In this document: positions 1-64,000 of the stretch, in pieces
Numbering within the stretch: position 1 is the stretch's first letter
Layout of the letters: each line of letters opens with the position of its first letter
Origin: Nannocystis bainbridge
GTDB lineage: Bacteria > Myxococcota_A > Polyangia > Nannocystales > Nannocystaceae
Assembly: GCF_028368995.1 (NCBI RefSeq)
Contig: NZ_JAQNDL010000004.1
Coordinates: 224,001 to 288,000 of the forward strand
Length of the DNA stretch: 64,000 nt
Direction: 5' to 3'
Made by a program: the position numbers and the translations under genes
Notes under the pieces: model-generated
Seen by the model: the letters and a program-made list of their open reading frames with translations, nothing else
Told to the model about the DNA's origin: nothing
Databases searched by the model: none

Positions 1-2117
1 GTGACCTGGCCGGGCGCGGTGAGCTGCGCGGGGATGGTCAAGGTGAAGGTGCTGCCGCGACCGACGGCGCTGGCGACGGTGAGCTCACCGCCGAGCAGGC
101 GCGCCAGGTCGCGGGAGATCGAGAGGCCGAGGCCGGTGCCGCCGTACTTGCGGTTGGTGGTGCCGTCGGCCTGACGGAACGCCTCGAAGATCATCTCCTG
201 CTGATCGGCGGGGATGCCGATGCCGGTGTCGGTGACCGCGAAGGCGACGTTGCCGGCCCCGGCGGCGCGCACGGTCAAGCTGACGCCGCCCTGCTCGGTG
301 AACTTGAGCGCGTTCGACAGCAGGTTGCGCAGGATCTGGGCCAGCCGCGTCGAGTCGGTGTGCAGCGCGGGCGGGGCGTCGCGCTGCACTTCGATGTCGA
401 GCGCGAGCCGGCGGTCGCGCGCGATCGGGCGGAAGGTCGTCGCCAGCTGATCGGTGAGGCGCGCCACGGTGACGGCCTCGGGCCGCACGTCGAGCATGCC
501 GGCCTCGATCTTCGAGAGATCGAGGATGTCGTTGATGAGGGTGAGCAGGTCGTTGCCGGCGGAGTAGATCGTCTCGGCGAACTTGATCTGCTCGGCGTCG
601 AGGTTGCCCTGGCGGTTGTCGGCCAGCAGCCGCGCGAGGATCAGCGAGCTGTTGAGCGGGGTGCGCAGCTCGTGCGACATGTTGGCGAGGAACTCGGACT
701 TGAAGGCCGAGGTCCGCCGCAGCTGGACCTGCGCCTGGGTGAGGCTGTCGCGCTCGCTCTGCAGGGCCTGGGTCTGCTCCTCGAGGTGAGCGTTGATCTG
801 CTCGAGCTCGGCCTGTTGATTGCCGAGGCGCGCGCGCGACTCCTCGAGCGCGCGGGTCTGCTGCTCGAGCTCCTCGTTCTGGACCCGCAGCTCCTCTTGC
901 TGGGTCTGCAGCTCCTCGGCCTGGCGCTGGGTCTCCTGCAGCAGGGCGGCGAGCCGCTCCTTGTGCTCGGAGCTGCGCACCGCGAGCGCGACGGTCTCGC
1001 CGATCCGCGCCAGCAGGTCGAGGACCTGCGGCCGGGGCGGGCGCAGAAAGCCGATCTCGAGCACGGCGACGGAGACCCGGTCGATGCGCGCCGGGGTGAC
1101 GTAGACGTGCGAAGGGGCCCGCTCGCTGGTGCCGGAGCGGATCGGCAGGTCGCTGCCGTCGCTCAACTCGACGATGCGGCCGTCGTCGGCGGCGCGGCCG
1201 ACGACGCCCTCGCCGGCGGCGAAGGTCTCGGGCCCGCCGATGCGGGTGTCGAGGCCGAGCGCGGCGCGCCGGGCCCAGCCGGCGCCGTCGCGGACAAAGA
1301 AGGCGCCGACGTCGGCGCCGACGTGGGTGGCCAGCGCGGTGAGGCAGTCGCGGCCGACCTGCGCGGTGCTCTTCTCGCCCTGCATGGCCTCGGCGATCCG
1401 CGTGTGACCCTCGCGGACCCACGCCTCGCCCTCGAGGGTGACGCGGGCCTGCTGCTCGGCGTCGAGGGCCGAGCCGAAGGTGCTGGCGATCGCCGCCAAT
1501 TGCCGGCGCGAGAGGAAGGCGAGCAGCACGGCGACGCCGGCCAGCAGCAGGACGAAGGCGTTGCGGGCGATCGCGGTCGAGCGCTCCGAGGCGACCGCGC
1601 GCGCGGTCAGCAGGTCCCGCTCGACGTCGAGGGCGGCGGTCATGGCCTCACGGACGCCGTCCATGCGCGACTTGCGATCGCGCAAGCCCTCGGAGCTGCG
1701 GGCGTACTCGAGGTCGCTGCTGACCTGCGCGGCGGTGCTGGCGGTCAGCCACGACTGGTAGCGCGCGTGGGCCTGCTCGAACTGGGCCTGCTGCGTGGGG
1801 TCGTCGGCGACCAGTGCCTGCAGCCGCTCGAACTTGTCGCCCGGGTTGGCGCGCTCGAACGGGGCGAGGTACTGGCGGTCGGCGGTCAGCAGGTAGCCGC
1901 GCAAGGCGGTCTCCTGGTCGACGACCTCGAGCATCGTCGCGTTGGCGAGCGAGAGGACCTCGTTGCTGTGGTTGACCCACGCGGCGTCGTCCGCCATCAG
2001 GAGGATCTGCCGGCCGAGCACCACGCCGAGGAACAAGAGGAGGGCGATCGGCGTGGCGATCGCCACGGTGAGCCGCTTGGTGAGCGACCTGCGCTGCGCT
2101 TCCCTGATCTGCGTCAC
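1..2117 (-). CDS. CHASE3/GAF sensor histidine kinase (3' end runs off the window; probably a hybrid kinase)
   Basis: Not in the ORF track; translated by hand from GTG at 2117, downstream of an AAGGAG RBS. It shows a TM helix, the CHASE3-like WVNHSNEV, a second TM, a GAF region, a coiled coil ([14 protein letters not shown]), the H-box [15 protein letters not shown], the N-box [10 protein letters not shown] and G-boxes DTGIGI and GGTGLGL. Confidence 0.9.
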
Positions 2118-2593
2118 CCGTGTCTCCTTGCAGCCGCGTCACCGCGCCTGGCTCGCTTCAGCGGCCGACGCCCAGGTGCGCCGAACCGTACGTGCGTGCG
2201 AAGGTACCTCAAGCGCGCGAATCGTAGGTCGCCGGGAGCGGCGGGGAACCGCCCGCAGGCGCTTCGCGGGTGACTTTTCCCATGGAGAGGCGGAGGCGAA
2301 TCGCATCGATCGATGGACCTCGCGCTTGCGGGCCAGGTGAGCCCCCGTCCTCACGAACGGGCGCCGTAAAGCGGCGCCGAGGGCGGCGTCCGGGCGCCGC
2401 CACGGCCGGGCTCGCTGGGACGCGAGACGAACGAACGCGTCGCGTCGGGCGCGCGAAGGATGGAGCGGCGCTTCGACGATCCGGATCGATGGGTGACAGG
2501 CGCCGGAGTTCCGCGCTTTGGAGCGCTTCACGCCGCTAGTCCGGTGGGCGCGCGGCGCAACCGAGATCAGACTGACGAGCGGAGAAACCCGAC

Positions 2594-2794
2594 ATGAACC
2601 GCGATCAGATCCAAGGAAAGTGGGAGCAGCTCAAGGGCAAGGCCAAGCAGATGTGGGGCGACCTGACGGACGACGATTTCCTGAAGGCCGAGGGGAACGC
2701 CGACAAGCTGTGCGGGATCATCCAGGAGCGCTCGGGTGAGCGCCGCGAAGACATCGAGCGCAAGCTCGACTACAAGAACTACGGCAATCAGTAG
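2594..2794 (+). CDS. csbD: CsbD-family general stress protein
   Basis: [28 protein letters not shown] is the classic CsbD/YjbJ signature; GGAG RBS upstream. Confidence 0.92.
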
Positions 2795-2922
2795 TTCGCT
2801 GCTCCACGCTCTGCGATGATTCGACGCGCCCCCGATCGTGGATCGGCGGCGTGTCGAATCGTATTTGGGTCGCGGGGCGGCGGCCCGCAGGGATAGGGAC
2901 GCCGAGAGGGGCGGCGACGCAG

Positions 2923-3002
2923 GACCCTCGAGGATATGTCTGCATGGACATGTCCTTGGGGACATTGTCCGCGCGATCCGGGCGGACCTGTCTCGGGTGA
3001 CA
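2923..3002. repeat. Array of 14-bp TGTCC-N4-GGACA-type palindromes
   Basis: Units gaccctcgaggata | tgtctgcatggaca | tgtccttggggaca at 2923-2964, plus tgtctcgggtgaca at 2989. Confidence 0.8.
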
Positions 3003-3199
3003 TGATCGGTGCACGAGCGGTCGCGGATGCTCGTGAACGCTCCGCTCGCGGCGTTCGTCGATGGCGACGGAGACGGGCGCAGCGGGGGCCGCGGGGGCGT
3101 TGCGCGATCTCGAGGGGCGGCGGCGGGCCGCGGCGGTGCGGTACCCTGGGAGGCGGAAGAGACGTCGGTGTCTCGACGATCGCGTCAGGAGATTCGACG

Positions 3200-3796
3200 A
3201 TGGTCCGGTTCGATCGCTGCGCAGCTCTCGTGTCGTGCTTCTTCGCCGCCGCGCTGGTCGGCGCCTCGCCGGCGTCCGCGGGCAAGTCGCCCAGGGCGGG
3301 CGGCCAGGACCCGAAGGGCGCCCCTGCGGCGCCGGCGGAGAAGGCCCCGCCTCCGAACGAGACTTCGAAGGATCGCGACAGCCGGGCGGCGCCGGTGGAC
3401 AAGCCCGCCGAGCCGCCGAAGACCGACGCGCCCGAGGACGGGCTCGCAGCGAGCTCCAGATCCGCGGGTGAGGCCGCGAAGGGCGGGCCTGCTGCGAGCT
3501 CCAGATCGCAGGGCTCATGCGCCGGACGGGGTGGGCTCATGAGCGCCGGATTACGGCCGCGAAGGGGCAGGGCTTGCACCGCGAGAGCGCGGGGACCCTT
3601 CGACGTCGGCGGCCGTACCCGGCCGGCCCGCAGGGGGACTCCCGGGCATCGGGTTACGAAAGCGACAGCGCGCGTGGCGTCGGACCCGCGGTTCCTGGGA
3701 CAACGGACCTCGGTCCGTCGCCTCGGGGCGTCCCGGTCCTCGATCGCGCCCTTGCGAAGGCTCGTTGCAGCGCCCCCGCGCCTCGGCCTATCTTGA
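3200..3796 (+). CDS. Hypothetical secreted Pro/Ala-rich protein, possibly a truncated remnant
   Basis: AGGAG RBS, ATG at 3200, signal-peptide-like N-terminus (…FFAAALVGASPASA) and a low-complexity linker. The C-terminal half is Arg-rich and does not look coding. Confidence 0.35.
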   Translation: MVRFDRCAALVSCFFAAALVGASPASAGKSPRAGGQDPKGAPAAPAEKAPPPNETSKDRDSRAAPVDKPAEPPKTDAPEDGLAASSRSAGEAAKGGPAASSRSQGSCAGRGGLMSAGLRPRRGRACTARARGPFDVGGRTRPARRGTPGHRVTKATARVASDPRFLGQRTSVRRLGASRSSIAPLRRLVAAPPRLGLS

Positions 3797-3800
3797 AATC

Positions 3801-5825
3801 ATGCGTGTTCGCTTTCTTGGCTTCGTCCCGCTCGGCTCCGCCCTCGCCTTGATGTCCTCCGCATGTGTCGATGATGGGCCACAGGCGACAGGTGCCACCG
3901 ACACCGCGCCGATGACCTCGATCACCGGCGTCACGGCCACGGACGCGCTGACCTCGACGACCGACCCGGGCACGACCGCGCCGACGACGACCGACGGCAC
4001 CGAGACCGGCGAGCCGTCGACCGACGCGACCTCCACGCCGACGACGACCATGAGCGGCTGCGTGCCCGACTGTCCCGAGGGCCAGTACTGCGCCGGCGAC
4101 AGCTGCCAGCCCGGGTGCGACGGCGACGAGGACTGCGTCGCGCCGGCCACCTGTGACCTCGCCGAGCACACGTGCAAGGGCTGCGAATCCGATGCAGGCT
4201 GTCCTCTGGGACAGGTCTGCAAGGACAGCGCCTGCGTGCCCGGCTGCAGCGACATGCAGCCGTGCGAAGGCGGCCTGGCCTGCTGCGCCGAGGCCTGCGT
4301 CGACCCGCTGAGCGACCCGGACCACTGCGGCGGCTGCGACCCGTGCCCGGCGCTGCCGAACGCCGAGGCCAGCTGCGCGATGGGCCAGTGCGGGCTCGGG
4401 GCCTGCGCGGCCGGCTTCGCCGACTGCGACAACAACCCCAACAACGGCTGCGAGACCCAGGGCCAGTGCCAGTGCACGCCGGGCGCCACCGAGGCCTGCT
4501 ACGGGGGCCCGGACGGCACCCAGGACGTCGGCATCTGCAAGGGCGGCATGCACACCTGTAACCCCGAGGGCACCGGCTGGGGCCCGTGCGACGGCGAGGT
4601 CTTGCCGAACGCGATCGACATCTGCAGCAACGGCCTCGACGACGACTGTGACAATCAGGTCGACGAGGACGCCGACGCCGACGGCGACGGCTGGACCGTG
4701 TGCGGCGGCGACTGCTGCGACGAGATCGGCCCGACCTGCCTCAACCCCAACCTGGTCAACCCGGGCGCGTTCGAGGTCCTCGGCAACACGGTCGACGACG
4801 ACTGCGACGGCATGCCGGACAACGCGATCCCGGCGTGCGACGGCGGCCTCCCCAGCAACTCGAGCGACGCGCTGCAGTACGCCCGCGCCATCGACCTGTG
4901 CCAGTTCACCACCGAGAACCCGCCGATCCAGGAGAAGAAGTGGGGCGTGATCTCGGGCGGGTTCAGCCGCTCGAACGGCGCCGGCGCCCCGGCGGCCGCG
5001 GCCAAGTCGATCCGGCCCGGCTTCGGCACCGTGCTGGTGCCGCAGAAGAACGCCAGCCTGGCGGTGCTGTCGACCGGCCACGCCGCCGACTCCAACGACG
5101 CGAGTCCGGCCTTCTCGGCGTTCCAGGGCGGCACCCAGCTCGGCACCTCGGCCGCCGTGCCGGCCGACTGGCTGGCGGCCAACGGCAACAACTTCCCCAA
5201 CGCGCCCGGCTGCCCGGCGCCGCAGGGCGGGGCGACCGGCCAGGACACGATCCAGCTCAAGCTGCGGGTCCGCGTGCCGACCAACGCGCTATCGTTCAGC
5301 GCCCACGTGTACTTCTTCTCGAGCGAGTACCCCGAGTGGGTGTGCAGCCCGTACAACGACTTCTTCCTGACGCTGGTCGACGGCCAGGGCGTGGGCAACC
5401 CGGCCGACAAGAACGTCGCCATCTACAAGAACCAGAACAACCAGCTGTTCCCGCTCGGCGTCAACATCCTCAAGGGCGCGCCCGGCCTGTTCGCGCAGTG
5501 CAAGAACGGCCAGATCAGCTGCGGCTCCCCGCCGGCCAACAATTACAACAGCTGCACCGGCAACGACGAGCTGGCCGGCACCGGCTTCCACCTGCTGAAC
5601 CCGTTGCCGCAGTTCGCCGACGACCCCGGCTATTGTGGCGCCAACAATCAGGTCGGCGGCGGCACCGGCTGGCTCAAGATGTCGGGCAACGTCAAGCCCG
5701 GCGAGACGATGGAGATCCGGTTCGTGCTGTGGGACACCGGCGACCCGTGGTACGACTCGCTGGTGCTGCTCGACAACTTCGAGTGGTCGCTGCAGGCCTC
5801 GGAGCCCGGGGTCAAGCCCGGCTGA
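3801..5825 (+). CDS. Cys-rich lipoprotein with MopE-like metal-binding repeats and a C-terminal choice-of-anchor L-like domain
   Basis: Lipobox MSSAC, Thr-rich linker, Cys-rich repeats (DPDHCGGC), motifs ICSNGLDDDCD and GNTVDDDCDG, and C-terminal FFSSEYPEWVCSPYNDFF…WDTGDPWYDSLVLLDNF. Confidence 0.85.
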   Translation: MRVRFLGFVPLGSALALMSSACVDDGPQATGATDTAPMTSITGVTATDALTSTTDPGTTAPTTTDGTETGEPSTDATSTPTTTMSGCVPDCPEGQYCAGDSCQPGCDGDEDCVAPATCDLAEHTCKGCESDAGCPLGQVCKDSACVPGCSDMQPCEGGLACCAEACVDPLSDPDHCGGCDPCPALPNAEASCAMGQCGLGACAAGFADCDNNPNNGCETQGQCQCTPGATEACYGGPDGTQDVGICKGGMHTCNPEGTGWGPCDGEVLPNAIDICSNGLDDDCDNQVDEDADADGDGWTVCGGDCCDEIGPTCLNPNLVNPGAFEVLGNTVDDDCDGMPDNAIPACDGGLPSNSSDALQYARAIDLCQFTTENPPIQEKKWGVISGGFSRSNGAGAPAAAAKSIRPGFGTVLVPQKNASLAVLSTGHAADSNDASPAFSAFQGGTQLGTSAAVPADWLAANGNNFPNAPGCPAPQGGATGQDTIQLKLRVRVPTNALSFSAHVYFFSSEYPEWVCSPYNDFFLTLVDGQGVGNPADKNVAIYKNQNNQLFPLGVNILKGAPGLFAQCKNGQISCGSPPANNYNSCTGNDELAGTGFHLLNPLPQFADDPGYCGANNQVGGGTGWLKMSGNVKPGETMEIRFVLWDTGDPWYDSLVLLDNFEWSLQASEPGVKPG

Positions 5826-5976
5826 GGCGTCGAATCACGGGACATGTCCGGGAGGTCATATCCTGTGATTGTGCGAGGCGCCCGTCGGCGGCGCCTCGCC
5901 GAGTGACTTCGGATTCGTTGTACATGTCTGAAGGGACATGGATGTCGATTGACGCTCGTCGGCGAACGCTGCCGGC

Positions 5977-8100
5977 TCACCGCTGTCGGGCGCGGCACCG
6001 GGCCTCGGCGGCGCGCGCTCGTGCGGCCTCCTCGTGGCGGCCCATCGCCTCCATCAGGGCCGCGGCGCGCGCGTAGTGGTCGGCGGCCTGCTCCGGCGGC
6101 AACATCTGCTCGTCCGCGTGGGCCGACGCGAGCAGGAAGGGCAGCGCGCGCTCCACCTCGCCCGCCTCCATCCAGTGGTGGGCGAGGTGGATGGGCGGGG
6201 CCCCGTCCTGCTCGAGCGCGTGGGCGAGGCGAATGTGCAGGGCGCGGGCGGCCGCGGGCGGCGTGCTGGCCAGCACCTCCTCGAGCACCAGGTCATGGCT
6301 GAAGCGCTCGCCCATCAGCACCTGGGCGGCCTCGAGCTCGGCGAAGGCGCTCTGGAGGGCGGTGGGGGTCACCTCGAGCGCGCCGGTCACGAGCGCGGCC
6401 CGGAACTGCGGCCCCGCCAGGGCGGCGAGCTGGGCGATCTGCAGGGCCAGCGGCGACAGCCGCTCCAGGCGGCGCTGGATCAGCGGGCCGATCCGGCCGG
6501 GGGGAGGCAGGCGCTGCGGCCATTCCTTGTGCAGCGCGTCGGTCTCGATCAGGTGCTTGAGGGTCTCGATGATATAGAGCGGGTTGCCGCCGGTGTAGCG
6601 GGCCAGGGCGTCGGCGTGCAGGTCGGCGCCGGGCAGCTCCAGGCTGGCCACCATCTGGCGCACCTCCTCGGCGGAGAGCGGGCCGATGTCGACGAGGCGC
6701 GCCGCCCCTGATCCCACCAGCCCACGGACGATGGCCTCCGAATAGGGGGGCATCTCGCCGCGGCGGTAACAATCGATATAGCAGGGCATGGGGCTGTCGG
6801 CGGCGCGGGTGTCCATCATGCGCGTGAAGGCGTAGGTGAAGGTCCTGGCGCTGGCCTTGTCCCAGTACTGCACGTCATCGACCACGACGGTGTTGGCGCC
6901 GGCGTTCATGCGCCGCATCGCCTCCACCTGGGCCTCCTGGAAGCGCAGCTCGTCGATCTCGGAGACGAGCGGCGGCAGCCCGCGCGGGTCGCCGAGCTCG
7001 GGCATGATGCGCGAGACCTCGGCGCGCACCCACTCGGGCAGCGTCAACCCGGGTCGCTGTCGCATGTGGCTGCGGTAGGCGCGGGCCTGGGCGGCGAACG
7101 GGACCTCCTGGTCGCCCAGGCGCCCCTCGATGCGGAGCCACGGCCCCTTGGAGGCGGCGAACTCCTCGGCGAGGCGCGACTTGCCGCTGCCGGGGTCGCC
7201 GGTGATGAACAACATCTGGCCGGCCTTCCAGCCGTCCTCGAGCTGCCGCCAGGTGGCCTCGCGGCCGGCGAGCACCGGCGGCCGCAGCACCGACAGGGGC
7301 AGGGACGGGCGGGGCGCGGCCTGGGGACGGGGGAGCTGGGTGCCTCGCTCGATCTGCCGCACCAGGGCCAGCGTCTCGGCCATGGGGGCGACGTCGAGCT
7401 CGCGGGCGAGGATCGAGCGCAGCCGCTCGAAGGCCGCGAGGGCGGCGCCACGGTCTCCCCGCAGGTAGTGCAGGCGGATGAGGTGGCGGCCGGCCTGCTC
7501 GGACTCGGGCTCCTGCTGCACCCAGGCCAGGGCGAGGGTGAGGGCGGCCGTCCAGTCACCCTCGGCCATGTGGCGCTCGATCTCCGCCTCCCGGGCCTCG
7601 CGCACCCAGCCGTCCACGGCGGCGCGGGCTCCGTCGAGCCAGCGCGCCAGCTCGGGGCAATCGTCGAACTCGAAGCCGGCCAGCAGCGGACCCGCGCCGT
7701 CGGGGGGCAGAGCTTCGAGGGCCCCGGCGTGGTCACGGGCCAGGGCGGCGGACTTCAGCAGCGCGACGTCGACCCGCAGCGAAGGCCCGAGCGCCAGACG
7801 CTCGGCGTCCGCCTCGACCACCTCCGTGCCCCCGCACGCCAGGCGCAGGCGACGCAAGAGCTGGCGCATGTTGTTGCGGGCGGTGGCGTGGGGCGAATCG
7901 GGCCACAGCAGGCCGGTCAGGGTCGCCTTGGGGGCGGGTCCTTCCAGCCCCAGATAGGCCAGCAGCGTGGCGGCGCGTCGCTCCAGCCTCGCTCGCGACT
8001 GCGCAGGGCCCTCCAGCCGCGCCAGCCCCAGCACCCGTGCCGTCCATGCCTCCGTCCTGACCACCGTCGGCTCTCCTGGCGGGCGTCCCGCGGCCGTCAC
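5977..8100 (-). CDS. SARP/BTAD-domain transcriptional regulator with AAA ATPase
   Basis: Winged-helix LLWPDS…ARNNMRQLLRRLR, BTAD region (PESEQAGRHLIRLHYLRGDRGAAL), Walker A GDPGSGKS, Walker B VVVDDVQYWD and TGGNPLY. Confidence 0.88.
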   Translation of the reverse strand: MTAAGRPPGEPTVVRTEAWTARVLGLARLEGPAQSRARLERRAATLLAYLGLEGPAPKATLTGLLWPDSPHATARNNMRQLLRRLRLACGGTEVVEADAERLALGPSLRVDVALLKSAALARDHAGALEALPPDGAGPLLAGFEFDDCPELARWLDGARAAVDGWVREAREAEIERHMAEGDWTAALTLALAWVQQEPESEQAGRHLIRLHYLRGDRGAALAAFERLRSILARELDVAPMAETLALVRQIERGTQLPRPQAAPRPSLPLSVLRPPVLAGREATWRQLEDGWKAGQMLFITGDPGSGKSRLAEEFAASKGPWLRIEGRLGDQEVPFAAQARAYRSHMRQRPGLTLPEWVRAEVSRIMPELGDPRGLPPLVSEIDELRFQEAQVEAMRRMNAGANTVVVDDVQYWDKASARTFTYAFTRMMDTRAADSPMPCYIDCYRRGEMPPYSEAIVRGLVGSGAARLVDIGPLSAEEVRQMVASLELPGADLHADALARYTGGNPLYIIETLKHLIETDALHKEWPQRLPPPGRIGPLIQRRLERLSPLALQIAQLAALAGPQFRAALVTGALEVTPTALQSAFAELEAAQVLMGERFSHDLVLEEVLASTPPAAARALHIRLAHALEQDGAPPIHLAHHWMEAGEVERALPFLLASAHADEQMLPPEQAADHYARAAALMEAMGRHEEAARARAAEARCRARQR

Positions 8101-8216
8101 GCTCCCGTCACCCCCCCCTCTGCATATAGACCTGCCCGCAATGCATCAAGCATTGCCGCGCAGGAAAACTCTCATAGAGGGCCGGGGCGCGCCTCCGGTC
8201 GGGAAGGAAGCCCGCT

Positions 8217-9113
8217 TTGAAGCAAGCGACGGGACTCGCCGAGTATCGAAGCTCACCCACCGGCTCGTACGTGGTTTCGACCTCGTTCATGGTCTGGTGC
8301 GCGGATCCGGGGTTCCACGGGATGGCCCTCTGGGGTCGCCCGGGCGAGCCGGAGATCCGGCATCTGTGCCGGTTCCTGGACGTGGAGGTGCGTCGAGAGG
8401 CCGTACCGCACGCCTCGCTCGTCGACCTGCGCCGGCTCGAGAGCGTCGATCCGCTCGCGTTCGTGGCGTTCGTCGACCACCTGCAGGCCCGCGCGCCGCT
8501 CTACCGCGAGCTCGTGACGTGCCAGGCGCGGGTCCGCCCGAACGGCCTGCCCGACGCGCTGGTGGCCGGCTTCGACAAGCTCGTCCGCCCCTCGCACCCG
8601 GTCGCGGTCCACGCGTCGCTCGGCGAGGCGCTCGCGTGGCTCGGCCGCGGCGATCGTTCGGGCCTGGCCGAGGAGCTCGACGCGATCGTGGCCGCCGCCA
8701 TGGGCGAGCTGAATTGCGGGCAGCGCCTGCGGCGAGTGCTGGTGCCGCCGCTATCGGAGGTGACGCTCGACAGCGCGGCGCGGCAGCTCGGGCTGTCCAC
8801 GCGGACGCTGCAGCGCCGGCTCCGCGACGAGGGCACGAGCTTTCAGGCGGAGCACGCTGCCGCGCAGGTGCGGGCGGCGCAGGCGATGCTGCGAGACCCG
8901 GCGCTGACGCTGACGACGATCGCCCTCGAGGTGGGGGCGAGCTCGCTCGCCAACTTCAGCACGATGTTTCGCCGGCGGACCGGCGAGGCGCCGAGCGCGT
9001 GGCGACGACGCGTGCGCGGAGCCGCGGAGGCGGGCGCGAGAGGGGCGCCCGCGGGGGCCCGCGATGCCGGCGCTGGCGCGATCGAAGATCGCGGGGGTGG
9101 ACGACGTGCGTGA
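8217..9113 (+). CDS. AraC-family transcriptional regulator
   Basis: C-terminal double HTH: AARQLGLSTRTLQRRLRDEGTSF…IALEVGASSLANFSTMFRRRTGEAPSAWR. Start codon uncertain. Confidence 0.88.
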   Translation: MKQATGLAEYRSSPTGSYVVSTSFMVWCADPGFHGMALWGRPGEPEIRHLCRFLDVEVRREAVPHASLVDLRRLESVDPLAFVAFVDHLQARAPLYRELVTCQARVRPNGLPDALVAGFDKLVRPSHPVAVHASLGEALAWLGRGDRSGLAEELDAIVAAAMGELNCGQRLRRVLVPPLSEVTLDSAARQLGLSTRTLQRRLRDEGTSFQAEHAAAQVRAAQAMLRDPALTLTTIALEVGASSLANFSTMFRRRTGEAPSAWRRRVRGAAEAGARGAPAGARDAGAGAIEDRGGGRRA

Positions 9114-9233
9114 CTCGTACTCGTGTCATTCGCCGATCCATGCGAGACGAGAAGAGTGCGGCGGCGGACGACGTGCGTGACTCGCACTCGTGCCATTCGC
9201 CGGACCGATGCGAGGCGAGCAGAGCCCGCGGCC
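9099..9233. repeat. Imperfect ~67-bp tandem duplication spanning the AraC stop codon
   Basis: ggacgacgtgcgtgactcg(t/c)actcgtg(t/c)cattcgccg… occurs twice with similar intervening sequence. Confidence 0.75.
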
Positions 9234-9313
9234 TCTTCGCTCTCACAGCGCGAGACGCCCCGTGTCCGGTCGTCCCGGCCACGGAGCGTCTGGCGCTCAC
9301 CTCGGAGCGAGCG

Positions 9314-9673
9314 TCAGGGCCAATCGTCCCTGCACTTGTAGCATTGCGTCAGGGTCGCGCACGGACCCGGCGTGGCTTCGGGATCCTTACAAGTGATAAA
9401 GACGGTCTGGCAAAGACCGAACGGGGGGGTCCACTGCTCGCAAGTCTGCGACAGCGCGAGGCTGCTGCCGCTGACCACGTCCAGCTCGGTCTCGAAGGCG
9501 CTCTCGCGGACCTCGTCGTCGCTCTGGGCCTCCTGGGCCTCGGCGAGGAGCTCGAGCTCCGCGTCGTCGAGCTGGAGCAGCGCGTCCTCGGCCTCGAAGC
9601 CTTCGTTCGCGTCGCAGCCGGTGAAGCACGCGACCGAGAGCATCATGGCAAGCAAAGTATGCATGGCTTTCAT
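9314..9673 (-). CDS. Small secreted/lipoprotein with an acidic pro-like region and a six-Cys C-terminal peptide
   Basis: ATG at 9673. MKAMHTLLAMMLSVACFTGC signal with lipobox, Glu/Asp-rich spacer, then TCEQWTPPFGLCQTVFITCKDPEATPGPCATLTQCYKCRDDWP. Confidence 0.75.
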   Translation of the reverse strand: MKAMHTLLAMMLSVACFTGCDANEGFEAEDALLQLDDAELELLAEAQEAQSDDEVRESAFETELDVVSGSSLALSQTCEQWTPPFGLCQTVFITCKDPEATPGPCATLTQCYKCRDDWP

Positions 9674-10047
9674 GAATGATAGCACTTCTCGCTCACGCCG
9701 ATCACGGGGGCTCGCGTGAGCGCTGGTTGTGATTCCCCGTTGCATTGGATATAGCAGGCCCCTCGCCGGCACCGCTTCTGCGATCCCGCCAATCGCTTCT
9801 GCGAACGCGCCATTCGGGGCCGGTCGCTGCATTCGGCGGGCACGGCCCTGGCGAATGGACACCTCGCTCGCGCGTGCCCGCCGGTCCGAAGTCCGCGGCG
9901 CGGGGCCGACCGCTCTCGGAGGCGCGAAAACAGCCCGAAGGTTTTTTGGATCGCAAGCGGGGGGTCGCGGCTCTTCACCCTGCGTCGAGCGACCCGCGGC
10001 GACCACCGCGGCCGCTCCAACCCTCTTCAACGATTCAAGACGCCATC

Positions 10048-11313
10048 ATGTCCACCACCGCTACCATCGACACCCCGACCCAGATCCAGACCTTCGCGCT
10101 GACGCAGTTCGCCGGCGCCGCCCAGGCGCAGTCGCTCCCGGATCTCGGCCCCGCCGCGTCCGAGCAGATCACCCAGGCCCTCCGCAACGCGGCCTCGACC
10201 ATCGGTGAGTGGCAGATCGTCTGGGGCCCCGCCGTGCTGACGATGGGCAATCCGCCGCACAGCGTGAACCTCATGTACGTCGTGAAGAACGCCGCCGATC
10301 CGTCGCAGTACGTGATCGCCATCGCCGGCACCAACTTCAATTCGCTGATCGATTCGGTCCTCGAGGACCTGTTCGTGTTCGCGCAGGTGCCCTGGTTCTT
10401 CAACCCGCTCGCGGTGGGGGCCCAGATCTCGCTCGGCGCGGCGATCGGCCTGCTCAACCTGCAGAACATGAAGCCCGACGCCCAGCTGCCCGGCGGCGGC
10501 CGCACGCTCGTCGAGTTCCTCCGGACGATCGTGAGCCAGAAGGTGCAGATCACCGTCGCCGGCCACAGCCTCGGCGGCGCGCTCGCGCCGGTGGTCGCGC
10601 TGTGGCTCGCCGACACGGCCCAGGGCCAGCAGTCCGCCTGGGATCCGCAGCGGAACGCGACGATCGGCGTGGACACGTTCGCCGGCCCGACCCCCGGCAA
10701 CCTCGCGTTCTCGCTGTACGCGGGCCTCCGGTTCGGCAAGCGCCTCCGGCCCGTCTACAACACCCTCGATTGCGTCCCGCACGCGTGGCAAGAGTTCGGT
10801 GAGCCGTCGCTGTCCGAGCTGTTCTCCATCTACGCGCCCGACATCGCGCCCAAGATCGACGTCTCCTACGGCGCGCTGGCGGTGCTCATCGGCGTGTTCC
10901 AGCTGCTCGCCGCGAACCGCGGCTACACGCCGCTGCCCAACCTCGTGGCGATCCAGGGCACGTACACCACGGCGATCTACCAGGACCCGAAGCTCGACGC
11001 CTTCCACAAGTTCCTGCTTCAGGTCGGGTACCAGCATATCATCGGATACTACGGCCCCTTCCAATACCAGGCGAAATGGATGAAGCCGTCGACGCCGACG
11101 AGCATCTCCCAGGATCTCGCCGACCTCGCCAGCAACTCCGCGTCGGCCCAGGAGTTCGTGCAGGCGCTGCAGAACCGCCAGCCGAAGCAGATCCAGGTCG
11201 GCGGCGTGGTCGTCGACGCGCCGCGGGGCCCGGACGACCCGCAGACCGCACGCGTCTCGGCGATGGTCCAGGCCGCCCTCGCCGCGCAGGCGGGCGTGTC
11301 CGCGGCGCAGTGA
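10048..11313 (+). CDS. Class 3 lipase family protein
   Basis: Nucleophile elbow VAGHSLGGALA, with YVIAIAGTN, TFAGPTPGN and NTLDCVPH; no obvious signal peptide. Confidence 0.88.
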   Translation: MSTTATIDTPTQIQTFALTQFAGAAQAQSLPDLGPAASEQITQALRNAASTIGEWQIVWGPAVLTMGNPPHSVNLMYVVKNAADPSQYVIAIAGTNFNSLIDSVLEDLFVFAQVPWFFNPLAVGAQISLGAAIGLLNLQNMKPDAQLPGGGRTLVEFLRTIVSQKVQITVAGHSLGGALAPVVALWLADTAQGQQSAWDPQRNATIGVDTFAGPTPGNLAFSLYAGLRFGKRLRPVYNTLDCVPHAWQEFGEPSLSELFSIYAPDIAPKIDVSYGALAVLIGVFQLLAANRGYTPLPNLVAIQGTYTTAIYQDPKLDAFHKFLLQVGYQHIIGYYGPFQYQAKWMKPSTPTSISQDLADLASNSASAQEFVQALQNRQPKQIQVGGVVVDAPRGPDDPQTARVSAMVQAALAAQAGVSAAQ

Positions 11314-11473
11314 ACCCCGCCGGCCCCGCCCCCGCGCCGGGGGCGGTCGGCGTACGCTTTCGGCCCGCCGCGATCCGCGAGCGGGCCGCCTCGCGATCGA
11401 GCACCGTGGCTCACCGCATACACGCGCGGGCCGTGATGGCAGGGCGCAGCCGGCGGGTGTAGGCTCGCGCGGC

Positions 11474-12292
11474 ATGAGCGATCGGGGCCGGAACGTCAGG
11501 AGCGCGTGGATCGTCCACGGGGTCGCGGTGGCGCTGTGGCTCGCGCTTTACTGGTACTTGTTCGGCGAGGCGCTGTTCCCGAAGGAGAAGCCGTGGCTCG
11601 ACCTCGAGGGGTTCGGCGCGGTGATCGCCCTGGAAGTGTTGCTCGGGTACCTGGTGGTGAGCTCGGTGGTGGTGCTGTTCGTCGGGCGCTGGCCGCTGGT
11701 GCCGCTGGTCATCCACGGGTTCGCGTTCACGATGTTTTGGGCGGGGACGGAGTCGATCGAGCAGGACAAACGCGAGCGGGCAGAGGCGCACGCGCTCGCG
11801 CAGGCGCGCGCGCGGGCGGAGGCGCAGCAGGAGCGAGAGCGCGAGGCGCAGGCGAAGCTGGCGTACGAGGCGGAGCAAGACCGCCTGGAGGCGCTGGAGC
11901 GCCAGCCGGAGGGGTGCCTGCACGTGCGCGAGCTGCGGGTGCAGGACGGGAAGAAGAAGCTGCGCGCCGAGGTGACGTTCGCCAACACGTGCGACAGCGA
12001 GGTGGAGGTCGACGACCTGACCTTGCTCGGGCAGGACCTCAAGGACGGCGAAGATGTCATCCGCCGGTGGGACGGGGACCGGGTGACTGTGCCGCGCGGA
12101 GGGACGGCGACGATGACGATCGAGGAGGTCGTGAGGCGCGGCGGCGATCGGTCGATCGCGCTGGCGAGGTGGGGCTGGGAGCTCAATGTCGAGGCCACGG
12201 CGCCGCGCTCGACGAGCCTGTGCTTCACCACGGGGAGCCCGGCGGTCGGGGAGACTTGCGCGCGCATCGAGAAGGTCACGGCCGCACCGTAG
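11474..12292 (+). CDS. Hypothetical membrane protein (3 N-terminal TMs, coiled coil, Ig-like C-terminus with 4 Cys)
   Basis: Hydrophobic segments in aa 10-90, an E/Q/R/A-rich helix and a beta-rich C-terminus; GC3-rich codon usage. Confidence 0.75.
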   Translation: MSDRGRNVRSAWIVHGVAVALWLALYWYLFGEALFPKEKPWLDLEGFGAVIALEVLLGYLVVSSVVVLFVGRWPLVPLVIHGFAFTMFWAGTESIEQDKRERAEAHALAQARARAEAQQEREREAQAKLAYEAEQDRLEALERQPEGCLHVRELRVQDGKKKLRAEVTFANTCDSEVEVDDLTLLGQDLKDGEDVIRRWDGDRVTVPRGGTATMTIEEVVRRGGDRSIALARWGWELNVEATAPRSTSLCFTTGSPAVGETCARIEKVTAAP

Positions 12293-12377
12293 CGGTCGCT
12301 CGTCGGGGTCACCAGCGTGCCGCGACGGACGCGGCGGCGGCTCGTCGGGAGCGGCTTGCGAGCCAGGAGGAAGGAAC

Positions 12378-13397
12378 ATGAGAGGGACACTCGGGAGCCG
12401 CGGAAAGGGGCTCCGCAAGCTCGGTCTCGGCGTGCTCGCGGTGCTCGCGGTGCTCGCGGTGGTCGGTGCCGTATACCAGCAGATCGGGCAGGCGCTCGAT
12501 CGACGCGCGGTCGTGCGGCCGGGACGCATGGTCGCGGTCGATGGCGCGGCGATGCATATCCATTGCACGGGAGCGGGCGCGCCGACAGTCGTCCTCGAGG
12601 CGGGTGCCTTCGGGTTCGCGCAGGTGTGGGCGCGGGTGCAGCCGCTCCTGGCCGAACGCGTCCGCGTCTGTTCGTACGACCGCGCCGGCCTCGGCTGGAG
12701 CGAGGACGCCGCCTCCCATGACGGCATCGCCGCGGTCACGCGACTCCGGACACTCCTCGCGGCTGCAGGCGAGCCCGGACCCTACGTGCTGGTGGGCCAC
12801 TCGCTGGGCGGCGCACTGATTCGGATCTTCGCCGCCCGCTACCCCGACGATGTCGTCGGCCTCGGCTTCGTCGACCCCTCACATCCCGACCAGCTCGAGC
12901 GCTTCCCCGCCGAGGCGCGCGAGGCCCACGAGCGCGTCACCAAGATCCTCGCGGTCGCCGCGAAGTTGTCGCACTTCGGCCTGCTGCGCCTGACCAACCC
13001 GCTCGGACGGCTGCACGCCGGCCTGCCCGCGGATGACTACCGCGCCGCCCGTATGTTCAACTCCGCGGCCCGCCACCTCGCGAGCTCGGCCGCCGAGTTC
13101 GGCGCATGGGACGCGACGATGCGCGCCGTCCGGGTCAACGACACGCTCGGCAATCGTCCCGTCGTGGTCATGAGTTCGAGCGAGCCGATGGAGGGGATGT
13201 CCCAGGACATCTTCGATCGCGGCCAGCAGATGCACGCCGAGATCGCGAGACTGTCCACGCGTGGGCAGCATAGGATCGTCGAGGCCAGCCATCACATGTC
13301 GCTATTGACCGAGCCCGAGCACGCACAGCGCGTTGCGGAGCTGCTCGGGGAAATGATCGCTGAGGCCGCACTGTCGCCCGATCAATCGCCTCCCTGA
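12378..13397 (+). CDS. Membrane-anchored alpha/beta-fold hydrolase
   Basis: AGGAGG RBS, N-terminal TM, HIHCTGAGAPTVVLEAG, YDRAGLGWS and VGHSLGG. Confidence 0.9.
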   Translation: MRGTLGSRGKGLRKLGLGVLAVLAVLAVVGAVYQQIGQALDRRAVVRPGRMVAVDGAAMHIHCTGAGAPTVVLEAGAFGFAQVWARVQPLLAERVRVCSYDRAGLGWSEDAASHDGIAAVTRLRTLLAAAGEPGPYVLVGHSLGGALIRIFAARYPDDVVGLGFVDPSHPDQLERFPAEAREAHERVTKILAVAAKLSHFGLLRLTNPLGRLHAGLPADDYRAARMFNSAARHLASSAAEFGAWDATMRAVRVNDTLGNRPVVVMSSSEPMEGMSQDIFDRGQQMHAEIARLSTRGQHRIVEASHHMSLLTEPEHAQRVAELLGEMIAEAALSPDQSPP

Positions 13398-13487
13398 AGG
13401 AGGCACGGAGCTCGAGAGGCCCCCAAGACCGGCCTGTTCTGAGCTCGTCTGTGTCTGTTGCTGCAGCGATTCCGCGGCGTCGCAGTT

Positions 13488-13736
13488 TCACTGGGCCGGC
13501 GCAGCCCCGGGCGCAGGCTTGCCATCGACGGTGAGGCGGCCGTACTGGTCGGCGAGGGTGTCGCGCCTGGCGCCGAAGATGCCCTGGAAGGCGAACATCA
13601 CCATCCACCCGAACAGGCCCGCAAAGAAGCCGATGATGAGTATCTGGAGGATCCCTCCGGTGGTGCGGACCGGTGGCCTGGAAGCTTCGAGCTCCCACTT
13701 GTTGTCGGCGATTTCGGCGGCGGACATGGCTAGCAC
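13488..13736 (-). CDS. Small single-TM hypothetical protein
   Basis: AAGGA RBS directly before the start; one strong hydrophobic helix ILQILIIGFFAGLFGWMVMFAF. Confidence 0.6.
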   Translation of the reverse strand: MLAMSAAEIADNKWELEASRPPVRTTGGILQILIIGFFAGLFGWMVMFAFQGIFGARRDTLADQYGRLTVDGKPAPGAAPAQ

Positions 13737-14242
13737 TCCTTGCGCCCGAACGCGAGCACAACCCCTCCTTGCACGAGGATCACGCGCGAAACAAGCATTC
13801 TGCGAATTTTGACGGCTCGTGCCCTATGAACATTGTTGCACATCACATTTATTGCATCCTGCGGCGCCACCGCAACATTCCTGGGGGCGGGCGTACCTCC
13901 AGGATGAGTCCACTCCGGCGTTGGACCCGCGATCCGGTCCTGGTGGTGAGCATGGGGAGCGCAGCGCGCGTCAGCTCCCGAGGCCAACTTGCAGAGAGCA
14001 GGCGGCGGTGCGGCGCGAGCTGGTGATCATGCACCACGAGGACGACCGCGAGCACCACCGCGCCCGCGTCGAGGCGGCAGGCGTTCGGCTCGCGGTGCCA
14101 AGCCGCGTCTACGACCTCGTGCTCGGCCAGCGCGTGGCGTGACGAGGAGCGAGGCCACGCGTGAGGCGGAGCGCGACCGGGCAGATTTCGCGTGACGCCG
14201 CCGGGCGGGACGTGCGATGCCGTGGTGGGTCACGCGGCCTCG

Positions 14243-14569
14243 ATGAAGATCCTGATCGCCACTCTCGGCTCGCACGGCGACGTGCAGCCCTACGTCGCCC
14301 TCGGCCAGGGCTTGCAGGCGGCCGGCCACGACGTGAGCCTGTGTACCTGCGAACACTTCACGGGCTTCATCCGCGAGCACGGGCTCGACTACCGGCCGAT
14401 GAACAACGACTTCGTGGACCTGGTGGCGTCGATGGAGGGCCGCGCCGCGCTGGAGGGCATGCAAAACCTGTGGGGCACGGTGAATCGCGGCATACGGGCC
14501 TCGGCCCCGTGCTCGCCGGCCGGCGTCCCGCTCGTCGGCTCCGCCGGATCCGGAGTCGAAGTGTATTGA
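14243..14569 (+). pseudogene. Truncated family 1/28 (sterol/UDP) glycosyltransferase, N-terminal fragment only
   Basis: MKILIATLGSHGDVQPYVALGQGLQAAGHDV is the GT28 N-terminal motif. The ORF ends at ~108 aa, whereas ~400 aa is typical, and I found no C-terminal UDP-binding motif in the downstream frames. Confidence 0.75.
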
Positions 14570-14855
14570 TTCAATCGGATGTCGCTCGAGACCGGCGCGC
14601 ACGAGCTTGGCGCCACGGCGATGATTCACGCGCTGGCGACCGATCGCGGCGAGTGCACGCTCCTCGGGACGATCACCCATGCACACGTCAGCCGCGCTGC
14701 ACGGTGAAGCGGCGCGCTCGATGGCCTGCGGCTCGGGCGTCCTCGGGCCGCGCCAGCCCTCGCGCCGAAGGTCGGCTCCTCGCCTCGTTCACCATCGCCG
14801 TCAGGACGGCGATTTGGATTGCGAGCGCGATCGAGGGGGTGGCAAAGTCCGGGTC

Positions 14856-16751
14856 CTATTGCATGAAGCAGTAGATCGGCTTCTTCCACGTGCACGATTG
14901 CTGGCAGACGAACTGCGTCCACAGGCCGTCTGCTTTATTAAACTGGCCGCCGCCGACGATGCCGGCGGCGTTGCTGGTCCAGTTCTGGCAATCGGTGAAG
15001 TTGGCGAACATCGTGCCGTCGATGATCGTGTTGGTGAAGGTGAGCTGGGAGATGCCGCCGCAGACGTTGGCGTCGGCGCCGGGCGGGGTCTTGAGCTCGG
15101 ACAGGTTGATGGCGGCGGCGTGGTTGCCGTCGACGAGGTCGTTCCAGTTGTTGGCGATGAGGACGCCGTCGCGGCGGGCGTAGGGGATCGTGGGCTTGGT
15201 GAAGCGGGTGACGGGGGTGCCGGTGTCGTCGCTGAGCCAGGCGCGGTAGGTGCCGGGGAGGCCGGCGGCCTGGGCGGCGGCCTGGCACTTCATGTCGGCG
15301 CCGAGGAGGCCGCCGAGGTTGCCGTCGAAGCCCTGGCTGGTGGCGAACACGACCTTGTGGGCCTTGCACTTCGAGCTGCAGCCATCACCCTCGGCGAGGT
15401 TGCCGTCCTCGCAGTTCTCGCCGGCGGCGCTGTTGATGACGCCGTCGTTGCAGGCGGCGAAGGTGCAGTCGATGTCGCAGGTGGCCGACTGACCGCCGTG
15501 ATCGCAGGCCTCGCCGGCGGCCTCGTTGAGGACCTCGTCGCCGCAGACGACGGCGGTGCAGTCGTCGTCGCAGGTGGCGGTCTCGAAGCCGTCGTCGCAG
15601 GTCTCGCCGGCGGCAGGGTTGACGGTCTTGTCGCCGCAGACGGCGAGGGTGCAGTCGGCGTCGCAGGTGGGGCTGGGGCCGCCGGTGTCGCAAGCCTCGC
15701 CGGCGGCGGGGTTGGGGTGGGCGTCGCCGCACTGGGACGGGGTGCAGTCGCTGTCGCAGGTGGCGCTGTTGCCAGCGGTGTCGCAAGCCTCGACGCCGGC
15801 GAGCACGAAGCCGTCGCCGCACACGGCGAGCTTGCACAGACCGGTGCAGGCGTCATCGTCGAGGTCGTTGCCGTCGTCGCACTCCTCGTCCATCTGCAGG
15901 ATGCCGTCGCCGCAGGTGGCGAGGGCGCAGTCGTTGGTGCAGGCGTCGTCGTTGATGTCGTTGCCGTCGTCGCAGGCCTCGAGCACGGCGTGCACGATGC
16001 CGTCCCCACATTCGGCAGGGATGCAGCCGACCAGGCAGTCGTCATTGTCGAGGTCGTTGCCGTCGTCGCAAGCCTCGACGCCGAGCTGCACGATGCCGTC
16101 GCCGCACACGGCGGTGATGCAGGCGTTGGTGCAGTCGTCGCCGTCCTCGAGGTTGCCGTCGTCACACTCCTCGGGGACCTGGACGATGCTGTCGCCGCAG
16201 ATGGGCAGGCGACAGCCCGCCGAGCAGCCGTCATCCTCGATGTTGTTGCCGTCGTCGCACTCCTCGCCCAAAAGCTCGTGGAGGACGCCGTCGCCGCAGG
16301 TGGCGGCGATGCAGGCGTTGGAGCAGGCGTTGAGATCGACCAGGTCGCCGTCGTCGCACTGCTCGCCCGGATCGAGCTGGCCGTCGCCGCAGATCGGCGG
16401 TTCGCCGGTGGTGCTGTCGGTGTCCGTGGTGGTGGTCGAGGTCGTCGAGGTGGTGGTCGAGGTCGTGGTGTCGGTGGTGTCGGTGACGGCGGTGTCGGTG
16501 CCCGGATCGGTGGTGGGCCCGGCGGTGGTGCCAGTCTCGGTGCCGCCCATGGTGCTGGTGGAGGTGGTGGGCAGGCTGGTGGTGGGCAGGTCAGGCCCGC
16601 TGGTGCTGCCAGCCGTGGTGGTGCCGTCGGTGTCGGTGGTGCCACCGGCAGAGTCGGTGGTGACGGCGGTGTCGGTGCGACCGCATGCGCCGAGCGCCGC
16701 GGCGAGCACGACGAGTCCCAGCGAACGACAAGCGAAGCTGTAAGCGAGCAT
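14856..16751 (-). CDS. Lipoprotein with myxobacterial Cys-rich repeats (DUF4215-like) and a C-terminal DUF1554-like domain
   Basis: Lipobox ALGAC, Thr-rich linker, more than 10 CGDG…EeCDDGN…C…C repeats, then VFATSQGFDGNLGGLLGADMKCQAAA…YRAWLSD…PIYCF. Confidence 0.88.
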   Translation of the reverse strand: MLAYSFACRSLGLVVLAAALGACGRTDTAVTTDSAGGTTDTDGTTTAGSTSGPDLPTTSLPTTSTSTMGGTETGTTAGPTTDPGTDTAVTDTTDTTTSTTTSTTSTTTTDTDSTTGEPPICGDGQLDPGEQCDDGDLVDLNACSNACIAATCGDGVLHELLGEECDDGNNIEDDGCSAGCRLPICGDSIVQVPEECDDGNLEDGDDCTNACITAVCGDGIVQLGVEACDDGNDLDNDDCLVGCIPAECGDGIVHAVLEACDDGNDINDDACTNDCALATCGDGILQMDEECDDGNDLDDDACTGLCKLAVCGDGFVLAGVEACDTAGNSATCDSDCTPSQCGDAHPNPAAGEACDTGGPSPTCDADCTLAVCGDKTVNPAAGETCDDGFETATCDDDCTAVVCGDEVLNEAAGEACDHGGQSATCDIDCTFAACNDGVINSAAGENCEDGNLAEGDGCSSKCKAHKVVFATSQGFDGNLGGLLGADMKCQAAAQAAGLPGTYRAWLSDDTGTPVTRFTKPTIPYARRDGVLIANNWNDLVDGNHAAAINLSELKTPPGADANVCGGISQLTFTNTIIDGTMFANFTDCQNWTSNAAGIVGGGQFNKADGLWTQFVCQQSCTWKKPIYCFMQ

Positions 16752-17021
16752 GCCCGCCAGAGTACGAGAGTCGCGGGAAGGCCGGCAACTCGCGCAGGCG
16801 GAGACGTATGCGGGCGAGCGGGTGCGAAGATGGCCCACCCGCAGGCGACCGGGGCGGGAAACTCCGGGCGCCGGTGAGCCAGGTGTTACGCGGACGTCAT
16901 GTCGGCGGCGAAGGGTCGGCGCGCGCGCGACGGCGGACGGGCGACCGCGCGTCGCGTGTGCGAAAGCCGAGGTCGGGTGGATGCAGGCAGGGAGCCCGCA
17001 GGAGCGCGGACAGGAGGCCGA

Positions 17022-17267
17022 TCAGGCGGGCTCGTCGCGCCACTCGATGTCGATGCCTTCACCCTCCTCGGGGACGTGCTTGCGCAGGAGGGCGAGGAGG
17101 TCGGCGTCGACCTGGTTCTCTTGCAAGTAATCGAGGGTGTCGCGGTCGATGTAGTAGTCGCGGTCGTCGGCGCTCTCCTCGACGAGGAGATCGATGAGGT
17201 CGCGCAGCTGGTCGTCGTTGATAGGTCCGATCAGGGCGCCGGTCTGCTTGTTGTAGAGGCGAGTCAC
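17022..17267 (-). CDS. Small acidic conserved hypothetical protein (~81 aa)
   Basis: GTG at 17267. RLYNKQTGALIGPINDDQLRDLIDLLVEESADDRDYYID resembles a small family that is often mislabelled 'galactosyldiacylglycerol synthase'. Confidence 0.75.
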   Translation of the reverse strand: MTRLYNKQTGALIGPINDDQLRDLIDLLVEESADDRDYYIDRDTLDYLQENQVDADLLALLRKHVPEEGEGIDIEWRDEPA

Positions 17268-17450
17268 GCGGGGATGGTAGCCGGTTCGAGGCGACGGCGC
17301 GAACGCGCCCGGACAGGGGCCTTCGCCAGGCGCCCGGCGCAGAGCTCGCTGCGCTCCGATCGCGGGGCGTTGTGGTTGCATCGCATGCCCCGTGTTCAGC
17401 GAGAGCGCGGGTCGCGTGACCGCGGGTTGTTCAGCTCGCGCCGGAGGACG

Positions 17451-17551
17451 TCGCGGGTCCGCGGGGGCGGGGCGCGGAGATCGTCGAGGGGCGGGCGAGG
17501 GGCGGCGCAGCGAGTCACATCGCGACGGGAGACCTGCCATGCCGCACGAGC
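17451..17551 (+). repeat. Left copy of a ~100-bp imperfect inverted repeat (partner at 21431-21533)
   Basis: gggcgggcgaggggcggcgcagcgagtcacatcgcgacgggagacctgccatgcc matches the reverse complement of the 21439-21493 region with few mismatches. Confidence 0.75.
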
Positions 17552-17719
17552 ACCACCAACTAACTGCTCGAGCGATGTGCCACCGCGGAGTTGCTCGCGG
17601 ATCCAGCTGGCGCTCAACCGCCCACGGCGGCCACAGTGCCCTGGGCGTGTCCTCCGCCGGCACGGCGCGGCGCTGGCCGACGAAGCTGCCGCCGTCGCGC
17701 CTTGCCGCGACGGCCCCCG

Positions 17720-18628
17720 TCACGCGTACTTTTTGCCGCGCCCTCTACCTTTCTTTAGAAAGTCGATCAGCACCTCGAGCTTGGGGGCGAGGTTCAGCCG
17801 GCTCGGGTAGTAGAGAAAATAGCCCGGGATGTGCGGGCAGTACCCGTCGAGCACCCGCACGAGTCGCTTCTCGGACACGAGCCCGCTCACCATGTCTTCG
17901 AAGACGTACGCGAGGCCGACGCCCTCGACGGCGGCGTCTACCAATACCGATCCATCGTTGGTCACGACGCGGCCGACGACGGCCAGCTCCAACTCCTTGT
18001 CGCTCTCGACGAACTTCCACCGGGCGACTGCGCCCGTCGACATGCGCAGACCAATGCACTCGTGCCCGTGAAGCTCGCGCGGATGCGTGGGCTTGCCTCG
18101 GCGCGCGAAGTAGTCCCGTGAGCCGACGACCACGAGGCGCTGGTCCGGGCTAACGCGAACCGCGATCATCTCGCGATCGAGGCTGTGGCCGAGGCGTATC
18201 CCCGCGTCGAAGCCTTCGGCTACGATGTTGGACAGCGCCTCCTGGAGACAGATGTCGATTCGGATGTCGGGGTAAGCGGCGAGAAAGGCCGCGAGCTTCG
18301 GCTTGATGACGTCGTTGTAGCCGGTTCGGAGCATCGTCAGGCGCAACAGACCCGACGGGCGGCCGTTCATGGCCCGGAGCGACTCGAACGCGACGTCGAT
18401 GCCGTCGAATGCCGGCCTGAGCTGCGCGATGAAGTGCTCACCGGCCTCGGTCAAGCCGACGTTGCGTGTGGTTCGCTGAAGCAGGCGCACACCGACGCGC
18501 TCTTCGAGGGCGCGAACGATCTGACTCACGGCAGATGGCGTTACCCCCAGCTCGGCGGCCGCCGCCCGGAAGCTGCGCTTTTCGGCCACGCAGAGGAGGG
18601 CCCGAAGCCCGGATAGGTCGTCACGCAT
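17720..18628 (-). CDS. LysR-family transcriptional regulator
   Basis: N-terminal HTH SFRAAAAELGVTPSAVSQ…LLQRTTRNVGLTEAG, and a PBP2 domain (EGFDAGIRLG). Confidence 0.95.
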   Translation of the reverse strand: MRDDLSGLRALLCVAEKRSFRAAAAELGVTPSAVSQIVRALEERVGVRLLQRTTRNVGLTEAGEHFIAQLRPAFDGIDVAFESLRAMNGRPSGLLRLTMLRTGYNDVIKPKLAAFLAAYPDIRIDICLQEALSNIVAEGFDAGIRLGHSLDREMIAVRVSPDQRLVVVGSRDYFARRGKPTHPRELHGHECIGLRMSTGAVARWKFVESDKELELAVVGRVVTNDGSVLVDAAVEGVGLAYVFEDMVSGLVSEKRLVRVLDGYCPHIPGYFLYYPSRLNLAPKLEVLIDFLKKGRGRGKKYA

Positions 18629-18729
18629 TGTTTAGCCTGGCTACCTATAGCATGCACGATTCAGCGTATTTTCTTTTTTTTGGGCGAGTCTAGTTTCTCC
18701 GAAACGAACCAACGCAGAGGAGAACACTG

Positions 18730-19059
18730 ATGGCGCCCGCACTCCCCAAACCCATCGCCGCCTATGTCGCGGCCAACGCAGAGCTCGATGTGGACGGCAT
18801 GCTGAAGCCTTTCGCGGCCGATGCGGTCCTCTCGGACAACGGAAAACGTCACGAGGGCCACGCCGAGCTGCGAACCTTGTTTGAAGACGAAGTGATCGCC
18901 GTCAAGGCGATCTTCACGCCGGATGCCGTTCGCCACGAGGACGGTCAGGTCGTGGTCGAAGGCCCTGCCCATGGCGACTTCAAGGGCAGCCCGATCCGCT
19001 TCACCTATCGCTTCACGCTCGAAAACGACGCCATCAAAGCACTGGAGATCACGACATGA
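18730..19059 (+). CDS. SnoaL/NTF2-like protein
   Basis: PIAAYVAANAELDVDGMLKPFAADAVLSD…GDFKGSPIRFTYRFTL; GAGGAG RBS. Confidence 0.85.
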   Translation: MAPALPKPIAAYVAANAELDVDGMLKPFAADAVLSDNGKRHEGHAELRTLFEDEVIAVKAIFTPDAVRHEDGQVVVEGPAHGDFKGSPIRFTYRFTLENDAIKALEITT

Positions 19060-19844
19060 AAATCAAAATTGATCCCACGGAGTTCGCTGGAAAGCGTGTG
19101 CTCGTCAGCGGCGGCAGCAAGGGTCTGGGCCGCGCCACCGTCGACCGCTTCCTGGCCGGGGGCGCCCGGGTGATCACCGCGGCCCGCGGAACCCTGGAGC
19201 CCATCGACGGCGTCGAGTTCGTCCGGGCGGATCTGACGACGCCCGAAGGCTCGCAGACCCTGGCCAGGACGGCGCTCGAGCGTCTGGGCGGCGTCGACAT
19301 CCTCGCCCACGTGATCGGCGGCTCGGCCTCGCCGGGCGGCGGCTTTCTTGCCCTGACGGACGATCACTGGCTTGCCGAACTGAACCTGAACCTGATGGCC
19401 ACGGTCCGCCTCGATCGCCTGTTGGCACCGCAGATGATCGAACGGGGTGCCGGCGCGATTGTGCATGTCACGTCTATCCAATCGATCCTGCCGCTTCCCG
19501 AATCGACCACGGGCTACGCCGCCGCAAAGGCCGCGCTCAGGACCTACAGCAAGTCGATCTCCAAGGAGCTGGGGCCGAAGGGCGTGCGGGTCAACGCCGT
19601 CTCCCCCGGCTGGATCATGACCGAGTCGTCCGTCGACCTGCTGAAGCGTCTGCAGGCCGCCAATGGCGGCACGGTCGAGGAGGCGCGGCAAGTTGTCCTT
19701 GATGCTCTGGGCGGGATCCCGATCGGGCGTGCGGCCGAGCCCGACGAGGTTGCCGATCTCATCGCCTACTTGGCCTCGGATCGCGCCGCCGCGATCCACG
19801 GCGCCGAGTTCATCATCGACGGCGGCACCGTCCGGACCGTCTGA
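19056..19844 (+). CDS. SDR-family oxidoreductase
   Basis: SGGSKGLG Rossmann motif, catalytic YAAAK and GVRVNAVSPG; ATGA overlap with the upstream gene. Confidence 0.95.
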   Translation: MKIKIDPTEFAGKRVLVSGGSKGLGRATVDRFLAGGARVITAARGTLEPIDGVEFVRADLTTPEGSQTLARTALERLGGVDILAHVIGGSASPGGGFLALTDDHWLAELNLNLMATVRLDRLLAPQMIERGAGAIVHVTSIQSILPLPESTTGYAAAKAALRTYSKSISKELGPKGVRVNAVSPGWIMTESSVDLLKRLQAANGGTVEEARQVVLDALGGIPIGRAAEPDEVADLIAYLASDRAAAIHGAEFIIDGGTVRTV

Positions 19845-19982
19845 GGTCATCGCCCCGACGTTTGCGCAAAGTGCTGGGGCGGCACGCCTGGCCGCGGTCC
19901 TTGGCCAGCGGTGAGGAAGGCGCGGCGGCGGCTACTTTCGCCGTCAGGCAGTCCATATGGACCGCCACGGCCTGGGCTTCGA

Positions 19983-20792
19983 CTACCGATCCTCGAGGTC
20001 GCCGTTGCCGTACGGCTGCTCGATGTCGTGCACGCCGTCGAAGCTGATATCCATCAGCACGACATTCCCGCGCCGAACTGCGAGGTTGTCCCGCCCGTCG
20101 CCATCCCAGTCGCCGACCAGATATTCGTCTTCCGCGTTGCCGTTGCCGAACCCCTGATCGAAGTCGTGCACGCCGTCGAAGTTGAAGTCCATCAGCACGT
20201 GGTTCCCGCGCCGAACTGCGAGGTTGTCCCGCCCGTCGCCATCCCAGTCGCCGACCAGATATTCGTCTTCGCTGACGCCGTTACCGTACCCCTGGTCGAA
20301 GTCGTGCACGCCGTCGAAGTTGAAGTCCATCAGCACGTGGTTCCCGCGCCGCACCGCCAGGTTATCCCGCCCGTCGCCGTCCCAGTCGCCGACGAGATAC
20401 TCATCCTCCGCGCTGCCGTCGCCGTACCCCTGGTCGAGGTCGTGCACGCCGTCGAAGTTGAAGTCCATCAGCACGTGATTCCCGCGCCGCACAGCCAGGT
20501 TGTCTCGCCCGTCGCCGTCCCAGTCGCCGACGAGATACTCATCCTCCGCGCTGCCGTCGCCGTACCCCTGGTCGAGGTCGTGCACACCGTCGAAGTTGAA
20601 GTCCATCAGCACGTGATTCCCGCGTCGCACCGCCAAGTTGTCCCGCCCATCGCCGTCCCAGTCGCCGACCTTGTAGCGGGTCTTGTCGCGTCGCACGCGC
20701 CCGTCGGAGTCAGCAGCAGCGTCGGTGGCTGTGAAGCCCATGCCGCTCGTCAGCGACAGGGAGAACAAAACGGTCAGGGTACTTTTCAACAA
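19983..20792 (-). CDS. Secreted protein made of five near-identical 46-aa FG-GAP/VCBS-like repeats (probable beta-propeller)
   Basis: Signal peptide, then 5 x YLVGDWDGDGRDNLAVRRGNHVLMDFNFDGVHD(L/F)DQGYG; 138-bp DNA period. Confidence 0.85.
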   Translation of the reverse strand: MLKSTLTVLFSLSLTSGMGFTATDAAADSDGRVRRDKTRYKVGDWDGDGRDNLAVRRGNHVLMDFNFDGVHDLDQGYGDGSAEDEYLVGDWDGDGRDNLAVRRGNHVLMDFNFDGVHDLDQGYGDGSAEDEYLVGDWDGDGRDNLAVRRGNHVLMDFNFDGVHDFDQGYGNGVSEDEYLVGDWDGDGRDNLAVRRGNHVLMDFNFDGVHDFDQGFGNGNAEDEYLVGDWDGDGRDNLAVRRGNVVLMDISFDGVHDIEQPYGNGDLEDR

Positions 20793-20931
20793 CGTCTACA
20801 CCTCTGGTCCGGGAGAGTCTTATCGAGCCTTCCAGTGCGTCGAGCGAGCGCCCGGACGACCCGTGTTTGCAACGACAGCGCCGTTCGAATCCACACGCCG
20901 GACATCGCCCGATGCCGTGAACCCTGGCCAG

Positions 20932-21018
20932 TTCAGGCCGCATCGCTCGACCGAGCGCTCGGCCGAGCAGGCGATTCAGGCCGCATCGCTCGACCGAGCG
21001 CTCTGCCGAGCAGGCGAT
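20932..21018. repeat. 43-bp tandem duplication
   Basis: ttcaggccgcatcgctcgaccgagcgctc…gccgagcaggcga occurs twice. Confidence 0.75.
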
Positions 21019-21193
21019 CATAGCGACGGATGATTCGCGGGTCGCGCCTGGCCGCAACGGCAGGCGACCGAGGTCAGTGGAGGCAAATCCTTGGTCTCAC
21101 TGTCAGTGGCACGCTTGCGCAGTCGCGCCCCCCCTGCACCGACCATGCGGCGGCGCGACGGTGGGCGCCCGCTCGAGCGCGACTTGCGAGCGT

Positions 21194-21300
21194 AATCTGT
21201 CTCTTCGGACATTCTGGGCGATGCTCCCGGGCGGCAACCTCCGGGGCTCGCGGGCATTAATCGGTCTCTTCGGACATGCTGGGCGAAGCTGCCGGGCGGC
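21194..21300. repeat. ~65-bp-period duplication, each copy carrying a degenerate 14-bp palindrome
   Basis: aatc(t/g)gtctcttcggacat(t/g)ctgggcga(t/a)gct(c/g)ccgggcggc occurs twice. Confidence 0.7.
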
Positions 21301-21430
21301 GCTCAGGCGGGGCCACGACGTTCTTCTCGGGCGGGCGAGGGGCGGCGCAGTGGGACGCAGGGAGGGGCCCCATGCCTCACGCGCAAGCGCGGGATGCAAC
21401 GCCGGACAGGCCCCGTCGCACCTCCGCGCC

Positions 21431-21533
21431 GAGCATGTGGCATGGCAGGTCTCCCGTCGCGACGGGACCCGCTGCGCCGCCCCTCGCCCGCCCGCTCGAT
21501 AATCTTCGCGCCCCGCCTCCCACGGACGCGCGA
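21431..21533 (-). repeat. Right copy of the ~100-bp imperfect inverted repeat
   Basis: Reverse complement of 17451-17551. A 22-bp partial copy at 21329-21350 can also pair locally with 21472-21493. Confidence 0.75.
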
Positions 21534-21869
21534 TGACATTCGCGCGACGACCGCGAGGCGAACCCAGCAGCTCGCCAGCAAGACATGCGGTGCCCCGCTC
21601 GACGATCCTCGTGTCCGCCTGCGAGCCGTACCCCGACCCTTGAAGGCCGCGTGCGCGGCGGGCCACGAGTCGCCGGGTCCCGGGCGGGGTGACGGAGCTC
21701 CGGGGAGTGCAGTGACCGGCGCGGCAGGATCAATTGCGGGGCGCGAGGATTCGCCCGGGATGGCCCCGCGGCGGCAGCTGCGAGTTTGCTCGGGGCGGGC
21801 AATTGAACGTCGTCCGTCGCCCACCAGGAACTCGAGAGGTGGACCAGTCGCGTGGGCCGGCTTGATTTC

Positions 21870-22217
21870 ATGACGCGAACCTTGACCGTATTTGTTGCTT
21901 CGCTGGGCCTCACGGCCTGCTCCACGAACGACGAGACCGCCTCGGCGACGGAGACGTCCGCCGACACGATGGCGACGGTCACCGGCGACGGGCCGGGCAC
22001 CGAAGGAGGCTCGGAGCCGACGGCGGGCGGGCCGACCACGGAGAGCGGTGGCTCGACGGCGGGGGACAGCACCGCCACCACCGACGACGAAGGGATTCCC
22101 ACCGGGACCTCGGTCGCTCTCGCACCCTTGGCGGACGCGGGAGAGCAACATGGCTGGAAGGACATGTCGCCCTCGTCGCCGTGGGTCGGCTTGCGCGGCG
22201 GCTTCAGGGCTTCTTGA
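21870..22217 (+). pseudogene. Lipoprotein N-terminus (lipobox plus Thr/Gly linker) with no C-terminal domain; probable truncated remnant
   Basis: MTRTLTVFVASLGLTAC plus a low-complexity linker. The protein loses family-like character near the ggacatgtc motif at ~22160 and overlaps the convergent gene. Confidence 0.5.
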
Positions 22218-22782
22218 CCGTGACCCCGCGAGAGATCAGCCGCAAGAGGGCGTTGGGCTCGATGTTGCGCGGCGTCGCGGTGAGCTGCCGGAGCGCTGGC
22301 AAGCTCTCGAGCGCGGCGGCGTCGGTGCAGCGGCCCGTGAGGATCAGTTCGGCCAGCTTCGGGTGGCCGCGCAACGGCCCGAGGTCGAGGTCCTGGGGGC
22401 GATAGCCGTGGCCGTAGAGCGAGAGCGAGGTGAGCGCGCCGAGCCGTTCGATGCCCGCCAGCGAGTGCAGGTCGTAGGGACACGCGTCGTCGCTGCCGAC
22501 CTCGAACCCGAGGGCGCGATCGATGAGCCTGTAGATGTCGTTGCTGTCGTCGAAGTCGAGCTCGGTGATGCGGGCGACCTCGGCGGGGTCGAGCGGGAGG
22601 GCGTGTACGCGGGCGATCGCCGCGTGGGCGCGAGTGTCTTCGTCGCCGTCAGGGTCGAGGTCCGCCAGCGCCCGGACGATCGTTTCGACCTCGATCGCGC
22701 CGGCGCGGAGCAGGGCGTCGACGACGGCGAGGTGCAAGCCAGGGTCGGGGAATGGGCCGGCGGACTCCGTTACCTCGGTCAT
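22204..22782 (-). CDS. DUF6892-like / short leucine-rich-repeat protein
   Basis: FPDPGLHLAVVDALL…ITELDFDDSNDIY…DLHSLAGIERLGALTSLSL, followed by LRR-like LxxLxLxG repeats. Confidence 0.7.
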   Translation of the reverse strand: MTEVTESAGPFPDPGLHLAVVDALLRAGAIEVETIVRALADLDPDGDEDTRAHAAIARVHALPLDPAEVARITELDFDDSNDIYRLIDRALGFEVGSDDACPYDLHSLAGIERLGALTSLSLYGHGYRPQDLDLGPLRGHPKLAELILTGRCTDAAALESLPALRQLTATPRNIEPNALLRLISRGVTVKKP

Positions 22783-22852
22783 GGCCGCGATCGCATCACA
22801 TCGGCCGGCGACGGGCAACCCGGCGCCCACGCGGGCTCCGCTCGATGGAGCA

Positions 22853-22922
22853 TGCCTGATCGGACATGTCCCCGGGGACATGCCCCATCGAGCATGTCCC
22901 CGCGGGCATGCCCCTCAGGTCA
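22853..22922. repeat. Five head-to-tail 14-bp palindromic units
   Basis: tgcctgatcggaca | tgtccccggggaca | tgccccatcgagca | tgtccccgcgggca | tgcccctcaggtca. Confidence 0.85.
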
Positions 22923-25900
22923 GGAGACGGCCTTGCGGAGGGCCAGGTAGGCGTCGCTCAGCATCCACACGCACAGGTCCTGGGCGTTGCGGCTGAGGAC
23001 GATGCGCTGCTTGATGTTGCCGTTGGCGAAGCCGTCGAGCAGGCAGGCGGCCGACAGGACGCCGGCGACGTCGCCGGACAGCAGCAGGGCCATGCGCAGG
23101 TCGGTGGTGAGGGTCGCGCGGGCGGTCGCGGCGGGCTCGAAGTGGTGGCTCGAGAGGGCCTGGCAGACGCGCAGGAGCGGGCGACGCTGGCGGCGGGGCA
23201 GGTTCTTGCCGAGGTTGTTGGCGACGTCGCGGAGGCGGCGGGCGTCGGGGTCGGCGGTGATGGCGTTGAAGACCTTCGTGACCTCGAAGCTGGCGGCGAT
23301 CATCAGGTCGAGCTCGACCGGGACCAGCGAGCGCACGCGGCCGCCGCCGAGGGCCCGGCGGGCCAGGGCGAGGGCTCCGAGGCCGCGCCAGCTGATCGGG
23401 TCGCCGCGCAGCCACAGGTTGACGCCGAGGCGGAAGGTCGGCTCCTCGCCCTCGTCGAGCACGGCGACGGTGTTGTTGATCGAGGTGGCGCGCATGGCCA
23501 TGTCCTCGATGCCGAGCAGGCGACACCACTGCTGCAGGTTGTTGCGGATGGCGCCGGTGTCGACGTTGGGCGGGACCGGCACGGTCTCGTCGCCGTTGAG
23601 GCCGGTGAACTCGGGGAACATCCGGTCCATCGCCGTCTCGACGCAGGTCAGCAGGTCGTTGATGTCGGGCAGCTCGCCCGGGGCGAACAGCAGCTGGCGC
23701 AGGGCCGGGGTGGCGAAGGCGGCCTGCAGGCCCTGGGCCGAGGCCGGGCGCATGAAGCCGTCGGGCAGGCCGATCGACTCGCCGGGCTCGAGCGCGTGGA
23801 CGAGCAGCCGCGCCATCTGGGCCAGGCCGGGGTTGGGCCGGTTGGCGACCTCGGCGAGCAGGCGGATGTCGCTCGGGTTGAGGGCGCCGCGGCCGATGCC
23901 GCCGAGCATGGCGAGCCGGATCGGCTCGAGGAAGGTGCTGACGCGCTCGGTCTGGCCGAGCCGCTCGAGCAGGCGAGTGAGCAGGAGGATGGTGGTGCGG
24001 TTGCCAGGCCCGAGCTCGGCGGCCCGCTCGACGGCGGCGAGCGCCTGGGCCTCGCGACCTGGCACTTCGGCCAGCAGGCTGGCGCGCCGGAAGTAGAGCT
24101 CGTGCAGGCGATCGGGGTCGCGCTCGCGGGCGCACAGGCGATCGAGCAGCTCGGCGGCCTCGGCGGGCTGACCTGTCCGTTCGAGCAGGCCGGCCATGAG
24201 GGTGATGGCCCGCGGGTCGTCGCCGCGCGAGGCGAGGACGATGCGGCCGTGCTCGAGCGCGCGAGCGAGGGTCTCGGGGGCGCGCGCGAGGTAGCCGGCG
24301 AGGATCAGGCGCAGGTCGACGGCGGACGGATCGGCGGGGTCGTAGAGCGCGAGCAGCTGCTCCATGACGCGGGCCGACTCGGCCTCCTTGCCGAGCTGCT
24401 GGTAGCAGCGCACGAGGCCGCGGAGGGCCTGCTTGCCGTCGGGCCGGGCCTGGGCCGCGACGGTGAAGTAGGCGAGCGCGTCCTCGTCGCGGGGGCTCTG
24501 CTCGCCGAGGTAGACGCCGAGCTCGTAGCGCAGGCCGGCGTCGCTGATCCGGCCGAACACGGTGCGCAGCAGGTCGAGCGCGGGCTTGGGCTCGGGCAGC
24601 TGGCTGGCGAGGGCGCGGGCGAGGCCGATGGCGTCGCGGTAGTGAGGATCGCGGCCGAGGATCTGGCCGAGCAGGCCGAGCGCGACCTCGGCGTCGGCGG
24701 GCTTGCCGGTGTTGCCGGCCCGCACGGCGGCGTCACGCGCCTCGGCCATGAGGGTGTGCACGCTGACGGCCTTGGTCTTGGGCGCGGCCGACTCGCGGGC
24801 GGCGCCGGAGGAGACGCGCTGGAGGCCGAGCTCGGCCGGGGCGAGCGAGGGCATGGCCCGCAGGGCGGCGCGATAGGCCCGCTGGGCCTCGTTGACGGCG
24901 CCGGCCTGTTCGAGCAGCTCGGCGCTCTCGAGGTAGAAGATGGCCCGCTCGCCGTCGCTCTGGGCCCGCACGGCCCGCGCGCCGACGGCGTCGGTCATGG
25001 CCAGCGGGTTGTTGGGATCGGACAGCAAGCCCTCGAGCAGGCGCACGGCGTAGGGGTTGCCGGGATCCTCGCGCAAGGCGCCGAGGATGGCGTTGGCGGC
25101 GAACTCGCGATCTTCGGGGGCGGCGGAGCGCAGCAGGACCTCGGCCGACTCGACCAGCAAGGTGGCCTTGTAGTGGGTGTCCTCGCTGACGCGCGCGAGC
25201 CGGAGCCGCTGGTTGGGCAACGACTCGGTGTCGCCGACCTTGCGCAGCAGGTTCTTGTACTCGCGCAGCAGGATGGCGTCGTCGGGGGTGTGCTCGATCG
25301 CCTCTTCGTAGTTGCGCCGGGCCTCGTCGAGGTTGCGCTCGGCGAGGTGCAGGCGGGCGAGGTGGACGAGCACGCCGGCGCGCGCCGGGCCGGTCAGGTG
25401 CTGGCTCTGATCCTCGAGCAGGCGCACGAGGTTGGGGACGTCGCGGTTGGCGACCAGCAGCCGACGCGCGCGCTCGCTGGCGAGGCCGTGCTGCGGCTGC
25501 ACGGCGAGCGCGGCCCGGTAGTGCTGCAGGGCCCGATCCTCGTCGACGAAGGCGGTCTCGGACTCGGGCTCGTCCTTGCGCGCGAGGGTCTCGGCGAGCA
25601 GGCCGAGGCGGTAGTGGTAGTCGGCCAGCAGCGCGGGGCTGTGCGGCAGGTCCTGGGCGCGCAGGAGGTCGTAGGCGTCGCGGACGCGGCCGTTGGCCGA
25701 GAGCAGCTGCAGCAGGGCCTCGCGCGCGGGCACGAGGTCGGGGTTCAGGCGGTAGGCGCGGCCGAGGTAGTCGATCGCGCGGTCCATGTCGCCGACCTCC
25801 TCGAAGCAGATCCGGCCGGCCTTGAGCGCGAGCACGGCGGGGTCGCTGGTGGGGTCGACCTCGGGCTCGTGCAGGCGCAAGAGGTCGTCGAGGTCGCCGC

Positions 25901-27920
25901 TGTCGCGGTAGATGCGGGCGAGGGCCCGCAGCGCGGGGGTGTAGCCGGGCGACAGCGACAGCGCCCGCTCGTAGGCCTCGCGGGCCGCGGCGCGCTGCTT
26001 GAGGTGGAACTCCTGGGCCTCGCCGAGCTCGACGAGGATCGCCGTGCGGGCGGTGTTCTCCTCGAGGCGATCGACGAGCAGCTGCAGGGTGCCGATCAGC
26101 ACCGGGGTGCGGCCGTGGGTGCGGCACAGGCCGGCGAGCTGGTAGAGCGCGAGCACGTCGTCCTGATCGAGCTGGGCGATCTCCTGCAGGGTGGCGATCG
26201 CGAGGTCGACGTCGTGGAGCTCGTTCTCGGCGATGGCGGCGATCCGGCGCAGCGCGGCCAGCCGCTCGCTGCCCTCGGACGACTCTCGCGCCTGCCGCTG
26301 CAAGGTGGCCGCGGCCTGGGCCCAGCGCCGCATCTTCTCGTAGACGCTGCCGAGCGCGCGCAGGCAGTGGGCGCTGCGCGGGTCCTCGGCGACGGCGAGC
26401 TCGTAGACCTCGGCGGCGCGCGGGAGGTTGCGCTCGAGCTCCTCGTGGACGAAGCCGAGGCGCACGAGGATGGCGGCCCGCTCGGCGCCGTGCGGCTGGT
26501 GCTGGGCCCACTCGGTGAGGTGCGAGACGAGGCCGGCGATGTCGCCGGTGGCCCGCAAGATGTCGGCCAGCGCCTGCCACACCCAGCGCTGCTCGGGCAG
26601 GTGAGTGCGCACGAACCGGAGGTCGACCTCGAGCAGGCGATAGGCGGCGGCCTCGTCGTCGGTCAGCGGGTCGGGCTGCAGGATGTCGTCGTCGCCGGTG
26701 TCCTGCAGGCGCCGCAGGGTGCCGTCGTCGCTCATGGCGCTCTGACGGGCGGCCAGCGGGGTGGCGAGCCAGCGCATGCGGGCGATCTGCTCGCGCACGA
26801 TCGCCTGCTCGCGGGTGTCGTCGAGCAGCGGCGCGAGGCGGGCCAGGATCTCGAGGTAGTTGGGGTCGGGCTCGTGGCCGGGGTGACGCGCGAGGGCCTG
26901 GCCGGCGAGGGCGTAGGCGAGGGCGTCGAGCAGGCCCTGGGCGGCCGACTCGTCGGTGCTGCGGTCGAGCCAGGCGCGCACGTCGGCGAGCAGCGGCGCG
27001 GGCACGGGCTCGCTGCCGAGGACGACGACAGCGAGCTGCAGGGCGGTGGCGGCGGTGATCGGATCTTCGGCGAGGCCGGCGAGCCGGCGGTACAGCTCGG
27101 ACAGCGCGGTGGGGGTGCCGCCGCCGTCGTGGCGGATGGTGCGGATCAGCCGGCGCAGGGCGGTGGCGTTGTTCGGGTCGTCGGTGTGCGCGAGCTCGAG
27201 GTAGCTCCGGCGCTGGCGCGGATCGTCGGTGACGTGGGCGAGGTCGAGGCGCCGCGCGGAGCGCAGGCTGGCCATGTCGATCTTGCGGACGTTGGTCGAG
27301 AGCAGCCGCTGGGCGTCGGCGTGGCGCTTGAGCAGGATGGCGGCGTCGACGGCGAGGGCGACGGCGATCGGGTGATCGGGGACGGCGAGCAGCGCGGCCT
27401 GGTAGCTGGCGTAGGCGCGGCCGACGTCGCCGGTCGCGTCCTCGATGCGCTGGCCGTGCTCGATCCACGCGGCGGCGCGCATGGGCGCCGGATGACTGTC
27501 GTCGCTGGCCTCCTGGAACAGCTCGGTGAGCTCGGTCGCGAGGTCGGCGCGCACGGTGACGACGGCGGCGGCGGCCTGGCGCACCGCGGGGCTGCCGTTG
27601 GTCAGCGCCTCGTCGCCCTCGACCAGGCCGAGGCGCTCGCGCTGGACTCGACCTGTCTCTCCGGTCAGGGCGGCGCGCAGGTCGGGGCTCTGCTCGCGCG
27701 CGGCCTCGGCGGCCAGCACGTCGGCGAGCAGCCACCAGTCGACGGCGGGCAAGGCGAGGGCGCCGGGGGCCAGCGGGAGGTCGAGCGGCCAAAAGGCGTC
27801 GGGCAGGTCGAGCAGCGAGGGCGGCGGGCCGCTGCCGGTGACGCGCTCGGCCGGGGCGGCGCCCAGGTCGAGCGGGCGACCGCACTCGTCGAGAGGGAGA
27901 GGCTTGCGCGGGCCGGTCAT
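22920..27920 (-). CDS. Giant TPR-repeat protein (~1666 aa), myxobacterial AgmK-like architecture
   Basis: True start MTGPRKP at 27920 with an ATGA overlap to the upstream gene. Many TPR motifs (AAREAYERALSLSPGYTPALRALARIY) and a non-TPR C-terminal domain. Confidence 0.88.
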   Translation of the reverse strand: MTGPRKPLPLDECGRPLDLGAAPAERVTGSGPPPSLLDLPDAFWPLDLPLAPGALALPAVDWWLLADVLAAEAAREQSPDLRAALTGETGRVQRERLGLVEGDEALTNGSPAVRQAAAAVVTVRADLATELTELFQEASDDSHPAPMRAAAWIEHGQRIEDATGDVGRAYASYQAALLAVPDHPIAVALAVDAAILLKRHADAQRLLSTNVRKIDMASLRSARRLDLAHVTDDPRQRRSYLELAHTDDPNNATALRRLIRTIRHDGGGTPTALSELYRRLAGLAEDPITAATALQLAVVVLGSEPVPAPLLADVRAWLDRSTDESAAQGLLDALAYALAGQALARHPGHEPDPNYLEILARLAPLLDDTREQAIVREQIARMRWLATPLAARQSAMSDDGTLRRLQDTGDDDILQPDPLTDDEAAAYRLLEVDLRFVRTHLPEQRWVWQALADILRATGDIAGLVSHLTEWAQHQPHGAERAAILVRLGFVHEELERNLPRAAEVYELAVAEDPRSAHCLRALGSVYEKMRRWAQAAATLQRQARESSEGSERLAALRRIAAIAENELHDVDLAIATLQEIAQLDQDDVLALYQLAGLCRTHGRTPVLIGTLQLLVDRLEENTARTAILVELGEAQEFHLKQRAAAREAYERALSLSPGYTPALRALARIYRDSGDLDDLLRLHEPEVDPTSDPAVLALKAGRICFEEVGDMDRAIDYLGRAYRLNPDLVPAREALLQLLSANGRVRDAYDLLRAQDLPHSPALLADYHYRLGLLAETLARKDEPESETAFVDEDRALQHYRAALAVQPQHGLASERARRLLVANRDVPNLVRLLEDQSQHLTGPARAGVLVHLARLHLAERNLDEARRNYEEAIEHTPDDAILLREYKNLLRKVGDTESLPNQRLRLARVSEDTHYKATLLVESAEVLLRSAAPEDREFAANAILGALREDPGNPYAVRLLEGLLSDPNNPLAMTDAVGARAVRAQSDGERAIFYLESAELLEQAGAVNEAQRAYRAALRAMPSLAPAELGLQRVSSGAARESAAPKTKAVSVHTLMAEARDAAVRAGNTGKPADAEVALGLLGQILGRDPHYRDAIGLARALASQLPEPKPALDLLRTVFGRISDAGLRYELGVYLGEQSPRDEDALAYFTVAAQARPDGKQALRGLVRCYQQLGKEAESARVMEQLLALYDPADPSAVDLRLILAGYLARAPETLARALEHGRIVLASRGDDPRAITLMAGLLERTGQPAEAAELLDRLCARERDPDRLHELYFRRASLLAEVPGREAQALAAVERAAELGPGNRTTILLLTRLLERLGQTERVSTFLEPIRLAMLGGIGRGALNPSDIRLLAEVANRPNPGLAQMARLLVHALEPGESIGLPDGFMRPASAQGLQAAFATPALRQLLFAPGELPDINDLLTCVETAMDRMFPEFTGLNGDETVPVPPNVDTGAIRNNLQQWCRLLGIEDMAMRATSINNTVAVLDEGEEPTFRLGVNLWLRGDPISWRGLGALALARRALGGGRVRSLVPVELDLMIAASFEVTKVFNAITADPDARRLRDVANNLGKNLPRRQRRPLLRVCQALSSHHFEPAATARATLTTDLRMALLLSGDVAGVLSAACLLDGFANGNIKQRIVLSRNAQDLCVWMLSDAYLALRKAVS

Positions 27921-30900
27921 GCGGGGAGCTCCTCGACGTCGCTCAGCTCGAGCTCGAGCTCGACATTGTAGCCGAGGGCGCGGCGCAGCGCGAGGTGCTC
28001 CTCGGACACGAGGTAGGCGACCAGGGCGGCGGGCCGCGAGGCGGCGAGGGTCGGCGCGGGCGCGGCGTCGCCGGGCGGCCGCGTGGTGAGGCGGCGCAGC
28101 GGCACCCGCGGATCGCCGCAAGCGATCGCGCCGGCCCGATCTTCGCCCTGACGCAAGGTGTCCCGAAGGACAGGATGCGAGAACTGCTGGAGGTTGCGCG
28201 CCAGGATCTCGGCGTCGTCGCCGAAATCGACCGCCACGCCGGCGCCGGCGAGGCCTTCGATGATCGCGTCGGAGACGCTCTCGTCGCGCGGGTGGATGTC
28301 GTCGAGCTCGACGCCGGCGCAGCTGGCAAGGCCGTGGAGGACGGCCATGATGCCGATGTCGTCCATGACGTGGTGGAGGTGGTCGCCGCCGGTCGACAGG
28401 CGGAACAGCGCCCGACCGATCGCCTCGCGCGAGGCGGGCGAGAACGGGGCGCCGTTGATCCTGCGGCCGATCAGCAGCACGGGGGCGGTGCCGACGTGGG
28501 CGACCACGCCGTCGTCGCCGGTCGGGTTGAGGAACAGCAGCGGCTCGCCGACGCCGAGAGTGCGAGCGAGGGCGCGGGTGACGACGGCGACCGAGCTGGC
28601 GGCCGGCAAGCTGTGACGCTGGGCCAGGTTGACCGGCGGCGGCGGGGCGCCGGGGATGCCGGACATGTACTTGACGCCGGCTTGCAGCAGGTGCACGGCG
28701 GCGGCGGCGGCCGGATCGTCGACGGTGAAGAACGGCTGCGGCTTGTCGGGCGCGGTCGGCAGCGGCCACGGGGCGGGCTGCAGGACCTCGCAGCGGCGGG
28801 TCGCGGGCACGAGGTCGGGGTCGACGGTCTCGAGCACGGCGGCGCACACGTAGACGCCGCCCGACTCCTCGGCGGCGTCGAACAGGCGCAGGAGGCCGGC
28901 GATCGGGCCTTCGCCCTCGCCGTCGAATTCGGGGCGGCCGGGCTTGTGCGGGCGCCCGTGGCCGCGGTCGCGCAGGAGGGCCCGCTGGGCGGCGATGCCG
29001 GCCTGGAGGGCGACGCGGGCCTCGTCGCCGCGCCCCAGCTCGATGAGCAGGGCGTGCAGCTCGAGGATGACCTCGGTGTTGGCGGGGCGCAGGCGCAGCA
29101 GCTCGCGCAGGAGCGCGGCGGCCTCCTCGGGCCGACCGCGGACGCGGCGATCGATGTCGGCGAGGGCCCGCAAGCTGCGGACGCGCTCGTCGGCGTCGCC
29201 GAGCTCGAGCAGGCGCTGCAACACTTCGACGCGCTGATCGACGGTGCCGATCGCGGAGGCGATCCGGTCGGCGGCCCGCAAGGCGACGAAGGCCTGGAAG
29301 CCGCCGCGGCTGGCGGCGAGGTAGTGCTCGAAGGCGGCGTCGGGGGCCCCGTTGCGCTCGTGGGCGTCGGCCAGCAAGAACTCGAGCACGGCCCGCAGCT
29401 CGGGCGAGGCCTCGCGCTTCAGGGCCTCTTGCAGCTGGCCGACGGCGTCGCTGCCCCGACCGGCGCGGGCGTAGAGGCGGGCGAGGTCGACGCGCAGGGC
29501 GACGTGATCCTGGAACGAGGCGACGGCGCGCTCGAGCAGGCCGGCGGCGGCGAGGTTGCCGTCGCTGATCTCGACGACGCGGGCGAGCGCGCGGGCGGCC
29601 TCGGGGGTGAGCGTGCGAGCGGCGGCGAGGGCGTCGAAGCGGCGGGTGAGCGGGCCGACCAGCGGCACGGCGCCTTCGCGGCCGTGCTGCTCGCGGGTCC
29701 GCCACAGCGCCGAGAAGGCCGGATCGGAGGCGGGCTCGATGTCGAGGGCGCGGGCCAGGGCGCGCCAGGCCCGGGCCGGATCGCGGGCCCGCACGGCGAG
29801 CAGGCCGGCGCGCACGCACAGCGCGTGCTGGTGGGCCGGGTCGCCGACGAGCAGGGCGATCTGGGCCAGCAGGTCGGCGGCGACCACGAGGTCGGCCGGG
29901 CTGCCGCGCTGCTCCATCAGGCAGGCCTTGGCGTGCAGGGCAGGCAGGTACTTGGGCCAGGTGACGAGGGCGGCGTTGAGGCGCGACAGGGCCTCGTCGA
30001 GGTCGCCGGCGCGGACGTAGAGGTCGGCGCTGCCGCACAGCAAAGCGGCCCGCTCGACGTAGTCCTTTTCGCCGGCGGCGGCGGTGTTGAGCTCGGCGGC
30101 GGCGCGGCGGGTGGGCACGAGGTTGCGGCGCATGCCGATGCGCGCCTGGGCCCGACGGGCCGGCTCGTAGCGCGCGTCCATGGCCAGCAGCTCGGCGTAG
30201 CCGGCGTCGGCGGCGTCGAGGTCGCCGGCCGACTCGGCGGCGCGGGCGGCCCGGTAGCGCAGGCTGTGGGTGAACGGGTGGTCGGCCGACTCCTCGGCGG
30301 TGATCGACAGCGCGGCGGCGGCCCCGGAGCGCACGAGGTCGGGGCGGCGGCTGAAGCGGGCGGCGCGGGCCAGGCGGAGCTGGGTGTTGAGGTCGCGCGG
30401 GCGGGCCTCGGCGGCGGCCTCGAGGTACTGCACGCCGAGCGCGGGCGAGTCGGACATCTCGGCCAGCAGCAGCGCGGCGGCCTGGCGGTTGCCGATGCCG
30501 CGCTCGTGGGCCAGCGCGCCGCGGGCGGCCGACAGCAGCTCGCCGGCGCTGCCGTTGGCGGCGCAGTGCTCGAGCAGGGTGGTCCAGCCGCCGCCGAGGC
30601 TCGGCCACTGCGCGAGGGCCCGCCGCAGCTCGCCGGTGGCCTGCTCGGCCTGGCCGGGGTCGGCCCAGATGCCGGCGGGATCGGAGGCCCGCACCAGCGC
30701 GGCGCGGTAGATCAGCAGGGCGCGAGCCCGCTGGCCGCGCGACAGATCGAAGTGGCGCCCGAGGTAGCCGAGCAGCGCGTCGGTGCGGCCGAGCGCGGCG
30801 GCCAGGCGCTCGCCGGTGTGCAGCAGCGAGAGGTGTTCGGGCCAGGTCTGAAGGACCAGGTCGACCTCGTCGAGCGCCTGCGGCAGCTCGCCGAGCGCGA

Positions 30901-32746
30901 GCAGACGGTGGAGGATCTCGAGGTGCAGCGACAGCCGCTGCGCCGGGTCGACGGCGCGCTGCAGGCGGCGGCGCAGCAGGTCGATGATGCCGACGTCGTC
31001 GCCGCGGTCGCGGAGGATCCGCTCGAGCAGCGCGAGCGTCGGCGGGTGGTCGGGGACCTCCTCGAGCGACTCCTGCAGGCTGGCTTCGGCGTGGCCCGTG
31101 TCGCCCATCTGCAGCGCCAGCTCGGCGCTGCGGAACAGCAGCTTGGCGCGCCGCAGCGGGCTGATCGTCAGCTTGATCTCCTGCTCGGTGACCTGCAGCA
31201 GCTCGCGCGCGCGGCCGGCCCGGGCCAGCAGGCGGGCCAGCTGCTGCAGCGACGGCAGGTGCTCCGGGAACTCCTTGAGCAGGGCGACGAGGCACTTGAT
31301 CGCGGCCGACGGATCGCCCTGGCGCTCGTGCAGGCGGGCCAGGATCGACAGCAGGAACACGCGCCGCGGGCCGCCGACGCCGCGCTGCAGCTCGCCGCTG
31401 TAGAGCTCGCGCAGGCCGTCGAAGCGGCCGAGTTGCAGCAGGACTCGCTCGAGCCGATCGAGCGCGGGGCGGTAGGTCTGCGACGAGGCGACGGCCTCTT
31501 CGTAGAGCTGGCGGGCGCCCTCGAGCTCCTTGAGGTTCTCCTCGAGCACCTGGCCGGCGCGCAGCTGGGCCTGGGCCCGCTCCTCGGGGCTGAGGCCGGC
31601 GGCCTCGGCGGTCGCGACCTGGAGCTTGAGCAGCTCGAGCAGCTGGTGCCAGGACTCGTTGGCGATCAGGTAGCGGCCGGCGTCCTCGAGCGCGGGCGTG
31701 TGGCCGGGGAACAGCTTGAGCGCGCGACGCATGGCGCCGAGGCCCTCGCTGACGCGGTCGAGGCGGATCATCGCCAGCTTGCCGAGGCGGTAGAACAGCT
31801 CGGCCTCGGTGCCGGGGTCGGAGCCGCCGATGGCCTTGAGCTGGCCGGCGCACGCCTCGACGGCGACGTCGTAGCGCGCGGTCGCCATCGCCAGCTCCTC
31901 GAGGTTGCGCCACAGGCTGAAGTTGTCGGGCTGCAGCTTGGCGGCGGCGTGCAGCAGCGAGACGGCGGCGGCGCGCTCGCGGACCTCTCGCAGGACCAGG
32001 CTGGCGCGGGCCAGCGGGCCGGCGCGCTGCTCGGGCGGGCGAGCGTCGGCCTCGGCCTCGAGCGCGCGCAGCATCAGCTCGGCGTTGCCGGCCGCCTCGG
32101 CGACGCGGAACAGGTCTTGAATGAGGAGGAGGTTGCCGGGCTGCTCCTCGCCGGCGGCGATCAGCAGCGCGGCGGCGAGGTTGAGGTCGCCGCCCTGGCG
32201 GGTCTCGAGCACGGCGAGGTCGCGCGCGACGGCGGCGACGGCCCGCGGGTCGTGGAGGACCTCGAGCTGGGCCTCGAGGTTGGCGACCAGGGCCATGAGG
32301 TTGCCCTGCACGAGGGTGACGGCCTCGACCGAGCGCAGCACCGCGAGGTCCTTCGGGGTGGCGCGCAGGGCGGCCTGGTAACACTGCAAGGCGGCGGCGC
32401 GATCCTTGAAGTGGGTCTCGACCAGCTGACCTCGCTCGCGGTAGAGCGCGGCCGCCTCGCGCGGGTGGCGAGTGGCGCGGATCTCGAGGTCGAGGTAGCG
32501 GACGGAGTTGCGGATGTCGCCACGCCGGAGAAAGATCCGGTAGAGGAGGCGCATCGCCGGCCGCAGGTCCGGCACCAGCTCCAAGGCGTGGGCGAGCAGG
32601 CGCTGGGCCTCGCCGTCCTCGCCGCGCACGACACACCAGCGCGCACACGTGACGGCGACCACGGCCCGGAGTTGCGGCTCACTCGTCGGTGTCCGCGACA
32701 GCACCTGCAACATCTCGAGCAGGGGCATCTCGGCGGTTTCGGGCAT
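27917..32746 (-). CDS. Giant TPR-repeat protein (1609 aa) with an M48-like C-terminal domain lacking HExxH
   Basis: Many TPR motifs (AALQCYQAALRATPKD); C-terminal EAIGRALFRL…GEDRAGAIACGD. Confidence 0.88.
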   Translation of the reverse strand: MPETAEMPLLEMLQVLSRTPTSEPQLRAVVAVTCARWCVVRGEDGEAQRLLAHALELVPDLRPAMRLLYRIFLRRGDIRNSVRYLDLEIRATRHPREAAALYRERGQLVETHFKDRAAALQCYQAALRATPKDLAVLRSVEAVTLVQGNLMALVANLEAQLEVLHDPRAVAAVARDLAVLETRQGGDLNLAAALLIAAGEEQPGNLLLIQDLFRVAEAAGNAELMLRALEAEADARPPEQRAGPLARASLVLREVRERAAAVSLLHAAAKLQPDNFSLWRNLEELAMATARYDVAVEACAGQLKAIGGSDPGTEAELFYRLGKLAMIRLDRVSEGLGAMRRALKLFPGHTPALEDAGRYLIANESWHQLLELLKLQVATAEAAGLSPEERAQAQLRAGQVLEENLKELEGARQLYEEAVASSQTYRPALDRLERVLLQLGRFDGLRELYSGELQRGVGGPRRVFLLSILARLHERQGDPSAAIKCLVALLKEFPEHLPSLQQLARLLARAGRARELLQVTEQEIKLTISPLRRAKLLFRSAELALQMGDTGHAEASLQESLEEVPDHPPTLALLERILRDRGDDVGIIDLLRRRLQRAVDPAQRLSLHLEILHRLLALGELPQALDEVDLVLQTWPEHLSLLHTGERLAAALGRTDALLGYLGRHFDLSRGQRARALLIYRAALVRASDPAGIWADPGQAEQATGELRRALAQWPSLGGGWTTLLEHCAANGSAGELLSAARGALAHERGIGNRQAAALLLAEMSDSPALGVQYLEAAAEARPRDLNTQLRLARAARFSRRPDLVRSGAAAALSITAEESADHPFTHSLRYRAARAAESAGDLDAADAGYAELLAMDARYEPARRAQARIGMRRNLVPTRRAAAELNTAAAGEKDYVERAALLCGSADLYVRAGDLDEALSRLNAALVTWPKYLPALHAKACLMEQRGSPADLVVAADLLAQIALLVGDPAHQHALCVRAGLLAVRARDPARAWRALARALDIEPASDPAFSALWRTREQHGREGAVPLVGPLTRRFDALAAARTLTPEAARALARVVEISDGNLAAAGLLERAVASFQDHVALRVDLARLYARAGRGSDAVGQLQEALKREASPELRAVLEFLLADAHERNGAPDAAFEHYLAASRGGFQAFVALRAADRIASAIGTVDQRVEVLQRLLELGDADERVRSLRALADIDRRVRGRPEEAAALLRELLRLRPANTEVILELHALLIELGRGDEARVALQAGIAAQRALLRDRGHGRPHKPGRPEFDGEGEGPIAGLLRLFDAAEESGGVYVCAAVLETVDPDLVPATRRCEVLQPAPWPLPTAPDKPQPFFTVDDPAAAAAVHLLQAGVKYMSGIPGAPPPPVNLAQRHSLPAASSVAVVTRALARTLGVGEPLLFLNPTGDDGVVAHVGTAPVLLIGRRINGAPFSPASREAIGRALFRLSTGGDHLHHVMDDIGIMAVLHGLASCAGVELDDIHPRDESVSDAIIEGLAGAGVAVDFGDDAEILARNLQQFSHPVLRDTLRQGEDRAGAIACGDPRVPLRRLTTRPPGDAAPAPTLAASRPAALVAYLVSEEHLALRRALGYNVELELELSDVEELPA

Positions 32747-32788
32747 CGCTCGGGCGGCAGTCTACACCGGGGCGCGCGGCCGGAATAC

Positions 32789-33445
32789 CTAGGACAGGGC
32801 GTGGGAATAATCGCCGAGCGTGTAGGTGTGGGGCTCAGACCCGCCCTGCGCCCGCCGCTGCGCCAAAAGATCGACGATGAGGGCGATCGTCTCGAAGCGG
32901 GTGGTCAGGGTGTAAAATTGATCCTCGGGGACCGGCGGGACCGCGATCAGCCGCTCCTCGATGAAAGCGGCGTCGCTCGCCCCGTCGGGCTCGGACCCGC
33001 CCCGGATGTCGAGGTGCAGGCCGCAGTCGATGTCCTCGTCGTCCGGCTCGCTGCCGAGGATCGCGGACAGCGCGAGCGCGACCGGCGTGAAGTGGAGGTA
33101 GGCGGCCCCGAGCAGCAGGCGGAAGCCTCGCGGATCGCCGGCGCGCCCGACCCACGTGCCGCCGAACTCGCGCCGCACCAGCTCGCCGAAGTACGCCCCG
33201 GCCGAGGCGGCCAGGAGATCGAGGATCGGCGCCCGCGTCTCGCTGCGGGCCAGCGAGAGGTAGTGATCGAGGAAGGCGAGCGAGGTGACGGAGCCGTCGA
33301 GCTCGACGCCGAGAGCGCGCTTGACCTGGTCGCGCAGCTGTCGTTCGAGATCGCCCACGGCGGCGTCGAGCGCGGCGGCGTCGGGGCCGGCGGTCCGGGG
33401 GGTCGCGTCCGGTGGGACCGGTGGGGTCGAAGGCGTGTCGGTCAT
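32789..33445 (-). CDS. Conserved hypothetical protein (DUF3806/DUF6278-like)
   Basis: ALGVELDGSVTSLAFLDHYL…AGAYFGELVRREFGGTW pattern; GC3-rich codon usage. Confidence 0.75.
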   Translation of the reverse strand: MTDTPSTPPVPPDATPRTAGPDAAALDAAVGDLERQLRDQVKRALGVELDGSVTSLAFLDHYLSLARSETRAPILDLLAASAGAYFGELVRREFGGTWVGRAGDPRGFRLLLGAAYLHFTPVALALSAILGSEPDDEDIDCGLHLDIRGGSEPDGASDAAFIEERLIAVPPVPEDQFYTLTTRFETIALIVDLLAQRRAQGGSEPHTYTLGDYSHALS

Positions 33446-33482
33446 CGGCGCGGCAGCTTTACACCGTCCGCGGGCGGACGCT

Positions 33483-36400
33483 ATGGTCGCGCGAGTGTCG
33501 AATCAAGGCGACTGGAGCTGGTCCGAAGAGGCCCTCTATGCGTGCCCGTGCGGCTCGCTGGTGGTGGCCCGAAGGTGGCGCTGGCTCGATCGTCAGGCAC
33601 GGCCCGAGCTGGTGGCGACGCTGCGGGCCAGCGGCCCCCTCGTGGGCGCGTGTTCGCGCTGCCGCCGCCCGGCGACCGGCGGCGGGGCGTGGCTCGAGGT
33701 CGACGCGGATCGCGGGGCCGCGACGCTGGTGCTCAGCGCCGATCGCCGCGGAGATCTGATCGCCGCGCTGCAGGCCCACCTGGTCGCGCTGCAGGCCCGG
33801 CCCGAGCAGGCGGCGCCGTGGCTGCTGCAGCCGGAGGTCGCGTTCGTGCCGGTGCCGCCGCCGTGGGCCGAGGAGGCCGGCGAGGCGGCGCCCGAGCTGT
33901 CGCCGTGGCCGGGCCCGGCGCTCGGCTCGCGGGCCCAGGACTCGGGCGTGCGGGTCAGCGAGCCGGCCCGCCTCGGCGACGAGCCGGCTGGCGCGGGGGC
34001 CAGGGCGGAAGAGACAGGTGCGAAGGGGCATGTCCCCGGGGCCAGGGCCGAAGAGCCAGGTTCGAAGGGACATGTCCCGGTGGCCAGGAGCGCAGGCTCC
34101 GGCGAGGCGCCGCGGGGCGCGGGCTCGGGGCCGAGCGAGGCGGCGCGGGGCGACGCAGTGCAGGCGCGGCGGCGCGAGGGCTCGGGCGCGGTGACGGCCG
34201 CGGGCCGCCGGCGCGAGGGCTCCGACCCGGCCGCGGCGGCCCAGGCGCGGCGGCGCGAGGGCTCCGACCCGGCCGCGGCGGCGCAGGCGCGGCGGCGCGA
34301 GGCTTCGGGGCCGAGCGAGGCGGCCCAGGCGCGGCTGCGCGAGGGCTCCGGGCCGAGCGAGGCCGAGGCCCGGGCGGTCCGGGCCAGCCGCGGCAACAGT
34401 GAGTCGGCGCTGCAGGACACGTTCCCGGGCCGTCGGCGCGGGCGCTCGGCCGAGGACGTCGGGCTCGAGGAGCAGGGCAGCCTGGTGTCGGCGGCGCGGC
34501 GCTCGTTCGAGGCCAGCGGCCAGGGCAAGCCGGGCGAGCCGGGCGGGCGGCGGCCGGGGGCGGTGCTCGAAGGGACAGGTACGAACGGACAGGACGCTTC
34601 GGCCATGTCCTCCGGGGCAGGTCGGCGCGACGAGCCGGGCGGCGGGCGGCGAGCCGACGCGGCCGCGGCGGGCCCCGGGGAGGCCGGTGGCGCCGGTCGG
34701 CGCGCGGGCGCGGAGGCGCGGCCCGAGGCGGCCGGCGCGAGCGGGCAGGACGCCGCGGGGCAGGCCGCGGGTCGGCGGCCGGCGGCGGTGCTCGAGCCCG
34801 GCGACGCGGTCCGGCGGCCGGGGGCGGTGCTGGAAGGTACAGGTTCGAACGGACAGGACGCTTCGGCCATGTCCGCAGGGACAGGTCGGCCGGGCGACGC
34901 GGTCCGGCGGCCGGCCGCGGTGATCGAGCCGGGCGACGCGGTCCGGCGGCCCGGGGCGGTGCTCGAGCCGGGCGACGCGGGGTCGCGCCGGGGCTTGCCC
35001 GAAGGGACAGGTTCGAACGGACAGGATGCTTCGGCCATGTCCTCCGGGGCAGGTCGGCGGCCGGGCGCGGTGCTGGAGCCCGGCGACGCGGCGCGGCGGC
35101 CGGGGCTCGAGGGCGCGAGCGGGCCGGACGCAGCGGCCTCCGGCCGGCGGCCCACGGTGGCGCTGGAGCCCGGCGACGGGGTCCGGCGGCCGGGGGCGGT
35201 GCTGGAGCCCGGCGAGGCGAACCGGCGGCCCGGGCTGAGCGAAGGGACAGGTGCAAACGGACAGGATGCTTCGGGCATGTCCTCAGGGCCAGGTCACCGC
35301 GCCGACGAGGGCGCGCGGCGGCCGGGGGCGGTGCTCGAGGGCCCGGGCGAGGGCGGCGCGCGGGCGATCGAGGATGCGACGACGCGGCGACCCGGGGCGG
35401 TGCTCGAAGGGACAGGTGCGAACCGACAGGAACCCGCGGCCATGTCCGCAGGGACAGGTCGGCGCGACGATCCGGGCGGCCGACGGGGGCCCGAGCCGGG
35501 CGCCGAGGGCGACCCGGAGCGGTCGGCCCTGCGCGCGGCGGTGGCCCGGGCGTTGACGCCGGCGGCGCCGCCGGAGAGCGGGCCGCCTCGGCCAGCGGCG
35601 GTGCTGCCAGGGCCGGCGGAGGCGAGCGCGGCCGAGAGCAGCGGGACGTGGTCGCGGCGCCAGGTCGAGGCGGCCGACGCGGCGGCCCGGCGCAACCTCG
35701 AGGGCAGCGACAGCCGGCAGGTCAGCGAGGCGGCGATCACCGGGACCTGGCCCAAGCGCCAGATCCTCGAGGGCCCGGCCGACAGCGGGCCGGGCTGGCG
35801 CCGCGAGGAGGAGCCGCGCACGGGGCGACCGAGCCGCGCCCCGGCGCCGCCGCCGGTGCGCCTCGGGGCCGATGTCCAGCGGACCGCGCTGGGCAGCCTC
35901 GGTCGCGACGGCGGGGTTGTGCAGCTGACGGCCAACGTCAACGAGGCGACGGCGCGGGTGTGGGCGACGGCGCCGGTCAAGGTCCGGCCGATCCACCTGC
36001 GCGGGCTCGGCTATCCGCTGGTTGGCGTGCGCGCGGTGGCCGAGGCCGGCGGCGAGCCGCTGGTGATCGACGCGGTGGTCGATGTCGGCGAGCCGATGAC
36101 GCTCGACCTCTTCAAGCAGCTGACCCGCGAGTTCAAGATCCGCCTGGCGCTGCCCGGCACGCATCGCGAGCTGGTGGCGCCGGAGCTGCAACGCAACGCG
36201 GCGTCGTGCCTCGAGAGCGCGCAAGCGCAGCTCGGCACCGGCGAGTTCCCGCCCGACGCGTACCGCACGGCCCGCGAGCTGCTGACCGGGCAGAGCGCGG
36301 CGCAGCGGCTCGAGCCGGCCCGCACGCCGATCGGCGAGTCGCTGGCCGAGACCAGCCGCGAGTCGGCGGCGGCGGCGTGGCTGGCGCTCGAGCGGCTCGA

Positions 36401-37505
36401 CCAGGGATCGCGCAAGGACAACCTGGGGCGTCTGCTCGAGGTCGACGGGCTGGGGGTCGAGACGTACGAGAAGATCCGCTCGACCGTGCTCGGCGCGGCG
36501 ATCGAATTCGGGCTGCCGGCCCCGGCCCGCTTCTGGCGCCGCTGGCTCGGCTCCGACCAGGCGCGCGACGTGGGGACCTTCGTGCAGAAGCTCATCGCAG
36601 CGCGCACGGCGTCGATCGCCCGCGGGGAGGACCTCGACGCCGACCAGGCCGAGGCCGCCTGGCGCGGGATCCTCGACCTGTGCCAGCACAAGAACCTGAC
36701 CCCGCCGCCGGAGCTGTCCAAGGCGCTCGGGCTCGGCAAGGTGACGACCGGCCGGCGCGCCAGCCAGCCGCAGATCAAGGCGGCGGCCGAGGTCCGGGAG
36801 GCGGCGCCGGTGCAGGAGGCGCGGTCGCAGGCCCGTCTGCGCGAGCTGACGGCCCGCCTGCGCGGCGCCCCGGCGGACAGCGATGTCCGGGCGGTGGTCG
36901 GCAGCTTGCCGGAATTGGCCGAAGCCGACGTCGCCAGTCTGATGCCGGTGCTGGCGGAGCTCGGTCCGCGCATCGGGCCGGAGCTGCTGGCCTGCCTGCG
37001 GGCGCCGCAGAGGCACGTGCGCCAGGCGGCGGCGATCCTGCTGGGCCACCTCGGCGAGCGCAAGGCCGAGGGTCCGCTGGTGACGATGCTCGGCGACGAA
37101 CCCAGCGGCGGGTGGGTCGATGCGGCCCGCGCGCTCGGCAACCTGGGGCCGCGGGTGGTCGGGCCGCTGTGCAACCTGCTCCGGAGCACCCCGAGCGGCC
37201 GCAAAGAGGCGGTCGGGGCGCGGGTCGCCCGCGCGCTGGCGGAGCTGATCAAGGCCGAGGGCGCGGGGCCGGGCGGGTCGGGCCGGGTCGCGGTCGAGAA
37301 TTTGCTGGAGGTCGCCGACCCGTCGGTATCCTCCGCGGCCCGCCGTGCGCTTGCTACACTGGGCGCCGTGCGGGACGAGGTCGACGGCGAAGAGGCCGAG
37401 GCGTCACGCCGGTTCTCTCGGCTGGCGTCCGACGCGATCGCGCCGGAGCTCGACGCCGCCGAGGACGACGAGGTCGACGAAGTCGAAGTGGAAGTCGGGG
37501 ACTGA
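33483..37505 (+). CDS. Large protein: N-terminal Zn-ribbon (CpXC-like), long repetitive disordered region, C-terminal HEAT repeats and acidic tail
   Basis: YACPCG…GACSRC; repeats of RRPGAVLE(P/G) and GTGxNGQDASAMS; HEAT motif VRQAAAILLGHLG…AARALGNLG. Stop overlaps the next start (TGATG). Confidence 0.75.
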   Translation: MVARVSNQGDWSWSEEALYACPCGSLVVARRWRWLDRQARPELVATLRASGPLVGACSRCRRPATGGGAWLEVDADRGAATLVLSADRRGDLIAALQAHLVALQARPEQAAPWLLQPEVAFVPVPPPWAEEAGEAAPELSPWPGPALGSRAQDSGVRVSEPARLGDEPAGAGARAEETGAKGHVPGARAEEPGSKGHVPVARSAGSGEAPRGAGSGPSEAARGDAVQARRREGSGAVTAAGRRREGSDPAAAAQARRREGSDPAAAAQARRREASGPSEAAQARLREGSGPSEAEARAVRASRGNSESALQDTFPGRRRGRSAEDVGLEEQGSLVSAARRSFEASGQGKPGEPGGRRPGAVLEGTGTNGQDASAMSSGAGRRDEPGGGRRADAAAAGPGEAGGAGRRAGAEARPEAAGASGQDAAGQAAGRRPAAVLEPGDAVRRPGAVLEGTGSNGQDASAMSAGTGRPGDAVRRPAAVIEPGDAVRRPGAVLEPGDAGSRRGLPEGTGSNGQDASAMSSGAGRRPGAVLEPGDAARRPGLEGASGPDAAASGRRPTVALEPGDGVRRPGAVLEPGEANRRPGLSEGTGANGQDASGMSSGPGHRADEGARRPGAVLEGPGEGGARAIEDATTRRPGAVLEGTGANRQEPAAMSAGTGRRDDPGGRRGPEPGAEGDPERSALRAAVARALTPAAPPESGPPRPAAVLPGPAEASAAESSGTWSRRQVEAADAAARRNLEGSDSRQVSEAAITGTWPKRQILEGPADSGPGWRREEEPRTGRPSRAPAPPPVRLGADVQRTALGSLGRDGGVVQLTANVNEATARVWATAPVKVRPIHLRGLGYPLVGVRAVAEAGGEPLVIDAVVDVGEPMTLDLFKQLTREFKIRLALPGTHRELVAPELQRNAASCLESAQAQLGTGEFPPDAYRTARELLTGQSAAQRLEPARTPIGESLAETSRESAAAAWLALERLDQGSRKDNLGRLLEVDGLGVETYEKIRSTVLGAAIEFGLPAPARFWRRWLGSDQARDVGTFVQKLIAARTASIARGEDLDADQAEAAWRGILDLCQHKNLTPPPELSKALGLGKVTTGRRASQPQIKAAAEVREAAPVQEARSQARLRELTARLRGAPADSDVRAVVGSLPELAEADVASLMPVLAELGPRIGPELLACLRAPQRHVRQAAAILLGHLGERKAEGPLVTMLGDEPSGGWVDAARALGNLGPRVVGPLCNLLRSTPSGRKEAVGARVARALAELIKAEGAGPGGSGRVAVENLLEVADPSVSSAARRALATLGAVRDEVDGEEAEASRRFSRLASDAIAPELDAAEDDEVDEVEVEVGD
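34003..35460. repeat. In-frame repeat expansions built partly from 14-bp palindromic units
   Basis: Six 14-bp units at 34003-34086. A 56-bp four-unit block recurs near 34564, 34828, 34997, 35237 and 35401. Confidence 0.75.
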
Positions 37506-38239
37506 TGCGCTACGGGATCTTCAGTGATGTCCACGCCAACCTGGATGCCCTCGAGGCGGTCCTCCGCTCGTTCGAACGCGAGAAGATCGACGCGCTGGTG
37601 TGCCTCGGCGACACCGTCGGGTACGGCTCGCAGCCGAACGACTGCTGCGACATCGTCAAGCGCGTCACTCGCTACACGATCCTCGGCAACCACGACGCGG
37701 CGGTCGCCGGCCGCATGGACTACAGCTACTACTACGACGCGGCCCGCGAGGCGCTCGACTGGCACTCGCGCCAGCTGACCGCCGAGAACATGGGCTGGCT
37801 GCGCAAGCTCAACTACTTCGAGCGCGACGGGGCGACCCACTTCTGCCACGGCTCGCCGGTCGACCTCGAGGAGTTCGAGTACATCTTCAGCGTCGAGCAG
37901 GCGGCCACGTGCATCCCGATCTGGGACAGCCTCGGCCAGATCACTTTCATCGGCCACTCGCACCTGTGCAAGGCGTTCGCCATCGGCCGCGAGCGCGTGT
38001 ACGAGGTGGTGACCAAGGAATTCGAGATCCACCCCGAGTTCCGCTACATCGTCTCGGTCGGCTCGGTCGGCCAGCCCCGCGACCACGACCCGCGCGCGAG
38101 CTACACGATCTACGACTCGGGCCGCGGCAAGTTCGAGTTCAAGCGCGTCGAGTACGATGTCGGCGCGGCGGCGCGGAAGATCTTCAACGACGCCCGCCTG
38201 TCCGACAGCTTCGGCGCGCGGCTGTTCGCCGGGGTGTGA
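37505..38239 (+). CDS. Calcineurin-like metallophosphoesterase
   Basis: SDVHAN, CLGDTVGYG, ILGNHD, CHGSP, GHSH and GSVGQPRD. Confidence 0.93.
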   Translation: MRYGIFSDVHANLDALEAVLRSFEREKIDALVCLGDTVGYGSQPNDCCDIVKRVTRYTILGNHDAAVAGRMDYSYYYDAAREALDWHSRQLTAENMGWLRKLNYFERDGATHFCHGSPVDLEEFEYIFSVEQAATCIPIWDSLGQITFIGHSHLCKAFAIGRERVYEVVTKEFEIHPEFRYIVSVGSVGQPRDHDPRASYTIYDSGRGKFEFKRVEYDVGAAARKIFNDARLSDSFGARLFAGV

Positions 38240-38305
38240 GGCTGTCCCCGCGGACATGTCCGCGGGGTCATGTGTGAGCGCTCGCGCCGCGCGGGCCGCC
38301 CGCGC

Positions 38306-38728
38306 TCAGTCGTCGTCGTTCGTGCCGCAGGGCTTCAGCGCGGCCTCGACGTCCGCCGGCAGCCTCGGGCACGCGTCGGGCCGGAGGAGCGGCTGGCAGC
38401 CCTCCCACGAGTCGGCTTCGTCGCAGACGAGCATGTCCTCGAGGCAGTCGTTGTACTCGCGGTGCTGGTCGACGAAGCACTCGAGCGACTTCTTGGAGGC
38501 CTTCTTGTCGACGGCGAGGGCGTCCTCGAGGCACTCGCGGTCGAACGGGCTGAGGAAGGAGCCGAACTGCGCCTCGCAGGCGGCGCGGTCGGGGAACACG
38601 TTGGTGCAGTCGCAGATGAGGTCGATCGACTTCTCCGACTCGGCGTCCATCTGGTTCAGCAGGGAGTTGACCGAACAGCCGGGGGCGAGCGCGACGAACA
38701 GGGCGAGCGTGGAGGCGCGGCGCTTCAT
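38306..38728 (-). CDS. Cys-rich lipoprotein
   Basis: Lipobox MKRRASTLALFVALAPGC; about 10 further Cys (ICDC…AC…EC…EC). Confidence 0.8.
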   Translation of the reverse strand: MKRRASTLALFVALAPGCSVNSLLNQMDAESEKSIDLICDCTNVFPDRAACEAQFGSFLSPFDRECLEDALAVDKKASKKSLECFVDQHREYNDCLEDMLVCDEADSWEGCQPLLRPDACPRLPADVEAALKPCGTNDDD

Positions 38729-38814
38729 GCCGGCATGGTAGGCGACGGGACCGGGCGATGGCGCGCCCTCGCGGGCCGACGCGGCGGGCCCGGGCTTGTT
38801 AGGCTGGACGGCGC

Positions 38815-39273
38815 ATGGGCAGCTACCGCCTGACCTGGCGGCCACTCGCGGGCGGCCACCTCGCCATCGGTCACAAGCCAGGACGCGACCTGCGACAGGC
38901 GCTGGCGGAGACCGGCTGCACGCACGTGCTGAGCCTGCTGGCCGACCACGAGGCGGGCGTGCCGGCGAGCGGGGTGCAACTGCGGCTGCCGCTGGCCTCG
39001 GCCGAGCCGCCAGGGCCGGAGCGCAGCGCGGAGGTGCGGGCCTGCTTCGCCGAATTGCAGGGGCTGCTGGCCGGCGGGGCGAAGATCTACGTCCACTGCT
39101 CGGCCGGGCTGCACCGCACGGGCATGGTGGCGCACGGGTTGCTGCGCTACCTGGGCCTGGGGCCCGCGGAGGCGCTGGCGCGCCTGGGGGAGCTGCGCGA
39201 GGCGACGGCGCAGGCGGCCACGGAGCCACGGCTGCGCTGGGGCGAGCAGTTCGCGGCGGACGAGCCGGGCTGA
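38815..39273 (+). CDS. Protein tyrosine / dual-specificity phosphatase
   Basis: CX5R active-site loop VHCSAGLHRTG. Confidence 0.88.
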   Translation: MGSYRLTWRPLAGGHLAIGHKPGRDLRQALAETGCTHVLSLLADHEAGVPASGVQLRLPLASAEPPGPERSAEVRACFAELQGLLAGGAKIYVHCSAGLHRTGMVAHGLLRYLGLGPAEALARLGELREATAQAATEPRLRWGEQFAADEPG

Positions 39274-39442
39274 GGCGGGGTCGAGCGCCTCGCGGACGTG
39301 GGCGCGAGGGCTCGCGGCAGGCTGAGCACGCCGCCATGTCGGCGATGTCGAGGCGCCTGCCAGATAACGGACGCAGGCGAGGCGTGAAGTCCGACCGTCG
39401 GCGGACCGGCGTCGAGCGGCTTCGCGGGCTGCGATATCGTGG

Positions 39443-39526
39443 TGACCGATCGGGCATGTCTTCGGCGACATGCTCGTGAGGACATGCGCATACGGACATG
39501 TCAAAGAGGGCATGTCCCTGCGGACA
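39443..39526. repeat. Six head-to-tail 14-bp palindromic units between convergent genes
   Basis: tgaccgatcgggca | tgtcttcggcgaca | tgctcgtgaggaca | tgcgcatacggaca | tgtcaaagagggca | tgtccctgcggaca. Confidence 0.85.
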
Positions 39527-39535
39527 TGCTCGCGC

Positions 39536-40402
39536 TCACGCGTCGCCGAGGTTGAGCGGAATCTTCAAAAAGCTGCGGCCGCTCGGGCCCGGGCTCGGCA
39601 GGCGGCCGCCGGCGATGTTGACCTGGACGCTGGGGTAGAGCAGCTTGGGGGCGTCGAGGGTGGCGTCGCGGGCGGTGCGGAAGGCGACGAAGTCGTCCTC
39701 CTCGCGGCCGGCGGGCAGCTGGATGTTGTCGGCCTTTTGCTCGCCGACGGTGGTCTGCCAGGCGAGCGGGCGGCCGCCGGGCTGGTAGTCGTGGCACACG
39801 AACATGCGCGTGACGTCGGGGAGGGCGTAGAGGCGGCCGGTGATCGAGCGCCACAGGGCGCGCGCGCTGCCGGCCGGGAAGTCGCAGCGGCCGGCGCCGT
39901 AGTCGGGCATGAACATGGCGTCGCCGACGAACACGGCGTCGCCGATCCGGTAGCTCATGCAGGCGGGGGTGTGGCCGGGCGTGGCGATGGCCTCGACCTG
40001 GAGGGCGCCGACGGCGAAGCGCTCGCCGTCGCCGAGCAGGCGGTCGAACTGGCTGCCGTCGACGGGGAACCCGGGGCCGAGATCGTAGATGTCGCGGAAG
40101 ACGGCCTGGACCTCGGTGATGGCGGCGCCGATCGCCAGCGGGACGCCCGGGAACCGCCGCTTCAGCACCTGCGAGCCCGACAGGTGGTCGGCGTGGGCAT
40201 GCGTCTCGAGCAGCATGCCGAGCCGCAGATCGAGGGCGCGGATCCGGGTGGCGATCGCGGTGACCGACTCCTCCCACACCTTCGAGCCGACCGGCTCGTA
40301 GTCGAGGACGGGATCGATGACGAGGGCGTCGCGCGTGCGCGGGTCGTACACCAGGTACGAGAGGGTGTTGGTGCGAGCGTCGTAGAAGTGCTCGATCTTC
40401 AT
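39536..40402 (-). CDS. Persulfide dioxygenase (ETHE1/Blh/Sdo-type MBL-fold)
   Basis: [37 protein letters not shown] and RTARDATL…PSVQVNI. Confidence 0.9.
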
Positions 40403-40815
40403 GGCGAGGGCGCCTCCACGCGGGTGAAGAGGAACATGCCGGCGAGCATGGCGGCGACGAACAGGGCGAGGTCGCCGCTGCCGCCGGCGAGGCCGACGAG
40501 GGCCGGGCCGGGGCACAGGCCGACGAGGCCCCAGCCGAGGCCGAACAGGGCGGCGCCGGCGAGCAGCGAGCGGTCGACGCGGCTGCGCTGCGGCAGGTGA
40601 AAGCGCGGGGCCAGGAGCGGTCGCCCGCGGCGGAGCACGAGCGGGGCGGCGAGCATGTAGAGGCCGGCGGCGCCGCCGAGCACGAGCATCAAAGCGGGGT
40701 CCCAGGCGCCGGCGAGGTCGAGGAAGGCGAGCACGTTTTCGGGCCGCGTCATGCCGGCGAGGCCGAGGCCGAGCGCGAACACGAGGCCCGAGAGCAGCGC
40801 GACGAGGACGGTCAT
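40399..40815 (-). CDS. YeeE/YedE-family sulfur transporter subunit (DUF6691-type)
   Basis: [25 protein letters not shown] and [14 protein letters not shown]. Confidence 0.9.
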
Positions 40816-40904
40816 GGGATGCCTCCGAGGATCACGGTCGTCCGGAGGATGACGATCGAGCGCGCGGCCTGACCGAAGAGACAGGTGATCGTCCGGGCCG
40901 TCAC
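40812..40904 (-). CDS. Putative 30-aa mini-ORF, translationally coupled at both ends
   Basis: Its GTG overlaps the upstream TGA (GTGA) and its TGA overlaps the yeeE ATG (ATGA); preceded by GGAGG. Confidence 0.4.
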
Positions 40905-41038
40905 CGGATGCCTCCGAAGCCGAACAGGTAGAAGCACAGGGGGCCCGCGAACACGGCGAGCAGGGTGAGGCTCGGGCCCGCGGCGAGAGCGACGGGGACC
41001 ATCAGCAGGCCCGGGAGCAGGAGGACGAGCATCATCAC
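40901..41038 (-). CDS. Putative 45-aa hydrophobic mini-protein
   Basis: GTGA overlap with the yeeE stop, GGAGG RBS; [44 protein letters not shown]. Confidence 0.5.
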   Translation of the reverse strand: MMMLVLLLPGLLMVPVALAAGPSLTLLAVFAGPLCFYLFGFGGIR

Positions 41039-41466
41039 GAGGCACCTCCGAGGACGTGGCGGGTCAGAAAGACGGTGACGAAGGCGACCGTCATGAAGGT
41101 GAGGACGGCGGCGAGCGAGCGCGGCGAGCGGCGGCCGAGGCCGCACACGCCGTGGCCGGAGGTGCAGCCGCCGCCGAGGCGGGCGCCGAAGCCGACCAGC
41201 AGGCCGGCGAGGGCGATGGTGAGGCCGGAGCCGGGCAGGTCTTTGGGCAATGTCTCGGAGGACAGGACCCGAAGGACAGCTCCGCCGGCGAGCAGGCCGA
41301 GCACGAAGGCGAGGCGCCAGGCGAGATCGCCCGCGCGAGGGCGGAGCGCGCCGCCGACGATGCCGCTGACGCCGGCGATCCGGCCGGCGCCGGCGAGCAG
41401 GAGGACCGCGGCGGCGCCGATCATGAGGCCGCCGAGGAGGGCGAGGAGCAGGGGAGAGCTGGCCAT
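41035..41466 (-). CDS. YeeE/YedE-family sulfur transporter subunit
   Basis: GRIAGVSGI and GGGCTSGHGVCGLGRRSPRS. Confidence 0.92.
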   Translation of the reverse strand: MASSPLLLALLGGLMIGAAAVLLLAGAGRIAGVSGIVGGALRPRAGDLAWRLAFVLGLLAGGAVLRVLSSETLPKDLPGSGLTIALAGLLVGFGARLGGGCTSGHGVCGLGRRSPRSLAAVLTFMTVAFVTVFLTRHVLGGAS

Positions 41467-41606
41467 GCGTCACGTCGGCGCCGCGGCGCCCGGGCCGACG
41501 TGGGCCCGCCTCCGAGCCTACGCGATGGGGACGCGCGGCCGTGCGTGTCGCACCCGCGACCGGCGTGCGCCGACGCGCGTCGCTCGGCCGGCGAAGATGG
41601 CCTACG

Positions 41607-42683
41607 ATGGCGATCCCCATGAAGCTGCTGCTGCGCCTGCTGTTGTTGCTGGTCCTCGGGCTCGGGCTGTTCGCGGCGTATCTGGCGGTGGCGCCGGCTC
41701 CGATCGATCCGCTGGCGTGGGAGCCGCCGCCGGTGCCGGCGATGTCCGGGCCGCTGGCGCCGAACGAGCGCCTGGCCGGGGCGACGCTGCTGGCCGCGGG
41801 CAAGATCGACGGGCCCGAAGACGTCGAGACCGACGCCGCGGGCCGCGTGTACGGGGGCACCAACGCGGGCGAGGTGCTGCGGCTCGACGGCGACGCGCTC
41901 GAGGTGTTCGCCAACACCGGCGGTCGGCCGCTCGGCCTCGAGTTCGCGCCGTCGGGCGCGCTGATCGTCGCCGACGCGAAGAAGGGCCTGCTGTCGATCG
42001 ACGCCGACGGGCAGGTGTCGACGCTGGTCGACACGGTCGACGGGGTGCGGCTCGGCTTCACCGACGACGTGGCGGTCGCCGCCGACGGGACGATCTTCTT
42101 CACCGACGCGAGCGACAAGTTCGGCTTCGGCGATCACATGCTCGACCTGCTCGAGGCGCGGCCGCACGGGCGCCTCATCAAGTACGACCCGCTGACCAAG
42201 ACCTCGACGGTGCTGGCCAAGGACCTCTACTTCGCCAACGGGGTGGCGCTCAGCGGCGACGAGTCGTTCCTCGCGGTCAACGAGACGTACCGCTACCGGA
42301 TCAGCCGCCACTGGCTCAAGGGCCCCAAGGCCGGCACCACCGACGTGCTGATCGAGGGCCTGCCCGGCTTCCCCGACGGGGTGGCCCAGAGCGGTCGCGG
42401 GACGTTTTGGATCGCGATGTTCACGGTGCGCAACGCGGCCGGCGATTTCCTGGCGCCGCGGCCGTTCCTCAAGCGCATGGTCGCCAACCTGCCGCGCGCG
42501 CTGTGGCCGAAGCCGGAGCCGTACGGGCTGGCGATCGAGATCGACGAGGACGGCAAGGTGCTGCAGAGCCTGCACGACACGGCGGGCGCGTCGGTCTATC
42601 AGGTGACGAGCGTGCACGAGCGCGACGGGGCGCTGTACCTCGGGCACCTGCACCGCGACCGGATCTCGAAGGTCGCGCTGTAG
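41607..42683 (+). CDS. Strictosidine synthase-like / SMP-30 six-bladed propeller protein
   Basis: N-terminal TM; GPEDV, TGGRPLGL, FTDASDKF, LYFANGVALS and LPGFPDG. Confidence 0.92.
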   Translation: MAIPMKLLLRLLLLLVLGLGLFAAYLAVAPAPIDPLAWEPPPVPAMSGPLAPNERLAGATLLAAGKIDGPEDVETDAAGRVYGGTNAGEVLRLDGDALEVFANTGGRPLGLEFAPSGALIVADAKKGLLSIDADGQVSTLVDTVDGVRLGFTDDVAVAADGTIFFTDASDKFGFGDHMLDLLEARPHGRLIKYDPLTKTSTVLAKDLYFANGVALSGDESFLAVNETYRYRISRHWLKGPKAGTTDVLIEGLPGFPDGVAQSGRGTFWIAMFTVRNAAGDFLAPRPFLKRMVANLPRALWPKPEPYGLAIEIDEDGKVLQSLHDTAGASVYQVTSVHERDGALYLGHLHRDRISKVAL

Positions 42684-42719
42684 CTCGCGGGCGGCGACCG
42701 GGCGCCGGCTCACGGCGCA

Positions 42720-42832
42720 GCTCGGTCGCGGCGTCCGCGAGCACGCGAGCGGCGAGCTCGGTCGCGGCGTCCGCGAGCACGCGAGCGGCGAGCTCGGTCG
42801 CGGCGTCCGCGAGCACGCGAGCGGCGAGCTCG
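42720..42832. repeat. Perfect 36-bp tandem repeat, ~3 copies
   Basis: gctcggtcgcggcgtccgcgagcacgcgagcggcga x3 with no spacers. Confidence 0.85.
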
Positions 42833-43098
42833 GCGGTCGGTGCTCGTGGACCGGCGCCCCCGGGCGGCCGCGCCGTCGCAGCGGCCGGACCGATCGGACA
42901 TGCCGGAGAGGACATGTCGCGGAGGACAGGTTGCGGCAGCGGGCTCGGCCATGGCCGGCTGTCCGCTGCAGGCCGTGCGAGCGTGCTATCGGCGCGAGTC
43001 GAGGCGGAGCGGACGAGGGGGCGCGCCGACGCGAGGAAATGCGAGGCATCGCGGCGGCCCGGGCGGCGGGTCGGGCCGACCCGTGCCAGCCTTGGCGC

Positions 43099-43725
43099 GT
43101 GACCCCGAGACGCTGCTCGTCCGTCCTGCTACTTGTTGCCGCCTGGTCCTGTGCGGCGCTGGCGAGCCCGCGGGCGCTCGCCGCCGACGGCCTGTCCGGC
43201 GTGGGGGGGCGCGTCGACACGCTGGTGAACAAGCAGGAGGGCCTGCGCGCGACCGGGGTGTACCTGCACCTGTCGCCGGCGCTCGGCTTCGACGTGCGCG
43301 CGCCGAGCTTTCGCGTGTACGGCTGGGGCGTCGGCGTGGGCCGCTACTGGACCCTGCGCAAGCGGCTGGCGCTGGCCTTCGGCGGCTTCTTCGAGCACTT
43401 GCTGTGGGTCAATACGATGAGCTCCGGGGCCAGCTGGAGCCCGAGCACGCTCAACTTCGTGCGCTTCGGCCCGGAGCTGCGGGTCGGCGCCAGCAACGAG
43501 CGGGTGTTCGCCTACGGGCTGGCCCGCGTGGGCCTCGATCTGTCGATCTCGACGCCGGCGGCTTCGGTGGCGCGCATGTTCCTCGCCGAGGCCGGCGTCG
43601 GCCTGCAGGGCGCGCCGGGCAAGGGGCGGCGGCTGCTGCTCGGGGTCGAGCCGACGTTCGACGTGTCGGTGCCGAACCCGTGGCTGCTGTTTCGCGTGCG
43701 GGCGATCGTCGGCGTGCGCTTCTGA
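43099..43725 (+). CDS. Outer-membrane beta-barrel protein
   Basis: Signal peptide, alternating amphipathic beta-strands and a terminal VGVRF BAM-type motif. Confidence 0.75.
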   Translation: MTPRRCSSVLLLVAAWSCAALASPRALAADGLSGVGGRVDTLVNKQEGLRATGVYLHLSPALGFDVRAPSFRVYGWGVGVGRYWTLRKRLALAFGGFFEHLLWVNTMSSGASWSPSTLNFVRFGPELRVGASNERVFAYGLARVGLDLSISTPAASVARMFLAEAGVGLQGAPGKGRRLLLGVEPTFDVSVPNPWLLFRVRAIVGVRF

Positions 43726-43860
43726 CAGCGAGTGCGTGACGGCTCGATCCGCCGCTCCTGGATCGAGGTCGACCTCCGCCACGCCCCGCCGACGAAGCGG
43801 CCTTTCGACTCGCATCGGCCCACGTGAAATTGCTGCGAGATCGCCGGGCCGCGGGCGCGA

Positions 43861-44394
43861 TCATTCGCCGAACCAAAACTCGCACGCGTGCGATTCGCCG
43901 GCGCGCTCGGGGGTGAAGCCGAGGACCGCGGCGAAGGCTTCGCCGCGCCAGGACGGCCACACGGCGGCGGCCCATCCGTCGTCGACGGCGAACAGCGCGA
44001 GGCCGGCGGAGAAGTCGGAGGACGCGTCGAACTCCTCGTCGAGCTGCTCGTGGGTGAAGCGCAGGTCGGCGACGATCCATTCGGCGCCGCCGAACCAGCG
44101 GCCGCTCGCCCGGGCGTTCCAGGTGCCGAGCAGCGGGGCGAACACCGGCAGGCGCGCGAGCCGGCGCGCATCGGTGAGCACGCCGGGCGGCGGCGCATCG
44201 AGCTCGGCGAGGGCGCAGTGCGGGGGAGGCCGGGGCCAGGTGTCGAGCGGCCCGAGGCCGAAGGCCCGGCGCGCGCCGTCCAGCGGCTGCGCGGGCGGCT
44301 GACGCCCGATCAGGGCCGAGAACGCGGCGAGGCAGGTGGCGAAGGGCCGCACCGCGAAGGTGGCGGCGAGCGGGGCAGGGTCGAGGGTCGTCAT
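43861..44394 (-). CDS. Hypothetical protein
   Basis: ATG at 44394; GC3-rich frame, aromatic-rich, no recognisable motif. Confidence 0.6.
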   Translation of the reverse strand: MTTLDPAPLAATFAVRPFATCLAAFSALIGRQPPAQPLDGARRAFGLGPLDTWPRPPPHCALAELDAPPPGVLTDARRLARLPVFAPLLGTWNARASGRWFGGAEWIVADLRFTHEQLDEEFDASSDFSAGLALFAVDDGWAAAVWPSWRGEAFAAVLGFTPERAGESHACEFWFGE

Positions 44395-44599
44395 GGCGAT
44401 CTTCGCGGGCCGCGGGTCGGCCGCGTCCCCTGCAATGCTCGCAGGCGGGCGGTCGCATCGGTGCGAGCCATGATTGCAGATCTGCGACGGGCCCGTCCTG
44501 CTCGCTGGGCGATCACGGGCGGACGGACCGCCGCGATTGTCGTCTGCCGCTCGCTGGACGGGGTATTGCCTGCGGCCATAGTTGCGGGACGAGGTGACC

Positions 44600-44962
44600 A
44601 TGATGTTGCAGATGTTGCTGAGTGCATTGTTGACAGTGCTGGCGGGGCCCGCCGACGAGGTGGCGGCCGAGCCCGAGGCGGCGGCCGAGCCCGGCGAGGC
44701 GCTCTCGGAGGCGCCGAACGCGACGCGCACGTGGGAGTGCGTGGTCGGGGACGAGGACGGCGCGGTCTCGACGTTCGGCGAGGGCGAGGTCCAGATCTAC
44801 TGTCTGGCCTACTGTGAGGGGTTCGAGGAGTACCGGCGCGCGTGGCGGTACCCGGTCGATCCGGTCGACAAGCCGTCCGGATGGTGCCGCAGCAAGGCGA
44901 ATCGATACTGCCACCGCTACAACCTCGACTACGGCGATTCTTGCTACGGCGAGAATTATTGA
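44600..44962 (+). CDS. Small secreted six-Cys protein with an acidic pro-like segment
   Basis: GAGG RBS, hydrophobic signal, EPEAAAEP linker and a Tyr/Trp-rich region with 6 Cys. Confidence 0.7.
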   Translation: MMLQMLLSALLTVLAGPADEVAAEPEAAAEPGEALSEAPNATRTWECVVGDEDGAVSTFGEGEVQIYCLAYCEGFEEYRRAWRYPVDPVDKPSGWCRSKANRYCHRYNLDYGDSCYGENY

Positions 44963-45020
44963 CGGGAGTCGCCCGGGCGGCCGTCAGGGCGTGCCGCCCT
45001 GGCGGGCGACTGTCATGATA

Positions 45021-45245
45021 TGTCCTCGAGGACATGCAGCCGGGGTCGGTGCGCGCCCGGGTGAGGATGTCCTTCGGGACATCTTTTTTTCATCGGGGCG
45101 CTGCGACGGCGCCGGGTTGAGATGTCCTTCGGGACATTTTTTTGCGAGCGGGGCGCTGCGACGGCGCGGGCTGGATGTCCTTCGGGATGTCTTTTGCGAT
45201 CGGACGCTGCGACGGCGCAGGCTGGATGACCCGGAGGACATGTCT
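45021..45245. repeat. Tandem ~51-55-bp units, each with the palindrome as a GATGTCC-TTCG-GGACAT hairpin followed by a T-run (terminator-like)
   Basis: Palindromes at 45021, 45068, 45123, 45176 and 45227; shared cgctgcgacggcgc linker; located between convergent genes. Confidence 0.8.
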
Positions 45246-45263
45246 TGACGCACCCGGGCGGCG

Positions 45264-46421
45264 TCAGGGCGAGGACGGCGTCGCGCTCACGACGAGGCGG
45301 CGCATGTCGTCGCCGAAGGCGGCGTGGAGGCGGGCCTCGAGGGTCGGGCCGGGCGGCAGGGCGATCTCGAGGGTCTCGTCGAGGCCGGCGAAGCCGCACG
45401 CTTCGCCCCTGCCCGAGTGGTAGCGGAGGTTGACGGCGAGGGCGAGCTCGGCGGACGCGTCGGACGGGCGCGGGGCGAGCACGAGGGTGTGGCAGCGCGC
45501 ACCGGGCCGGACCGGGCAGCTCGCTTGCAGGTGGCTGACGGCGTCGAAGAGCCGGGCCGCGCGCGGGGCGGCGCGCCGCAGCTCGGCGTCGGTCGGGTAC
45601 TCGGTGTGCGCGCGCGGGCCGGGGCGGTTGCGCAGCGAGCGGCCGAGGAGCCCGAGCGAGGCGATGCCGACGACGACGCCGCTGACGACGCCGACGACGT
45701 GAAGCGCCGACTCGACGGCGCCCGGCCCGACGGTGCGAGAGCCTGGCAGCCGCTCGCCGAACACCGCGGCGAGCTGCGGCAGGTCGGCCGGCTGCAGCGC
45801 GACGCGCTTTTGGGCCTGGGCGGCGAGCAGCGGCGAAGCGCCCGATGGGTCGGCGGTGGTCGGGCCCGTGGACGTGTCGCGCATCGCGTCGGTGGTCGGG
45901 CCGATGGACGGGTCGCCCTTCGGTTCGGTGGTCGGGCCGCCCTTCGCATCGGCGGGGGTCGAGCCTGGCGGTGCGTGATTCGTGGTAGCGACGGCGGCCG
46001 ACGAATCACTGGTCGCGTCGGCGGGGGTCGGGCCCGGGGGGGTCGCGTTCGTCGGCGTGGGTTCGCCGGCAGCGTTCGGCGTGGCGCCGAACGGGCGATC
46101 GCTGCGCAGGGTGAAGCTCGCGGTGAAGTAGTCGAGCGGGATGGTGTTCGAGTCGTGGGTGATCCGCAGCAAGACGAACCGCTGCAGCTCGGGGGCGTCG
46201 TCGCCGAGGGCGGCGACGAGCTGCGCGTGCGGGACGGCGGCGACGTGGACGGCGGGGTCGAGCGCTTCGCGGATGACCTTTGCGACCTGTCCTTCGGGGA
46301 AGGCGCCCTCGCGCGCGCCGCAGATCGCCTCGCCGTAGTGGTGCCCGCGTTCGAGCTGCGCGAGCGAGGGGCCGCAGGCGAGCGCGGGGACGAGGGCGAG
46401 CGAGGTGGCGCGGCGCAGCAT
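45264..46421 (-). CDS. Hypothetical lipoprotein with a Pro/Thr-rich repetitive insert
   Basis: Lipobox MLRRATSLALVPALAC; internal GPTT/TPADA repeats. Confidence 0.7.
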   Translation of the reverse strand: MLRRATSLALVPALACGPSLAQLERGHHYGEAICGAREGAFPEGQVAKVIREALDPAVHVAAVPHAQLVAALGDDAPELQRFVLLRITHDSNTIPLDYFTASFTLRSDRPFGATPNAAGEPTPTNATPPGPTPADATSDSSAAVATTNHAPPGSTPADAKGGPTTEPKGDPSIGPTTDAMRDTSTGPTTADPSGASPLLAAQAQKRVALQPADLPQLAAVFGERLPGSRTVGPGAVESALHVVGVVSGVVVGIASLGLLGRSLRNRPGPRAHTEYPTDAELRRAAPRAARLFDAVSHLQASCPVRPGARCHTLVLAPRPSDASAELALAVNLRYHSGRGEACGFAGLDETLEIALPPGPTLEARLHAAFGDDMRRLVVSATPSSP

Positions 46422-46426
46422 GGCGA

Positions 46427-47032
46427 TCACCTGGCCTTGAAGATCCGGATCAGGTCCATGCCGAACATCAGCCGCAGCTCGTGGCGGGGGCCGGTCGGGA
46501 GGTCGAGGTATTGATGGGCGATCTCGGGCACGAGGCCGAGGCGGCCGACGTCGAGCAGCAGCGAGGTGCGCACGCCCAGGACGAGCTGGCGCTCGGCGGC
46601 GCCGACGACGAGCGCCGGGACGACCGCGATGCCGGCGTCGTCCTTGCCGATGAAGCCGAGGCCGAGGCCGGCGAGCAGGAGGTGCTCGCGGGTGAATTTG
46701 CCGGCGCCGAGGCTGTAGCCGATCGTGGGGAACAGAGCGGCCTGGTTGCGGCCGCGATGGAGGCCGGCGCGGGCGAACAGGAGGCCGTCGAGGGCGAAGT
46801 GGGCGGTGTCGCTGCGCTGGCCGGCGAGCCGCGCGCCGAGGCCGAGGCCGAGCCGGAAGCCGAGCGAGACGCGCCGCCTGGAGAGGCCGTAGTAGGGCCG
46901 GCGCGGGGCTTCGGTGAGGGTGACCCGAGGGACAGGTCGCGGCTCGGGCAGGTCGATGCGCGCGGGCGCAGCGGGCGAGGGGTCGGCCGGTGCAGCCGCG
47001 ACGACGACGGCCAGGAGCTGCGCCGCGAACAT
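46427..47032 (-). CDS. Putative outer-membrane beta-barrel protein
   Basis: Short signal, Pro-rich linker and about 8 amphipathic Gly/Leu-rich strands. Confidence 0.65.
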   Translation of the reverse strand: MFAAQLLAVVVAAAPADPSPAAPARIDLPEPRPVPRVTLTEAPRRPYYGLSRRRVSLGFRLGLGLGARLAGQRSDTAHFALDGLLFARAGLHRGRNQAALFPTIGYSLGAGKFTREHLLLAGLGLGFIGKDDAGIAVVPALVVGAAERQLVLGVRTSLLLDVGRLGLVPEIAHQYLDLPTGPRHELRLMFGMDLIRIFKAR

Positions 47033-47081
47033 GCGGCGACACTACCACGGCGGGTCGCGGCCGGCGCCGCCGGTCGCCGGC

Positions 47082-49016
47082 TCAGCGGGCGGGCAGCTGG
47101 GCGGCGGGGGTCGGGCTCGACCTGGGGCGGCGCACCGATGGCAGACGATCGGCGGCGAGCCAGCGCCGGAGGTACTTGGCCATCAGCAGGCGATCGATCG
47201 GGGGGAACTCGATGTCGCTGCCCGACAGCGCCCAGGCGGCGTTGGCGACGTCATAGACCGGCGTGTCCTCGTGGAGCTCCCAGCGGGTCAGCTCGTCCTT
47301 GTAGACGCGCTCGGACAGCATCGGCAGCAGCGGATAGAGCGGGTTGTCGCGCTCGCGGCAGTCCTGGATCACGCGGTCCAGCCATTGATGGTAGGGCCAG
47401 CGCGACAGGCGGTAGCCGAAGCTGGCGACCAGGGCGAAGAAATCATTGATGTCGACCGAGAGCCGCGGGTCGCTCGGGAGCAAATGGTGGGCGCGGTTTT
47501 GATGCCCAGGCTGGCCGGCGATATGCAGGATCGCGCGGCTCACCTGATCGACCGGCACGAACTCCATGCGCTGACGCGGGAGGTCCGGGAAGGCGCCGAG
47601 CTGGATCGCGCCGCGCACCAGGCGGCCCATGAAGTCCTCGGGGTTGCCGGCGCCGGTCCGGCTGTCGCCGACGACGAGCCCGGGGCGGTACACCGTGACC
47701 GGCAGGCCCGCGCGCGCGGCCTCCCACACCATCGCCTCGGCGACCCACTTGCTGGCGGCGTGGCCGAAATCGAAGCTCAGGAGCTGCAGGTAGTCGTCGA
47801 GGTCGTCGTCCTCGTGCACGCGCGCGGCGCCACCGAAGAAGCCGCTCGGCCCGAACACGGCGATCGAGGACACGTGGTGCAGCGGCTTGGGCACGCCGGT
47901 GGCGGCCAGGCGCAGCACCTCGGCGGTGCCGCCGACGTTGGTCGCGCGGTGGCTCAGGTAGGGCTCGACGAAGTTGAGGTGGTCGCCGGCGTGGAACACG
48001 GCGTCGACGGTGTAGGCGAGCGCCTCGAAGCTGGCGGCGTCGAGGCCGAAGCGCGGCCGCCGGAGGTCGCCGGGCACGACGCGGATCCGCCGGGCGAACG
48101 ACTCGTGCCACAGGCCGTAGCGGGCGAGGGCCTGGCGCAGTCGCAGCATTCCGACCTGCAGGTTGTCGCCGCGCACCAGACAATGCACACAGGCGGTGGT
48201 GGTGGTGAGCAGGTCCCGCAGCATGAACGAGCCGAGGAAGCCGGTCGCGCCGGTGAGGAACACCTCGCCGGTCCGCCAGGCGTCGACCGCCGCGCGGGCC
48301 CGTTCGGCGGTGCCCGCGAGCGTGGCGCGGATGTCGGCCGGCAGGCGCGCGTCGGCCAGCCAGCGCTCGGGACCCGTGCCGCTCAGCGCGTCCTCGCCGC
48401 GCTGCGCCCGCTGCACCACCGCCGCGCACGCGCGCAGCGTGCGGGCCTCGTAGAGCGCGTGGACCGGGAACTGGACCCGGTAGGCCGCGGCGATGGCGAG
48501 GACCAGGCGCGCGGCCTTGAGCGAGTCGCCGCCGAGGTCGAAGAAATCGTCGTCGGGCAGGACCACGGCGACCCCGAGAGCCTCGGCCCACAGCGTCGCC
48601 AATTGCGCCGCGAGCGGGTCGTAGGTGGCCGCGATCATCGCCGTGGAGCTGAACATGCCCGACTGCGGCTGACCCTCGACGAGGGCCCGGCGATCGACCG
48701 CGCCGGCCGCGTCGAGCGGGAGCGCGTCGAGCAGGACGAACCGCGAGGGCTGCGGGCAGCCCGGGAGCTCGGCCTGCAAGCGCTCGAGCAGCGCGGTCGG
48801 GCGGAAATCGGCGGGCGTGGCCGGGACGAGGTGGGCGACGAGGATCGGGCCGCCGTGGGCCCCGTCGTGGACGGTCACGGCGGCGGCGGCGAGCAGACCG
48901 CTGGCGAGCAGCACGGTCTCGATCGCGTCGAGCAGGACGCGAGGGTCGTCGAATTCGAGGCGATCGGAGGCCGAACGCCAGACCGCTTCGATGGAATTAT
49001 CGCTCGACCTCGTCAT
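47082..49016 (-). CDS. Stand-alone NRPS-like Asub-PCP-thioester reductase (R domain) protein
   Basis: GAGGAGG RBS; AMP-binding C-terminal-like PSRFVLLDALPLDAAGAVDRRAL; PCP DFFDLGGDSL; R domain FLTGATGFLG, VPGDL…FGL, HVSS, SKWVAE and YRPG. Confidence 0.88.
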   Translation of the reverse strand: MTRSSDNSIEAVWRSASDRLEFDDPRVLLDAIETVLLASGLLAAAAVTVHDGAHGGPILVAHLVPATPADFRPTALLERLQAELPGCPQPSRFVLLDALPLDAAGAVDRRALVEGQPQSGMFSSTAMIAATYDPLAAQLATLWAEALGVAVVLPDDDFFDLGGDSLKAARLVLAIAAAYRVQFPVHALYEARTLRACAAVVQRAQRGEDALSGTGPERWLADARLPADIRATLAGTAERARAAVDAWRTGEVFLTGATGFLGSFMLRDLLTTTTACVHCLVRGDNLQVGMLRLRQALARYGLWHESFARRIRVVPGDLRRPRFGLDAASFEALAYTVDAVFHAGDHLNFVEPYLSHRATNVGGTAEVLRLAATGVPKPLHHVSSIAVFGPSGFFGGAARVHEDDDLDDYLQLLSFDFGHAASKWVAEAMVWEAARAGLPVTVYRPGLVVGDSRTGAGNPEDFMGRLVRGAIQLGAFPDLPRQRMEFVPVDQVSRAILHIAGQPGHQNRAHHLLPSDPRLSVDINDFFALVASFGYRLSRWPYHQWLDRVIQDCRERDNPLYPLLPMLSERVYKDELTRWELHEDTPVYDVANAAWALSGSDIEFPPIDRLLMAKYLRRWLAADRLPSVRRPRSSPTPAAQLPAR

Positions 49017-49547
49017 CGTCGTCCTCCTCGCGCCGGGGAGCCGGAGCGGCCGTGAAGGTGTTGGCAATGCGCGTCCAGACGCCGCGGGGAGCGGCGGGGG
49101 CTGCGCTGATCTTCGAGCTGACTATGATGATACACGTCCGTTTGAATATTGGTAGACACAAATTGCCGTGGCGCGGCGAAACAGCCCTGCCACCGCCACC
49201 CCGGTGTGGGTGCGCCGCCCGCGACCGTGCATGGCGATGATTCGTCATTGGCCACACCGGCGCACCCACGCTGTCACAGGCTTCGACCGAGGCCTCTTCC
49301 GTGGGACGCGAGGACGATGGACCCCAATCACGCCGGTGCGAGGCGCCCGCGCCGCGCGGACCCCCGGGCGCCGCCGGAGGTGCTGACGCGTGGATTGGTA
49401 GAATGTCCCGAAGGACAGGCGACGCGGGCCGCGATTTCGCCCGCGCAATTGAACCTCGACCGGTGACCCCGGTTCAACAGCGGCGCCGCGTGCTGCGATT
49501 CGCCGCGAAGAACGATGTGCGTCCGCGGCGAATCGTCGATATCGTAT

Positions 49548-51107
49548 TCACTGCAGGCGGATCAGCCGGATGTCTTCCTCGCCGACGTTGACCCACACGA
49601 GCGCGTGGATGTCGGGGAAGTACTCGAGCTTGGTCTCGGTGTTCCAGTTGACCTCGACGGGATAATCACCCGCGATCTCGGCGCGCTCGAGCGTCCAGGT
49701 GGCCTCGTCGATCCAGGCCCACAGCATGCCCTCGCCGATGGGATAGAAGTTGGTGAGGTACCGGCCGGTCTCGGCGATGTGGGCGAGGGTGCCGCCGTCG
49801 GAGCCGCCCTGCGGATCGAACATCAGCCCCTCGGTCGAAGGGCCGTAGGTGAGCTCCTGGTAGGTGACCTCGCGGGTGTCGAGATCGGTGAGGAGCATGG
49901 TGTGCGGCCGGCCGCCCTCGTACACGAGCGAGTGGAGGGCCTGACCGCGCTGATCCTGGGCGGTGCTGAGCGCTCCCCATCCGCCGATCGGGTAGCCGCC
50001 CTCCCAGCGGAATTCGCCGCCTCCGGCGAGCACCGACCACGTCTGTGATTGATTGTAGTTCTGCGTGGCCGCGACGTAGTAACGACCCTCGGCGGCGTTC
50101 CACCAGCCGTTCATGTTCTCGCCGGTGTAGCCGGTCTCCCCCGAGTAGTCGGCGGCGGCGTCGAACGGGAATTTGGGCAGGGACCAGGTCGCGGTGGCGA
50201 TGTCGTACTCCCAGTAACGGCGACAACCCATGAGGATCTTGCCGGCGTCGCCGAGCTCGGGGACGAACACGGTCGAACCATAGGTGTGGCGCGAGGTCGG
50301 GGTGCGGGTGGAGATGTCCGGGTTTTCGGGGTCGAAGAACTCGTCGCTGTACACGCCCTCGAGGTTGGCAGGGTCGTTCTCGTAGTAGGCGATGGCGGGG
50401 TTGAAGTTGGTGAAGCTGGCGCTGTACTCGGCGGGCCACTTGCTGCTGTCGCTGGGCAAGCGCTCGATGCTCCACTTCATGGCCCGTACGTCGAGCTTGT
50501 ACACGCCGTCGTTGGACGAGCCGTCGTGGCCGCCGCCGACGGTGACCCAGCCGCGCTCGCTGCCCTTGCGCGTGTCCCAGGCCATGCCGACCCAGTCGGC
50601 GAGCACGCCGTTCCAATCCTCGTTGCCGCGGTCCTCCCAGCCGGGGATGGCGGCCTTGACCTCGGCGTCGAGGGCGTCGAGCCGGGTGCCGACGACGCGG
50701 ACCCACCGGTTGAGCGGGACGGTCTGCCACGAGACGCAATTGACGCGGCCGTCGCGGTCGCGCCCGGGGGTCCAGGCGTCGCCGTCGAGGTCGCCGACGT
50801 CGTCGCCGAGGCCCCAGGCGCTGTCGACCTCCCCGTCGCAATCGAAGCCGGGCACGCCGGTGGTGCCGGTGGTCGGCTCGGGGCCGGTGGTCGGGGTGTC
50901 GGTGGTGGCGGCGCTCGTGGTGGTGCCGGTGGTGCCGGTGGTGCCGGTGGTGCCGGTGGGGAGTGGGTCCGCGGTCTCGCTGCCACCGCTGGTGCTGGCG
51001 GTCGAGGTGGCGTCGGTGCTGGCGGTGGTGGCACCACCGCCGCCGTTGCACGCGGCCGTCAATCCGAGGACCAGGCTCCACGCGCGTCGCGATGTTTCAT
51101 GGTTCAT
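49548..51107 (-). CDS. Lipoprotein with Thr-rich linker and a Kelch-like beta-propeller domain
   Basis: Lipobox GLTAAC; GGGHDGSSNDGVY and PTSRHTYG motifs; Trp-rich strands. Confidence 0.75.
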   Translation of the reverse strand: MNHETSRRAWSLVLGLTAACNGGGGATTASTDATSTASTSGGSETADPLPTGTTGTTGTTGTTTSAATTDTPTTGPEPTTGTTGVPGFDCDGEVDSAWGLGDDVGDLDGDAWTPGRDRDGRVNCVSWQTVPLNRWVRVVGTRLDALDAEVKAAIPGWEDRGNEDWNGVLADWVGMAWDTRKGSERGWVTVGGGHDGSSNDGVYKLDVRAMKWSIERLPSDSSKWPAEYSASFTNFNPAIAYYENDPANLEGVYSDEFFDPENPDISTRTPTSRHTYGSTVFVPELGDAGKILMGCRRYWEYDIATATWSLPKFPFDAAADYSGETGYTGENMNGWWNAAEGRYYVAATQNYNQSQTWSVLAGGGEFRWEGGYPIGGWGALSTAQDQRGQALHSLVYEGGRPHTMLLTDLDTREVTYQELTYGPSTEGLMFDPQGGSDGGTLAHIAETGRYLTNFYPIGEGMLWAWIDEATWTLERAEIAGDYPVEVNWNTETKLEYFPDIHALVWVNVGEEDIRLIRLQ

Positions 51108-51559
51108 GGCCCGACTGTCCCGCAGGCAGGCGGAGATCGGGCGCGGCGAGGATGTTGGCCGGCGCGGGGGCCCGGGGCCTCGCGGACGATGGTGGTGGCA
51201 CGATTGCGCCCGGCCGCAAGCGGCGGCGAATCGACGGCGCGAATGTAAGCACCGGGCATGGCCCGCGAATTGGGGCGTGACGGGTGCGGGGCGGGTGCTG
51301 CCGCAATTCCCGAGGGGGGTCGGGCGCGGGCGCATGCGTTCGCGGGGCGGAGGCGAACCCTGGCGCGGGGGCATCACAATGGGTGGAGGATCGACGGCGA
51401 GGCGAGCGCGGCGGTCGGCGCGATATCGAGGATTCGCTGTGATCGTCTCGCGCTCGCGCGTGGCGCCGGGTTGTGGGCAGGCGCACCGCGGCTAGCCTGA
51501 TCGGATGGATCCGGGGCGCGCGTGCGGGCTCGCAGCGCGGCCGGCGGCGAGGTCGAAAC

Positions 51560-53338
<1,779 letters not shown>

Positions 53339-53384
53339 CGGCCCTCCCGCCGCCGGGGCGGGAGGACGCGCGCGCCGAATGCCG

Positions 53385-55586
53385 TCACAGCGGGATCGAG
53401 GCGACGGGGTGGGCGAGGTCGTCGATGTGCGCGACGTGGATCATGTCGCGGGCGATCGAATAGACCCAGTCTTCCATGAACACGGACCGCTGCACCTTGG
53501 AGTTGGAGTCGGTCCACCAATTGTTACACTTGCCGCTCGCGGTCTCGGGGGTCTCCGGGGCCTCGTGCGGCACGCCGCCGAGCAGCTCGAAGCCGCCGGC
53601 GATGGTCACGCGATAGACGAGCAGGCCGCTGAAGGTCATGAGGTCGCCGAAGTCGCCGCCGCTGCCGCCGGCGCAGATCGTCATCGGCACCGCGAGCAGG
53701 TCGCGGGAGCGGAAGTAGGTGAAGGCGAGGTGATTGGTGGCAGCCTCGGAGGTGGAGCCGCGGGTGCCGATGACCTCCTTGTCGAGCACCACGGGCTGGG
53801 AGAGGTCGGTGGTGTCGATGATCTGCAGCTGGAGGCCCTCGAACCACGCGAAGTCGCCTTGATCGGCGGCGTCGTAGCCCATGGTCAGGAGGTGGTCGTC
53901 GTCGAGGATGTGCATGTAGGTCGAGAAGCCGGGGATCTTGAGCTCGCCCGCGACGCTCGGGGCGCGCGGGTCGGACAGGTCGAGGACGAACAGCGGGTCG
54001 GTCTTCTTGAAGGTGACGACGAACCCGATGTCGCCCTTGTAGCGCACGGAGCGGATGTCCTCGCTCGGGGCCAGGTGGTCGACGCGGCCCTCCTCGCGCA
54101 GCCGCGAGCCCTTCTCGCGCAGCACGATCACGGTGCTGTGCACGTCGGGGTCGGGGAGCCAGCCGCTGGTGGTGGCGACCCGCAAGGCGCCCTCGTACTC
54201 GTCCATGGCGAACTGGTTGAGGATCCGGCCCTTGACGGCGCCGCTGGCCGCGTACTCGGAGGTGGCGCCGTCGAGGGCGAACTTGTGCACGCTGGTGGCC
54301 TCGTTGACGTCGGCGGCGAGCTCGGGGAACCAGGCGGCGGACTGGGCCTTGTCGTGTCGCACGGCGAGGTACAGCGAATCCTTGGAGGCGTAGACCGGGC
54401 CGGGCCGGCTCATGATGGTGGTGGTGGCGAGGGGCGCCAGCTTGCCGACGGCGAGCGAGACCAGCGAGACGAAGGAGCGGCTGTCGCCGGTCGAGGACAA
54501 GAAGACCTCATCGCAGGCGCTGAGCGGCCCCTGCATGGTCCAGGTGACGCCGCCGAGGTGCCAGGTGTCGCGCACCGAGGGCAGGAGGTCCTTGATCGGG
54601 GCTTGCTCGATCTGCTGGAGGTTGGCGAGGCGCAGCGCCTCGAATCGCTGGAGGACGTCCTGGGTGGTGAAGCCCTGCTGGCCGAGGCCGCACCAGGCGT
54701 CGGGCAGGCTCTGGGGCCAGTAGGTCATGCCGCCGACGTCGAGCTCGGGGAACACGAGGGCGGTGTGGACGGCGTCGCCGATCCGCCGCGAGTTGAGGTA
54801 CGAGCCGTTGAACTCGATCTCGCGCACGAGGCGAGGCTTGGCCCGATCGGCGAGGTCGAGGACGGTGACGAGCAGCTTGCGGCCGTCGCCGGTGAACTCG
54901 CAATCGTAGCCGTAGGTACAGTCGGGCTCGACGGCGGCGTCGGACCAGGGATCGCTGCCGAGAGAGGGGTCGACGTACTCGAGCGAGGCGTAAATGACGG
55001 CAGTGTCGCCGTGCACGTACATCCGCTTCGGGGTGCCCTGGAGCGGGACGGAGGCGAGCTCGTGGGCCTGGTCCGCGGGCCAGGCGTCGAGGACGCGAAA
55101 GCGGCCGCCGGCGAGGATGTAGAGGTAGCTGCCGTCGTTCTTGACGAAGTCGGCCTCGTCGACGTCGGCGACCTGGGTGTTGGTTTCGGAGTAGTCGCTG
55201 GCGGCGTCGCTGCCGGTCTCCTCCTCTTCTTCTTCCTCTTCCTCCTCCTCTTCTTCCTCGCCCCAATCGCCGCAGTCGCTGGCGACGGCCTGGAGGGCCA
55301 TGGTCAGGTTGTTGTGAAGGCTGGCCTCCATCTCCTGAATGGCGGTAGCCTTGAGGGCGGTCGCCAGGTCGTCGCACGAGTCGGCGCGATCGAGGGCGGC
55401 GGCGCCCTGGCGCGGGGCGTCGGCCGGCGAGGCGTCGCCGGCGAGGGCGGGCGACGCCGGCGGGCCGAACAGGCCCTCCGCGGGCGCTCCGGCGACCGGG
55501 TCGGCAGGCGCCGGGGAGTCGCAATGGAGAGAGATTGGCGTCAGCAGCGCCAGGGTGAGTGCAGCGATTCTTCGTGGTCCACGCAT
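53385..55586 (-). CDS. Secreted beta-propeller domain protein (Beta_propel family)
   Basis: YSETNTQVADVDEADFVKNDG, ILNQFAMDEY…LRVATT and VTFKKTDPLFVLDLSDP…GELKIPGFSTYMH. Confidence 0.92.
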   Translation of the reverse strand: MRGPRRIAALTLALLTPISLHCDSPAPADPVAGAPAEGLFGPPASPALAGDASPADAPRQGAAALDRADSCDDLATALKATAIQEMEASLHNNLTMALQAVASDCGDWGEEEEEEEEEEEEEETGSDAASDYSETNTQVADVDEADFVKNDGSYLYILAGGRFRVLDAWPADQAHELASVPLQGTPKRMYVHGDTAVIYASLEYVDPSLGSDPWSDAAVEPDCTYGYDCEFTGDGRKLLVTVLDLADRAKPRLVREIEFNGSYLNSRRIGDAVHTALVFPELDVGGMTYWPQSLPDAWCGLGQQGFTTQDVLQRFEALRLANLQQIEQAPIKDLLPSVRDTWHLGGVTWTMQGPLSACDEVFLSSTGDSRSFVSLVSLAVGKLAPLATTTIMSRPGPVYASKDSLYLAVRHDKAQSAAWFPELAADVNEATSVHKFALDGATSEYAASGAVKGRILNQFAMDEYEGALRVATTSGWLPDPDVHSTVIVLREKGSRLREEGRVDHLAPSEDIRSVRYKGDIGFVVTFKKTDPLFVLDLSDPRAPSVAGELKIPGFSTYMHILDDDHLLTMGYDAADQGDFAWFEGLQLQIIDTTDLSQPVVLDKEVIGTRGSTSEAATNHLAFTYFRSRDLLAVPMTICAGGSGGDFGDLMTFSGLLVYRVTIAGGFELLGGVPHEAPETPETASGKCNNWWTDSNSKVQRSVFMEDWVYSIARDMIHVAHIDDLAHPVASIPL

Positions 55587-56081
55587 CGTGATCTCCTGCT
55601 CGAATCATCGAGCGGGGTCGAGGCGCGCGGGCGTATCAGACCGCGAGCGAGCAGCCGTTCGCCCCATTCGGCAGCGACGCGCGACCCGACCCCATTCGGC
55701 AATCGTGAGGAGGTCGGTCCTGTCGGCAAGCACGCTCGGCCACGAAAGGCGCGCGGCTGTCGTCCGGCGTACGCGTCTGCCGGCTCGCTCCTCACCGGCG
55801 GAGCGAAGGCGTCGATCTGTCGTCGAGGTCGTGTGGGATGTCCTCGGGGACAGGTCGAGAGCGGGGCGGAGAAGATGCGGAGCCGCCGCTGCGCGAGCAG
55901 GCGAGCGAGCGTCGTGGTCGGCGACGGTTCGCGTCGCGAGCGGGAGCGCGGTCGTGGAGCGCGCCTCCCCGGGTCCGCAACGGGCGTCTGGACCGGCGCA
56001 GGTAAGTGTGAGAAACATCTCAAATTAAGTGAGCCCATCCGAGAACGATTCTCGGCGAGCTCGCGACGAAGGGCGGGAACC

Positions 56082-56666
56082 ATGACCACGGGCCGCGACC
56101 CAGACCTCGACCTCTTGCAGCGCTGGCGCAGCGGCGCGGCAGCGGCCGGCAATCAATTGTGCCGGCGCTTCGAGCCGAAGCTGCGCCGCTTCTTCGCCGC
56201 CAAGGTGCAGCCCGCCGACGTCGAGGAGATGGTCCAGCAGACCTGGTTGGCGCTGACCGGGGCCTGCCGCCGGGCCGACCTGCGGCCGGAGAGCGGCGGC
56301 CTGGATGCGATTCGCACGACGTTTCGCGCGTACCTGTACGGCATCGCCCGCCACACGCTGCTCGCGTATCACCGCAAGAACTACCGCGGCGGCCGCGACT
56401 TCGATCCGGAGGTCGAGAGCCTCGAGACGCTGGCGCCGTCGCTCAGCCAGCAGCTGTCGCTGCAGCGCCGGGTCAAGCAGCTCGAGCTGGCGCTGCGGAG
56501 CCTGCCGCTCGAGCTGCAGCTGTTGACCGAGGCGCGCTACGTCGAGGAGCTGTCCGGTCCGGAGCTGGCGGAGATGTTCGCGCTGCCCGAGGGCACGGTG
56601 CGCTCGCGCCTGTCGCGGGCGCGACGCTTGATGGACGAGGCGCTCGAGCGCCTGGAGCGGAAGTAG
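56082..56666 (+). CDS. ECF RNA polymerase sigma factor
   Basis: DLDLLQRWRSG…LRRFF…VEEMVQQTW…FRAYLYGIAR (sigma2); ELAEMFALPEGTVRSRLSRAR (sigma4). Confidence 0.92.
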   Translation: MTTGRDPDLDLLQRWRSGAAAAGNQLCRRFEPKLRRFFAAKVQPADVEEMVQQTWLALTGACRRADLRPESGGLDAIRTTFRAYLYGIARHTLLAYHRKNYRGGRDFDPEVESLETLAPSLSQQLSLQRRVKQLELALRSLPLELQLLTEARYVEELSGPELAEMFALPEGTVRSRLSRARRLMDEALERLERK

Positions 56667-56674
56667 GAGAGATC

Positions 56675-59494
56675 ATGCGCGAGCCGGAGCCCATCACCGA
56701 GCACGACAGCGGCGCGAGCGATCGTTTCATGCGCCTGTTCGCCGAGCACCGCGAGCAGGCCGCGACCGCCGATGCGTCGGCCGGGGGTGCCTTCGATTTC
56801 CCGGCCGAGGACGTCGCGGCCTTCAGCGCGCTGATCGGCGACCGCTACCGGATCGAGCGCGAGCTCGGACGCGGCGGCATGGGGGTCGTCTTCCTCGGCC
56901 ACGACCATCGGCTCGAGCGCTGCGTCGCGCTCAAGGTGTTGCCGCGCGCGCACGGCGAGAGCGCGGCGCATCAGCGCCGATTCCTGCGCGAGGCGCGGAC
57001 GGTGGCCAAGCTGTCGCACCCCCACATCGTGCCGATCCTGCACGCCGAGGAGGCCGGGCCGTTCGCCTACTTCACGATGGCCTACGTCGAGGGCGAGACG
57101 CTCGCCGAGCGGATCCGCCGCGCAGGTCGCATGCCGGTCGTCGAGGTGGTGAAGGTGCTGCGCGAGGTCGCGTGGGCGCTGGCGTACTCGCACGCGTGCG
57201 GGGTGGTGCACCGCGACGTCAAGCCCGAGAACATCCTGCTCGAGCGGGCCACGGGCCGCGCGCTGGTGTCGGACTTCGGCATCGCCCAGCAGGTCGGCGA
57301 CGCGGGCATCACCGGCGCCGATCACCTGGTCGGCACGGTCCTGTTCATGAGCCCGGAGCAGGCGCAGCGCGTCGAACTCGACGGGCGCAGCGATCTCTAT
57401 TCGCTGGGGGTGGTCGGCTTCTGGCTGCTGTCCGGCAAGTATCCGTTCGCCGCCGACACGGCGCTGGCGTCGTTGCTGCAGCGCGTAAATCGGCTCGCGC
57501 CGCCGCTGCGCTCGGTCGCCCCCGATGTCGCGCCGGCGATCGCGGCGGTGATCGATCGCTGCCTCGCGCGCGCGCCGGACGACCGCGTGCGCAGCGGCGA
57601 GGAGCTGGCGGAGGCGCTCGAGCGGGCGCTGCACGGCGAGCCGAAGAGCGGCCGCGACGAGCGTGCGCTGGGCGAGGCCGAGATCGGCGCGGCGCTGCTG
57701 CAGGCCGCCGAGCTGCGGCGGATGCTCCGCGAGCACGCGGAAGCGCCGGCGCCGATCGACCGGGTCTGCCGCGCGCTGGGCGAGCAGCTCGGCGTGCCCG
57801 GCGGCGTGGCGATCGACCTGTTCGAGCGGCTCGCGCTCATGTGCCCCGGCGACGCCGACGACCTGCGCGTGCTCGCTGCGGCGCACGGGCAGCTGTTGCC
57901 AGATCCGCAGCATTCCACGGCCGCCGACCTCGGCGCCATGTTCGCGACCCGGGACGACGCCTCGCTGTTCGAGCGGCTGCTCGGCCTGAGCCGCGGCTTG
58001 CCGCTGCACCACCCGCTGGTCCAGCGCCTGCATCTGCTGGCCGCGCGCGTGCGGGCGCATCGTGACGGGGCCGACGACGGCGAGGTCGCGGCGCGCTTGT
58101 TGCTCGAGATCCGCGACCTCGCCGCGCGCCTGCTCGAGCTGCGGCGCGAGGGCTTTGGCGAGCCGGTCGTCGACCACGAGAGCGCGACGCTCGGGCTCTA
58201 CCAGGAGGTGTTGGCGGAGGTCCGCCGCAACGACGGCGTGCGGGCATCGAAGCGGCTCCTGGACCTCGCGCGGGTGCGTGGGGCCTCGCGCTCGCAGCTC
58301 GCGGCGGTCGGCGCCCTCGCCGAGCAGGCGAGCCAGCACGCCGGCGTTCATGCCGCCCGCGGGAGCGACGACGCGTGGTTCGCCTTGCTGGCCGCGCTGC
58401 TCGAGTCGGCCGGCAGCCTGGTGTCGGCGGGTCCGGACGAGCTGGCGATCACCGCGCGCACCGACGAGCTGCGACGCGGCGACCTGCAGAGGGCGCGGCG
58501 ACTGTTCCTCGCGCGCCGCGGCGAAGAGCCTCCGCGAGCGAGCGACGCGATCTTCGTCGCCGAGGCGGTGGGCAAGTCGTACGGCCGCCGCAACCGCGCC
58601 GCCGATCAGGTGCTGGGCGACGTCTCGCTGGCGCTGCATCCCGGGACCATCACCGGGGTGGTCGGGCCCAACGGCTGCGGCAAGACCACGCTGCTGCGGA
58701 TCGTCGCCGGCCAGCTCGCGCCCGATGTCGGCCGCGTCGCCTATCCGCGGCTGGATCCGCCGGGCGTCGCGCGCGGGACGACCGACTGGCAGCGGGTGCT
58801 GCCGCAGATCGGCTACGTCGCGCAGCGCCCGGAGCGGTGGTTCGGCGGCCTCGGCGACAACCTGCACCGCTGGGCCGCGCTGCACGGGGTGGTCGGCGAG
58901 GACAACGCGATCGAGGTCGAGTTCTACCTCAACCGCCTCGACCTGCTGCGTTACCGCGACGCCCAGTGGCACGAGCTGTCGGGCGGCTATCGCATGCGCT
59001 TCGAGCTCGCGCGCGTCATGGTCGCGCGCCCGCGCCTGCTGGTGCTGGACGAGCCGCTGGCGCCGCTCGACATCAATTCGCAGGAGACCTTCCTGCGGGA
59101 CCTCCGCGACCTCGCCGACATGGACGGGCAACAGCTGCCGATCCTGCTCAGCTCGCAGCACATCGTCGAGGTCGAGTCGATCGCGGACACGCTGTTGTGC
59201 CTGCACCAGTCGGGTCGGCCGCGCTTCTGCGGCCCGGCCCGCGCAGTGGCGGGTCGCGGCGACGAGCGGGTGTACGAGCTCGGCGGCGCGATCTCGCAGG
59301 ACCTGCTCGACGCGGTGCGCCAGCAGTTCGCGCTCACGGCCCATCGCGCGGGCGAGCGCTGGATCGTGCGAGTGCCGGCAGATGTCCCGGAGGACAGGTT
59401 GCTGCGGGCGCTGCTGGCCCGCCACGGCAGCGTCGATTACTTCCGCAACATCACGCAATCTTGCGTGCGTTTTTTCAGGGGAGATGCGTCATGA
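56675..59494 (+). CDS. Hanks-type Ser/Thr kinase fused via a helical region to an ABC-transporter ATPase
   Basis: AGGAG RBS. Kinase motifs LGRGGMGVV, VALK, HRDVKPEN, DFG, GTVLFMSPEQ and DLYSLG; ABC motifs GPNGCGKTT, YVAQ, LSGGY and LLVLDEP. Single uninterrupted frame. Confidence 0.9.
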   Translation: MREPEPITEHDSGASDRFMRLFAEHREQAATADASAGGAFDFPAEDVAAFSALIGDRYRIERELGRGGMGVVFLGHDHRLERCVALKVLPRAHGESAAHQRRFLREARTVAKLSHPHIVPILHAEEAGPFAYFTMAYVEGETLAERIRRAGRMPVVEVVKVLREVAWALAYSHACGVVHRDVKPENILLERATGRALVSDFGIAQQVGDAGITGADHLVGTVLFMSPEQAQRVELDGRSDLYSLGVVGFWLLSGKYPFAADTALASLLQRVNRLAPPLRSVAPDVAPAIAAVIDRCLARAPDDRVRSGEELAEALERALHGEPKSGRDERALGEAEIGAALLQAAELRRMLREHAEAPAPIDRVCRALGEQLGVPGGVAIDLFERLALMCPGDADDLRVLAAAHGQLLPDPQHSTAADLGAMFATRDDASLFERLLGLSRGLPLHHPLVQRLHLLAARVRAHRDGADDGEVAARLLLEIRDLAARLLELRREGFGEPVVDHESATLGLYQEVLAEVRRNDGVRASKRLLDLARVRGASRSQLAAVGALAEQASQHAGVHAARGSDDAWFALLAALLESAGSLVSAGPDELAITARTDELRRGDLQRARRLFLARRGEEPPRASDAIFVAEAVGKSYGRRNRAADQVLGDVSLALHPGTITGVVGPNGCGKTTLLRIVAGQLAPDVGRVAYPRLDPPGVARGTTDWQRVLPQIGYVAQRPERWFGGLGDNLHRWAALHGVVGEDNAIEVEFYLNRLDLLRYRDAQWHELSGGYRMRFELARVMVARPRLLVLDEPLAPLDINSQETFLRDLRDLADMDGQQLPILLSSQHIVEVESIADTLLCLHQSGRPRFCGPARAVAGRGDERVYELGGAISQDLLDAVRQQFALTAHRAGERWIVRVPADVPEDRLLRALLARHGSVDYFRNITQSCVRFFRGDAS

Positions 59495-60765
59495 GAGGGA
59501 CCTATTCACGATATCGAATGGTGGCCGCGTGGGGGCGGCTCGACCGCTATTTGTTGCTCAACCGGCCGCACCTATGGACGATGCGCTTTCATGGGACGGT
59601 GGCGCTGGGGCTGCTGGCCACCGCCGCGGCGCTGGTCATCGCGGCGATGGTGCCGGTCGCGGTCGACAGCGTGCCGAGCCTGCGGCCGTTCTTTCTGTCG
59701 TTGCTGGCGCTGAGCACGATCGGATCGCTCTATTGGACGTGGCTGCAATTCCGGGTGCTGCGCCACGTCAGCGTGCGCGGCCGCGACGGCGGCGGGCTGA
59801 CGTTCGTGCTCAACCTGGTGTGCCTGGTGGCGATTCTCCTGCCGCCGCTGGCGGCGACGTCGCTGCTGCGCGCGCGCGTGGTCGAGCGGGTGCCGCAGGC
59901 GCAATATCAGGCGGATATGCGGAGCTTCAACGAGGGGGTGAATGCGCTGAGGGCGTTCGATCGTCCGCGGCAGACGTATCGCTGCTCGCCGAGGGACGAG
60001 GAGCGCATGTTCGGCAAGGATTTCTGCGCGGGACCGATGCCGTCGCCAGCGACCCTCGTGCCTGCGGAGTTCGTGGCGCTCGAGCGCGATGGTGACGAGT
60101 TCAACCGGATCGACTGCGACGAGTGCGGCGCCGTGAACACACGGCTGGAGGCATTCACGGCGGTGGTCGCCCGCTACGGCGAGTCGCGCGCCGGGGCCAA
60201 CCTGAGCAACCTGCAGGTCGCGCACGGGCTCGGCGCGATCGAGACCTATCCGAGCCGATCTCACCTCTTCTCGGTGTGGTTCATGGCCGTGATCGCGGCC
60301 ACTGGCCTCACGATCGCCCGCACGTGCTCGCTGCGCCTGCTGCTCGAATCGGCCGCCGCGCTCGGGGCGGTGTGGGTCGCGCTGACGTTCCTCAGCAGCG
60401 CCTACGCGGCCCACTCGGGGTTGTCGTCGCTGCTCACGGTGGCGGTGTGCGCGGGCGCGCTGCCGGTCGCGGTGCTGGGCCTCCTGACCCGTCCGACCGG
60501 GCTTCAGCTGCGCCTGCTGGTCGCAGCCTGCTTGCTCGCGCCGGCGGCCACGTTGATCGCCGGGATGGCGATCGCCACGTCGCGCGACCTGTTCGATCAC
60601 ACCGACGTAGTGGAGTCGATGAACTACTTCGCCACGCCGTGGTCGAGCCACGGCGATGGGTTCTTCTTCGGGATGATCGGGCTGACCACGCTGGTGGCGA
60701 TCGCGGCGCTGGCGATGTTCCGCCCGGTGGCGCAGCGCATGGCCGCGATCCCGCGGCGACGCTGA
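59491..60765 (+). CDS. Polytopic membrane protein, probable ABC permease partner
   Basis: ATGA overlap with the kinase-ABC gene; about 8 hydrophobic segments; a large loop with 4 Cys including CDEC. Confidence 0.8.
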   Translation: MRGTYSRYRMVAAWGRLDRYLLLNRPHLWTMRFHGTVALGLLATAAALVIAAMVPVAVDSVPSLRPFFLSLLALSTIGSLYWTWLQFRVLRHVSVRGRDGGGLTFVLNLVCLVAILLPPLAATSLLRARVVERVPQAQYQADMRSFNEGVNALRAFDRPRQTYRCSPRDEERMFGKDFCAGPMPSPATLVPAEFVALERDGDEFNRIDCDECGAVNTRLEAFTAVVARYGESRAGANLSNLQVAHGLGAIETYPSRSHLFSVWFMAVIAATGLTIARTCSLRLLLESAAALGAVWVALTFLSSAYAAHSGLSSLLTVAVCAGALPVAVLGLLTRPTGLQLRLLVAACLLAPAATLIAGMAIATSRDLFDHTDVVESMNYFATPWSSHGDGFFFGMIGLTTLVAIAALAMFRPVAQRMAAIPRRR

Positions 60766-60826
60766 TGGCTCACGAAGCTGCGCGCCGCGGCGGCCCGAAA
60801 CGGCGCGCCGCGGCTCGCTGCTGTGC

Positions 60827-62800
60827 TCAGGGCGTCTTGCAGATGTACGGCCGCGGCGAGTCGCAGGGCAGGTCGTTCCACAGGCCGGCGGACCAGGCGG
60901 GGAGGTTGGCGCAGTCCTCCTCGCCGGCGTTGTTGGGCTCGCCCTCGTTCCAGGCGGTGAAGCCGAGCGCGGTGCCGTCGGTCCACACGAAATCGTCCTC
61001 GCTGGCGATGTCGTTGAGGCCGATCCACCAGTCGCTGTTGGCGACCATGAACGCCTCGGCGGCGGCCCAGTCCTGGGTGGCCTGGTCGGGGATCGACAGC
61101 AGGTGGCCGCCCTGGGTCACGCAGTCGGCCTCGGCCTGGGCGAAGGGCAAGGCGACGAAGCAGAGCTGGGCGGTGCCGGGGCCGGGCAGGTCCTTCTCGA
61201 CGCAGTGGGGGCACAGGGGGTCGTCGTCCCAGACGCCGTCGCAGTCGTCGTCGTCGAGGTCGCAGGCCTCCTGGGCGCCGGGGTGGACGTCGGGGTCGTT
61301 GTCGTCGCAGTCGTCGGTGCAGGCGGAGAAGCCGTCGCCGTCGAGGTCGACGTCGCTGGGGATCGTGCAAGCGAGGCCGGCCTGGACAGAGGCGGCGCGC
61401 TGCATGAAGAAGGCGACGTTGCCGGCGATCTCGTTGGTGTTGTCGCCGTCGCTGCACTCCTTGCGCGGGTCGGCGGCGACGGCCGGGGCGATGCTGGCCC
61501 CGAGCTCGGCGGCGGCGCCGGCGAGGTCGAGGGCGTCGACGCGGGCGAGCACGTGGTCGAAGCTGTCGGCGAGCTGCTCGCGGCACGGCTGCGAGGCGGC
61601 GCACATCTGCGCCAGCCGCCCGTCGCCGCCGAACGGGTCGAGGTGGTCGCGCAAGATCTGGTCGATGCCCCACGGCATGAAGGTCCACAGCGCGCCGTCC
61701 TCCTGCGGGCGATGGACGTAGTAGTTGTTGCGGGTCCAGGCGTAGCCGTCCCAGTGGCCGAGGTAGATCTCGGTGGCGGCGAAATCGAGGTAGCGCCCGA
61801 GGTCGAGGACAGCGGCGACGTCGCTGGTAAAGGCGGCGGGGTCGAGCATGCCGTCGAGCGCGGTGGCGAAGTCGTAGAGGTCGGCGAATTCGAGGTCGTC
61901 GCCGTTGTCCTGATCGAAGGAGGGCACGAGGTCGGTGCGGATGTCGCTGCCGTAGGCGCCCTCGTAGATGCTGCCCTTGTCGCTGCCGTACCAGTGGTCG
62001 AGGTAGGGCTCGTTGTCGACGGACTCGACGGCGGTGTAGAGGCCGTAGGGCTCGCCGTTGACGCGCACGACGACGTGGCCGGCGCGGGGGGCCGCGATGC
62101 CGACGTCGCGGAAGAGCGAGTAGCCGAGGATCTCGCGCTGCATGCTGCAGTCCTGGACCATGTTGTTGACGGCGAGCTTCTCGAGGCCCAAGAGCCGCTG
62201 GTCGTCGACGTTGCGGTCGAAATTGAGGAGGAAGGCGGCCTTCTGATCGAGGGTGCGATAGGAGCCGTAGTTGCCCTTGAGGCGCACGCCGATCTCGGTC
62301 AGCTCGTAGACCTGGCCGTCGATCTTGGCCACGAGGTCGCCCTTGGTGTACTTCTTGCCATCGGCGTCGAGAGCGGCGATCGCCTCGTCGGAGAGGGTGA
62401 GGTCGAACTCGGCCATGGCGCCGAAGGCGAACAGCGGCTCGGCCTCGAGGTAGGGGTCCGGATCGCCGGTGGTGCCGCTGGTGGTGTCGGGTTCCTGCGT
62501 GGTCGCGGTGGCGTCGGTGGTGGTCGCGGTGGTGGTCGACGTCGCGTCGGTGGTGCTGGTGGTCACCGCGTCGGTGGTCGAGGTGTCGGTGGTGCCGGTG
62601 GTCGGGACGTCGGTGGTCGAGGTGGTGGTGCCGGGAGTGCCGGTGGTCGGCGCGGTCTCACTGGCGTCGGAGGTGGCGTCCGTCGTGGTGGCGTCGGTGG
62701 TGGTGGCGTCCGTGGTGGCGTCGGTGGTCTGAGCCGTGGGGCTGGTGCAGGCGGCGGCGAGGAGGAGCGGGACGGAGCGGTAAACGGCAGTGCGGGCCAT
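60827..62800 (-). CDS. Lipoprotein: CotH-type atypical kinase, MopE-like repeat and C-type lectin domain
   Basis: Lipobox LAAAC; CotH motifs IGVRLKGN, LAVNNMVQD, VRVNGEPYGLY, HWDGY…NNYY and FMPWGID; DCDD…HPGAQEACDLDDDDCDG; CTLD WIGLND…EPNN…EDC…WNDLPC…YICK. Confidence 0.9.
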   Translation of the reverse strand: MARTAVYRSVPLLLAAACTSPTAQTTDATTDATTTDATTTDATSDASETAPTTGTPGTTTSTTDVPTTGTTDTSTTDAVTTSTTDATSTTTATTTDATATTQEPDTTSGTTGDPDPYLEAEPLFAFGAMAEFDLTLSDEAIAALDADGKKYTKGDLVAKIDGQVYELTEIGVRLKGNYGSYRTLDQKAAFLLNFDRNVDDQRLLGLEKLAVNNMVQDCSMQREILGYSLFRDVGIAAPRAGHVVVRVNGEPYGLYTAVESVDNEPYLDHWYGSDKGSIYEGAYGSDIRTDLVPSFDQDNGDDLEFADLYDFATALDGMLDPAAFTSDVAAVLDLGRYLDFAATEIYLGHWDGYAWTRNNYYVHRPQEDGALWTFMPWGIDQILRDHLDPFGGDGRLAQMCAASQPCREQLADSFDHVLARVDALDLAGAAAELGASIAPAVAADPRKECSDGDNTNEIAGNVAFFMQRAASVQAGLACTIPSDVDLDGDGFSACTDDCDDNDPDVHPGAQEACDLDDDDCDGVWDDDPLCPHCVEKDLPGPGTAQLCFVALPFAQAEADCVTQGGHLLSIPDQATQDWAAAEAFMVANSDWWIGLNDIASEDDFVWTDGTALGFTAWNEGEPNNAGEEDCANLPAWSAGLWNDLPCDSPRPYICKTP

Positions 62801-63070
62801 GACCCGCGACGGTACGCCGACTGCAGACGGGTGGGAGGGTCGGCGTTTGCAGGTCCAGGGGCCGCGAGGGCGTGAGGGACGTGCTGGCCGGGGTTCCGCG
62901 GGGATCGAGGCGCTACGCAGGCGCGGCTCGGCGCTGTCCTTCGGGACATGTTGCGGGCGGCCGAGGGGCGAGAGAGCGCGCGGGCCGGGGCTGCCTCTCG
63001 GGACAGGTCATGGGGCGGGGGCGAGCCGGGGACGGCGGCTGTCTCTCGGGGCAGGTTGGGGCCGCGCGGG

Positions 63071-63910
63071 TCAGCGGGCGGGGTCGAGCGATTGCAGGCG
63101 CAGCTCCTGCTTCTGCGCCCTCGTCTTGTTGCGGTCGTAGTTGAAGAGGGCGTCGTCCCACGAGCCGTACATCGGGTTCGGGATGACGAACCACCGCGCG
63201 CCCCACCAGGCGGCGTGCTCGCGCACGAGGCCGGCGCGCTCGGCCAGGGTGGCGTGGTCCTTGTCGACGAAATCGAACAGGTTGTCGCCGAACATGAGGA
63301 CGATGCGGTGCGTCTTGGCGACCTCGGCGCGGCGCGGGCTCTTCTCCTTCCAGCCGCGCTCGGGGTCGCGGAAGTAGAAGGTGTCGAGGTTGGCAGTGTC
63401 GGGGAAGCCGAGCCGCGCGAGGTTGTCGCGGGTGGGCTCGGCCTGCGGGAGGTCGCGGTTCGAGACGTAGAAGACGCGCACGCCCTTGCCAGCAGCAGCA
63501 GCGAGGAAGGCGGCGGCGCCCGGGACCCCGGTGGCCTTGCGCTCGTCGATCCAGGCGCCCCAGGTGTCGGGGGCGAACTCGCCGCCGCTGGCGATCAGGC
63601 GGGCCTGGTAGGCGCTGTTGTCGAGCACGGTCTCGTCGACGTCGACGATGATGGCGGGCGGGAGGCCGGCGAAATCACCCTGCTGCTCGACGGCGGCGGT
63701 CCAGGTGGTGTCGGCGAGGGCCCGCTCGAGCGCGGGGCCGGCGGCGCCGTAAGCCTGCAGCGCGGCGGCCTCGTACTCGGCGCTGGTCTGCAGCCAGGCG
63801 ACCGCGAACAACATGTCGTTGGCGGCCCCGCCCGCCGCGACCGGGGTGTGCTTGCAGGCCAGCGGCGCAGCGAGGGCGAGGGCGAGGGCGATGCGAGGCA
63901 GGAGGGACAT
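63071..63910 (-). CDS. Class C acid phosphatase / 5'-nucleotidase lipoprotein e(P4) family (HAD)
   Basis: Lipobox PLAC; DVDETVLDNS, YVSNR, FGDNLFDF and IPNPMYGSW. Confidence 0.93.
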   Translation of the reverse strand: MSLLPRIALALALAAPLACKHTPVAAGGAANDMLFAVAWLQTSAEYEAAALQAYGAAGPALERALADTTWTAAVEQQGDFAGLPPAIIVDVDETVLDNSAYQARLIASGGEFAPDTWGAWIDERKATGVPGAAAFLAAAAGKGVRVFYVSNRDLPQAEPTRDNLARLGFPDTANLDTFYFRDPERGWKEKSPRRAEVAKTHRIVLMFGDNLFDFVDKDHATLAERAGLVREHAAWWGARWFVIPNPMYGSWDDALFNYDRNKTRAQKQELRLQSLDPAR

Positions 63911-64000
63911 GGGTGGCCGGAGAGTAGCGGGAAATGGCCGGCAGACCCACGCTGTCGGGCGCCGGGCGAGGCGGAGCGGTGTGACGGCGGTGGGGCCGAA

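Follow-up and report, generated by a model that had tools for sequence, protein, structure and literature searches.

The window analyzed here is a stretch of 64,000 nucleotides of the soil myxobacterium Nannocystis bainbridge, in which a 14-bp palindrome, TGTCC-N4-GGACA, is interspersed singly, in doublets and in longer arrays. The gene contexts were taken from a rough GC3-based ORF caller, whose stops are reliable and whose starts are unreliable. The copies along the window are as follows.

2937..2964: two abutting units, the first with one mismatch and the second perfect, in a spacer 143 bp behind a CsbD gene
2989-3002: weaker unit near this doublet
4200..4227: a perfect and a two-mismatch unit inside a Cys-rich ORF, 3765-5825(+)
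5845-5858 and 5925-5938: two single one-mismatch units in the spacer of a convergent gene pair, at 20 bp and 39 bp from its two stops
21198..21276: two degenerate units, at 21198 (one mismatch) and 21263 (two mismatches), one in each of two copies of a block of about 65 bp
22853..22922: array of five units (14-bp register, super-period of 28 bp) that fills the space separating two genes on the minus strand
28159..28172: single perfect unit in the TPR gene 27917-32746(-), about 85 codons before the stop, reading ..V-L-R-D-T..
33996..35456: at least six arrays of 3-6 units (33996-34088, 34564-34633, 34842-34883, 34996-35051, 35236-35291 and 35401-35456) in the low-complexity N-terminal part of ORF 33285-37505(+)
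38243..38270: doublet, perfect then one mismatch, 4 bp downstream of the 37505-38239(+) stop codon, within a convergent spacer of 66 bp
39443..39526: six units in exact 14-bp register between convergent genes, the array ending 10 bp short of the 39536-40402(-) stop
41251..41278: two degenerate units (one and two mismatches), read in the frame common to coding copies, inside the Sulf_transp-like gene 41035-41466(-)
42887..42928: three units arrayed in a tandem spacer, beside a tandem repeat (36 bp x3.3)
45021..45254: five dispersed units (45021, 45068, 45123, 45176 and 45227), three of them in a 55-bp x3.1 tandem repeat
46921..46934: single one-mismatch unit within ORF 46427-47032(-), again read in the common coding frame
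49404..49417: single perfect unit in the spacer of a tandem gene pair, 131 bp downstream of the 49548-51377(-) stop
55839..55852: single perfect unit, 253 bp upstream of 53385-55586(-)
59383..59396: single perfect unit in the kinase-ABC gene 56675-59494(+), 37 codons before the stop, reading ..D-V-P-E-D-R..
62935..63053: one perfect and two two-mismatch units, spaced by 57 and 48 bp, in the spacer that separates the tandem genes 60827-62800(-) and 63071-63910(-)

Fifteen of these copies are perfect and start at 2951, 4200, 22867, 28159, 34870, 35443, 38243, 39513, 45021, 45068, 45123, 49404, 55839, 59383 and 62935, those at 34870 and 35443 belonging to the arrays of ORF 33285-37505(+). The initial annotation had listed at least this number, and the recount returned its count and its coordinates, along with the near matches it had quoted at 5845, 5925, 21198, 41251 and 46921, which carry one mismatch each. 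Altogether 76 14-mers with at most two mismatches are present (15 perfect, 19 with one mismatch and 42 with two), and most of the two-mismatch units outside arrays are by estimate at chance level.

The perfect copies were compared with dinucleotide-preserving shuffles of the window (n=100), which gave a mean of 0.03 copies and a maximum of 1, none of the 100 reaching 15, and with Markov models of orders 1, 3, 5 and 6, trained on the window itself and simulated 150 times per order, which gave means of 0.05, 0.03, 0.13 and 0.11 with a maximum of 2. As these means are only 0.03-0.13, the excess over background put forward in the initial annotation persists against a high-order model. The enrichment is confined to a spacer of 4, for which there are 15 copies against 0-1 at each other arm spacing from 0 to 11, and these are 162-fold above the expectation from pentamer frequencies. 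The 14-bp palindrome is real and very abundant in the window, and its density (15 per 64 kb) would extrapolate to about 3,000 copies per genome of 12-13 Mb.

Architecture and gene context of the units

The unit is made of TGTCC, four free bases and GGACA, and its arms are exact mirror images whose centres are spaced 9 bp apart. The 113 perfect copies of the window and 32 related loci have 65 different tetramers at the centre, and only 11 of the 113 are self-complementary, so that the free and often non-self-complementary centre described at first reading is borne out. Perfect copies are more numerous than one-mismatch variants, an excess which fits selection for a host function as well as a selfish element. 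Compensatory changes in the arms are essentially none, which argues that the constraint is on the sequence and not merely on pairing; a purely structural constraint of RNA or single-stranded DNA was dropped on this ground. No longer conserved element was found around the unit by position profile and 7-mer enrichment beyond the neighbouring unit itself, and the asymmetric head or flank which gives a REP its orientation is absent.

Units occur singly or head-to-tail in strict 14-bp register, so that the junction GGACATGTCC is also palindromic. Among the neighbour distances below 43 bp, 13 non-seed distances are 14, 28 or 42 against 3 of other values (P about 6e-11), and the exact 14-bp periodicity noted before was found in the arrays at 39443-39526 (6 units), 22853-22922 (5) and 42887-42928 (3). 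The array at 33996-34088 has a 42-bp period, equal to three units or 14 codons. A rule of 42-bp blocks for coding insertions was considered and set aside, since this is the one such period and the CoaBC and SMC alignments give other lengths; no claim of such blocks is made. GGACAGG stands 25:4 in favour of the plus strand of the window, a polarity treated as not significant, as it follows a strong GC skew, and the paralogous repeats at 34-35 kb supply 10 of the 25.

A single unit folds into a 5-bp stem with a 4-nt loop (-7.3 kcal/mol, z -2.3, for the hairpin at 49404..49417), a short stem-loop of the REP type whose 14 bp are at or below the lower size limit. Arrays fold into stems of 10-13 bp with -22 to -46 kcal/mol and z of -3.5 to -5.5, and the RNA folds reach -46.5 kcal/mol (z -5.5) at 22853..22922, -42 kcal/mol (z -3.8) at 39443..39526 and -22.4 kcal/mol at 38243..38270, where the reverse-complementary centres of the doublet produce a near-perfect 28-bp palindrome. 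Each of the three units of the 55-bp x3.1 tandem repeat (45068-45189) has a TTCG centre and is followed by a T-run. The T-run of an intrinsic terminator was found behind only 2 of the 34 copies with at most one mismatch; the terminator scan of 36-50 kb passed a sole unit, 45063-45086, and the Rfam covariance models gave 0 matches for the whole window at gathering thresholds.

Nine of the 15 perfect copies of the window are in the 12% called non-coding. For the 47 non-seed perfect copies the densities per kb are 2.56 in convergent spacers, 1.28 in tandem spacers, 0 in divergent spacers and 0.145 in coding DNA, the 3' spacers being 9-18 times denser than coding DNA, and none of the 47 was found in the 3.7 kb of divergent spacers against 5.9 expected (P 0.003). 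Should the doubtful ORF 56025-56372(-) prove not to be a gene, the unit at 55839..55852 would be the only copy situated in a divergent spacer. Of the doublets outside called ORFs, 12 of 17 are in convergent spacers, compared with a baseline of 32 of 124 spacers (P 1.4e-4), and in 9 of these 12 the nearer stop codon is within 16 bp, the widest distance being 26 bp. Copies gather in spacers holding the 3' end of a gene, chiefly in short convergent ones. A recurrent gene beside the arrays was also sought and rejected, as the two unknown proteins encoded upstream of the doublets L010 and L013 show no relation to each other.

A minority of copies is placed in frame within permissive loops of proteins, namely the hinge loop of SMC and the linker of CoaBC, where the encoded module is D-M-S-x-G-T; the CoaBC doublet lies between the two domains, and in an IucA/FhuF protein a doublet occupies the interdomain gap. 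Such placement inside conserved genes resembles that of RPEs, and the copies differ in presence or number among the CoaBC and SMC homologues. The alignment of 31 CoaBC homologues has [DN]-M-[ST]-x-x-T in 8, a diverged form in 9 and none in 14 (P0044 among them), and the SMC hinge loop carries 1-3 modules in 21 of the 22 closest homologues and none in the 6 most distant. Copies in coding DNA are read in a single common frame whose third positions are G or C. The exception is 4200..4227, whose frame differs from all the others and whose membership of the family is therefore uncertain.

Distribution and turnover in Nannocystis

The scan for perfect doublets over 185,579 species genomes returned 49 loci, of which 32 come from nine Nannocystis assemblies, and 16 of these 32 carry further perfect copies in their 2-kb flanks. 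Fourteen loci of Mesorhizobium were rejected, because their doublet is contained by chance in a different 48-bp palindrome and no other copies are present nearby. Doublets are scattered along both near-complete chromosomes, with six between 1.8 and 11.4 Mb of the 11.9 Mb of N. pusilla and six between 4.4 and 12.2 Mb of the 13.2 Mb of N. punicea. The family is genus-specific and present in every Nannocystis genome matched.

Unit number changes between related loci. One N. pusilla locus has about 185 extra bp with additional units relative to strain RBIL2 and N. exedens, and N. pusilla also has a 77-bp duplication with units at its borders. When L048 is compared with L036, a third unit is present only in L048 and the centre of the first unit differs (TGCG vs GGGA). 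Identical centres were found in 4 of the 32 doublets against 0.24 expected (P 1e-4), and these four are fresh 14-bp unit duplications. Several units hold their position across species of 85-97% identity, which indicates that mobility is slow at best.

Comparison with known repeat systems

The REP and REPIN elements of Pseudomonas and Enterobacteria are like the Nannocystis repeat in being short, hairpin-capable palindromes of hundreds to thousands of copies per genome, mostly extragenic, lineage-specific, clustered and vertically persistent. They differ in that REPs are about 20 nt or longer with an orienting asymmetric flank (such as GTAG) and a conserved loop, whereas the Nannocystis unit is fully symmetric with a free centre. 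PMC3337134 describes P. fluorescens REPs with 14-15-bp palindromic cores within REPs of roughly 20 nt, and describes REPINs of which no two spacers are identical. The REPIN is a mobile unit of two inverted REPs around a spacer that form one long hairpin, whereas Nannocystis neighbours abut in 14-bp register; reverse-complementary centres occur in none of the 32 scan doublets and in the window only at 38243-38270. RAYT transposases, tyrosine (Y1/HUH) enzymes whose genes the repeats flank, accompany REPs and REPINs. No Y1_Tnp or other transposase domain was found in 152 ORFs around Nannocystis units (44 of the window and 108 of the 113 within 2 kb of the 32 doublets), which is weak evidence either way as one or few such genes per genome are expected. 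The remark of the initial annotation that no cognate gene is evident in the window agrees with Pfam on the 44 predicted proteins.

The BIMEs of E. coli are arrays of REPs behind genes, with a unit number that varies between strains; they are bound by host proteins and can stabilise the upstream mRNA. Nannocystis arrays share with them the palindromic units, the position behind genes and the variable unit number. BIMEs alternate two oppositely oriented REP types with defined linkers of tens of bases, whereas in Nannocystis identical symmetric units share borders without any linker. The cyanobacterial HIP1, an 8-bp palindrome (GCGATCGC), is like the present repeat very short, perfectly conserved, hyper-abundant and lineage-specific; we know of no transposase for HIP1. 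It is about equally frequent in and between genes and is not known to form phased arrays, which separates it from a repeat that is phased and concentrated in 3' spacers.

The RPEs of Rickettsia are described in the review PMC10969869 as palindromic repeats of about 150 bp, found between genes and also in frame in unrelated conserved genes, to which they add a peptide. There are ten RPE families, each with a conserved peptide, whereas the Nannocystis unit has 14 bp with one third of its bases free and varies in number within loops, so the likeness is functional only and size and sequence are unmatched. A MITE, with terminal inverted repeats around a body of 50-500 bp and target-site duplications on either side, is likewise not recognised. 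The unit has only 14 bp, neither a body nor a flank is conserved, and direct repeats at neighbouring centres are limited to the 4 of 32 fresh duplications.

The chromosome-organisation sites, namely Noc NBS, MatP matS, SlmA SBS and ParB parS, are palindromes of 13-16 bp, similar in size to the present unit, read by dimeric proteins and present in tens of copies per genome with a regional bias. To our knowledge they form no phased arrays, have no tie to gene 3' ends and are not inserted in protein loops. Searches of the literature for the motif, for palindromes or repeats of Nannocystis and for RAYT or REPIN in Myxococcus found no description of this repeat, those for the motif in myxobacteria yielding only primers or unrelated work. 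As far as they reach it is undescribed, as first supposed, and the same seems true of its unusually small and symmetric unit.

Possible explanations and significance of the repeat family

Two readings had been offered at first, a self-propagating REP-like unit and a site of a nucleoid or segregation protein. The former fits a repeat that is mostly extragenic, of high copy number and dispersed (15 per 64 kb, nine of 15 non-coding, doublets chromosome-wide), tied to 3' ends, arrayed, variable in unit number, restricted to the genus and partly in frame. The latter received no positive support, since the copies number thousands and not tens, with no regional bias of the doublets, divergent promoter spacers are avoided and coding loops hold copies. 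We therefore consider it rather probable that this is a Nannocystis-specific short palindromic repeat family of the REP/BIME kind, with in-frame copies reminiscent of Rickettsia RPEs. The unit is nevertheless shorter than classical REPs and fully symmetric, and isolated single units with unique centres do not fit readily. A copy-and-paste element should moreover carry its centre along, and the nearly random centre counts against dispersal by copying.

In the REP/BIME-like explanation, arrays would grow and shrink by slipped-strand mispairing, and each GGACATGTCC would pair with the next GGACATGTCC into stems of 10-12 bp (about -22 kcal/mol). A trans-acting protein that recognises the arms by their sequence, in hairpin or duplex DNA, may be what keeps them letter-perfect, and the same protein might also seed new loci, for which the REP-associated tyrosine (HUH/Y1) transposase is a precedent. 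Copies would persist behind genes because insertions are least harmful there, and multi-unit arrays may double as 3' stem-loops for both convergent transcripts.

It is also conceivable, though unlikely, that the units are operator-like sites of an abundant dimeric Nannocystis protein binding duplex DNA with one GGACA arm per monomer, such as a nucleoid-associated protein, an insulator or roadblock between convergent genes or a topoisomerase-recruiting site, with several dimers loaded on an array. The perfectly symmetric 5-bp arms at 9 bp between centres, the free 4-bp centre, the conservation of the arms as sequence without compensatory pairs and the predominance of perfect over degenerate copies, as purifying selection would give, all suit such a protein, as does the placement between convergent genes, where the site could block read-through or the accumulation of supercoils; the REP/BIME elements of E. 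coli, too, have host proteins that bind them. On the other hand, 15 sites per 64 kb extrapolate to thousands of 20-bit sites per genome, far above any specific binding-site set known to us, and point mutation under selection for binding would hardly build the in-frame copies of SMC, CoaBC and IucA/FhuF. Unit number differs between orthologous loci, divergent promoter spacers are without units, and the doublets along both near-complete chromosomes are not confined to a single region. That the units act mainly in RNA, as 3'-end stem-loops which terminate or stabilise transcripts and leave the DNA repeats as a by-product, is quite improbable. The symmetry would serve both transcripts of a convergent gene pair, the copies are close behind stop codons and in convergent spacers, the arrays fold stably, and the three units at 45068-45189 have their TTCG centre and T-run, one of them passing the terminator scan; but the stem of a single unit has only 5 bp, T-runs are rare, Rfam has no match and coding loops also hold copies. 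Compensatory and G-U variants would be common if pairing alone mattered and are almost absent, and arms identical everywhere are not a requirement of RNA structure.

That base composition, codon usage or a recurring protein motif alone gave rise to the palindrome has next to no probability. Coding copies do share one frame with G or C at third positions and high-GC genomes are rich in short palindromes, but this is ruled out by the 15 copies against 0.03-0.13 in shuffles and Markov models of order 1-6, by the specificity for spacer 4 and by the recurrence in nine independent Nannocystis assemblies, and nine of the 15 copies are in the small non-coding fraction. A bolder proposal, to which we give a low probability, is that the units are not selfish passengers but the sites of a sequence-reading protein peculiar to Nannocystis, different from the known REP transposases and from the known nucleoid proteins. 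At thousands of gene ends this protein would attach to the GGACA arms, in duplex or in extruded hairpins, as a genome-wide bidirectional boundary system for termination, insulation or supercoil relief between convergent genes. Perfect arms and renewed units would be due to the action of this protein and not to copying from a master element, and the free centre would be explained in this way; if true, it would be a novel type of punctuation system that spans the chromosome.

Myxobacteria have some of the largest genomes of all bacteria, and the punctuation of these genomes is little known. Each Nannocystis genome probably has thousands of sites from this family, which marks gene ends, above all where genes converge, destabilises the local DNA by gain and loss of units and by tandem duplications bounded by units, and writes short peptides into loops of essential proteins (SMC, CoaBC). 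With perfect arms, a free centre and a strict register it is a clean system for asking what keeps repeats uniform, whether a transposase, gene conversion or a host protein. For binning and typing it offers a signature of the genus. In annotation, false gene starts and extensions are to be expected from the ATG that unit junctions contain and from the open frames through the arrays.

Abundance and anatomy of the unit

The initial annotation had counted 15 perfect copies of TGTCC-N4-GGACA in the window, and exactly these 15 were recovered. Dinucleotide-preserving shuffling left a mean of 0.03 copies (maximum 1 in 100 shuffles), and Markov models built from the window's own sequence, run 150 times at each of the orders 1, 3, 5 and 6, gave means of 0.05, 0.03, 0.13 and 0.11 with a maximum of 2. 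The proposed enrichment therefore stands against a high-order background, with 15 copies versus 0.03-0.13 in models up to order 6. All of these copies have a spacer of 4, each of the other spacers between 0 and 11 yields 0-1 copy in the window, and the spacer-4 count is 162 times the prediction from the frequencies of both pentamers. The extended form ATGTCC-N4-GGACAT is found in 9 of the 15. Degenerate copies number 19 with one mismatch and 42 with two, the latter being estimated at about chance level outside arrays.

The units are single or abut head to tail, and because they abut in this manner the junction GGACATGTCC is itself palindromic. The window's arrays comprise 2-6 units each and include the following:
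39443-39526, six-unit array
22853-22922, five-unit array
42887-42928, three-unit array

The unit is enriched and keeps a 14-bp register. When the window was pooled with 32 related loci, each retrieved by a doublet (two perfect units in a row, the seed), 13 of the non-seed neighbour distances below 43 bp were 14, 28 or 42 bp and 3 had other values (P ~6e-11). No conserved flank was found outside the perfect units, and the sole outward signal is an adjoining unit. The centre had been described as free and often not self-complementary, which agrees with 65 different tetramers in 113 perfect copies, 11 of them self-complementary. The described conservation of the arms was borne out as well, since with four arm pairs fixed at consensus the fifth was also consensus in 113 cases and single-sided variants were a handful.

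A lone unit forms a weak hairpin of -7.3 kcal/mol (z -2.3). In arrays, pairing between successive GGACATGTCC junctions can yield 12-bp stems with folding energies near -22 kcal/mol (z -3.5 to -4.0). The six-unit array folds at -42 kcal/mol (z -3.8) and the five-unit array at -46.5 kcal/mol (z -5.5). Alternative pairings of the junctions would be a natural substrate for gain and loss of units by strand slippage.

Units are also carried by larger tandem repeats with one unit per copy, as in the 55-bp repeat of 3.1 copies at 45065-45228 and in two of the related loci (L010 and L027). In each 55-bp copy the centre of the unit reads TTCG, and the copy also contains a T-run and another GC-rich hairpin. 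The repeat follows a small plus-strand ORF rich in Cys at 44582-44962 (127 aa, third-position GC 0.89), to which the gene caller preferred a doubtful minus-strand ORF. Directly left of the three-unit array, 42713-42833 is occupied by 3.3 tandem copies of a 36-bp repeat (98% matches), and a short minus-strand ORF could begin at a unit-junction ATG and cross it. The GC skew of the window leans positive despite genes on both strands (0.05-0.16 in 14 of the 16 4-kb bins, 0.016 and -0.005 in the bins of 4-12 kb), and the G-rich right-flank variant GGACAGG, at 25:4, is in line with it.

Genus-restricted distribution and turnover of units

A species-genome collection was scanned for the perfect doublet, which specifies 20 bases, and 49 loci were obtained. 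Thirty-two came from nine Nannocystis assemblies (N. punicea, N. pusilla, N. exedens, N. radixulma, strain RBIL2 and four MAGs), and 16 of these 32 have further perfect copies within 2 kb. The doublets of N. pusilla and N. punicea, six in each, are spread across most of the chromosome. The remaining 3 loci outside Nannocystis and Mesorhizobium are singles from unrelated MAGs. By this doublet scan, in which sister genera yielded no doublet, the repeat is restricted to the genus Nannocystis. The window itself is Nannocystis DNA: five of its proteins belong to clusters at 90% identity, and three of these clusters contain proteins named from N. punicea, N. pusilla, N. exedens or N. radixulma.

The 14 Mesorhizobium loci were rejected as members of the family, as their doublet is coincidental within a different 48-bp palindrome and their flanks hold no other copy. 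This palindrome is perfect, with C-rich and G-rich outer arms, and many of its loci are mutually orthologous. It was located as follows:
L003, 1991-2038, one palindrome
L034, two copies 67 bp apart
12 other Mesorhizobium loci

Among the isolated doublets outside Nannocystis, one in an Acidobacteria MAG (L043:2001-2043) has three units, one shifted by one base, and another in a Desulfobulbaceae MAG (L009:108-135) is a perfect 28-bp palindrome in DNA of 46% GC.

Two orthologous sets of loci were compared for turnover. The first (L020 of N. pusilla, L021 of RBIL2 and L028 of N. exedens) is 93-97% identical, and the N. pusilla locus is longer by about 185 bases and richer in units than the other two. 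One unit of this set keeps its arms in the three species with the centres GGGT, CGCA and GATA, and in a second spacer N. pusilla alone carries a 77-bp duplication with units at its borders. The second set (L036 and L048, 85% identical) retains a doublet behind an SPFH gene in both loci; the first unit has a TGCG centre in one locus and a GGGA centre in its counterpart, and L048 alone adds a third unit. Orthologues therefore differ in unit number, and fresh unit duplications exist. Centres are identical in 4 of 32 doublets, where 0.24 were expected (P 1e-4), and reverse-complementary in none of the 32, so doublets arise by direct and not inverted duplication of 14 bp.

Bias to gene 3' ends and copies in coding sequence

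Genes were called by our own rough third-position-GC caller, which is reliable for stops but not for starts, and the calls were checked with Pfam. Nine of the 15 perfect window copies are in the 12% of the window called non-coding. The 32 Nannocystis doublets occupy 12 convergent, 4 tandem and 1 divergent spacers and overlap a called ORF in 15 cases; 4 of these 15 are only 3-33 bp from a stop, several are near doubtful starts, and 3 are clearly internal (SMC hinge, CoaBC linker and an IucA/FhuF interdomain gap). Convergent spacers hold 12 of the 17 intergenic doublets versus 32 of 124 spacers overall (P 1.4e-4), and the doublet often fills nearly the whole spacer, for example the 39-bp trpA/PRA-isomerase gap of one locus (L026).

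The related loci were selected for a perfect doublet, so that their flanks of 2 kb per side are a non-random sample of the genomes; the 47 non-seed perfect copies have densities per kb of 2.56 in convergent, 1.28 in tandem and 0 in divergent spacers and 0.145 in coding sequence. The divergent spacers, 3.7 kb in all, had 5.9 copies expected (P 0.003), and copy 55839 would come to lie in one if the doubtful ORF 56025-56372 is no gene. Units are biased to gene 3' ends, and non-seed copies are absent from divergent spacers.

Units are also present in frame in permissive protein loops. The common frame, GTC CNN NNG GAC A(TG TCC NNN NGG ACA), encodes V-x-x-D and D-M-S-x-G-T, and it is used by 5 of the 6 window sites in coding sequence that were examined, as well as by the two translated internal doublets of SMC and CoaBC, the exception being copy 4200 in a Cys-rich repeat. 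The CoaBC doublet sits between the Flavoprotein and DFP domains; among 31 aligned sequences (the query and 30 of the 120 matches listed) its position holds [DN]-M-[ST]-x-x-T in 8, a diverged form in 9 and nothing in 14. The Pfam hinge match of SMC exceeds the profile by about 29 residues, and among 28 aligned sequences (the query and 27 of the 120 matches listed) one to three modules are found in 21 of the 22 closest and none in the six most distant, which include proteins named from Enhygromyxa, Pseudenhygromyxa and Paraliomyxa.

The ORF at 33285-37505 has coding-like third-position GC along its whole length and at least 6 unit arrays in its low-complexity N-terminal part, one with a 42-bp period, i.e. 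three units or 14 codons. It encodes 1,406 aa, and about 2.3 kb of low-complexity sequence rich in Gly, Ala, Arg, Pro and Glu precedes a weak HEAT-repeat match. Further periods of 42 and 39 bp within this ORF consist of sequence other than the unit. Other repeats inside genes are a 138-bp repeat in 4.9 tandem copies (91% matches, 20001-20670) within ORF 19983-20792(-), which is without a Pfam match, and repeats of 93, 186 and 189 bp at 15402-16358 within the DUF4215/endostatin-like gene 14856-16838(-).

Nature of the family and consequences for annotation

The family is probably a genus-specific, REP/BIME-type repeat whose in-frame copies resemble RPEs. Slippage may drive the changes in arrays, a protein acting in trans would read the arms and seed new loci, for which the REP-associated tyrosine transposase is a precedent, and the arrays may be tolerated, or used, as two-way 3' stem-loops. 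Pfam found no transposase domain among 44 window ORFs, nor among 108 of the 113 ORFs around doublets, the five left out being orthologues of scanned ones. A MITE was rejected because neither target-site duplications nor a conserved body were seen, and a REPIN because the doublet centres are not complementary.

The weak point of the REP/BIME reading is the free centre, as an element that spreads by copying should bring its own centre with it, and isolated units have unique centres yet perfect arms. Turnover accounts for the array differences between orthologues, not for the origin of single units, and two other explanations are retained for this reason. The unit may be the site of a duplex-binding host protein, which we consider unlikely; in its favour, the arm constraint acts on sequence, and compensated arm pairs are almost absent (3 G..C at the outer pair, 0-1 elsewhere). 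Still less likely is a role mainly at the RNA level. The arrays can form stems, Rfam has no family matching the window, the sole copy with the look of an intrinsic terminator in a scan of 36-50 kb is 45063-45086, and a T-run follows the unit in just 2 of 34 near-perfect copies. These three readings are compatible with one another.

The Nannocystis unit is fully symmetric over 14 bp, has a free centre, shares its borders with neighbours and keeps a strict register, and by these four features it differs from BIMEs, HIP1 and the Noc, MatP, SlmA and ParB sites. The same features set it apart from the REPs of P. fluorescens, which have extragenic palindromic cores of 14-15 bp and RAYT-dependent doublets with unique spacers (PMC3337134), and from the RPEs of Rickettsia, which are about 150 bp long and in frame in many genes (PMC10969869). 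The literature was searched, mostly at the level of search results, and no description of a Nannocystis TGTCC-N4-GGACA family was found.

The junction GGACATGTCC (e.g. 22872-22881 and 62944-62953) has an ATG on both strands and unit arrays are open in all reading frames, so ORF finders can start genes within arrays, as in ORFs 22204-22881(-) and 62948-64000(+). Such array-internal ATGs are a likely cause of wrong gene starts in Nannocystis annotations.

What the first reader, a model, noticed from the sequence alone, without database searches (positions are those of the whole stretch)
56082..60765. ECF sigma / kinase-ABC ATPase fusion / membrane protein operon: candidate new transport-coupled signalling system
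Seen: three co-directional genes with an 8-bp gap and an ATGA overlap, and no anti-sigma gene. The 939-aa middle protein has a complete Hanks kinase (~56840-57640), about 300 aa of helical linker and a complete ABC ATPase (~58550-59240), with no TM segment. The third gene is polytopic with a Cys-containing loop. Known: some ECF groups are activated by phosphorylation from an adjacent kinase (EcfP/PknT in Vibrio, EcfK/PknS in Xanthomonas); those kinases typically use TM or TPR sensors. ABC transporters act as flux sensors for histidine kinases (BceAB-RS), and FHA-ABC proteins are kinase substrates (Rv1747). I know of no characterised covalent Hanks kinase-ABC NBD fusion. Inference: ATP-driven NBD dimerisation on the permease could dimerise and activate the kinase, which then phosphorylates the ECF.
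Basis: partly seen in the sequence, partly recalled or inferred. Interest (0 to 1): 0.8.

Follow-up and report, generated by a model that had tools for sequence, protein, structure and literature searches.

The report
Kinase–ABC ATPase fusion beside ECF sigma
A soil myxobacterium carries a three-gene operon in which a signalling kinase is fused to the motor domain of an ABC transporter, between a stress sigma factor and an unclassified membrane protein; this looks like a rare, undescribed way of wiring a membrane ATPase into gene regulation.

Summary
Three co-directional genes sit between opposite-strand neighbours: an ECF sigma (56082-56666), a 939-aa Hanks kinase / helical linker / ABC ATPase fusion (56675-59494) and a 424-aa, roughly 8-TM protein (59491-60765). 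The 8-bp gap and the ATGA overlap are real.

The fusion is one continuous coding frame, and every kinase and ABC catalytic motif is intact. It is not a singleton. Full-length relatives at 54-59% identity occur in two Nannocystis genomes and one metagenome. In both genomes the membrane gene has the neighbouring accession number.

New here: the ABC domain and the membrane protein form a cassette that also occurs on a Tolypothrix plasmid without a kinase. Its ABC subfamily is fused elsewhere to Pkinase-TIR-nSTAND1, or to the helical region alone.

The most likely reading is a membrane-anchored ABC sensor switch driving a fused kinase, with the sigma as probable output. The kinase-to-sigma step is only inferred. 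The sigma keeps the acidic region-2.2 residues that ECF43 sigmas lack. Whether the sigma is conserved next to the relatives could not be checked. No transport function is shown.

Verdict: a new variant of known kinds, moderately interesting.

The parts
55587..56081 (.). Intergenic region upstream of the sigma gene (495 bp), shared with the divergent Beta_propel gene. It presumably holds the operon promoter; no promoter was identified.
   Evidence: 0 sigma-70-like sites; none of four simple ECF-like patterns matched. The region holds a direct repeat CCCCATTCGGCA at 55662 and 55690 and a palindrome GAGAACGATTCTC at 56041.
56082..56666 (+). ECF (group 4) sigma factor, 194 aa
   Evidence: Pfam Sigma70_r2, Sigma70_r4_2 and Sigma70_ECF, all above their cut-offs. 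TIGR02937 sigma70-ECF scores 61.6 bits against a cut-off of 42.9. It aligns end to end with E. coli RpoE. Region 2.2 reads DVEEMVQQT.
56675..59494 (+). 939-aa fusion protein: N-terminal tail, Hanks kinase, helical linker, ABC ATPase and C-terminal domain
   Evidence: One frame with GC3 0.93. No TM segment.
56846..57634 (+). PknB-like Ser/Thr kinase domain (residues 58-320)
   Evidence: Pkinase E 5.7e-45. Matches PknB and PknA chains at about E 1e-49. The motifs GRGGMGVV, VALK (K87), HRDVKPEN, DFG and SPE are present and conserved in P0004 and P0127.
57662..58549 (+). All-helical linker (residues 330-625) with no known family. Its C-terminal part precedes the NBD in all relatives of this ABC subfamily.
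   Evidence: AF2 models helices 334-613, with pLDDT 70-87 for about 420-585. No Pfam match at E up to 10, no PDB sequence match and no Atlas hit. It is homologous to the pre-NBD regions of P0145 and P0149.
58550..59491 (+). ABC nucleotide-binding domain (626-862) plus a C-terminal domain (863-939)
   Evidence: ABC_tran E 1.7e-24. Walker A GPNGCGKT, Q-loop VAQR, signature LSGGY, Walker B LLVLDEP, D-loop LAPLD and H-loop SQH are all present. Foldseek places it nearest ABCA-family NBDs, TM_1403 (TM 0.78 by target), NosF and LptB.
59491..60765 (+). 424-aa polytopic membrane protein, the presumed membrane partner of the NBD. It has a conserved N-terminal motif and TM1-3 (59530-59868), an extracytoplasmic four-Cys loop (59869-60264) and TM4-8 (60265-60732).
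   Evidence: No Pfam, NCBIfam or PADLOC family. It is adjacent to the fusion gene in two Nannocystis genomes. Its N-terminal 3-TM part is homologous to the protein downstream of the Tolypothrix ABC gene.

Best explanation
The operon encodes a membrane-anchored signalling device.

Proposed assembly: the 8-TM protein, probably as a dimer, docks the ABC nucleotide-binding domains of two fusion proteins. That places two PknB-like kinase domains at the membrane, joined to the NBDs by a helical linker.

Proposed input: a signal received by the membrane protein. The candidate receiver is its extracytoplasmic domain, which has four invariant cysteines including a CxxC. The signal would shift the ATP-dependent closing and opening of the NBD pair.

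Proposed relay: NBD closure would bring the kinase domains together for trans-autophosphorylation.

Proposed output: the active kinase phosphorylates cytoplasmic targets. The co-transcribed ECF sigma is the most likely one, and it would then change transcription.

Shown here:
- the gene layout and the single reading frame;
- intact catalytic motifs in both enzymatic domains;
- conservation of the fusion;
- conserved pairing of this ABC subfamily with this membrane-protein family.

Inferred:
- physical NBD-membrane protein docking;
- the direction of signalling, from ABC to kinase;
- the sigma as substrate;
- the nature of the signal.
For: 1. Operon. The genes are tightly coupled (8-bp gap, ATGA overlap) and both flanking genes are on the opposite strand.

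2. One frame, with all kinase and ABC motifs intact in P0002, P0004 and P0127.

3. The fusion recurs. Of the 120 best hits listed, 3 carry Pkinase+ABC_tran: the query itself, P0004 and P0005. One search adds the 943-aa P0127. The linker is alignable throughout.

4. The fusion and membrane genes have consecutive accessions in N. radixulma (MDC0672213 / MDC0672212) and Nannocystis sp. SCPEA4 (MCY1059257 / MCY1059256).

5. The same cassette occurs in a cyanobacterium. A Tolypothrix plasmid ABC protein is 39% identical over P0002 residues 604-934 (E 2e-76). A gene overlapping it by 4 bp follows. That gene's N-terminal 3-TM region matches P0003 (BLASTP E 4e-10; hhalign 74%, E 2.8e-5).

6. The ABC subfamily takes different signalling domains at its N-terminus. 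P0255 is Pkinase-TIR_2-nSTAND1-ABC_tran. Its kinase is only distantly related to this one (E 1e-32, against about 1e-96 for non-fused Gemmatimonadota kinases). A kinase has therefore joined this ABC module more than once, or long ago.

7. The Atlas's own model of P0003 resembles unannotated Bacteroidota clusters, one of them auto-named 'putative ABC transporter permease' (TM 0.53-0.63). This is a lead only.

8. ECF-kinase coupling. 11 of 60 kinase loci retrieved through motifs of this kinase domain have an ECF gene directly upstream. Pfam confirmed 7 of the 7 tested.

9. P0001 shares the region-2.2 string VQQT with 7 of the 10 planctomycete sigmas aligned (6 with exactly LVQQT). The Glu of the usual 'QE' is replaced in all 10 and in P0001, and a Thr follows in P0001 and in 8 of the 10. 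A review says Ser/Thr near this motif may be the target in kinase-linked ECF groups other than ECF43 (PMC8999054, passages read).
Against: - The sigma retains D46 and E49, where ECF43 sigmas have uncharged residues and the phospho-Thr (PMC13147305 passages). It need not depend on phosphorylation.
- Whether a sigma gene accompanies the fusion in the relatives is unknown.
- The Tolypothrix cassette has no annotated sigma or kinase nearby, so the cassette works without them.
- The closest relatives of the kinase domain (Gemmatimonadota, 55-62% identity) are not preceded by a sigma. 0 of 5 upstream ORFs tested were sigmas, and no sigma-like ORF was found in loci L001-L014.
- The P0003 model is poor (mean pLDDT 57.5) and matches no solved ABC membrane domain. 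0 of 324 listed matches reached E <= 0.001.
- The kinase domain was also poorly modelled, so no structural statement about dimerisation is possible.
- Myxobacterial genomes are rich in kinases and ECF sigmas (general knowledge), which raises the chance of incidental adjacency. An 8-bp gap argues against that.
Confidence: 0.42

Rival explanations
1. The transporter is the output and the kinase regulates it. The membrane protein and NBD form a working ABC exporter or mechanotransducer, and the fused kinase tunes it by phosphorylating itself or the linker. This would resemble PknF acting on the ABC transporter Rv1747. The sigma merely drives or autoregulates transcription of the operon and is controlled elsewhere.
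For: - The NBD has a fully canonical catalytic set, including the Walker B Glu and the H-loop His.
- It resembles NBDs of real transporters that carry C-terminal regulatory domains: the ABCA family, NosF and TM_1403. Its best NCBIfam matches are exporter-type ATPases, all below their cut-offs.
- The cassette exists without a kinase, so its function does not need one.
- Kinase control of an ABC transporter is established for Rv1747 (table and reference list of PMC6213207).
- The sigma keeps its acidic region 2.2.
Against: - There is no FHA or other phospho-binding domain.
- The membrane protein belongs to no permease family.
- In P0255 the same ABC subfamily sits in the C-terminal position of a TIR-STAND protein. 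By recalled knowledge of STAND proteins, that is where sensor modules usually lie.
- Some relatives have a degenerate signature or H-loop: LSEGY in P0149, ISVGF in P0255 and SQN in P0280. That fits switches better than pumps.
Confidence: 0.22
2. The membrane protein is the missing anti-sigma factor. It would be a polytopic, Cys-bearing protein that holds the sigma at the membrane, in the manner of NrsF/DUF1109 with sigma F of Caulobacter (recalled). The kinase-ABC protein would release the sigma by phosphorylation or by ATP-driven conformational change.
For: - The sigma looks intrinsically competent, with an acidic region 2.2, and so needs a restraint.
- P0003 is polytopic with four invariant extracytoplasmic Cys.
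- One source (UniRef) names the N. radixulma orthologue 'DUF1109 domain-containing protein'.
Against: - No DUF1109/NrsF or any other anti-sigma Pfam match was found for 6 of 6 family members, even at E up to 10.
- The conserved cytoplasmic N-terminal motif of P0003 is shared with the Tolypothrix homologue, where no sigma is annotated nearby. That fits NBD docking better than sigma binding.
- The gene overlaps the NBD gene, not the sigma gene.
Confidence: 0.12
3. The cassette belongs to the NTPase-centred conflict or immunity systems of multicellular bacteria. The ABC+membrane pair would sense envelope attack, and the fused kinase would be an effector that phosphorylates many targets. The sigma would add a transcriptional arm.
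For: - P0255 joins this ABC subfamily to TIR_2 and nSTAND1. Both are described in such systems (PMC8195603 passages).
- The same paper notes ECF sigma genes and S/T/Y kinases in some of these systems.
- The Tolypothrix copy lies on a mobilizable plasmid beside an EAD11-trypsin gene, a PIN protein and a restriction endonuclease.
Against: - The window protein has no TIR, STAND or EAD domain above threshold.
- The weak EAD11 hit in P0145 (E 0.0029, below the cut-off) was not backed by direct comparison.
- PADLOC matches are generic kinase and ABC hits.
- The window neighbourhood holds no recognisable defence or mobile genes.
- 'ABC' does not occur in the two conflict-system papers searched.
Confidence: 0.14

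Closest known systems
EcfP/PknT (Vibrio parahaemolyticus) and EcfK/PknS (Xanthomonas citri): ECF43 sigmas activated by an adjacent Hanks kinase
   Same: An ECF sigma sits next to a Hanks kinase gene with no recognisable anti-sigma gene. The kinase is PknB-like and catalytically intact.
   Different: Those kinases are transmembrane proteins; PknS is called transmembrane in the abstract of PMC13147305. Here the kinase has no TM segment and is fused to an ABC ATPase. ECF43 sigmas lack the acidic region-2.2 residues and carry the phospho-Thr (QTTA/STTA). This sigma has DVEE there.
Planctomycete kinase-linked ECF groups (ECF59-62 and ECF217 in PMC7826278 and PMC8999054)
   Same: The layout is sigma gene then kinase gene with a short gap. 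The kinase domains are 36-39% identical to this one. Region 2.2 keeps DxxD/E but has Q instead of E in 'QE', followed by Thr.
   Different: In those loci the kinases carry no domain related to this ABC ATPase or linker (0 of 61 loci). Membership of P0001 in any numbered ECF group could not be tested, because no ECF-group models were available.
BceAB-BceRS type flux sensing (recalled)
   Same: An ABC ATPase/membrane complex is proposed to act as the sensor for a kinase that controls transcription.
   Different: [quoted passage not shown] Here a Ser/Thr kinase is covalently fused to the NBD. The membrane protein matches no FtsX or other permease family. The regulator is an ECF sigma.
PknF-Rv1747 (Mycobacterium tuberculosis): a Hanks kinase regulating an ABC transporter
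   Same: A Hanks kinase and an ABC transporter are functionally linked (PMC6213207 table).
   Different: In that system they are separate proteins, coupling runs through FHA domains on the transporter, and no sigma factor is involved. No FHA domain is present here.
STAND/NLR-like multidomain proteins of multicellular bacteria (Kaur et al. 2020 and 2021, eLife)
   Same: The layout is modular: an N-terminal effector or signalling domain followed by an NTPase. A relative, P0255, carries TIR and nSTAND1 in front of the same ABC subfamily.
   Different: The window protein has no STAND or TIR domain. Those papers do not mention ABC ATPases ('ABC' occurs 0 times).

Membership tests
ECF (group 4) sigma-70 factors | [quoted passage not shown] | tested here: met
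   Sigma70_r2, Sigma70_r4_2 and Sigma70_ECF are above their cut-offs in a 194-aa protein. TIGR02937 is above its cut-off. It aligns full-length to RpoE.
ECF43 (EcfP/EcfK type, phosphorylation-activated) | Loss of the acidic DAED/DxxD residues in region 2.2, with a conserved Thr in their place (QTTA/STTA) | tested here: not met
   Region 2.2 reads D46-V-E-E49 and aligns to DVPD of RpoE. The feature is taken from passages of PMC13147305 and PMC8999054.
ECF43 (EcfP/EcfK type, phosphorylation-activated) | Adjacent Ser/Thr kinase gene and no anti-sigma gene | tested here: met
   The kinase gene starts 8 bp downstream. No anti-sigma domain was detected.
Hanks-type (PknB-like) Ser/Thr kinases | Gly-rich loop, VAxK Lys, HRD catalytic loop, DFG, and an APE-like motif | tested here: met
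   All are present at residues 65, 84-87, 179, 200 and 226, and are conserved in P0004 and P0127. Pkinase E 5.7e-45.
ABC ATPases | Walker A, Q-loop, LSGG signature, Walker B with catalytic Glu, D-loop and H-loop | tested here: met
   All six are present at residues 664, 717, 768, 788-794, 795-799 and 829. ABC_tran E 1.7e-24.
ABC transporters (complete, membrane-embedded) | A transmembrane-domain partner of a recognised ABC permease fold that docks the NBD | tested here: inconclusive
   A conserved, translationally coupled polytopic partner exists. It matches no permease family, and its low-confidence model matches no solved structure.
Bce-type flux-sensing modules | FtsX-domain permease (BceB) with an intramembrane-sensing histidine kinase | tested here: not met
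   No FtsX or histidine kinase domain occurs in the three proteins. The defining features are recalled.
NrsF/DUF1109 membrane anti-sigma factors | Match to the DUF1109 (NrsF) family model | tested here: not met
   0 of 6 P0003-family members match it in Pfam at E up to 10. One source's name for P0128 says DUF1109; I could not reproduce that.
STAND/EAD conflict systems | STAND NTPase and/or an effector-associated domain above threshold | tested here: not met
   None in P0002. They were found only in the relative P0255 (TIR_2, nSTAND1) and in a neighbour of the Tolypothrix cassette (EAD11-trypsin).

The most novel reading that the evidence does not exclude
The ABC ATPase subfamily and its 8-TM partner form a previously unrecognised class of membrane sensor switch. 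ATP-driven NBD closure would be the signalling step rather than a transport step. Evolution has repeatedly plugged this switch into different outputs. One is a Hanks kinase feeding an ECF sigma in Nannocystis. Another is a kinase-TIR-STAND immune-type protein in a metagenome. A third may be separate partners in cyanobacteria. The window operon would then be the first case of an ABC module acting as the input domain of a eukaryote-like kinase.
Probability: 0.3. Interest if true: 0.8.

Novelty: new variant of a known kind. Interest (0 to 1): 0.62.

Why it matters
Two things are already known: Hanks kinases adjacent to ECF sigmas, and ABC transporters acting as sensors for histidine kinases. A covalent fusion of a Hanks kinase to an ABC nucleotide-binding domain would join these two ideas in one polypeptide.

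It would also give a clean system for an open question, namely how receptor-less bacterial Ser/Thr kinases are switched on. Both halves have well-understood mutations that separate ATP binding, ATP hydrolysis and phosphotransfer.

The ABC+membrane cassette also occurs with TIR/STAND domains and on a cyanobacterial plasmid. That hints at a wider, unannotated family of ABC-based sensors.

The family appears small and confined to a few lineages. The link to the sigma is unproven. The wider significance therefore depends on experiments.

Tried and rejected
1. The genome-contig scan with the fusion alignment chose kinase-domain patterns. It returned 61 loci of ordinary kinases. None had a relative of the linker or the membrane protein, and 3 had only weak generic ABC hits.

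2. A search restricted to the linker found only the query. The low-complexity linker swamped the word index.

3. The representatives search was dominated by tandem kinases. Of the 150 listed, 145 were kinase-only by my domain mapping. ABC-only members scoring below about 300 bits could therefore not appear, and the true size of the ABC subfamily is unknown.

4. The AF2 model of P0003 is low confidence, so its Foldseek result is uninformative.

5. The AF2 model of the fusion gave a poor kinase domain and no inter-domain information (pTM 0.38).

6. Complex prediction for NBD + P0003 was not available. No docking test was made, and this says nothing either way.

7. The idea that the pre-NBD helical region is an EAD11 domain rested on one hit below threshold. 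Direct comparison failed, so I dropped it.

8. The DUF1109 label was not reproduced.

9. Atlas look-alikes of the linker: none usable.

10. Simple ECF-promoter patterns upstream of the sigma: none found, and there were no sigma-70-like sites.

11. Plasmid searches with P0003 found nothing. Searches with the Tolypothrix proteins found only the same three identical records.

12. The classification paper on ABC ATPases by Krishnan et al. (recalled) is not held, so I could not check whether it lists this subfamily.

The contigs carrying P0004, P0145, P0149 and P0255 therefore stayed unexamined.
Full report
WHAT IS THERE

The window is about 70% G+C. Three genes on the + strand lie between two genes on the opposite strand. 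The upstream neighbour is a Beta_propel protein (53385-55586) and the downstream one is a CotH+C-type-lectin protein (60827-62800).

- Gene 1 (56082-56666, 194 aa) is an ECF sigma factor. Sigma70_r2, Sigma70_r4_2 and Sigma70_ECF all score above their cut-offs, as does TIGR02937.
- Gene 2 starts 8 bases after the sigma stop codon. A GGAGAG lies in between. The gene runs 56675-59494 (939 aa).
- Gene 3 starts with the ATG of an ATGA overlap and runs 59491-60765 (424 aa).

Third-position GC is 0.90-0.94 in all three genes. In gene 2 it stays high in a single frame from the kinase through the linker to the ABC domain.

THE FUSION PROTEIN

Pfam finds Pkinase at residues 58-306 (E 5.7e-45) and ABC_tran at 648-796 (E 1.7e-24).

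The kinase is PknB/PknA-like by sequence (E about 1e-49 to solved chains). It has the Gly-rich loop, the VALK lysine, HRDVKPEN, DFG and SPE.

The ABC part has Walker A, Q-loop, LSGGY, Walker B with the catalytic Glu, D-loop and H-loop. It also has a C-terminal domain of about 75 residues.

By structure, the NBD plus C-terminal domain resembles ABCA-family NBDs, Thermotoga TM_1403 (TM 0.78 by target), NosF and LptB. By NCBIfam it is nearest exporter-type ATPases, all below their cut-offs.

No hydrophobic segment is present.

The 300 residues between the domains are modelled as helices only. Confidence is moderate for about 420-585 and low for 330-415. This region has no Pfam match at E up to 10, no PDB sequence match and no Atlas look-alike.

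THE FUSION IS REAL AND CONSERVED

Among the 120 best proteins listed by the word-index search, 3 carry both Pkinase and ABC_tran: the query, P0004 (953 aa, metagenome, 54% identity, 100% coverage) and P0005 (N. radixulma). The other 117 are kinases only.

The cluster look-up adds two proteins:
- P0127, 943 aa, from Nannocystis sp. SCPEA4;
- P0130, identical to the window protein, from a separate assembly.

The three families align along the whole length, including the linker, and every catalytic motif is kept.

In the exhaustive search of 1.84 billion representatives, I mapped the domains of the 150 best hits:
- 1 full kinase-linker-ABC relative (P0004);
- 2 proteins with linker+ABC but no kinase (P0145 and P0149, 40-42% identical);
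- 1 fragment (P0176);
- 1 protein with a kinase and the same ABC subfamily but a different middle part (P0255);
- 145 kinase-only proteins.

The exact architecture is therefore rare, about one 50%-identity cluster, but it is not a singleton. I could not inspect reads.

THE THIRD PROTEIN

P0003 has about eight hydrophobic helices. The N-terminus carries 7 Lys/Arg and the C-terminus 4. A 130-residue loop follows TM3, and this topology places it outside the cytoplasm.

Six family members share these features:
- an N-terminal motif, LDRxLLLNRPxLWTMRxH;
- a strongly conserved TM2-TM3 loop, LRHVSVRGxDGGG;
- four invariant cysteines in the loop, including a CxxC.

No Pfam, NCBIfam or PADLOC family matches.

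One source names the N. radixulma orthologue 'DUF1109 domain-containing'. DUF1109 is, from memory, the NrsF family of membrane anti-sigma factors. None of the six proteins matches that model at E up to 10.

My AF2 model is poor (mean pLDDT 57.5; only the loop domain reaches 70-89). It finds nothing in the PDB. The Atlas's own model resembles unannotated Bacteroidota clusters, one auto-named 'putative ABC transporter permease' (TM 0.53-0.63). I treat this as a lead.

A CONSERVED ABC + MEMBRANE CASSETTE

In N. radixulma and in Nannocystis sp. SCPEA4 the membrane protein and the fusion protein have consecutive accession numbers. That indicates adjacent genes.

A tblastn of the linker+ABC part against plasmids found three identical cyanobacterial plasmid records, from Tolypothrix PCC 7601 and PCC 7712 and from Microchaete diplosiphon. 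I count these as one independent case.

On that plasmid a 463-aa ABC protein (P0280) is 39% identical to P0002 residues 604-934 (E 2e-76). The match includes the characteristic C-terminal tail.

A gene overlapping it by 4 bp follows. It encodes a 538-aa polytopic protein (P0279). Its N-terminal three-helix part matches P0003 (BLASTP E 4e-10; profile comparison 74% probability, E 2.8e-5). The match includes the LLNxPxLW motif. The middle domain is unrelated and has no cysteines.

The NBD subfamily and this membrane family therefore travel together in two phyla, with a variable domain after TM3.

Because the N-terminal motif is kept where no sigma gene is annotated nearby, I read it as the NBD-docking element rather than a sigma-binding one. 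This is inference. The complex predictor was unavailable.

WHAT SITS IN FRONT OF THE ABC DOMAIN VARIES

- Nannocystis group: Hanks kinase.
- P0145 and P0149: helical region only.
- Tolypothrix: a short helical N-terminus.
- P0255: Pkinase-TIR_2-nSTAND1.

The kinase of P0255 is much less similar to the window kinase (E 1e-32) than many unfused kinases are (about 1e-96 for Gemmatimonadota, about 1e-50 for Planctomycetota). Kinases therefore joined this ABC module more than once, or long ago.

In STAND-type proteins the C-terminal position is normally the sensor (recalled general knowledge; passages of PMC8195603 describe the effector-NTPase-variable C-terminus layout). That favours reading the ABC+membrane pair as the input and the kinase as the output.

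Some relatives have degenerate signature or H-loop motifs. That fits a switch better than a pump. The window protein itself is fully canonical.

THE SIGMA

The sigma aligns end to end with E. coli RpoE. Region 2.2 reads DVEEMVQQT, so the two acidic positions are kept.

In ECF43 sigmas these positions are replaced by uncharged residues and the phospho-Thr (passages of PMC13147305 and PMC8999054). The defining ECF43 feature is therefore not met.

The genome scan happened to return 60 loci of related kinases. In 11 of them, all from Planctomycetota, an ECF-like gene lies directly upstream on the same strand. Pfam confirmed 7 of the 7 tested.

Aligned with ten of these sigmas, P0001 shows two shared features. 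D46 and Q52 are invariant across the alignment. The Glu of the usual 'QE' is replaced in all ten: by Q in seven, and by S, L or T in the other three. A Thr follows in eight of the ten. P0001 reads QQT, with the Thr at position 54.

A review states that kinase-linked ECF groups other than ECF43 keep the acidic motif but have Ser/Thr in or near it as possible targets (PMC8999054). This is weak support for kinase control.

The nearest relatives of the kinase domain are Gemmatimonadota kinases at 55-62% identity. None has a sigma upstream: 0 of 5 ORFs tested, and no sigma-like ORF in L001-L014.

Whether a sigma accompanies the fusion in the other Nannocystis genomes could not be checked.

MECHANISM

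My best reading (confidence 0.42 for the whole chain) is as follows. The membrane protein docks the NBDs of two fusion proteins. A signal at the four-Cys extracytoplasmic domain, or in the membrane, shifts ATP-dependent NBD closure. Closure brings the two kinase domains together for trans-autophosphorylation. Dimer-dependent activation is established for PknB-type kinases (recalled). The kinase then phosphorylates the sigma.

My estimates for the individual steps:

| Step | Probability |
|---|---|
| Operon and fusion are real | about 0.95 |
| NBD-membrane protein complex forms | about 0.85 |
| Kinase is active | about 0.85 |
| Sigma is a substrate | about 0.45 |
| NBD closure activates the kinase | about 0.35 |

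Rivals:
- The kinase regulates a true transporter and the sigma only drives the operon (0.22).
- The membrane protein is a polytopic anti-sigma factor (0.12).
- The cassette is part of a conflict or immunity system, with the kinase as effector (0.14). This rival overlaps the main reading.

COMPARISON AND NOVELTY

The operon combines two known ideas: ECF sigmas coupled to Hanks kinases, and ABC complexes acting as sensors for kinases. It is a member of neither ECF43 nor the Bce family, because their defining features were tested and not met.

I found no paper describing a Hanks kinase-ABC NBD fusion:
- full-text searches found none;
- passages of a bacterial kinase atlas preprint hold no 'ABC';
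- a Hanks-kinase review mentions ABC only for Rv1747 as a substrate;
- the two conflict-system papers hold no 'ABC'.

The ABC ATPase classification paper that I recall was not available.

I rate the finding a new variant of a known kind. Interest is 0.62. The architecture is genuinely unusual and readily testable, and the underlying cassette seems unannotated. However, the family is small and the key regulatory link is not yet shown.

Noticed in passing
P0255 (metagenome protein, 1106 aa; not in the window): Its architecture is Pkinase-TIR_2-nSTAND1-ABC_tran. The ABC domain is of the same subfamily as the window's (E 4e-62). This immune-type multidomain protein ends in a transporter-type NBD.
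   Followed up: partly
L062 8810-9895 (-), Tolypothrix sp. PCC 7601 plasmid: An EAD11-trypsin-like peptidase gene lies convergent to the ABC+membrane cassette (EAD11 E 4.6e-15). A PIN protein, a restriction endonuclease and an integrase are also nearby. No sequence link to the cassette proteins was found.
   Followed up: partly
P0176 (243-aa metagenome fragment): Its C-terminal 25 or so residues resemble the C-terminus of the P0003 family, joined directly to the end of the NBD's C-terminal domain. This may be a deletion variant or an assembly chimera spanning both genes.
   Followed up: no
P0005 (N. radixulma, 823 aa) versus P0127 (Nannocystis sp. SCPEA4, 943 aa): The two are in the same 90% cluster. 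The N. radixulma protein is annotated as starting inside the kinase domain, so it lacks the Gly-rich loop and the catalytic Lys. This could be a mis-called start or a damaged 5' end.
   Followed up: no
window 56846-57634 (kinase domain): Its closest relatives are Gemmatimonadota kinases of about 600 aa, at 55-62% identity. The other top hits are far lower, at 36-45%. This may indicate a kinase domain exchanged between phyla.
   Followed up: no
window 55662-55701 and 56041-56053: The sigma/Beta_propel intergenic region holds a direct repeat CCCCATTCGGCA (55662 and 55690) and a palindrome GAGAACGATTCTC (56041). These are possible regulator sites.
   Followed up: no
window 59452-59476: A terminator-like hairpin plus T-run lies inside the last codons of the fusion gene. 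The T-run encodes the conserved FFR of the C-terminal tail, so it is probably coincidental.
   Followed up: partly
window 56675-56845 (N-terminal tail of the fusion): A short motif, FMxxFAxxRE, is conserved ahead of the kinase domain in P0002, P0004 and P0127. Its function is unknown; it could be a docking or regulatory helix.
   Followed up: no
window 60827-62800 (-): The convergent neighbour encodes a CotH kinase domain, a MopE-type metal-binding motif and a C-type lectin domain.
   Followed up: no
P0128 (N. radixulma orthologue of the membrane protein): UniRef names it 'DUF1109 domain-containing protein'. The Pfam scan gives no such match at E up to 10. The origin of the label is unexplained.
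   Followed up: partly
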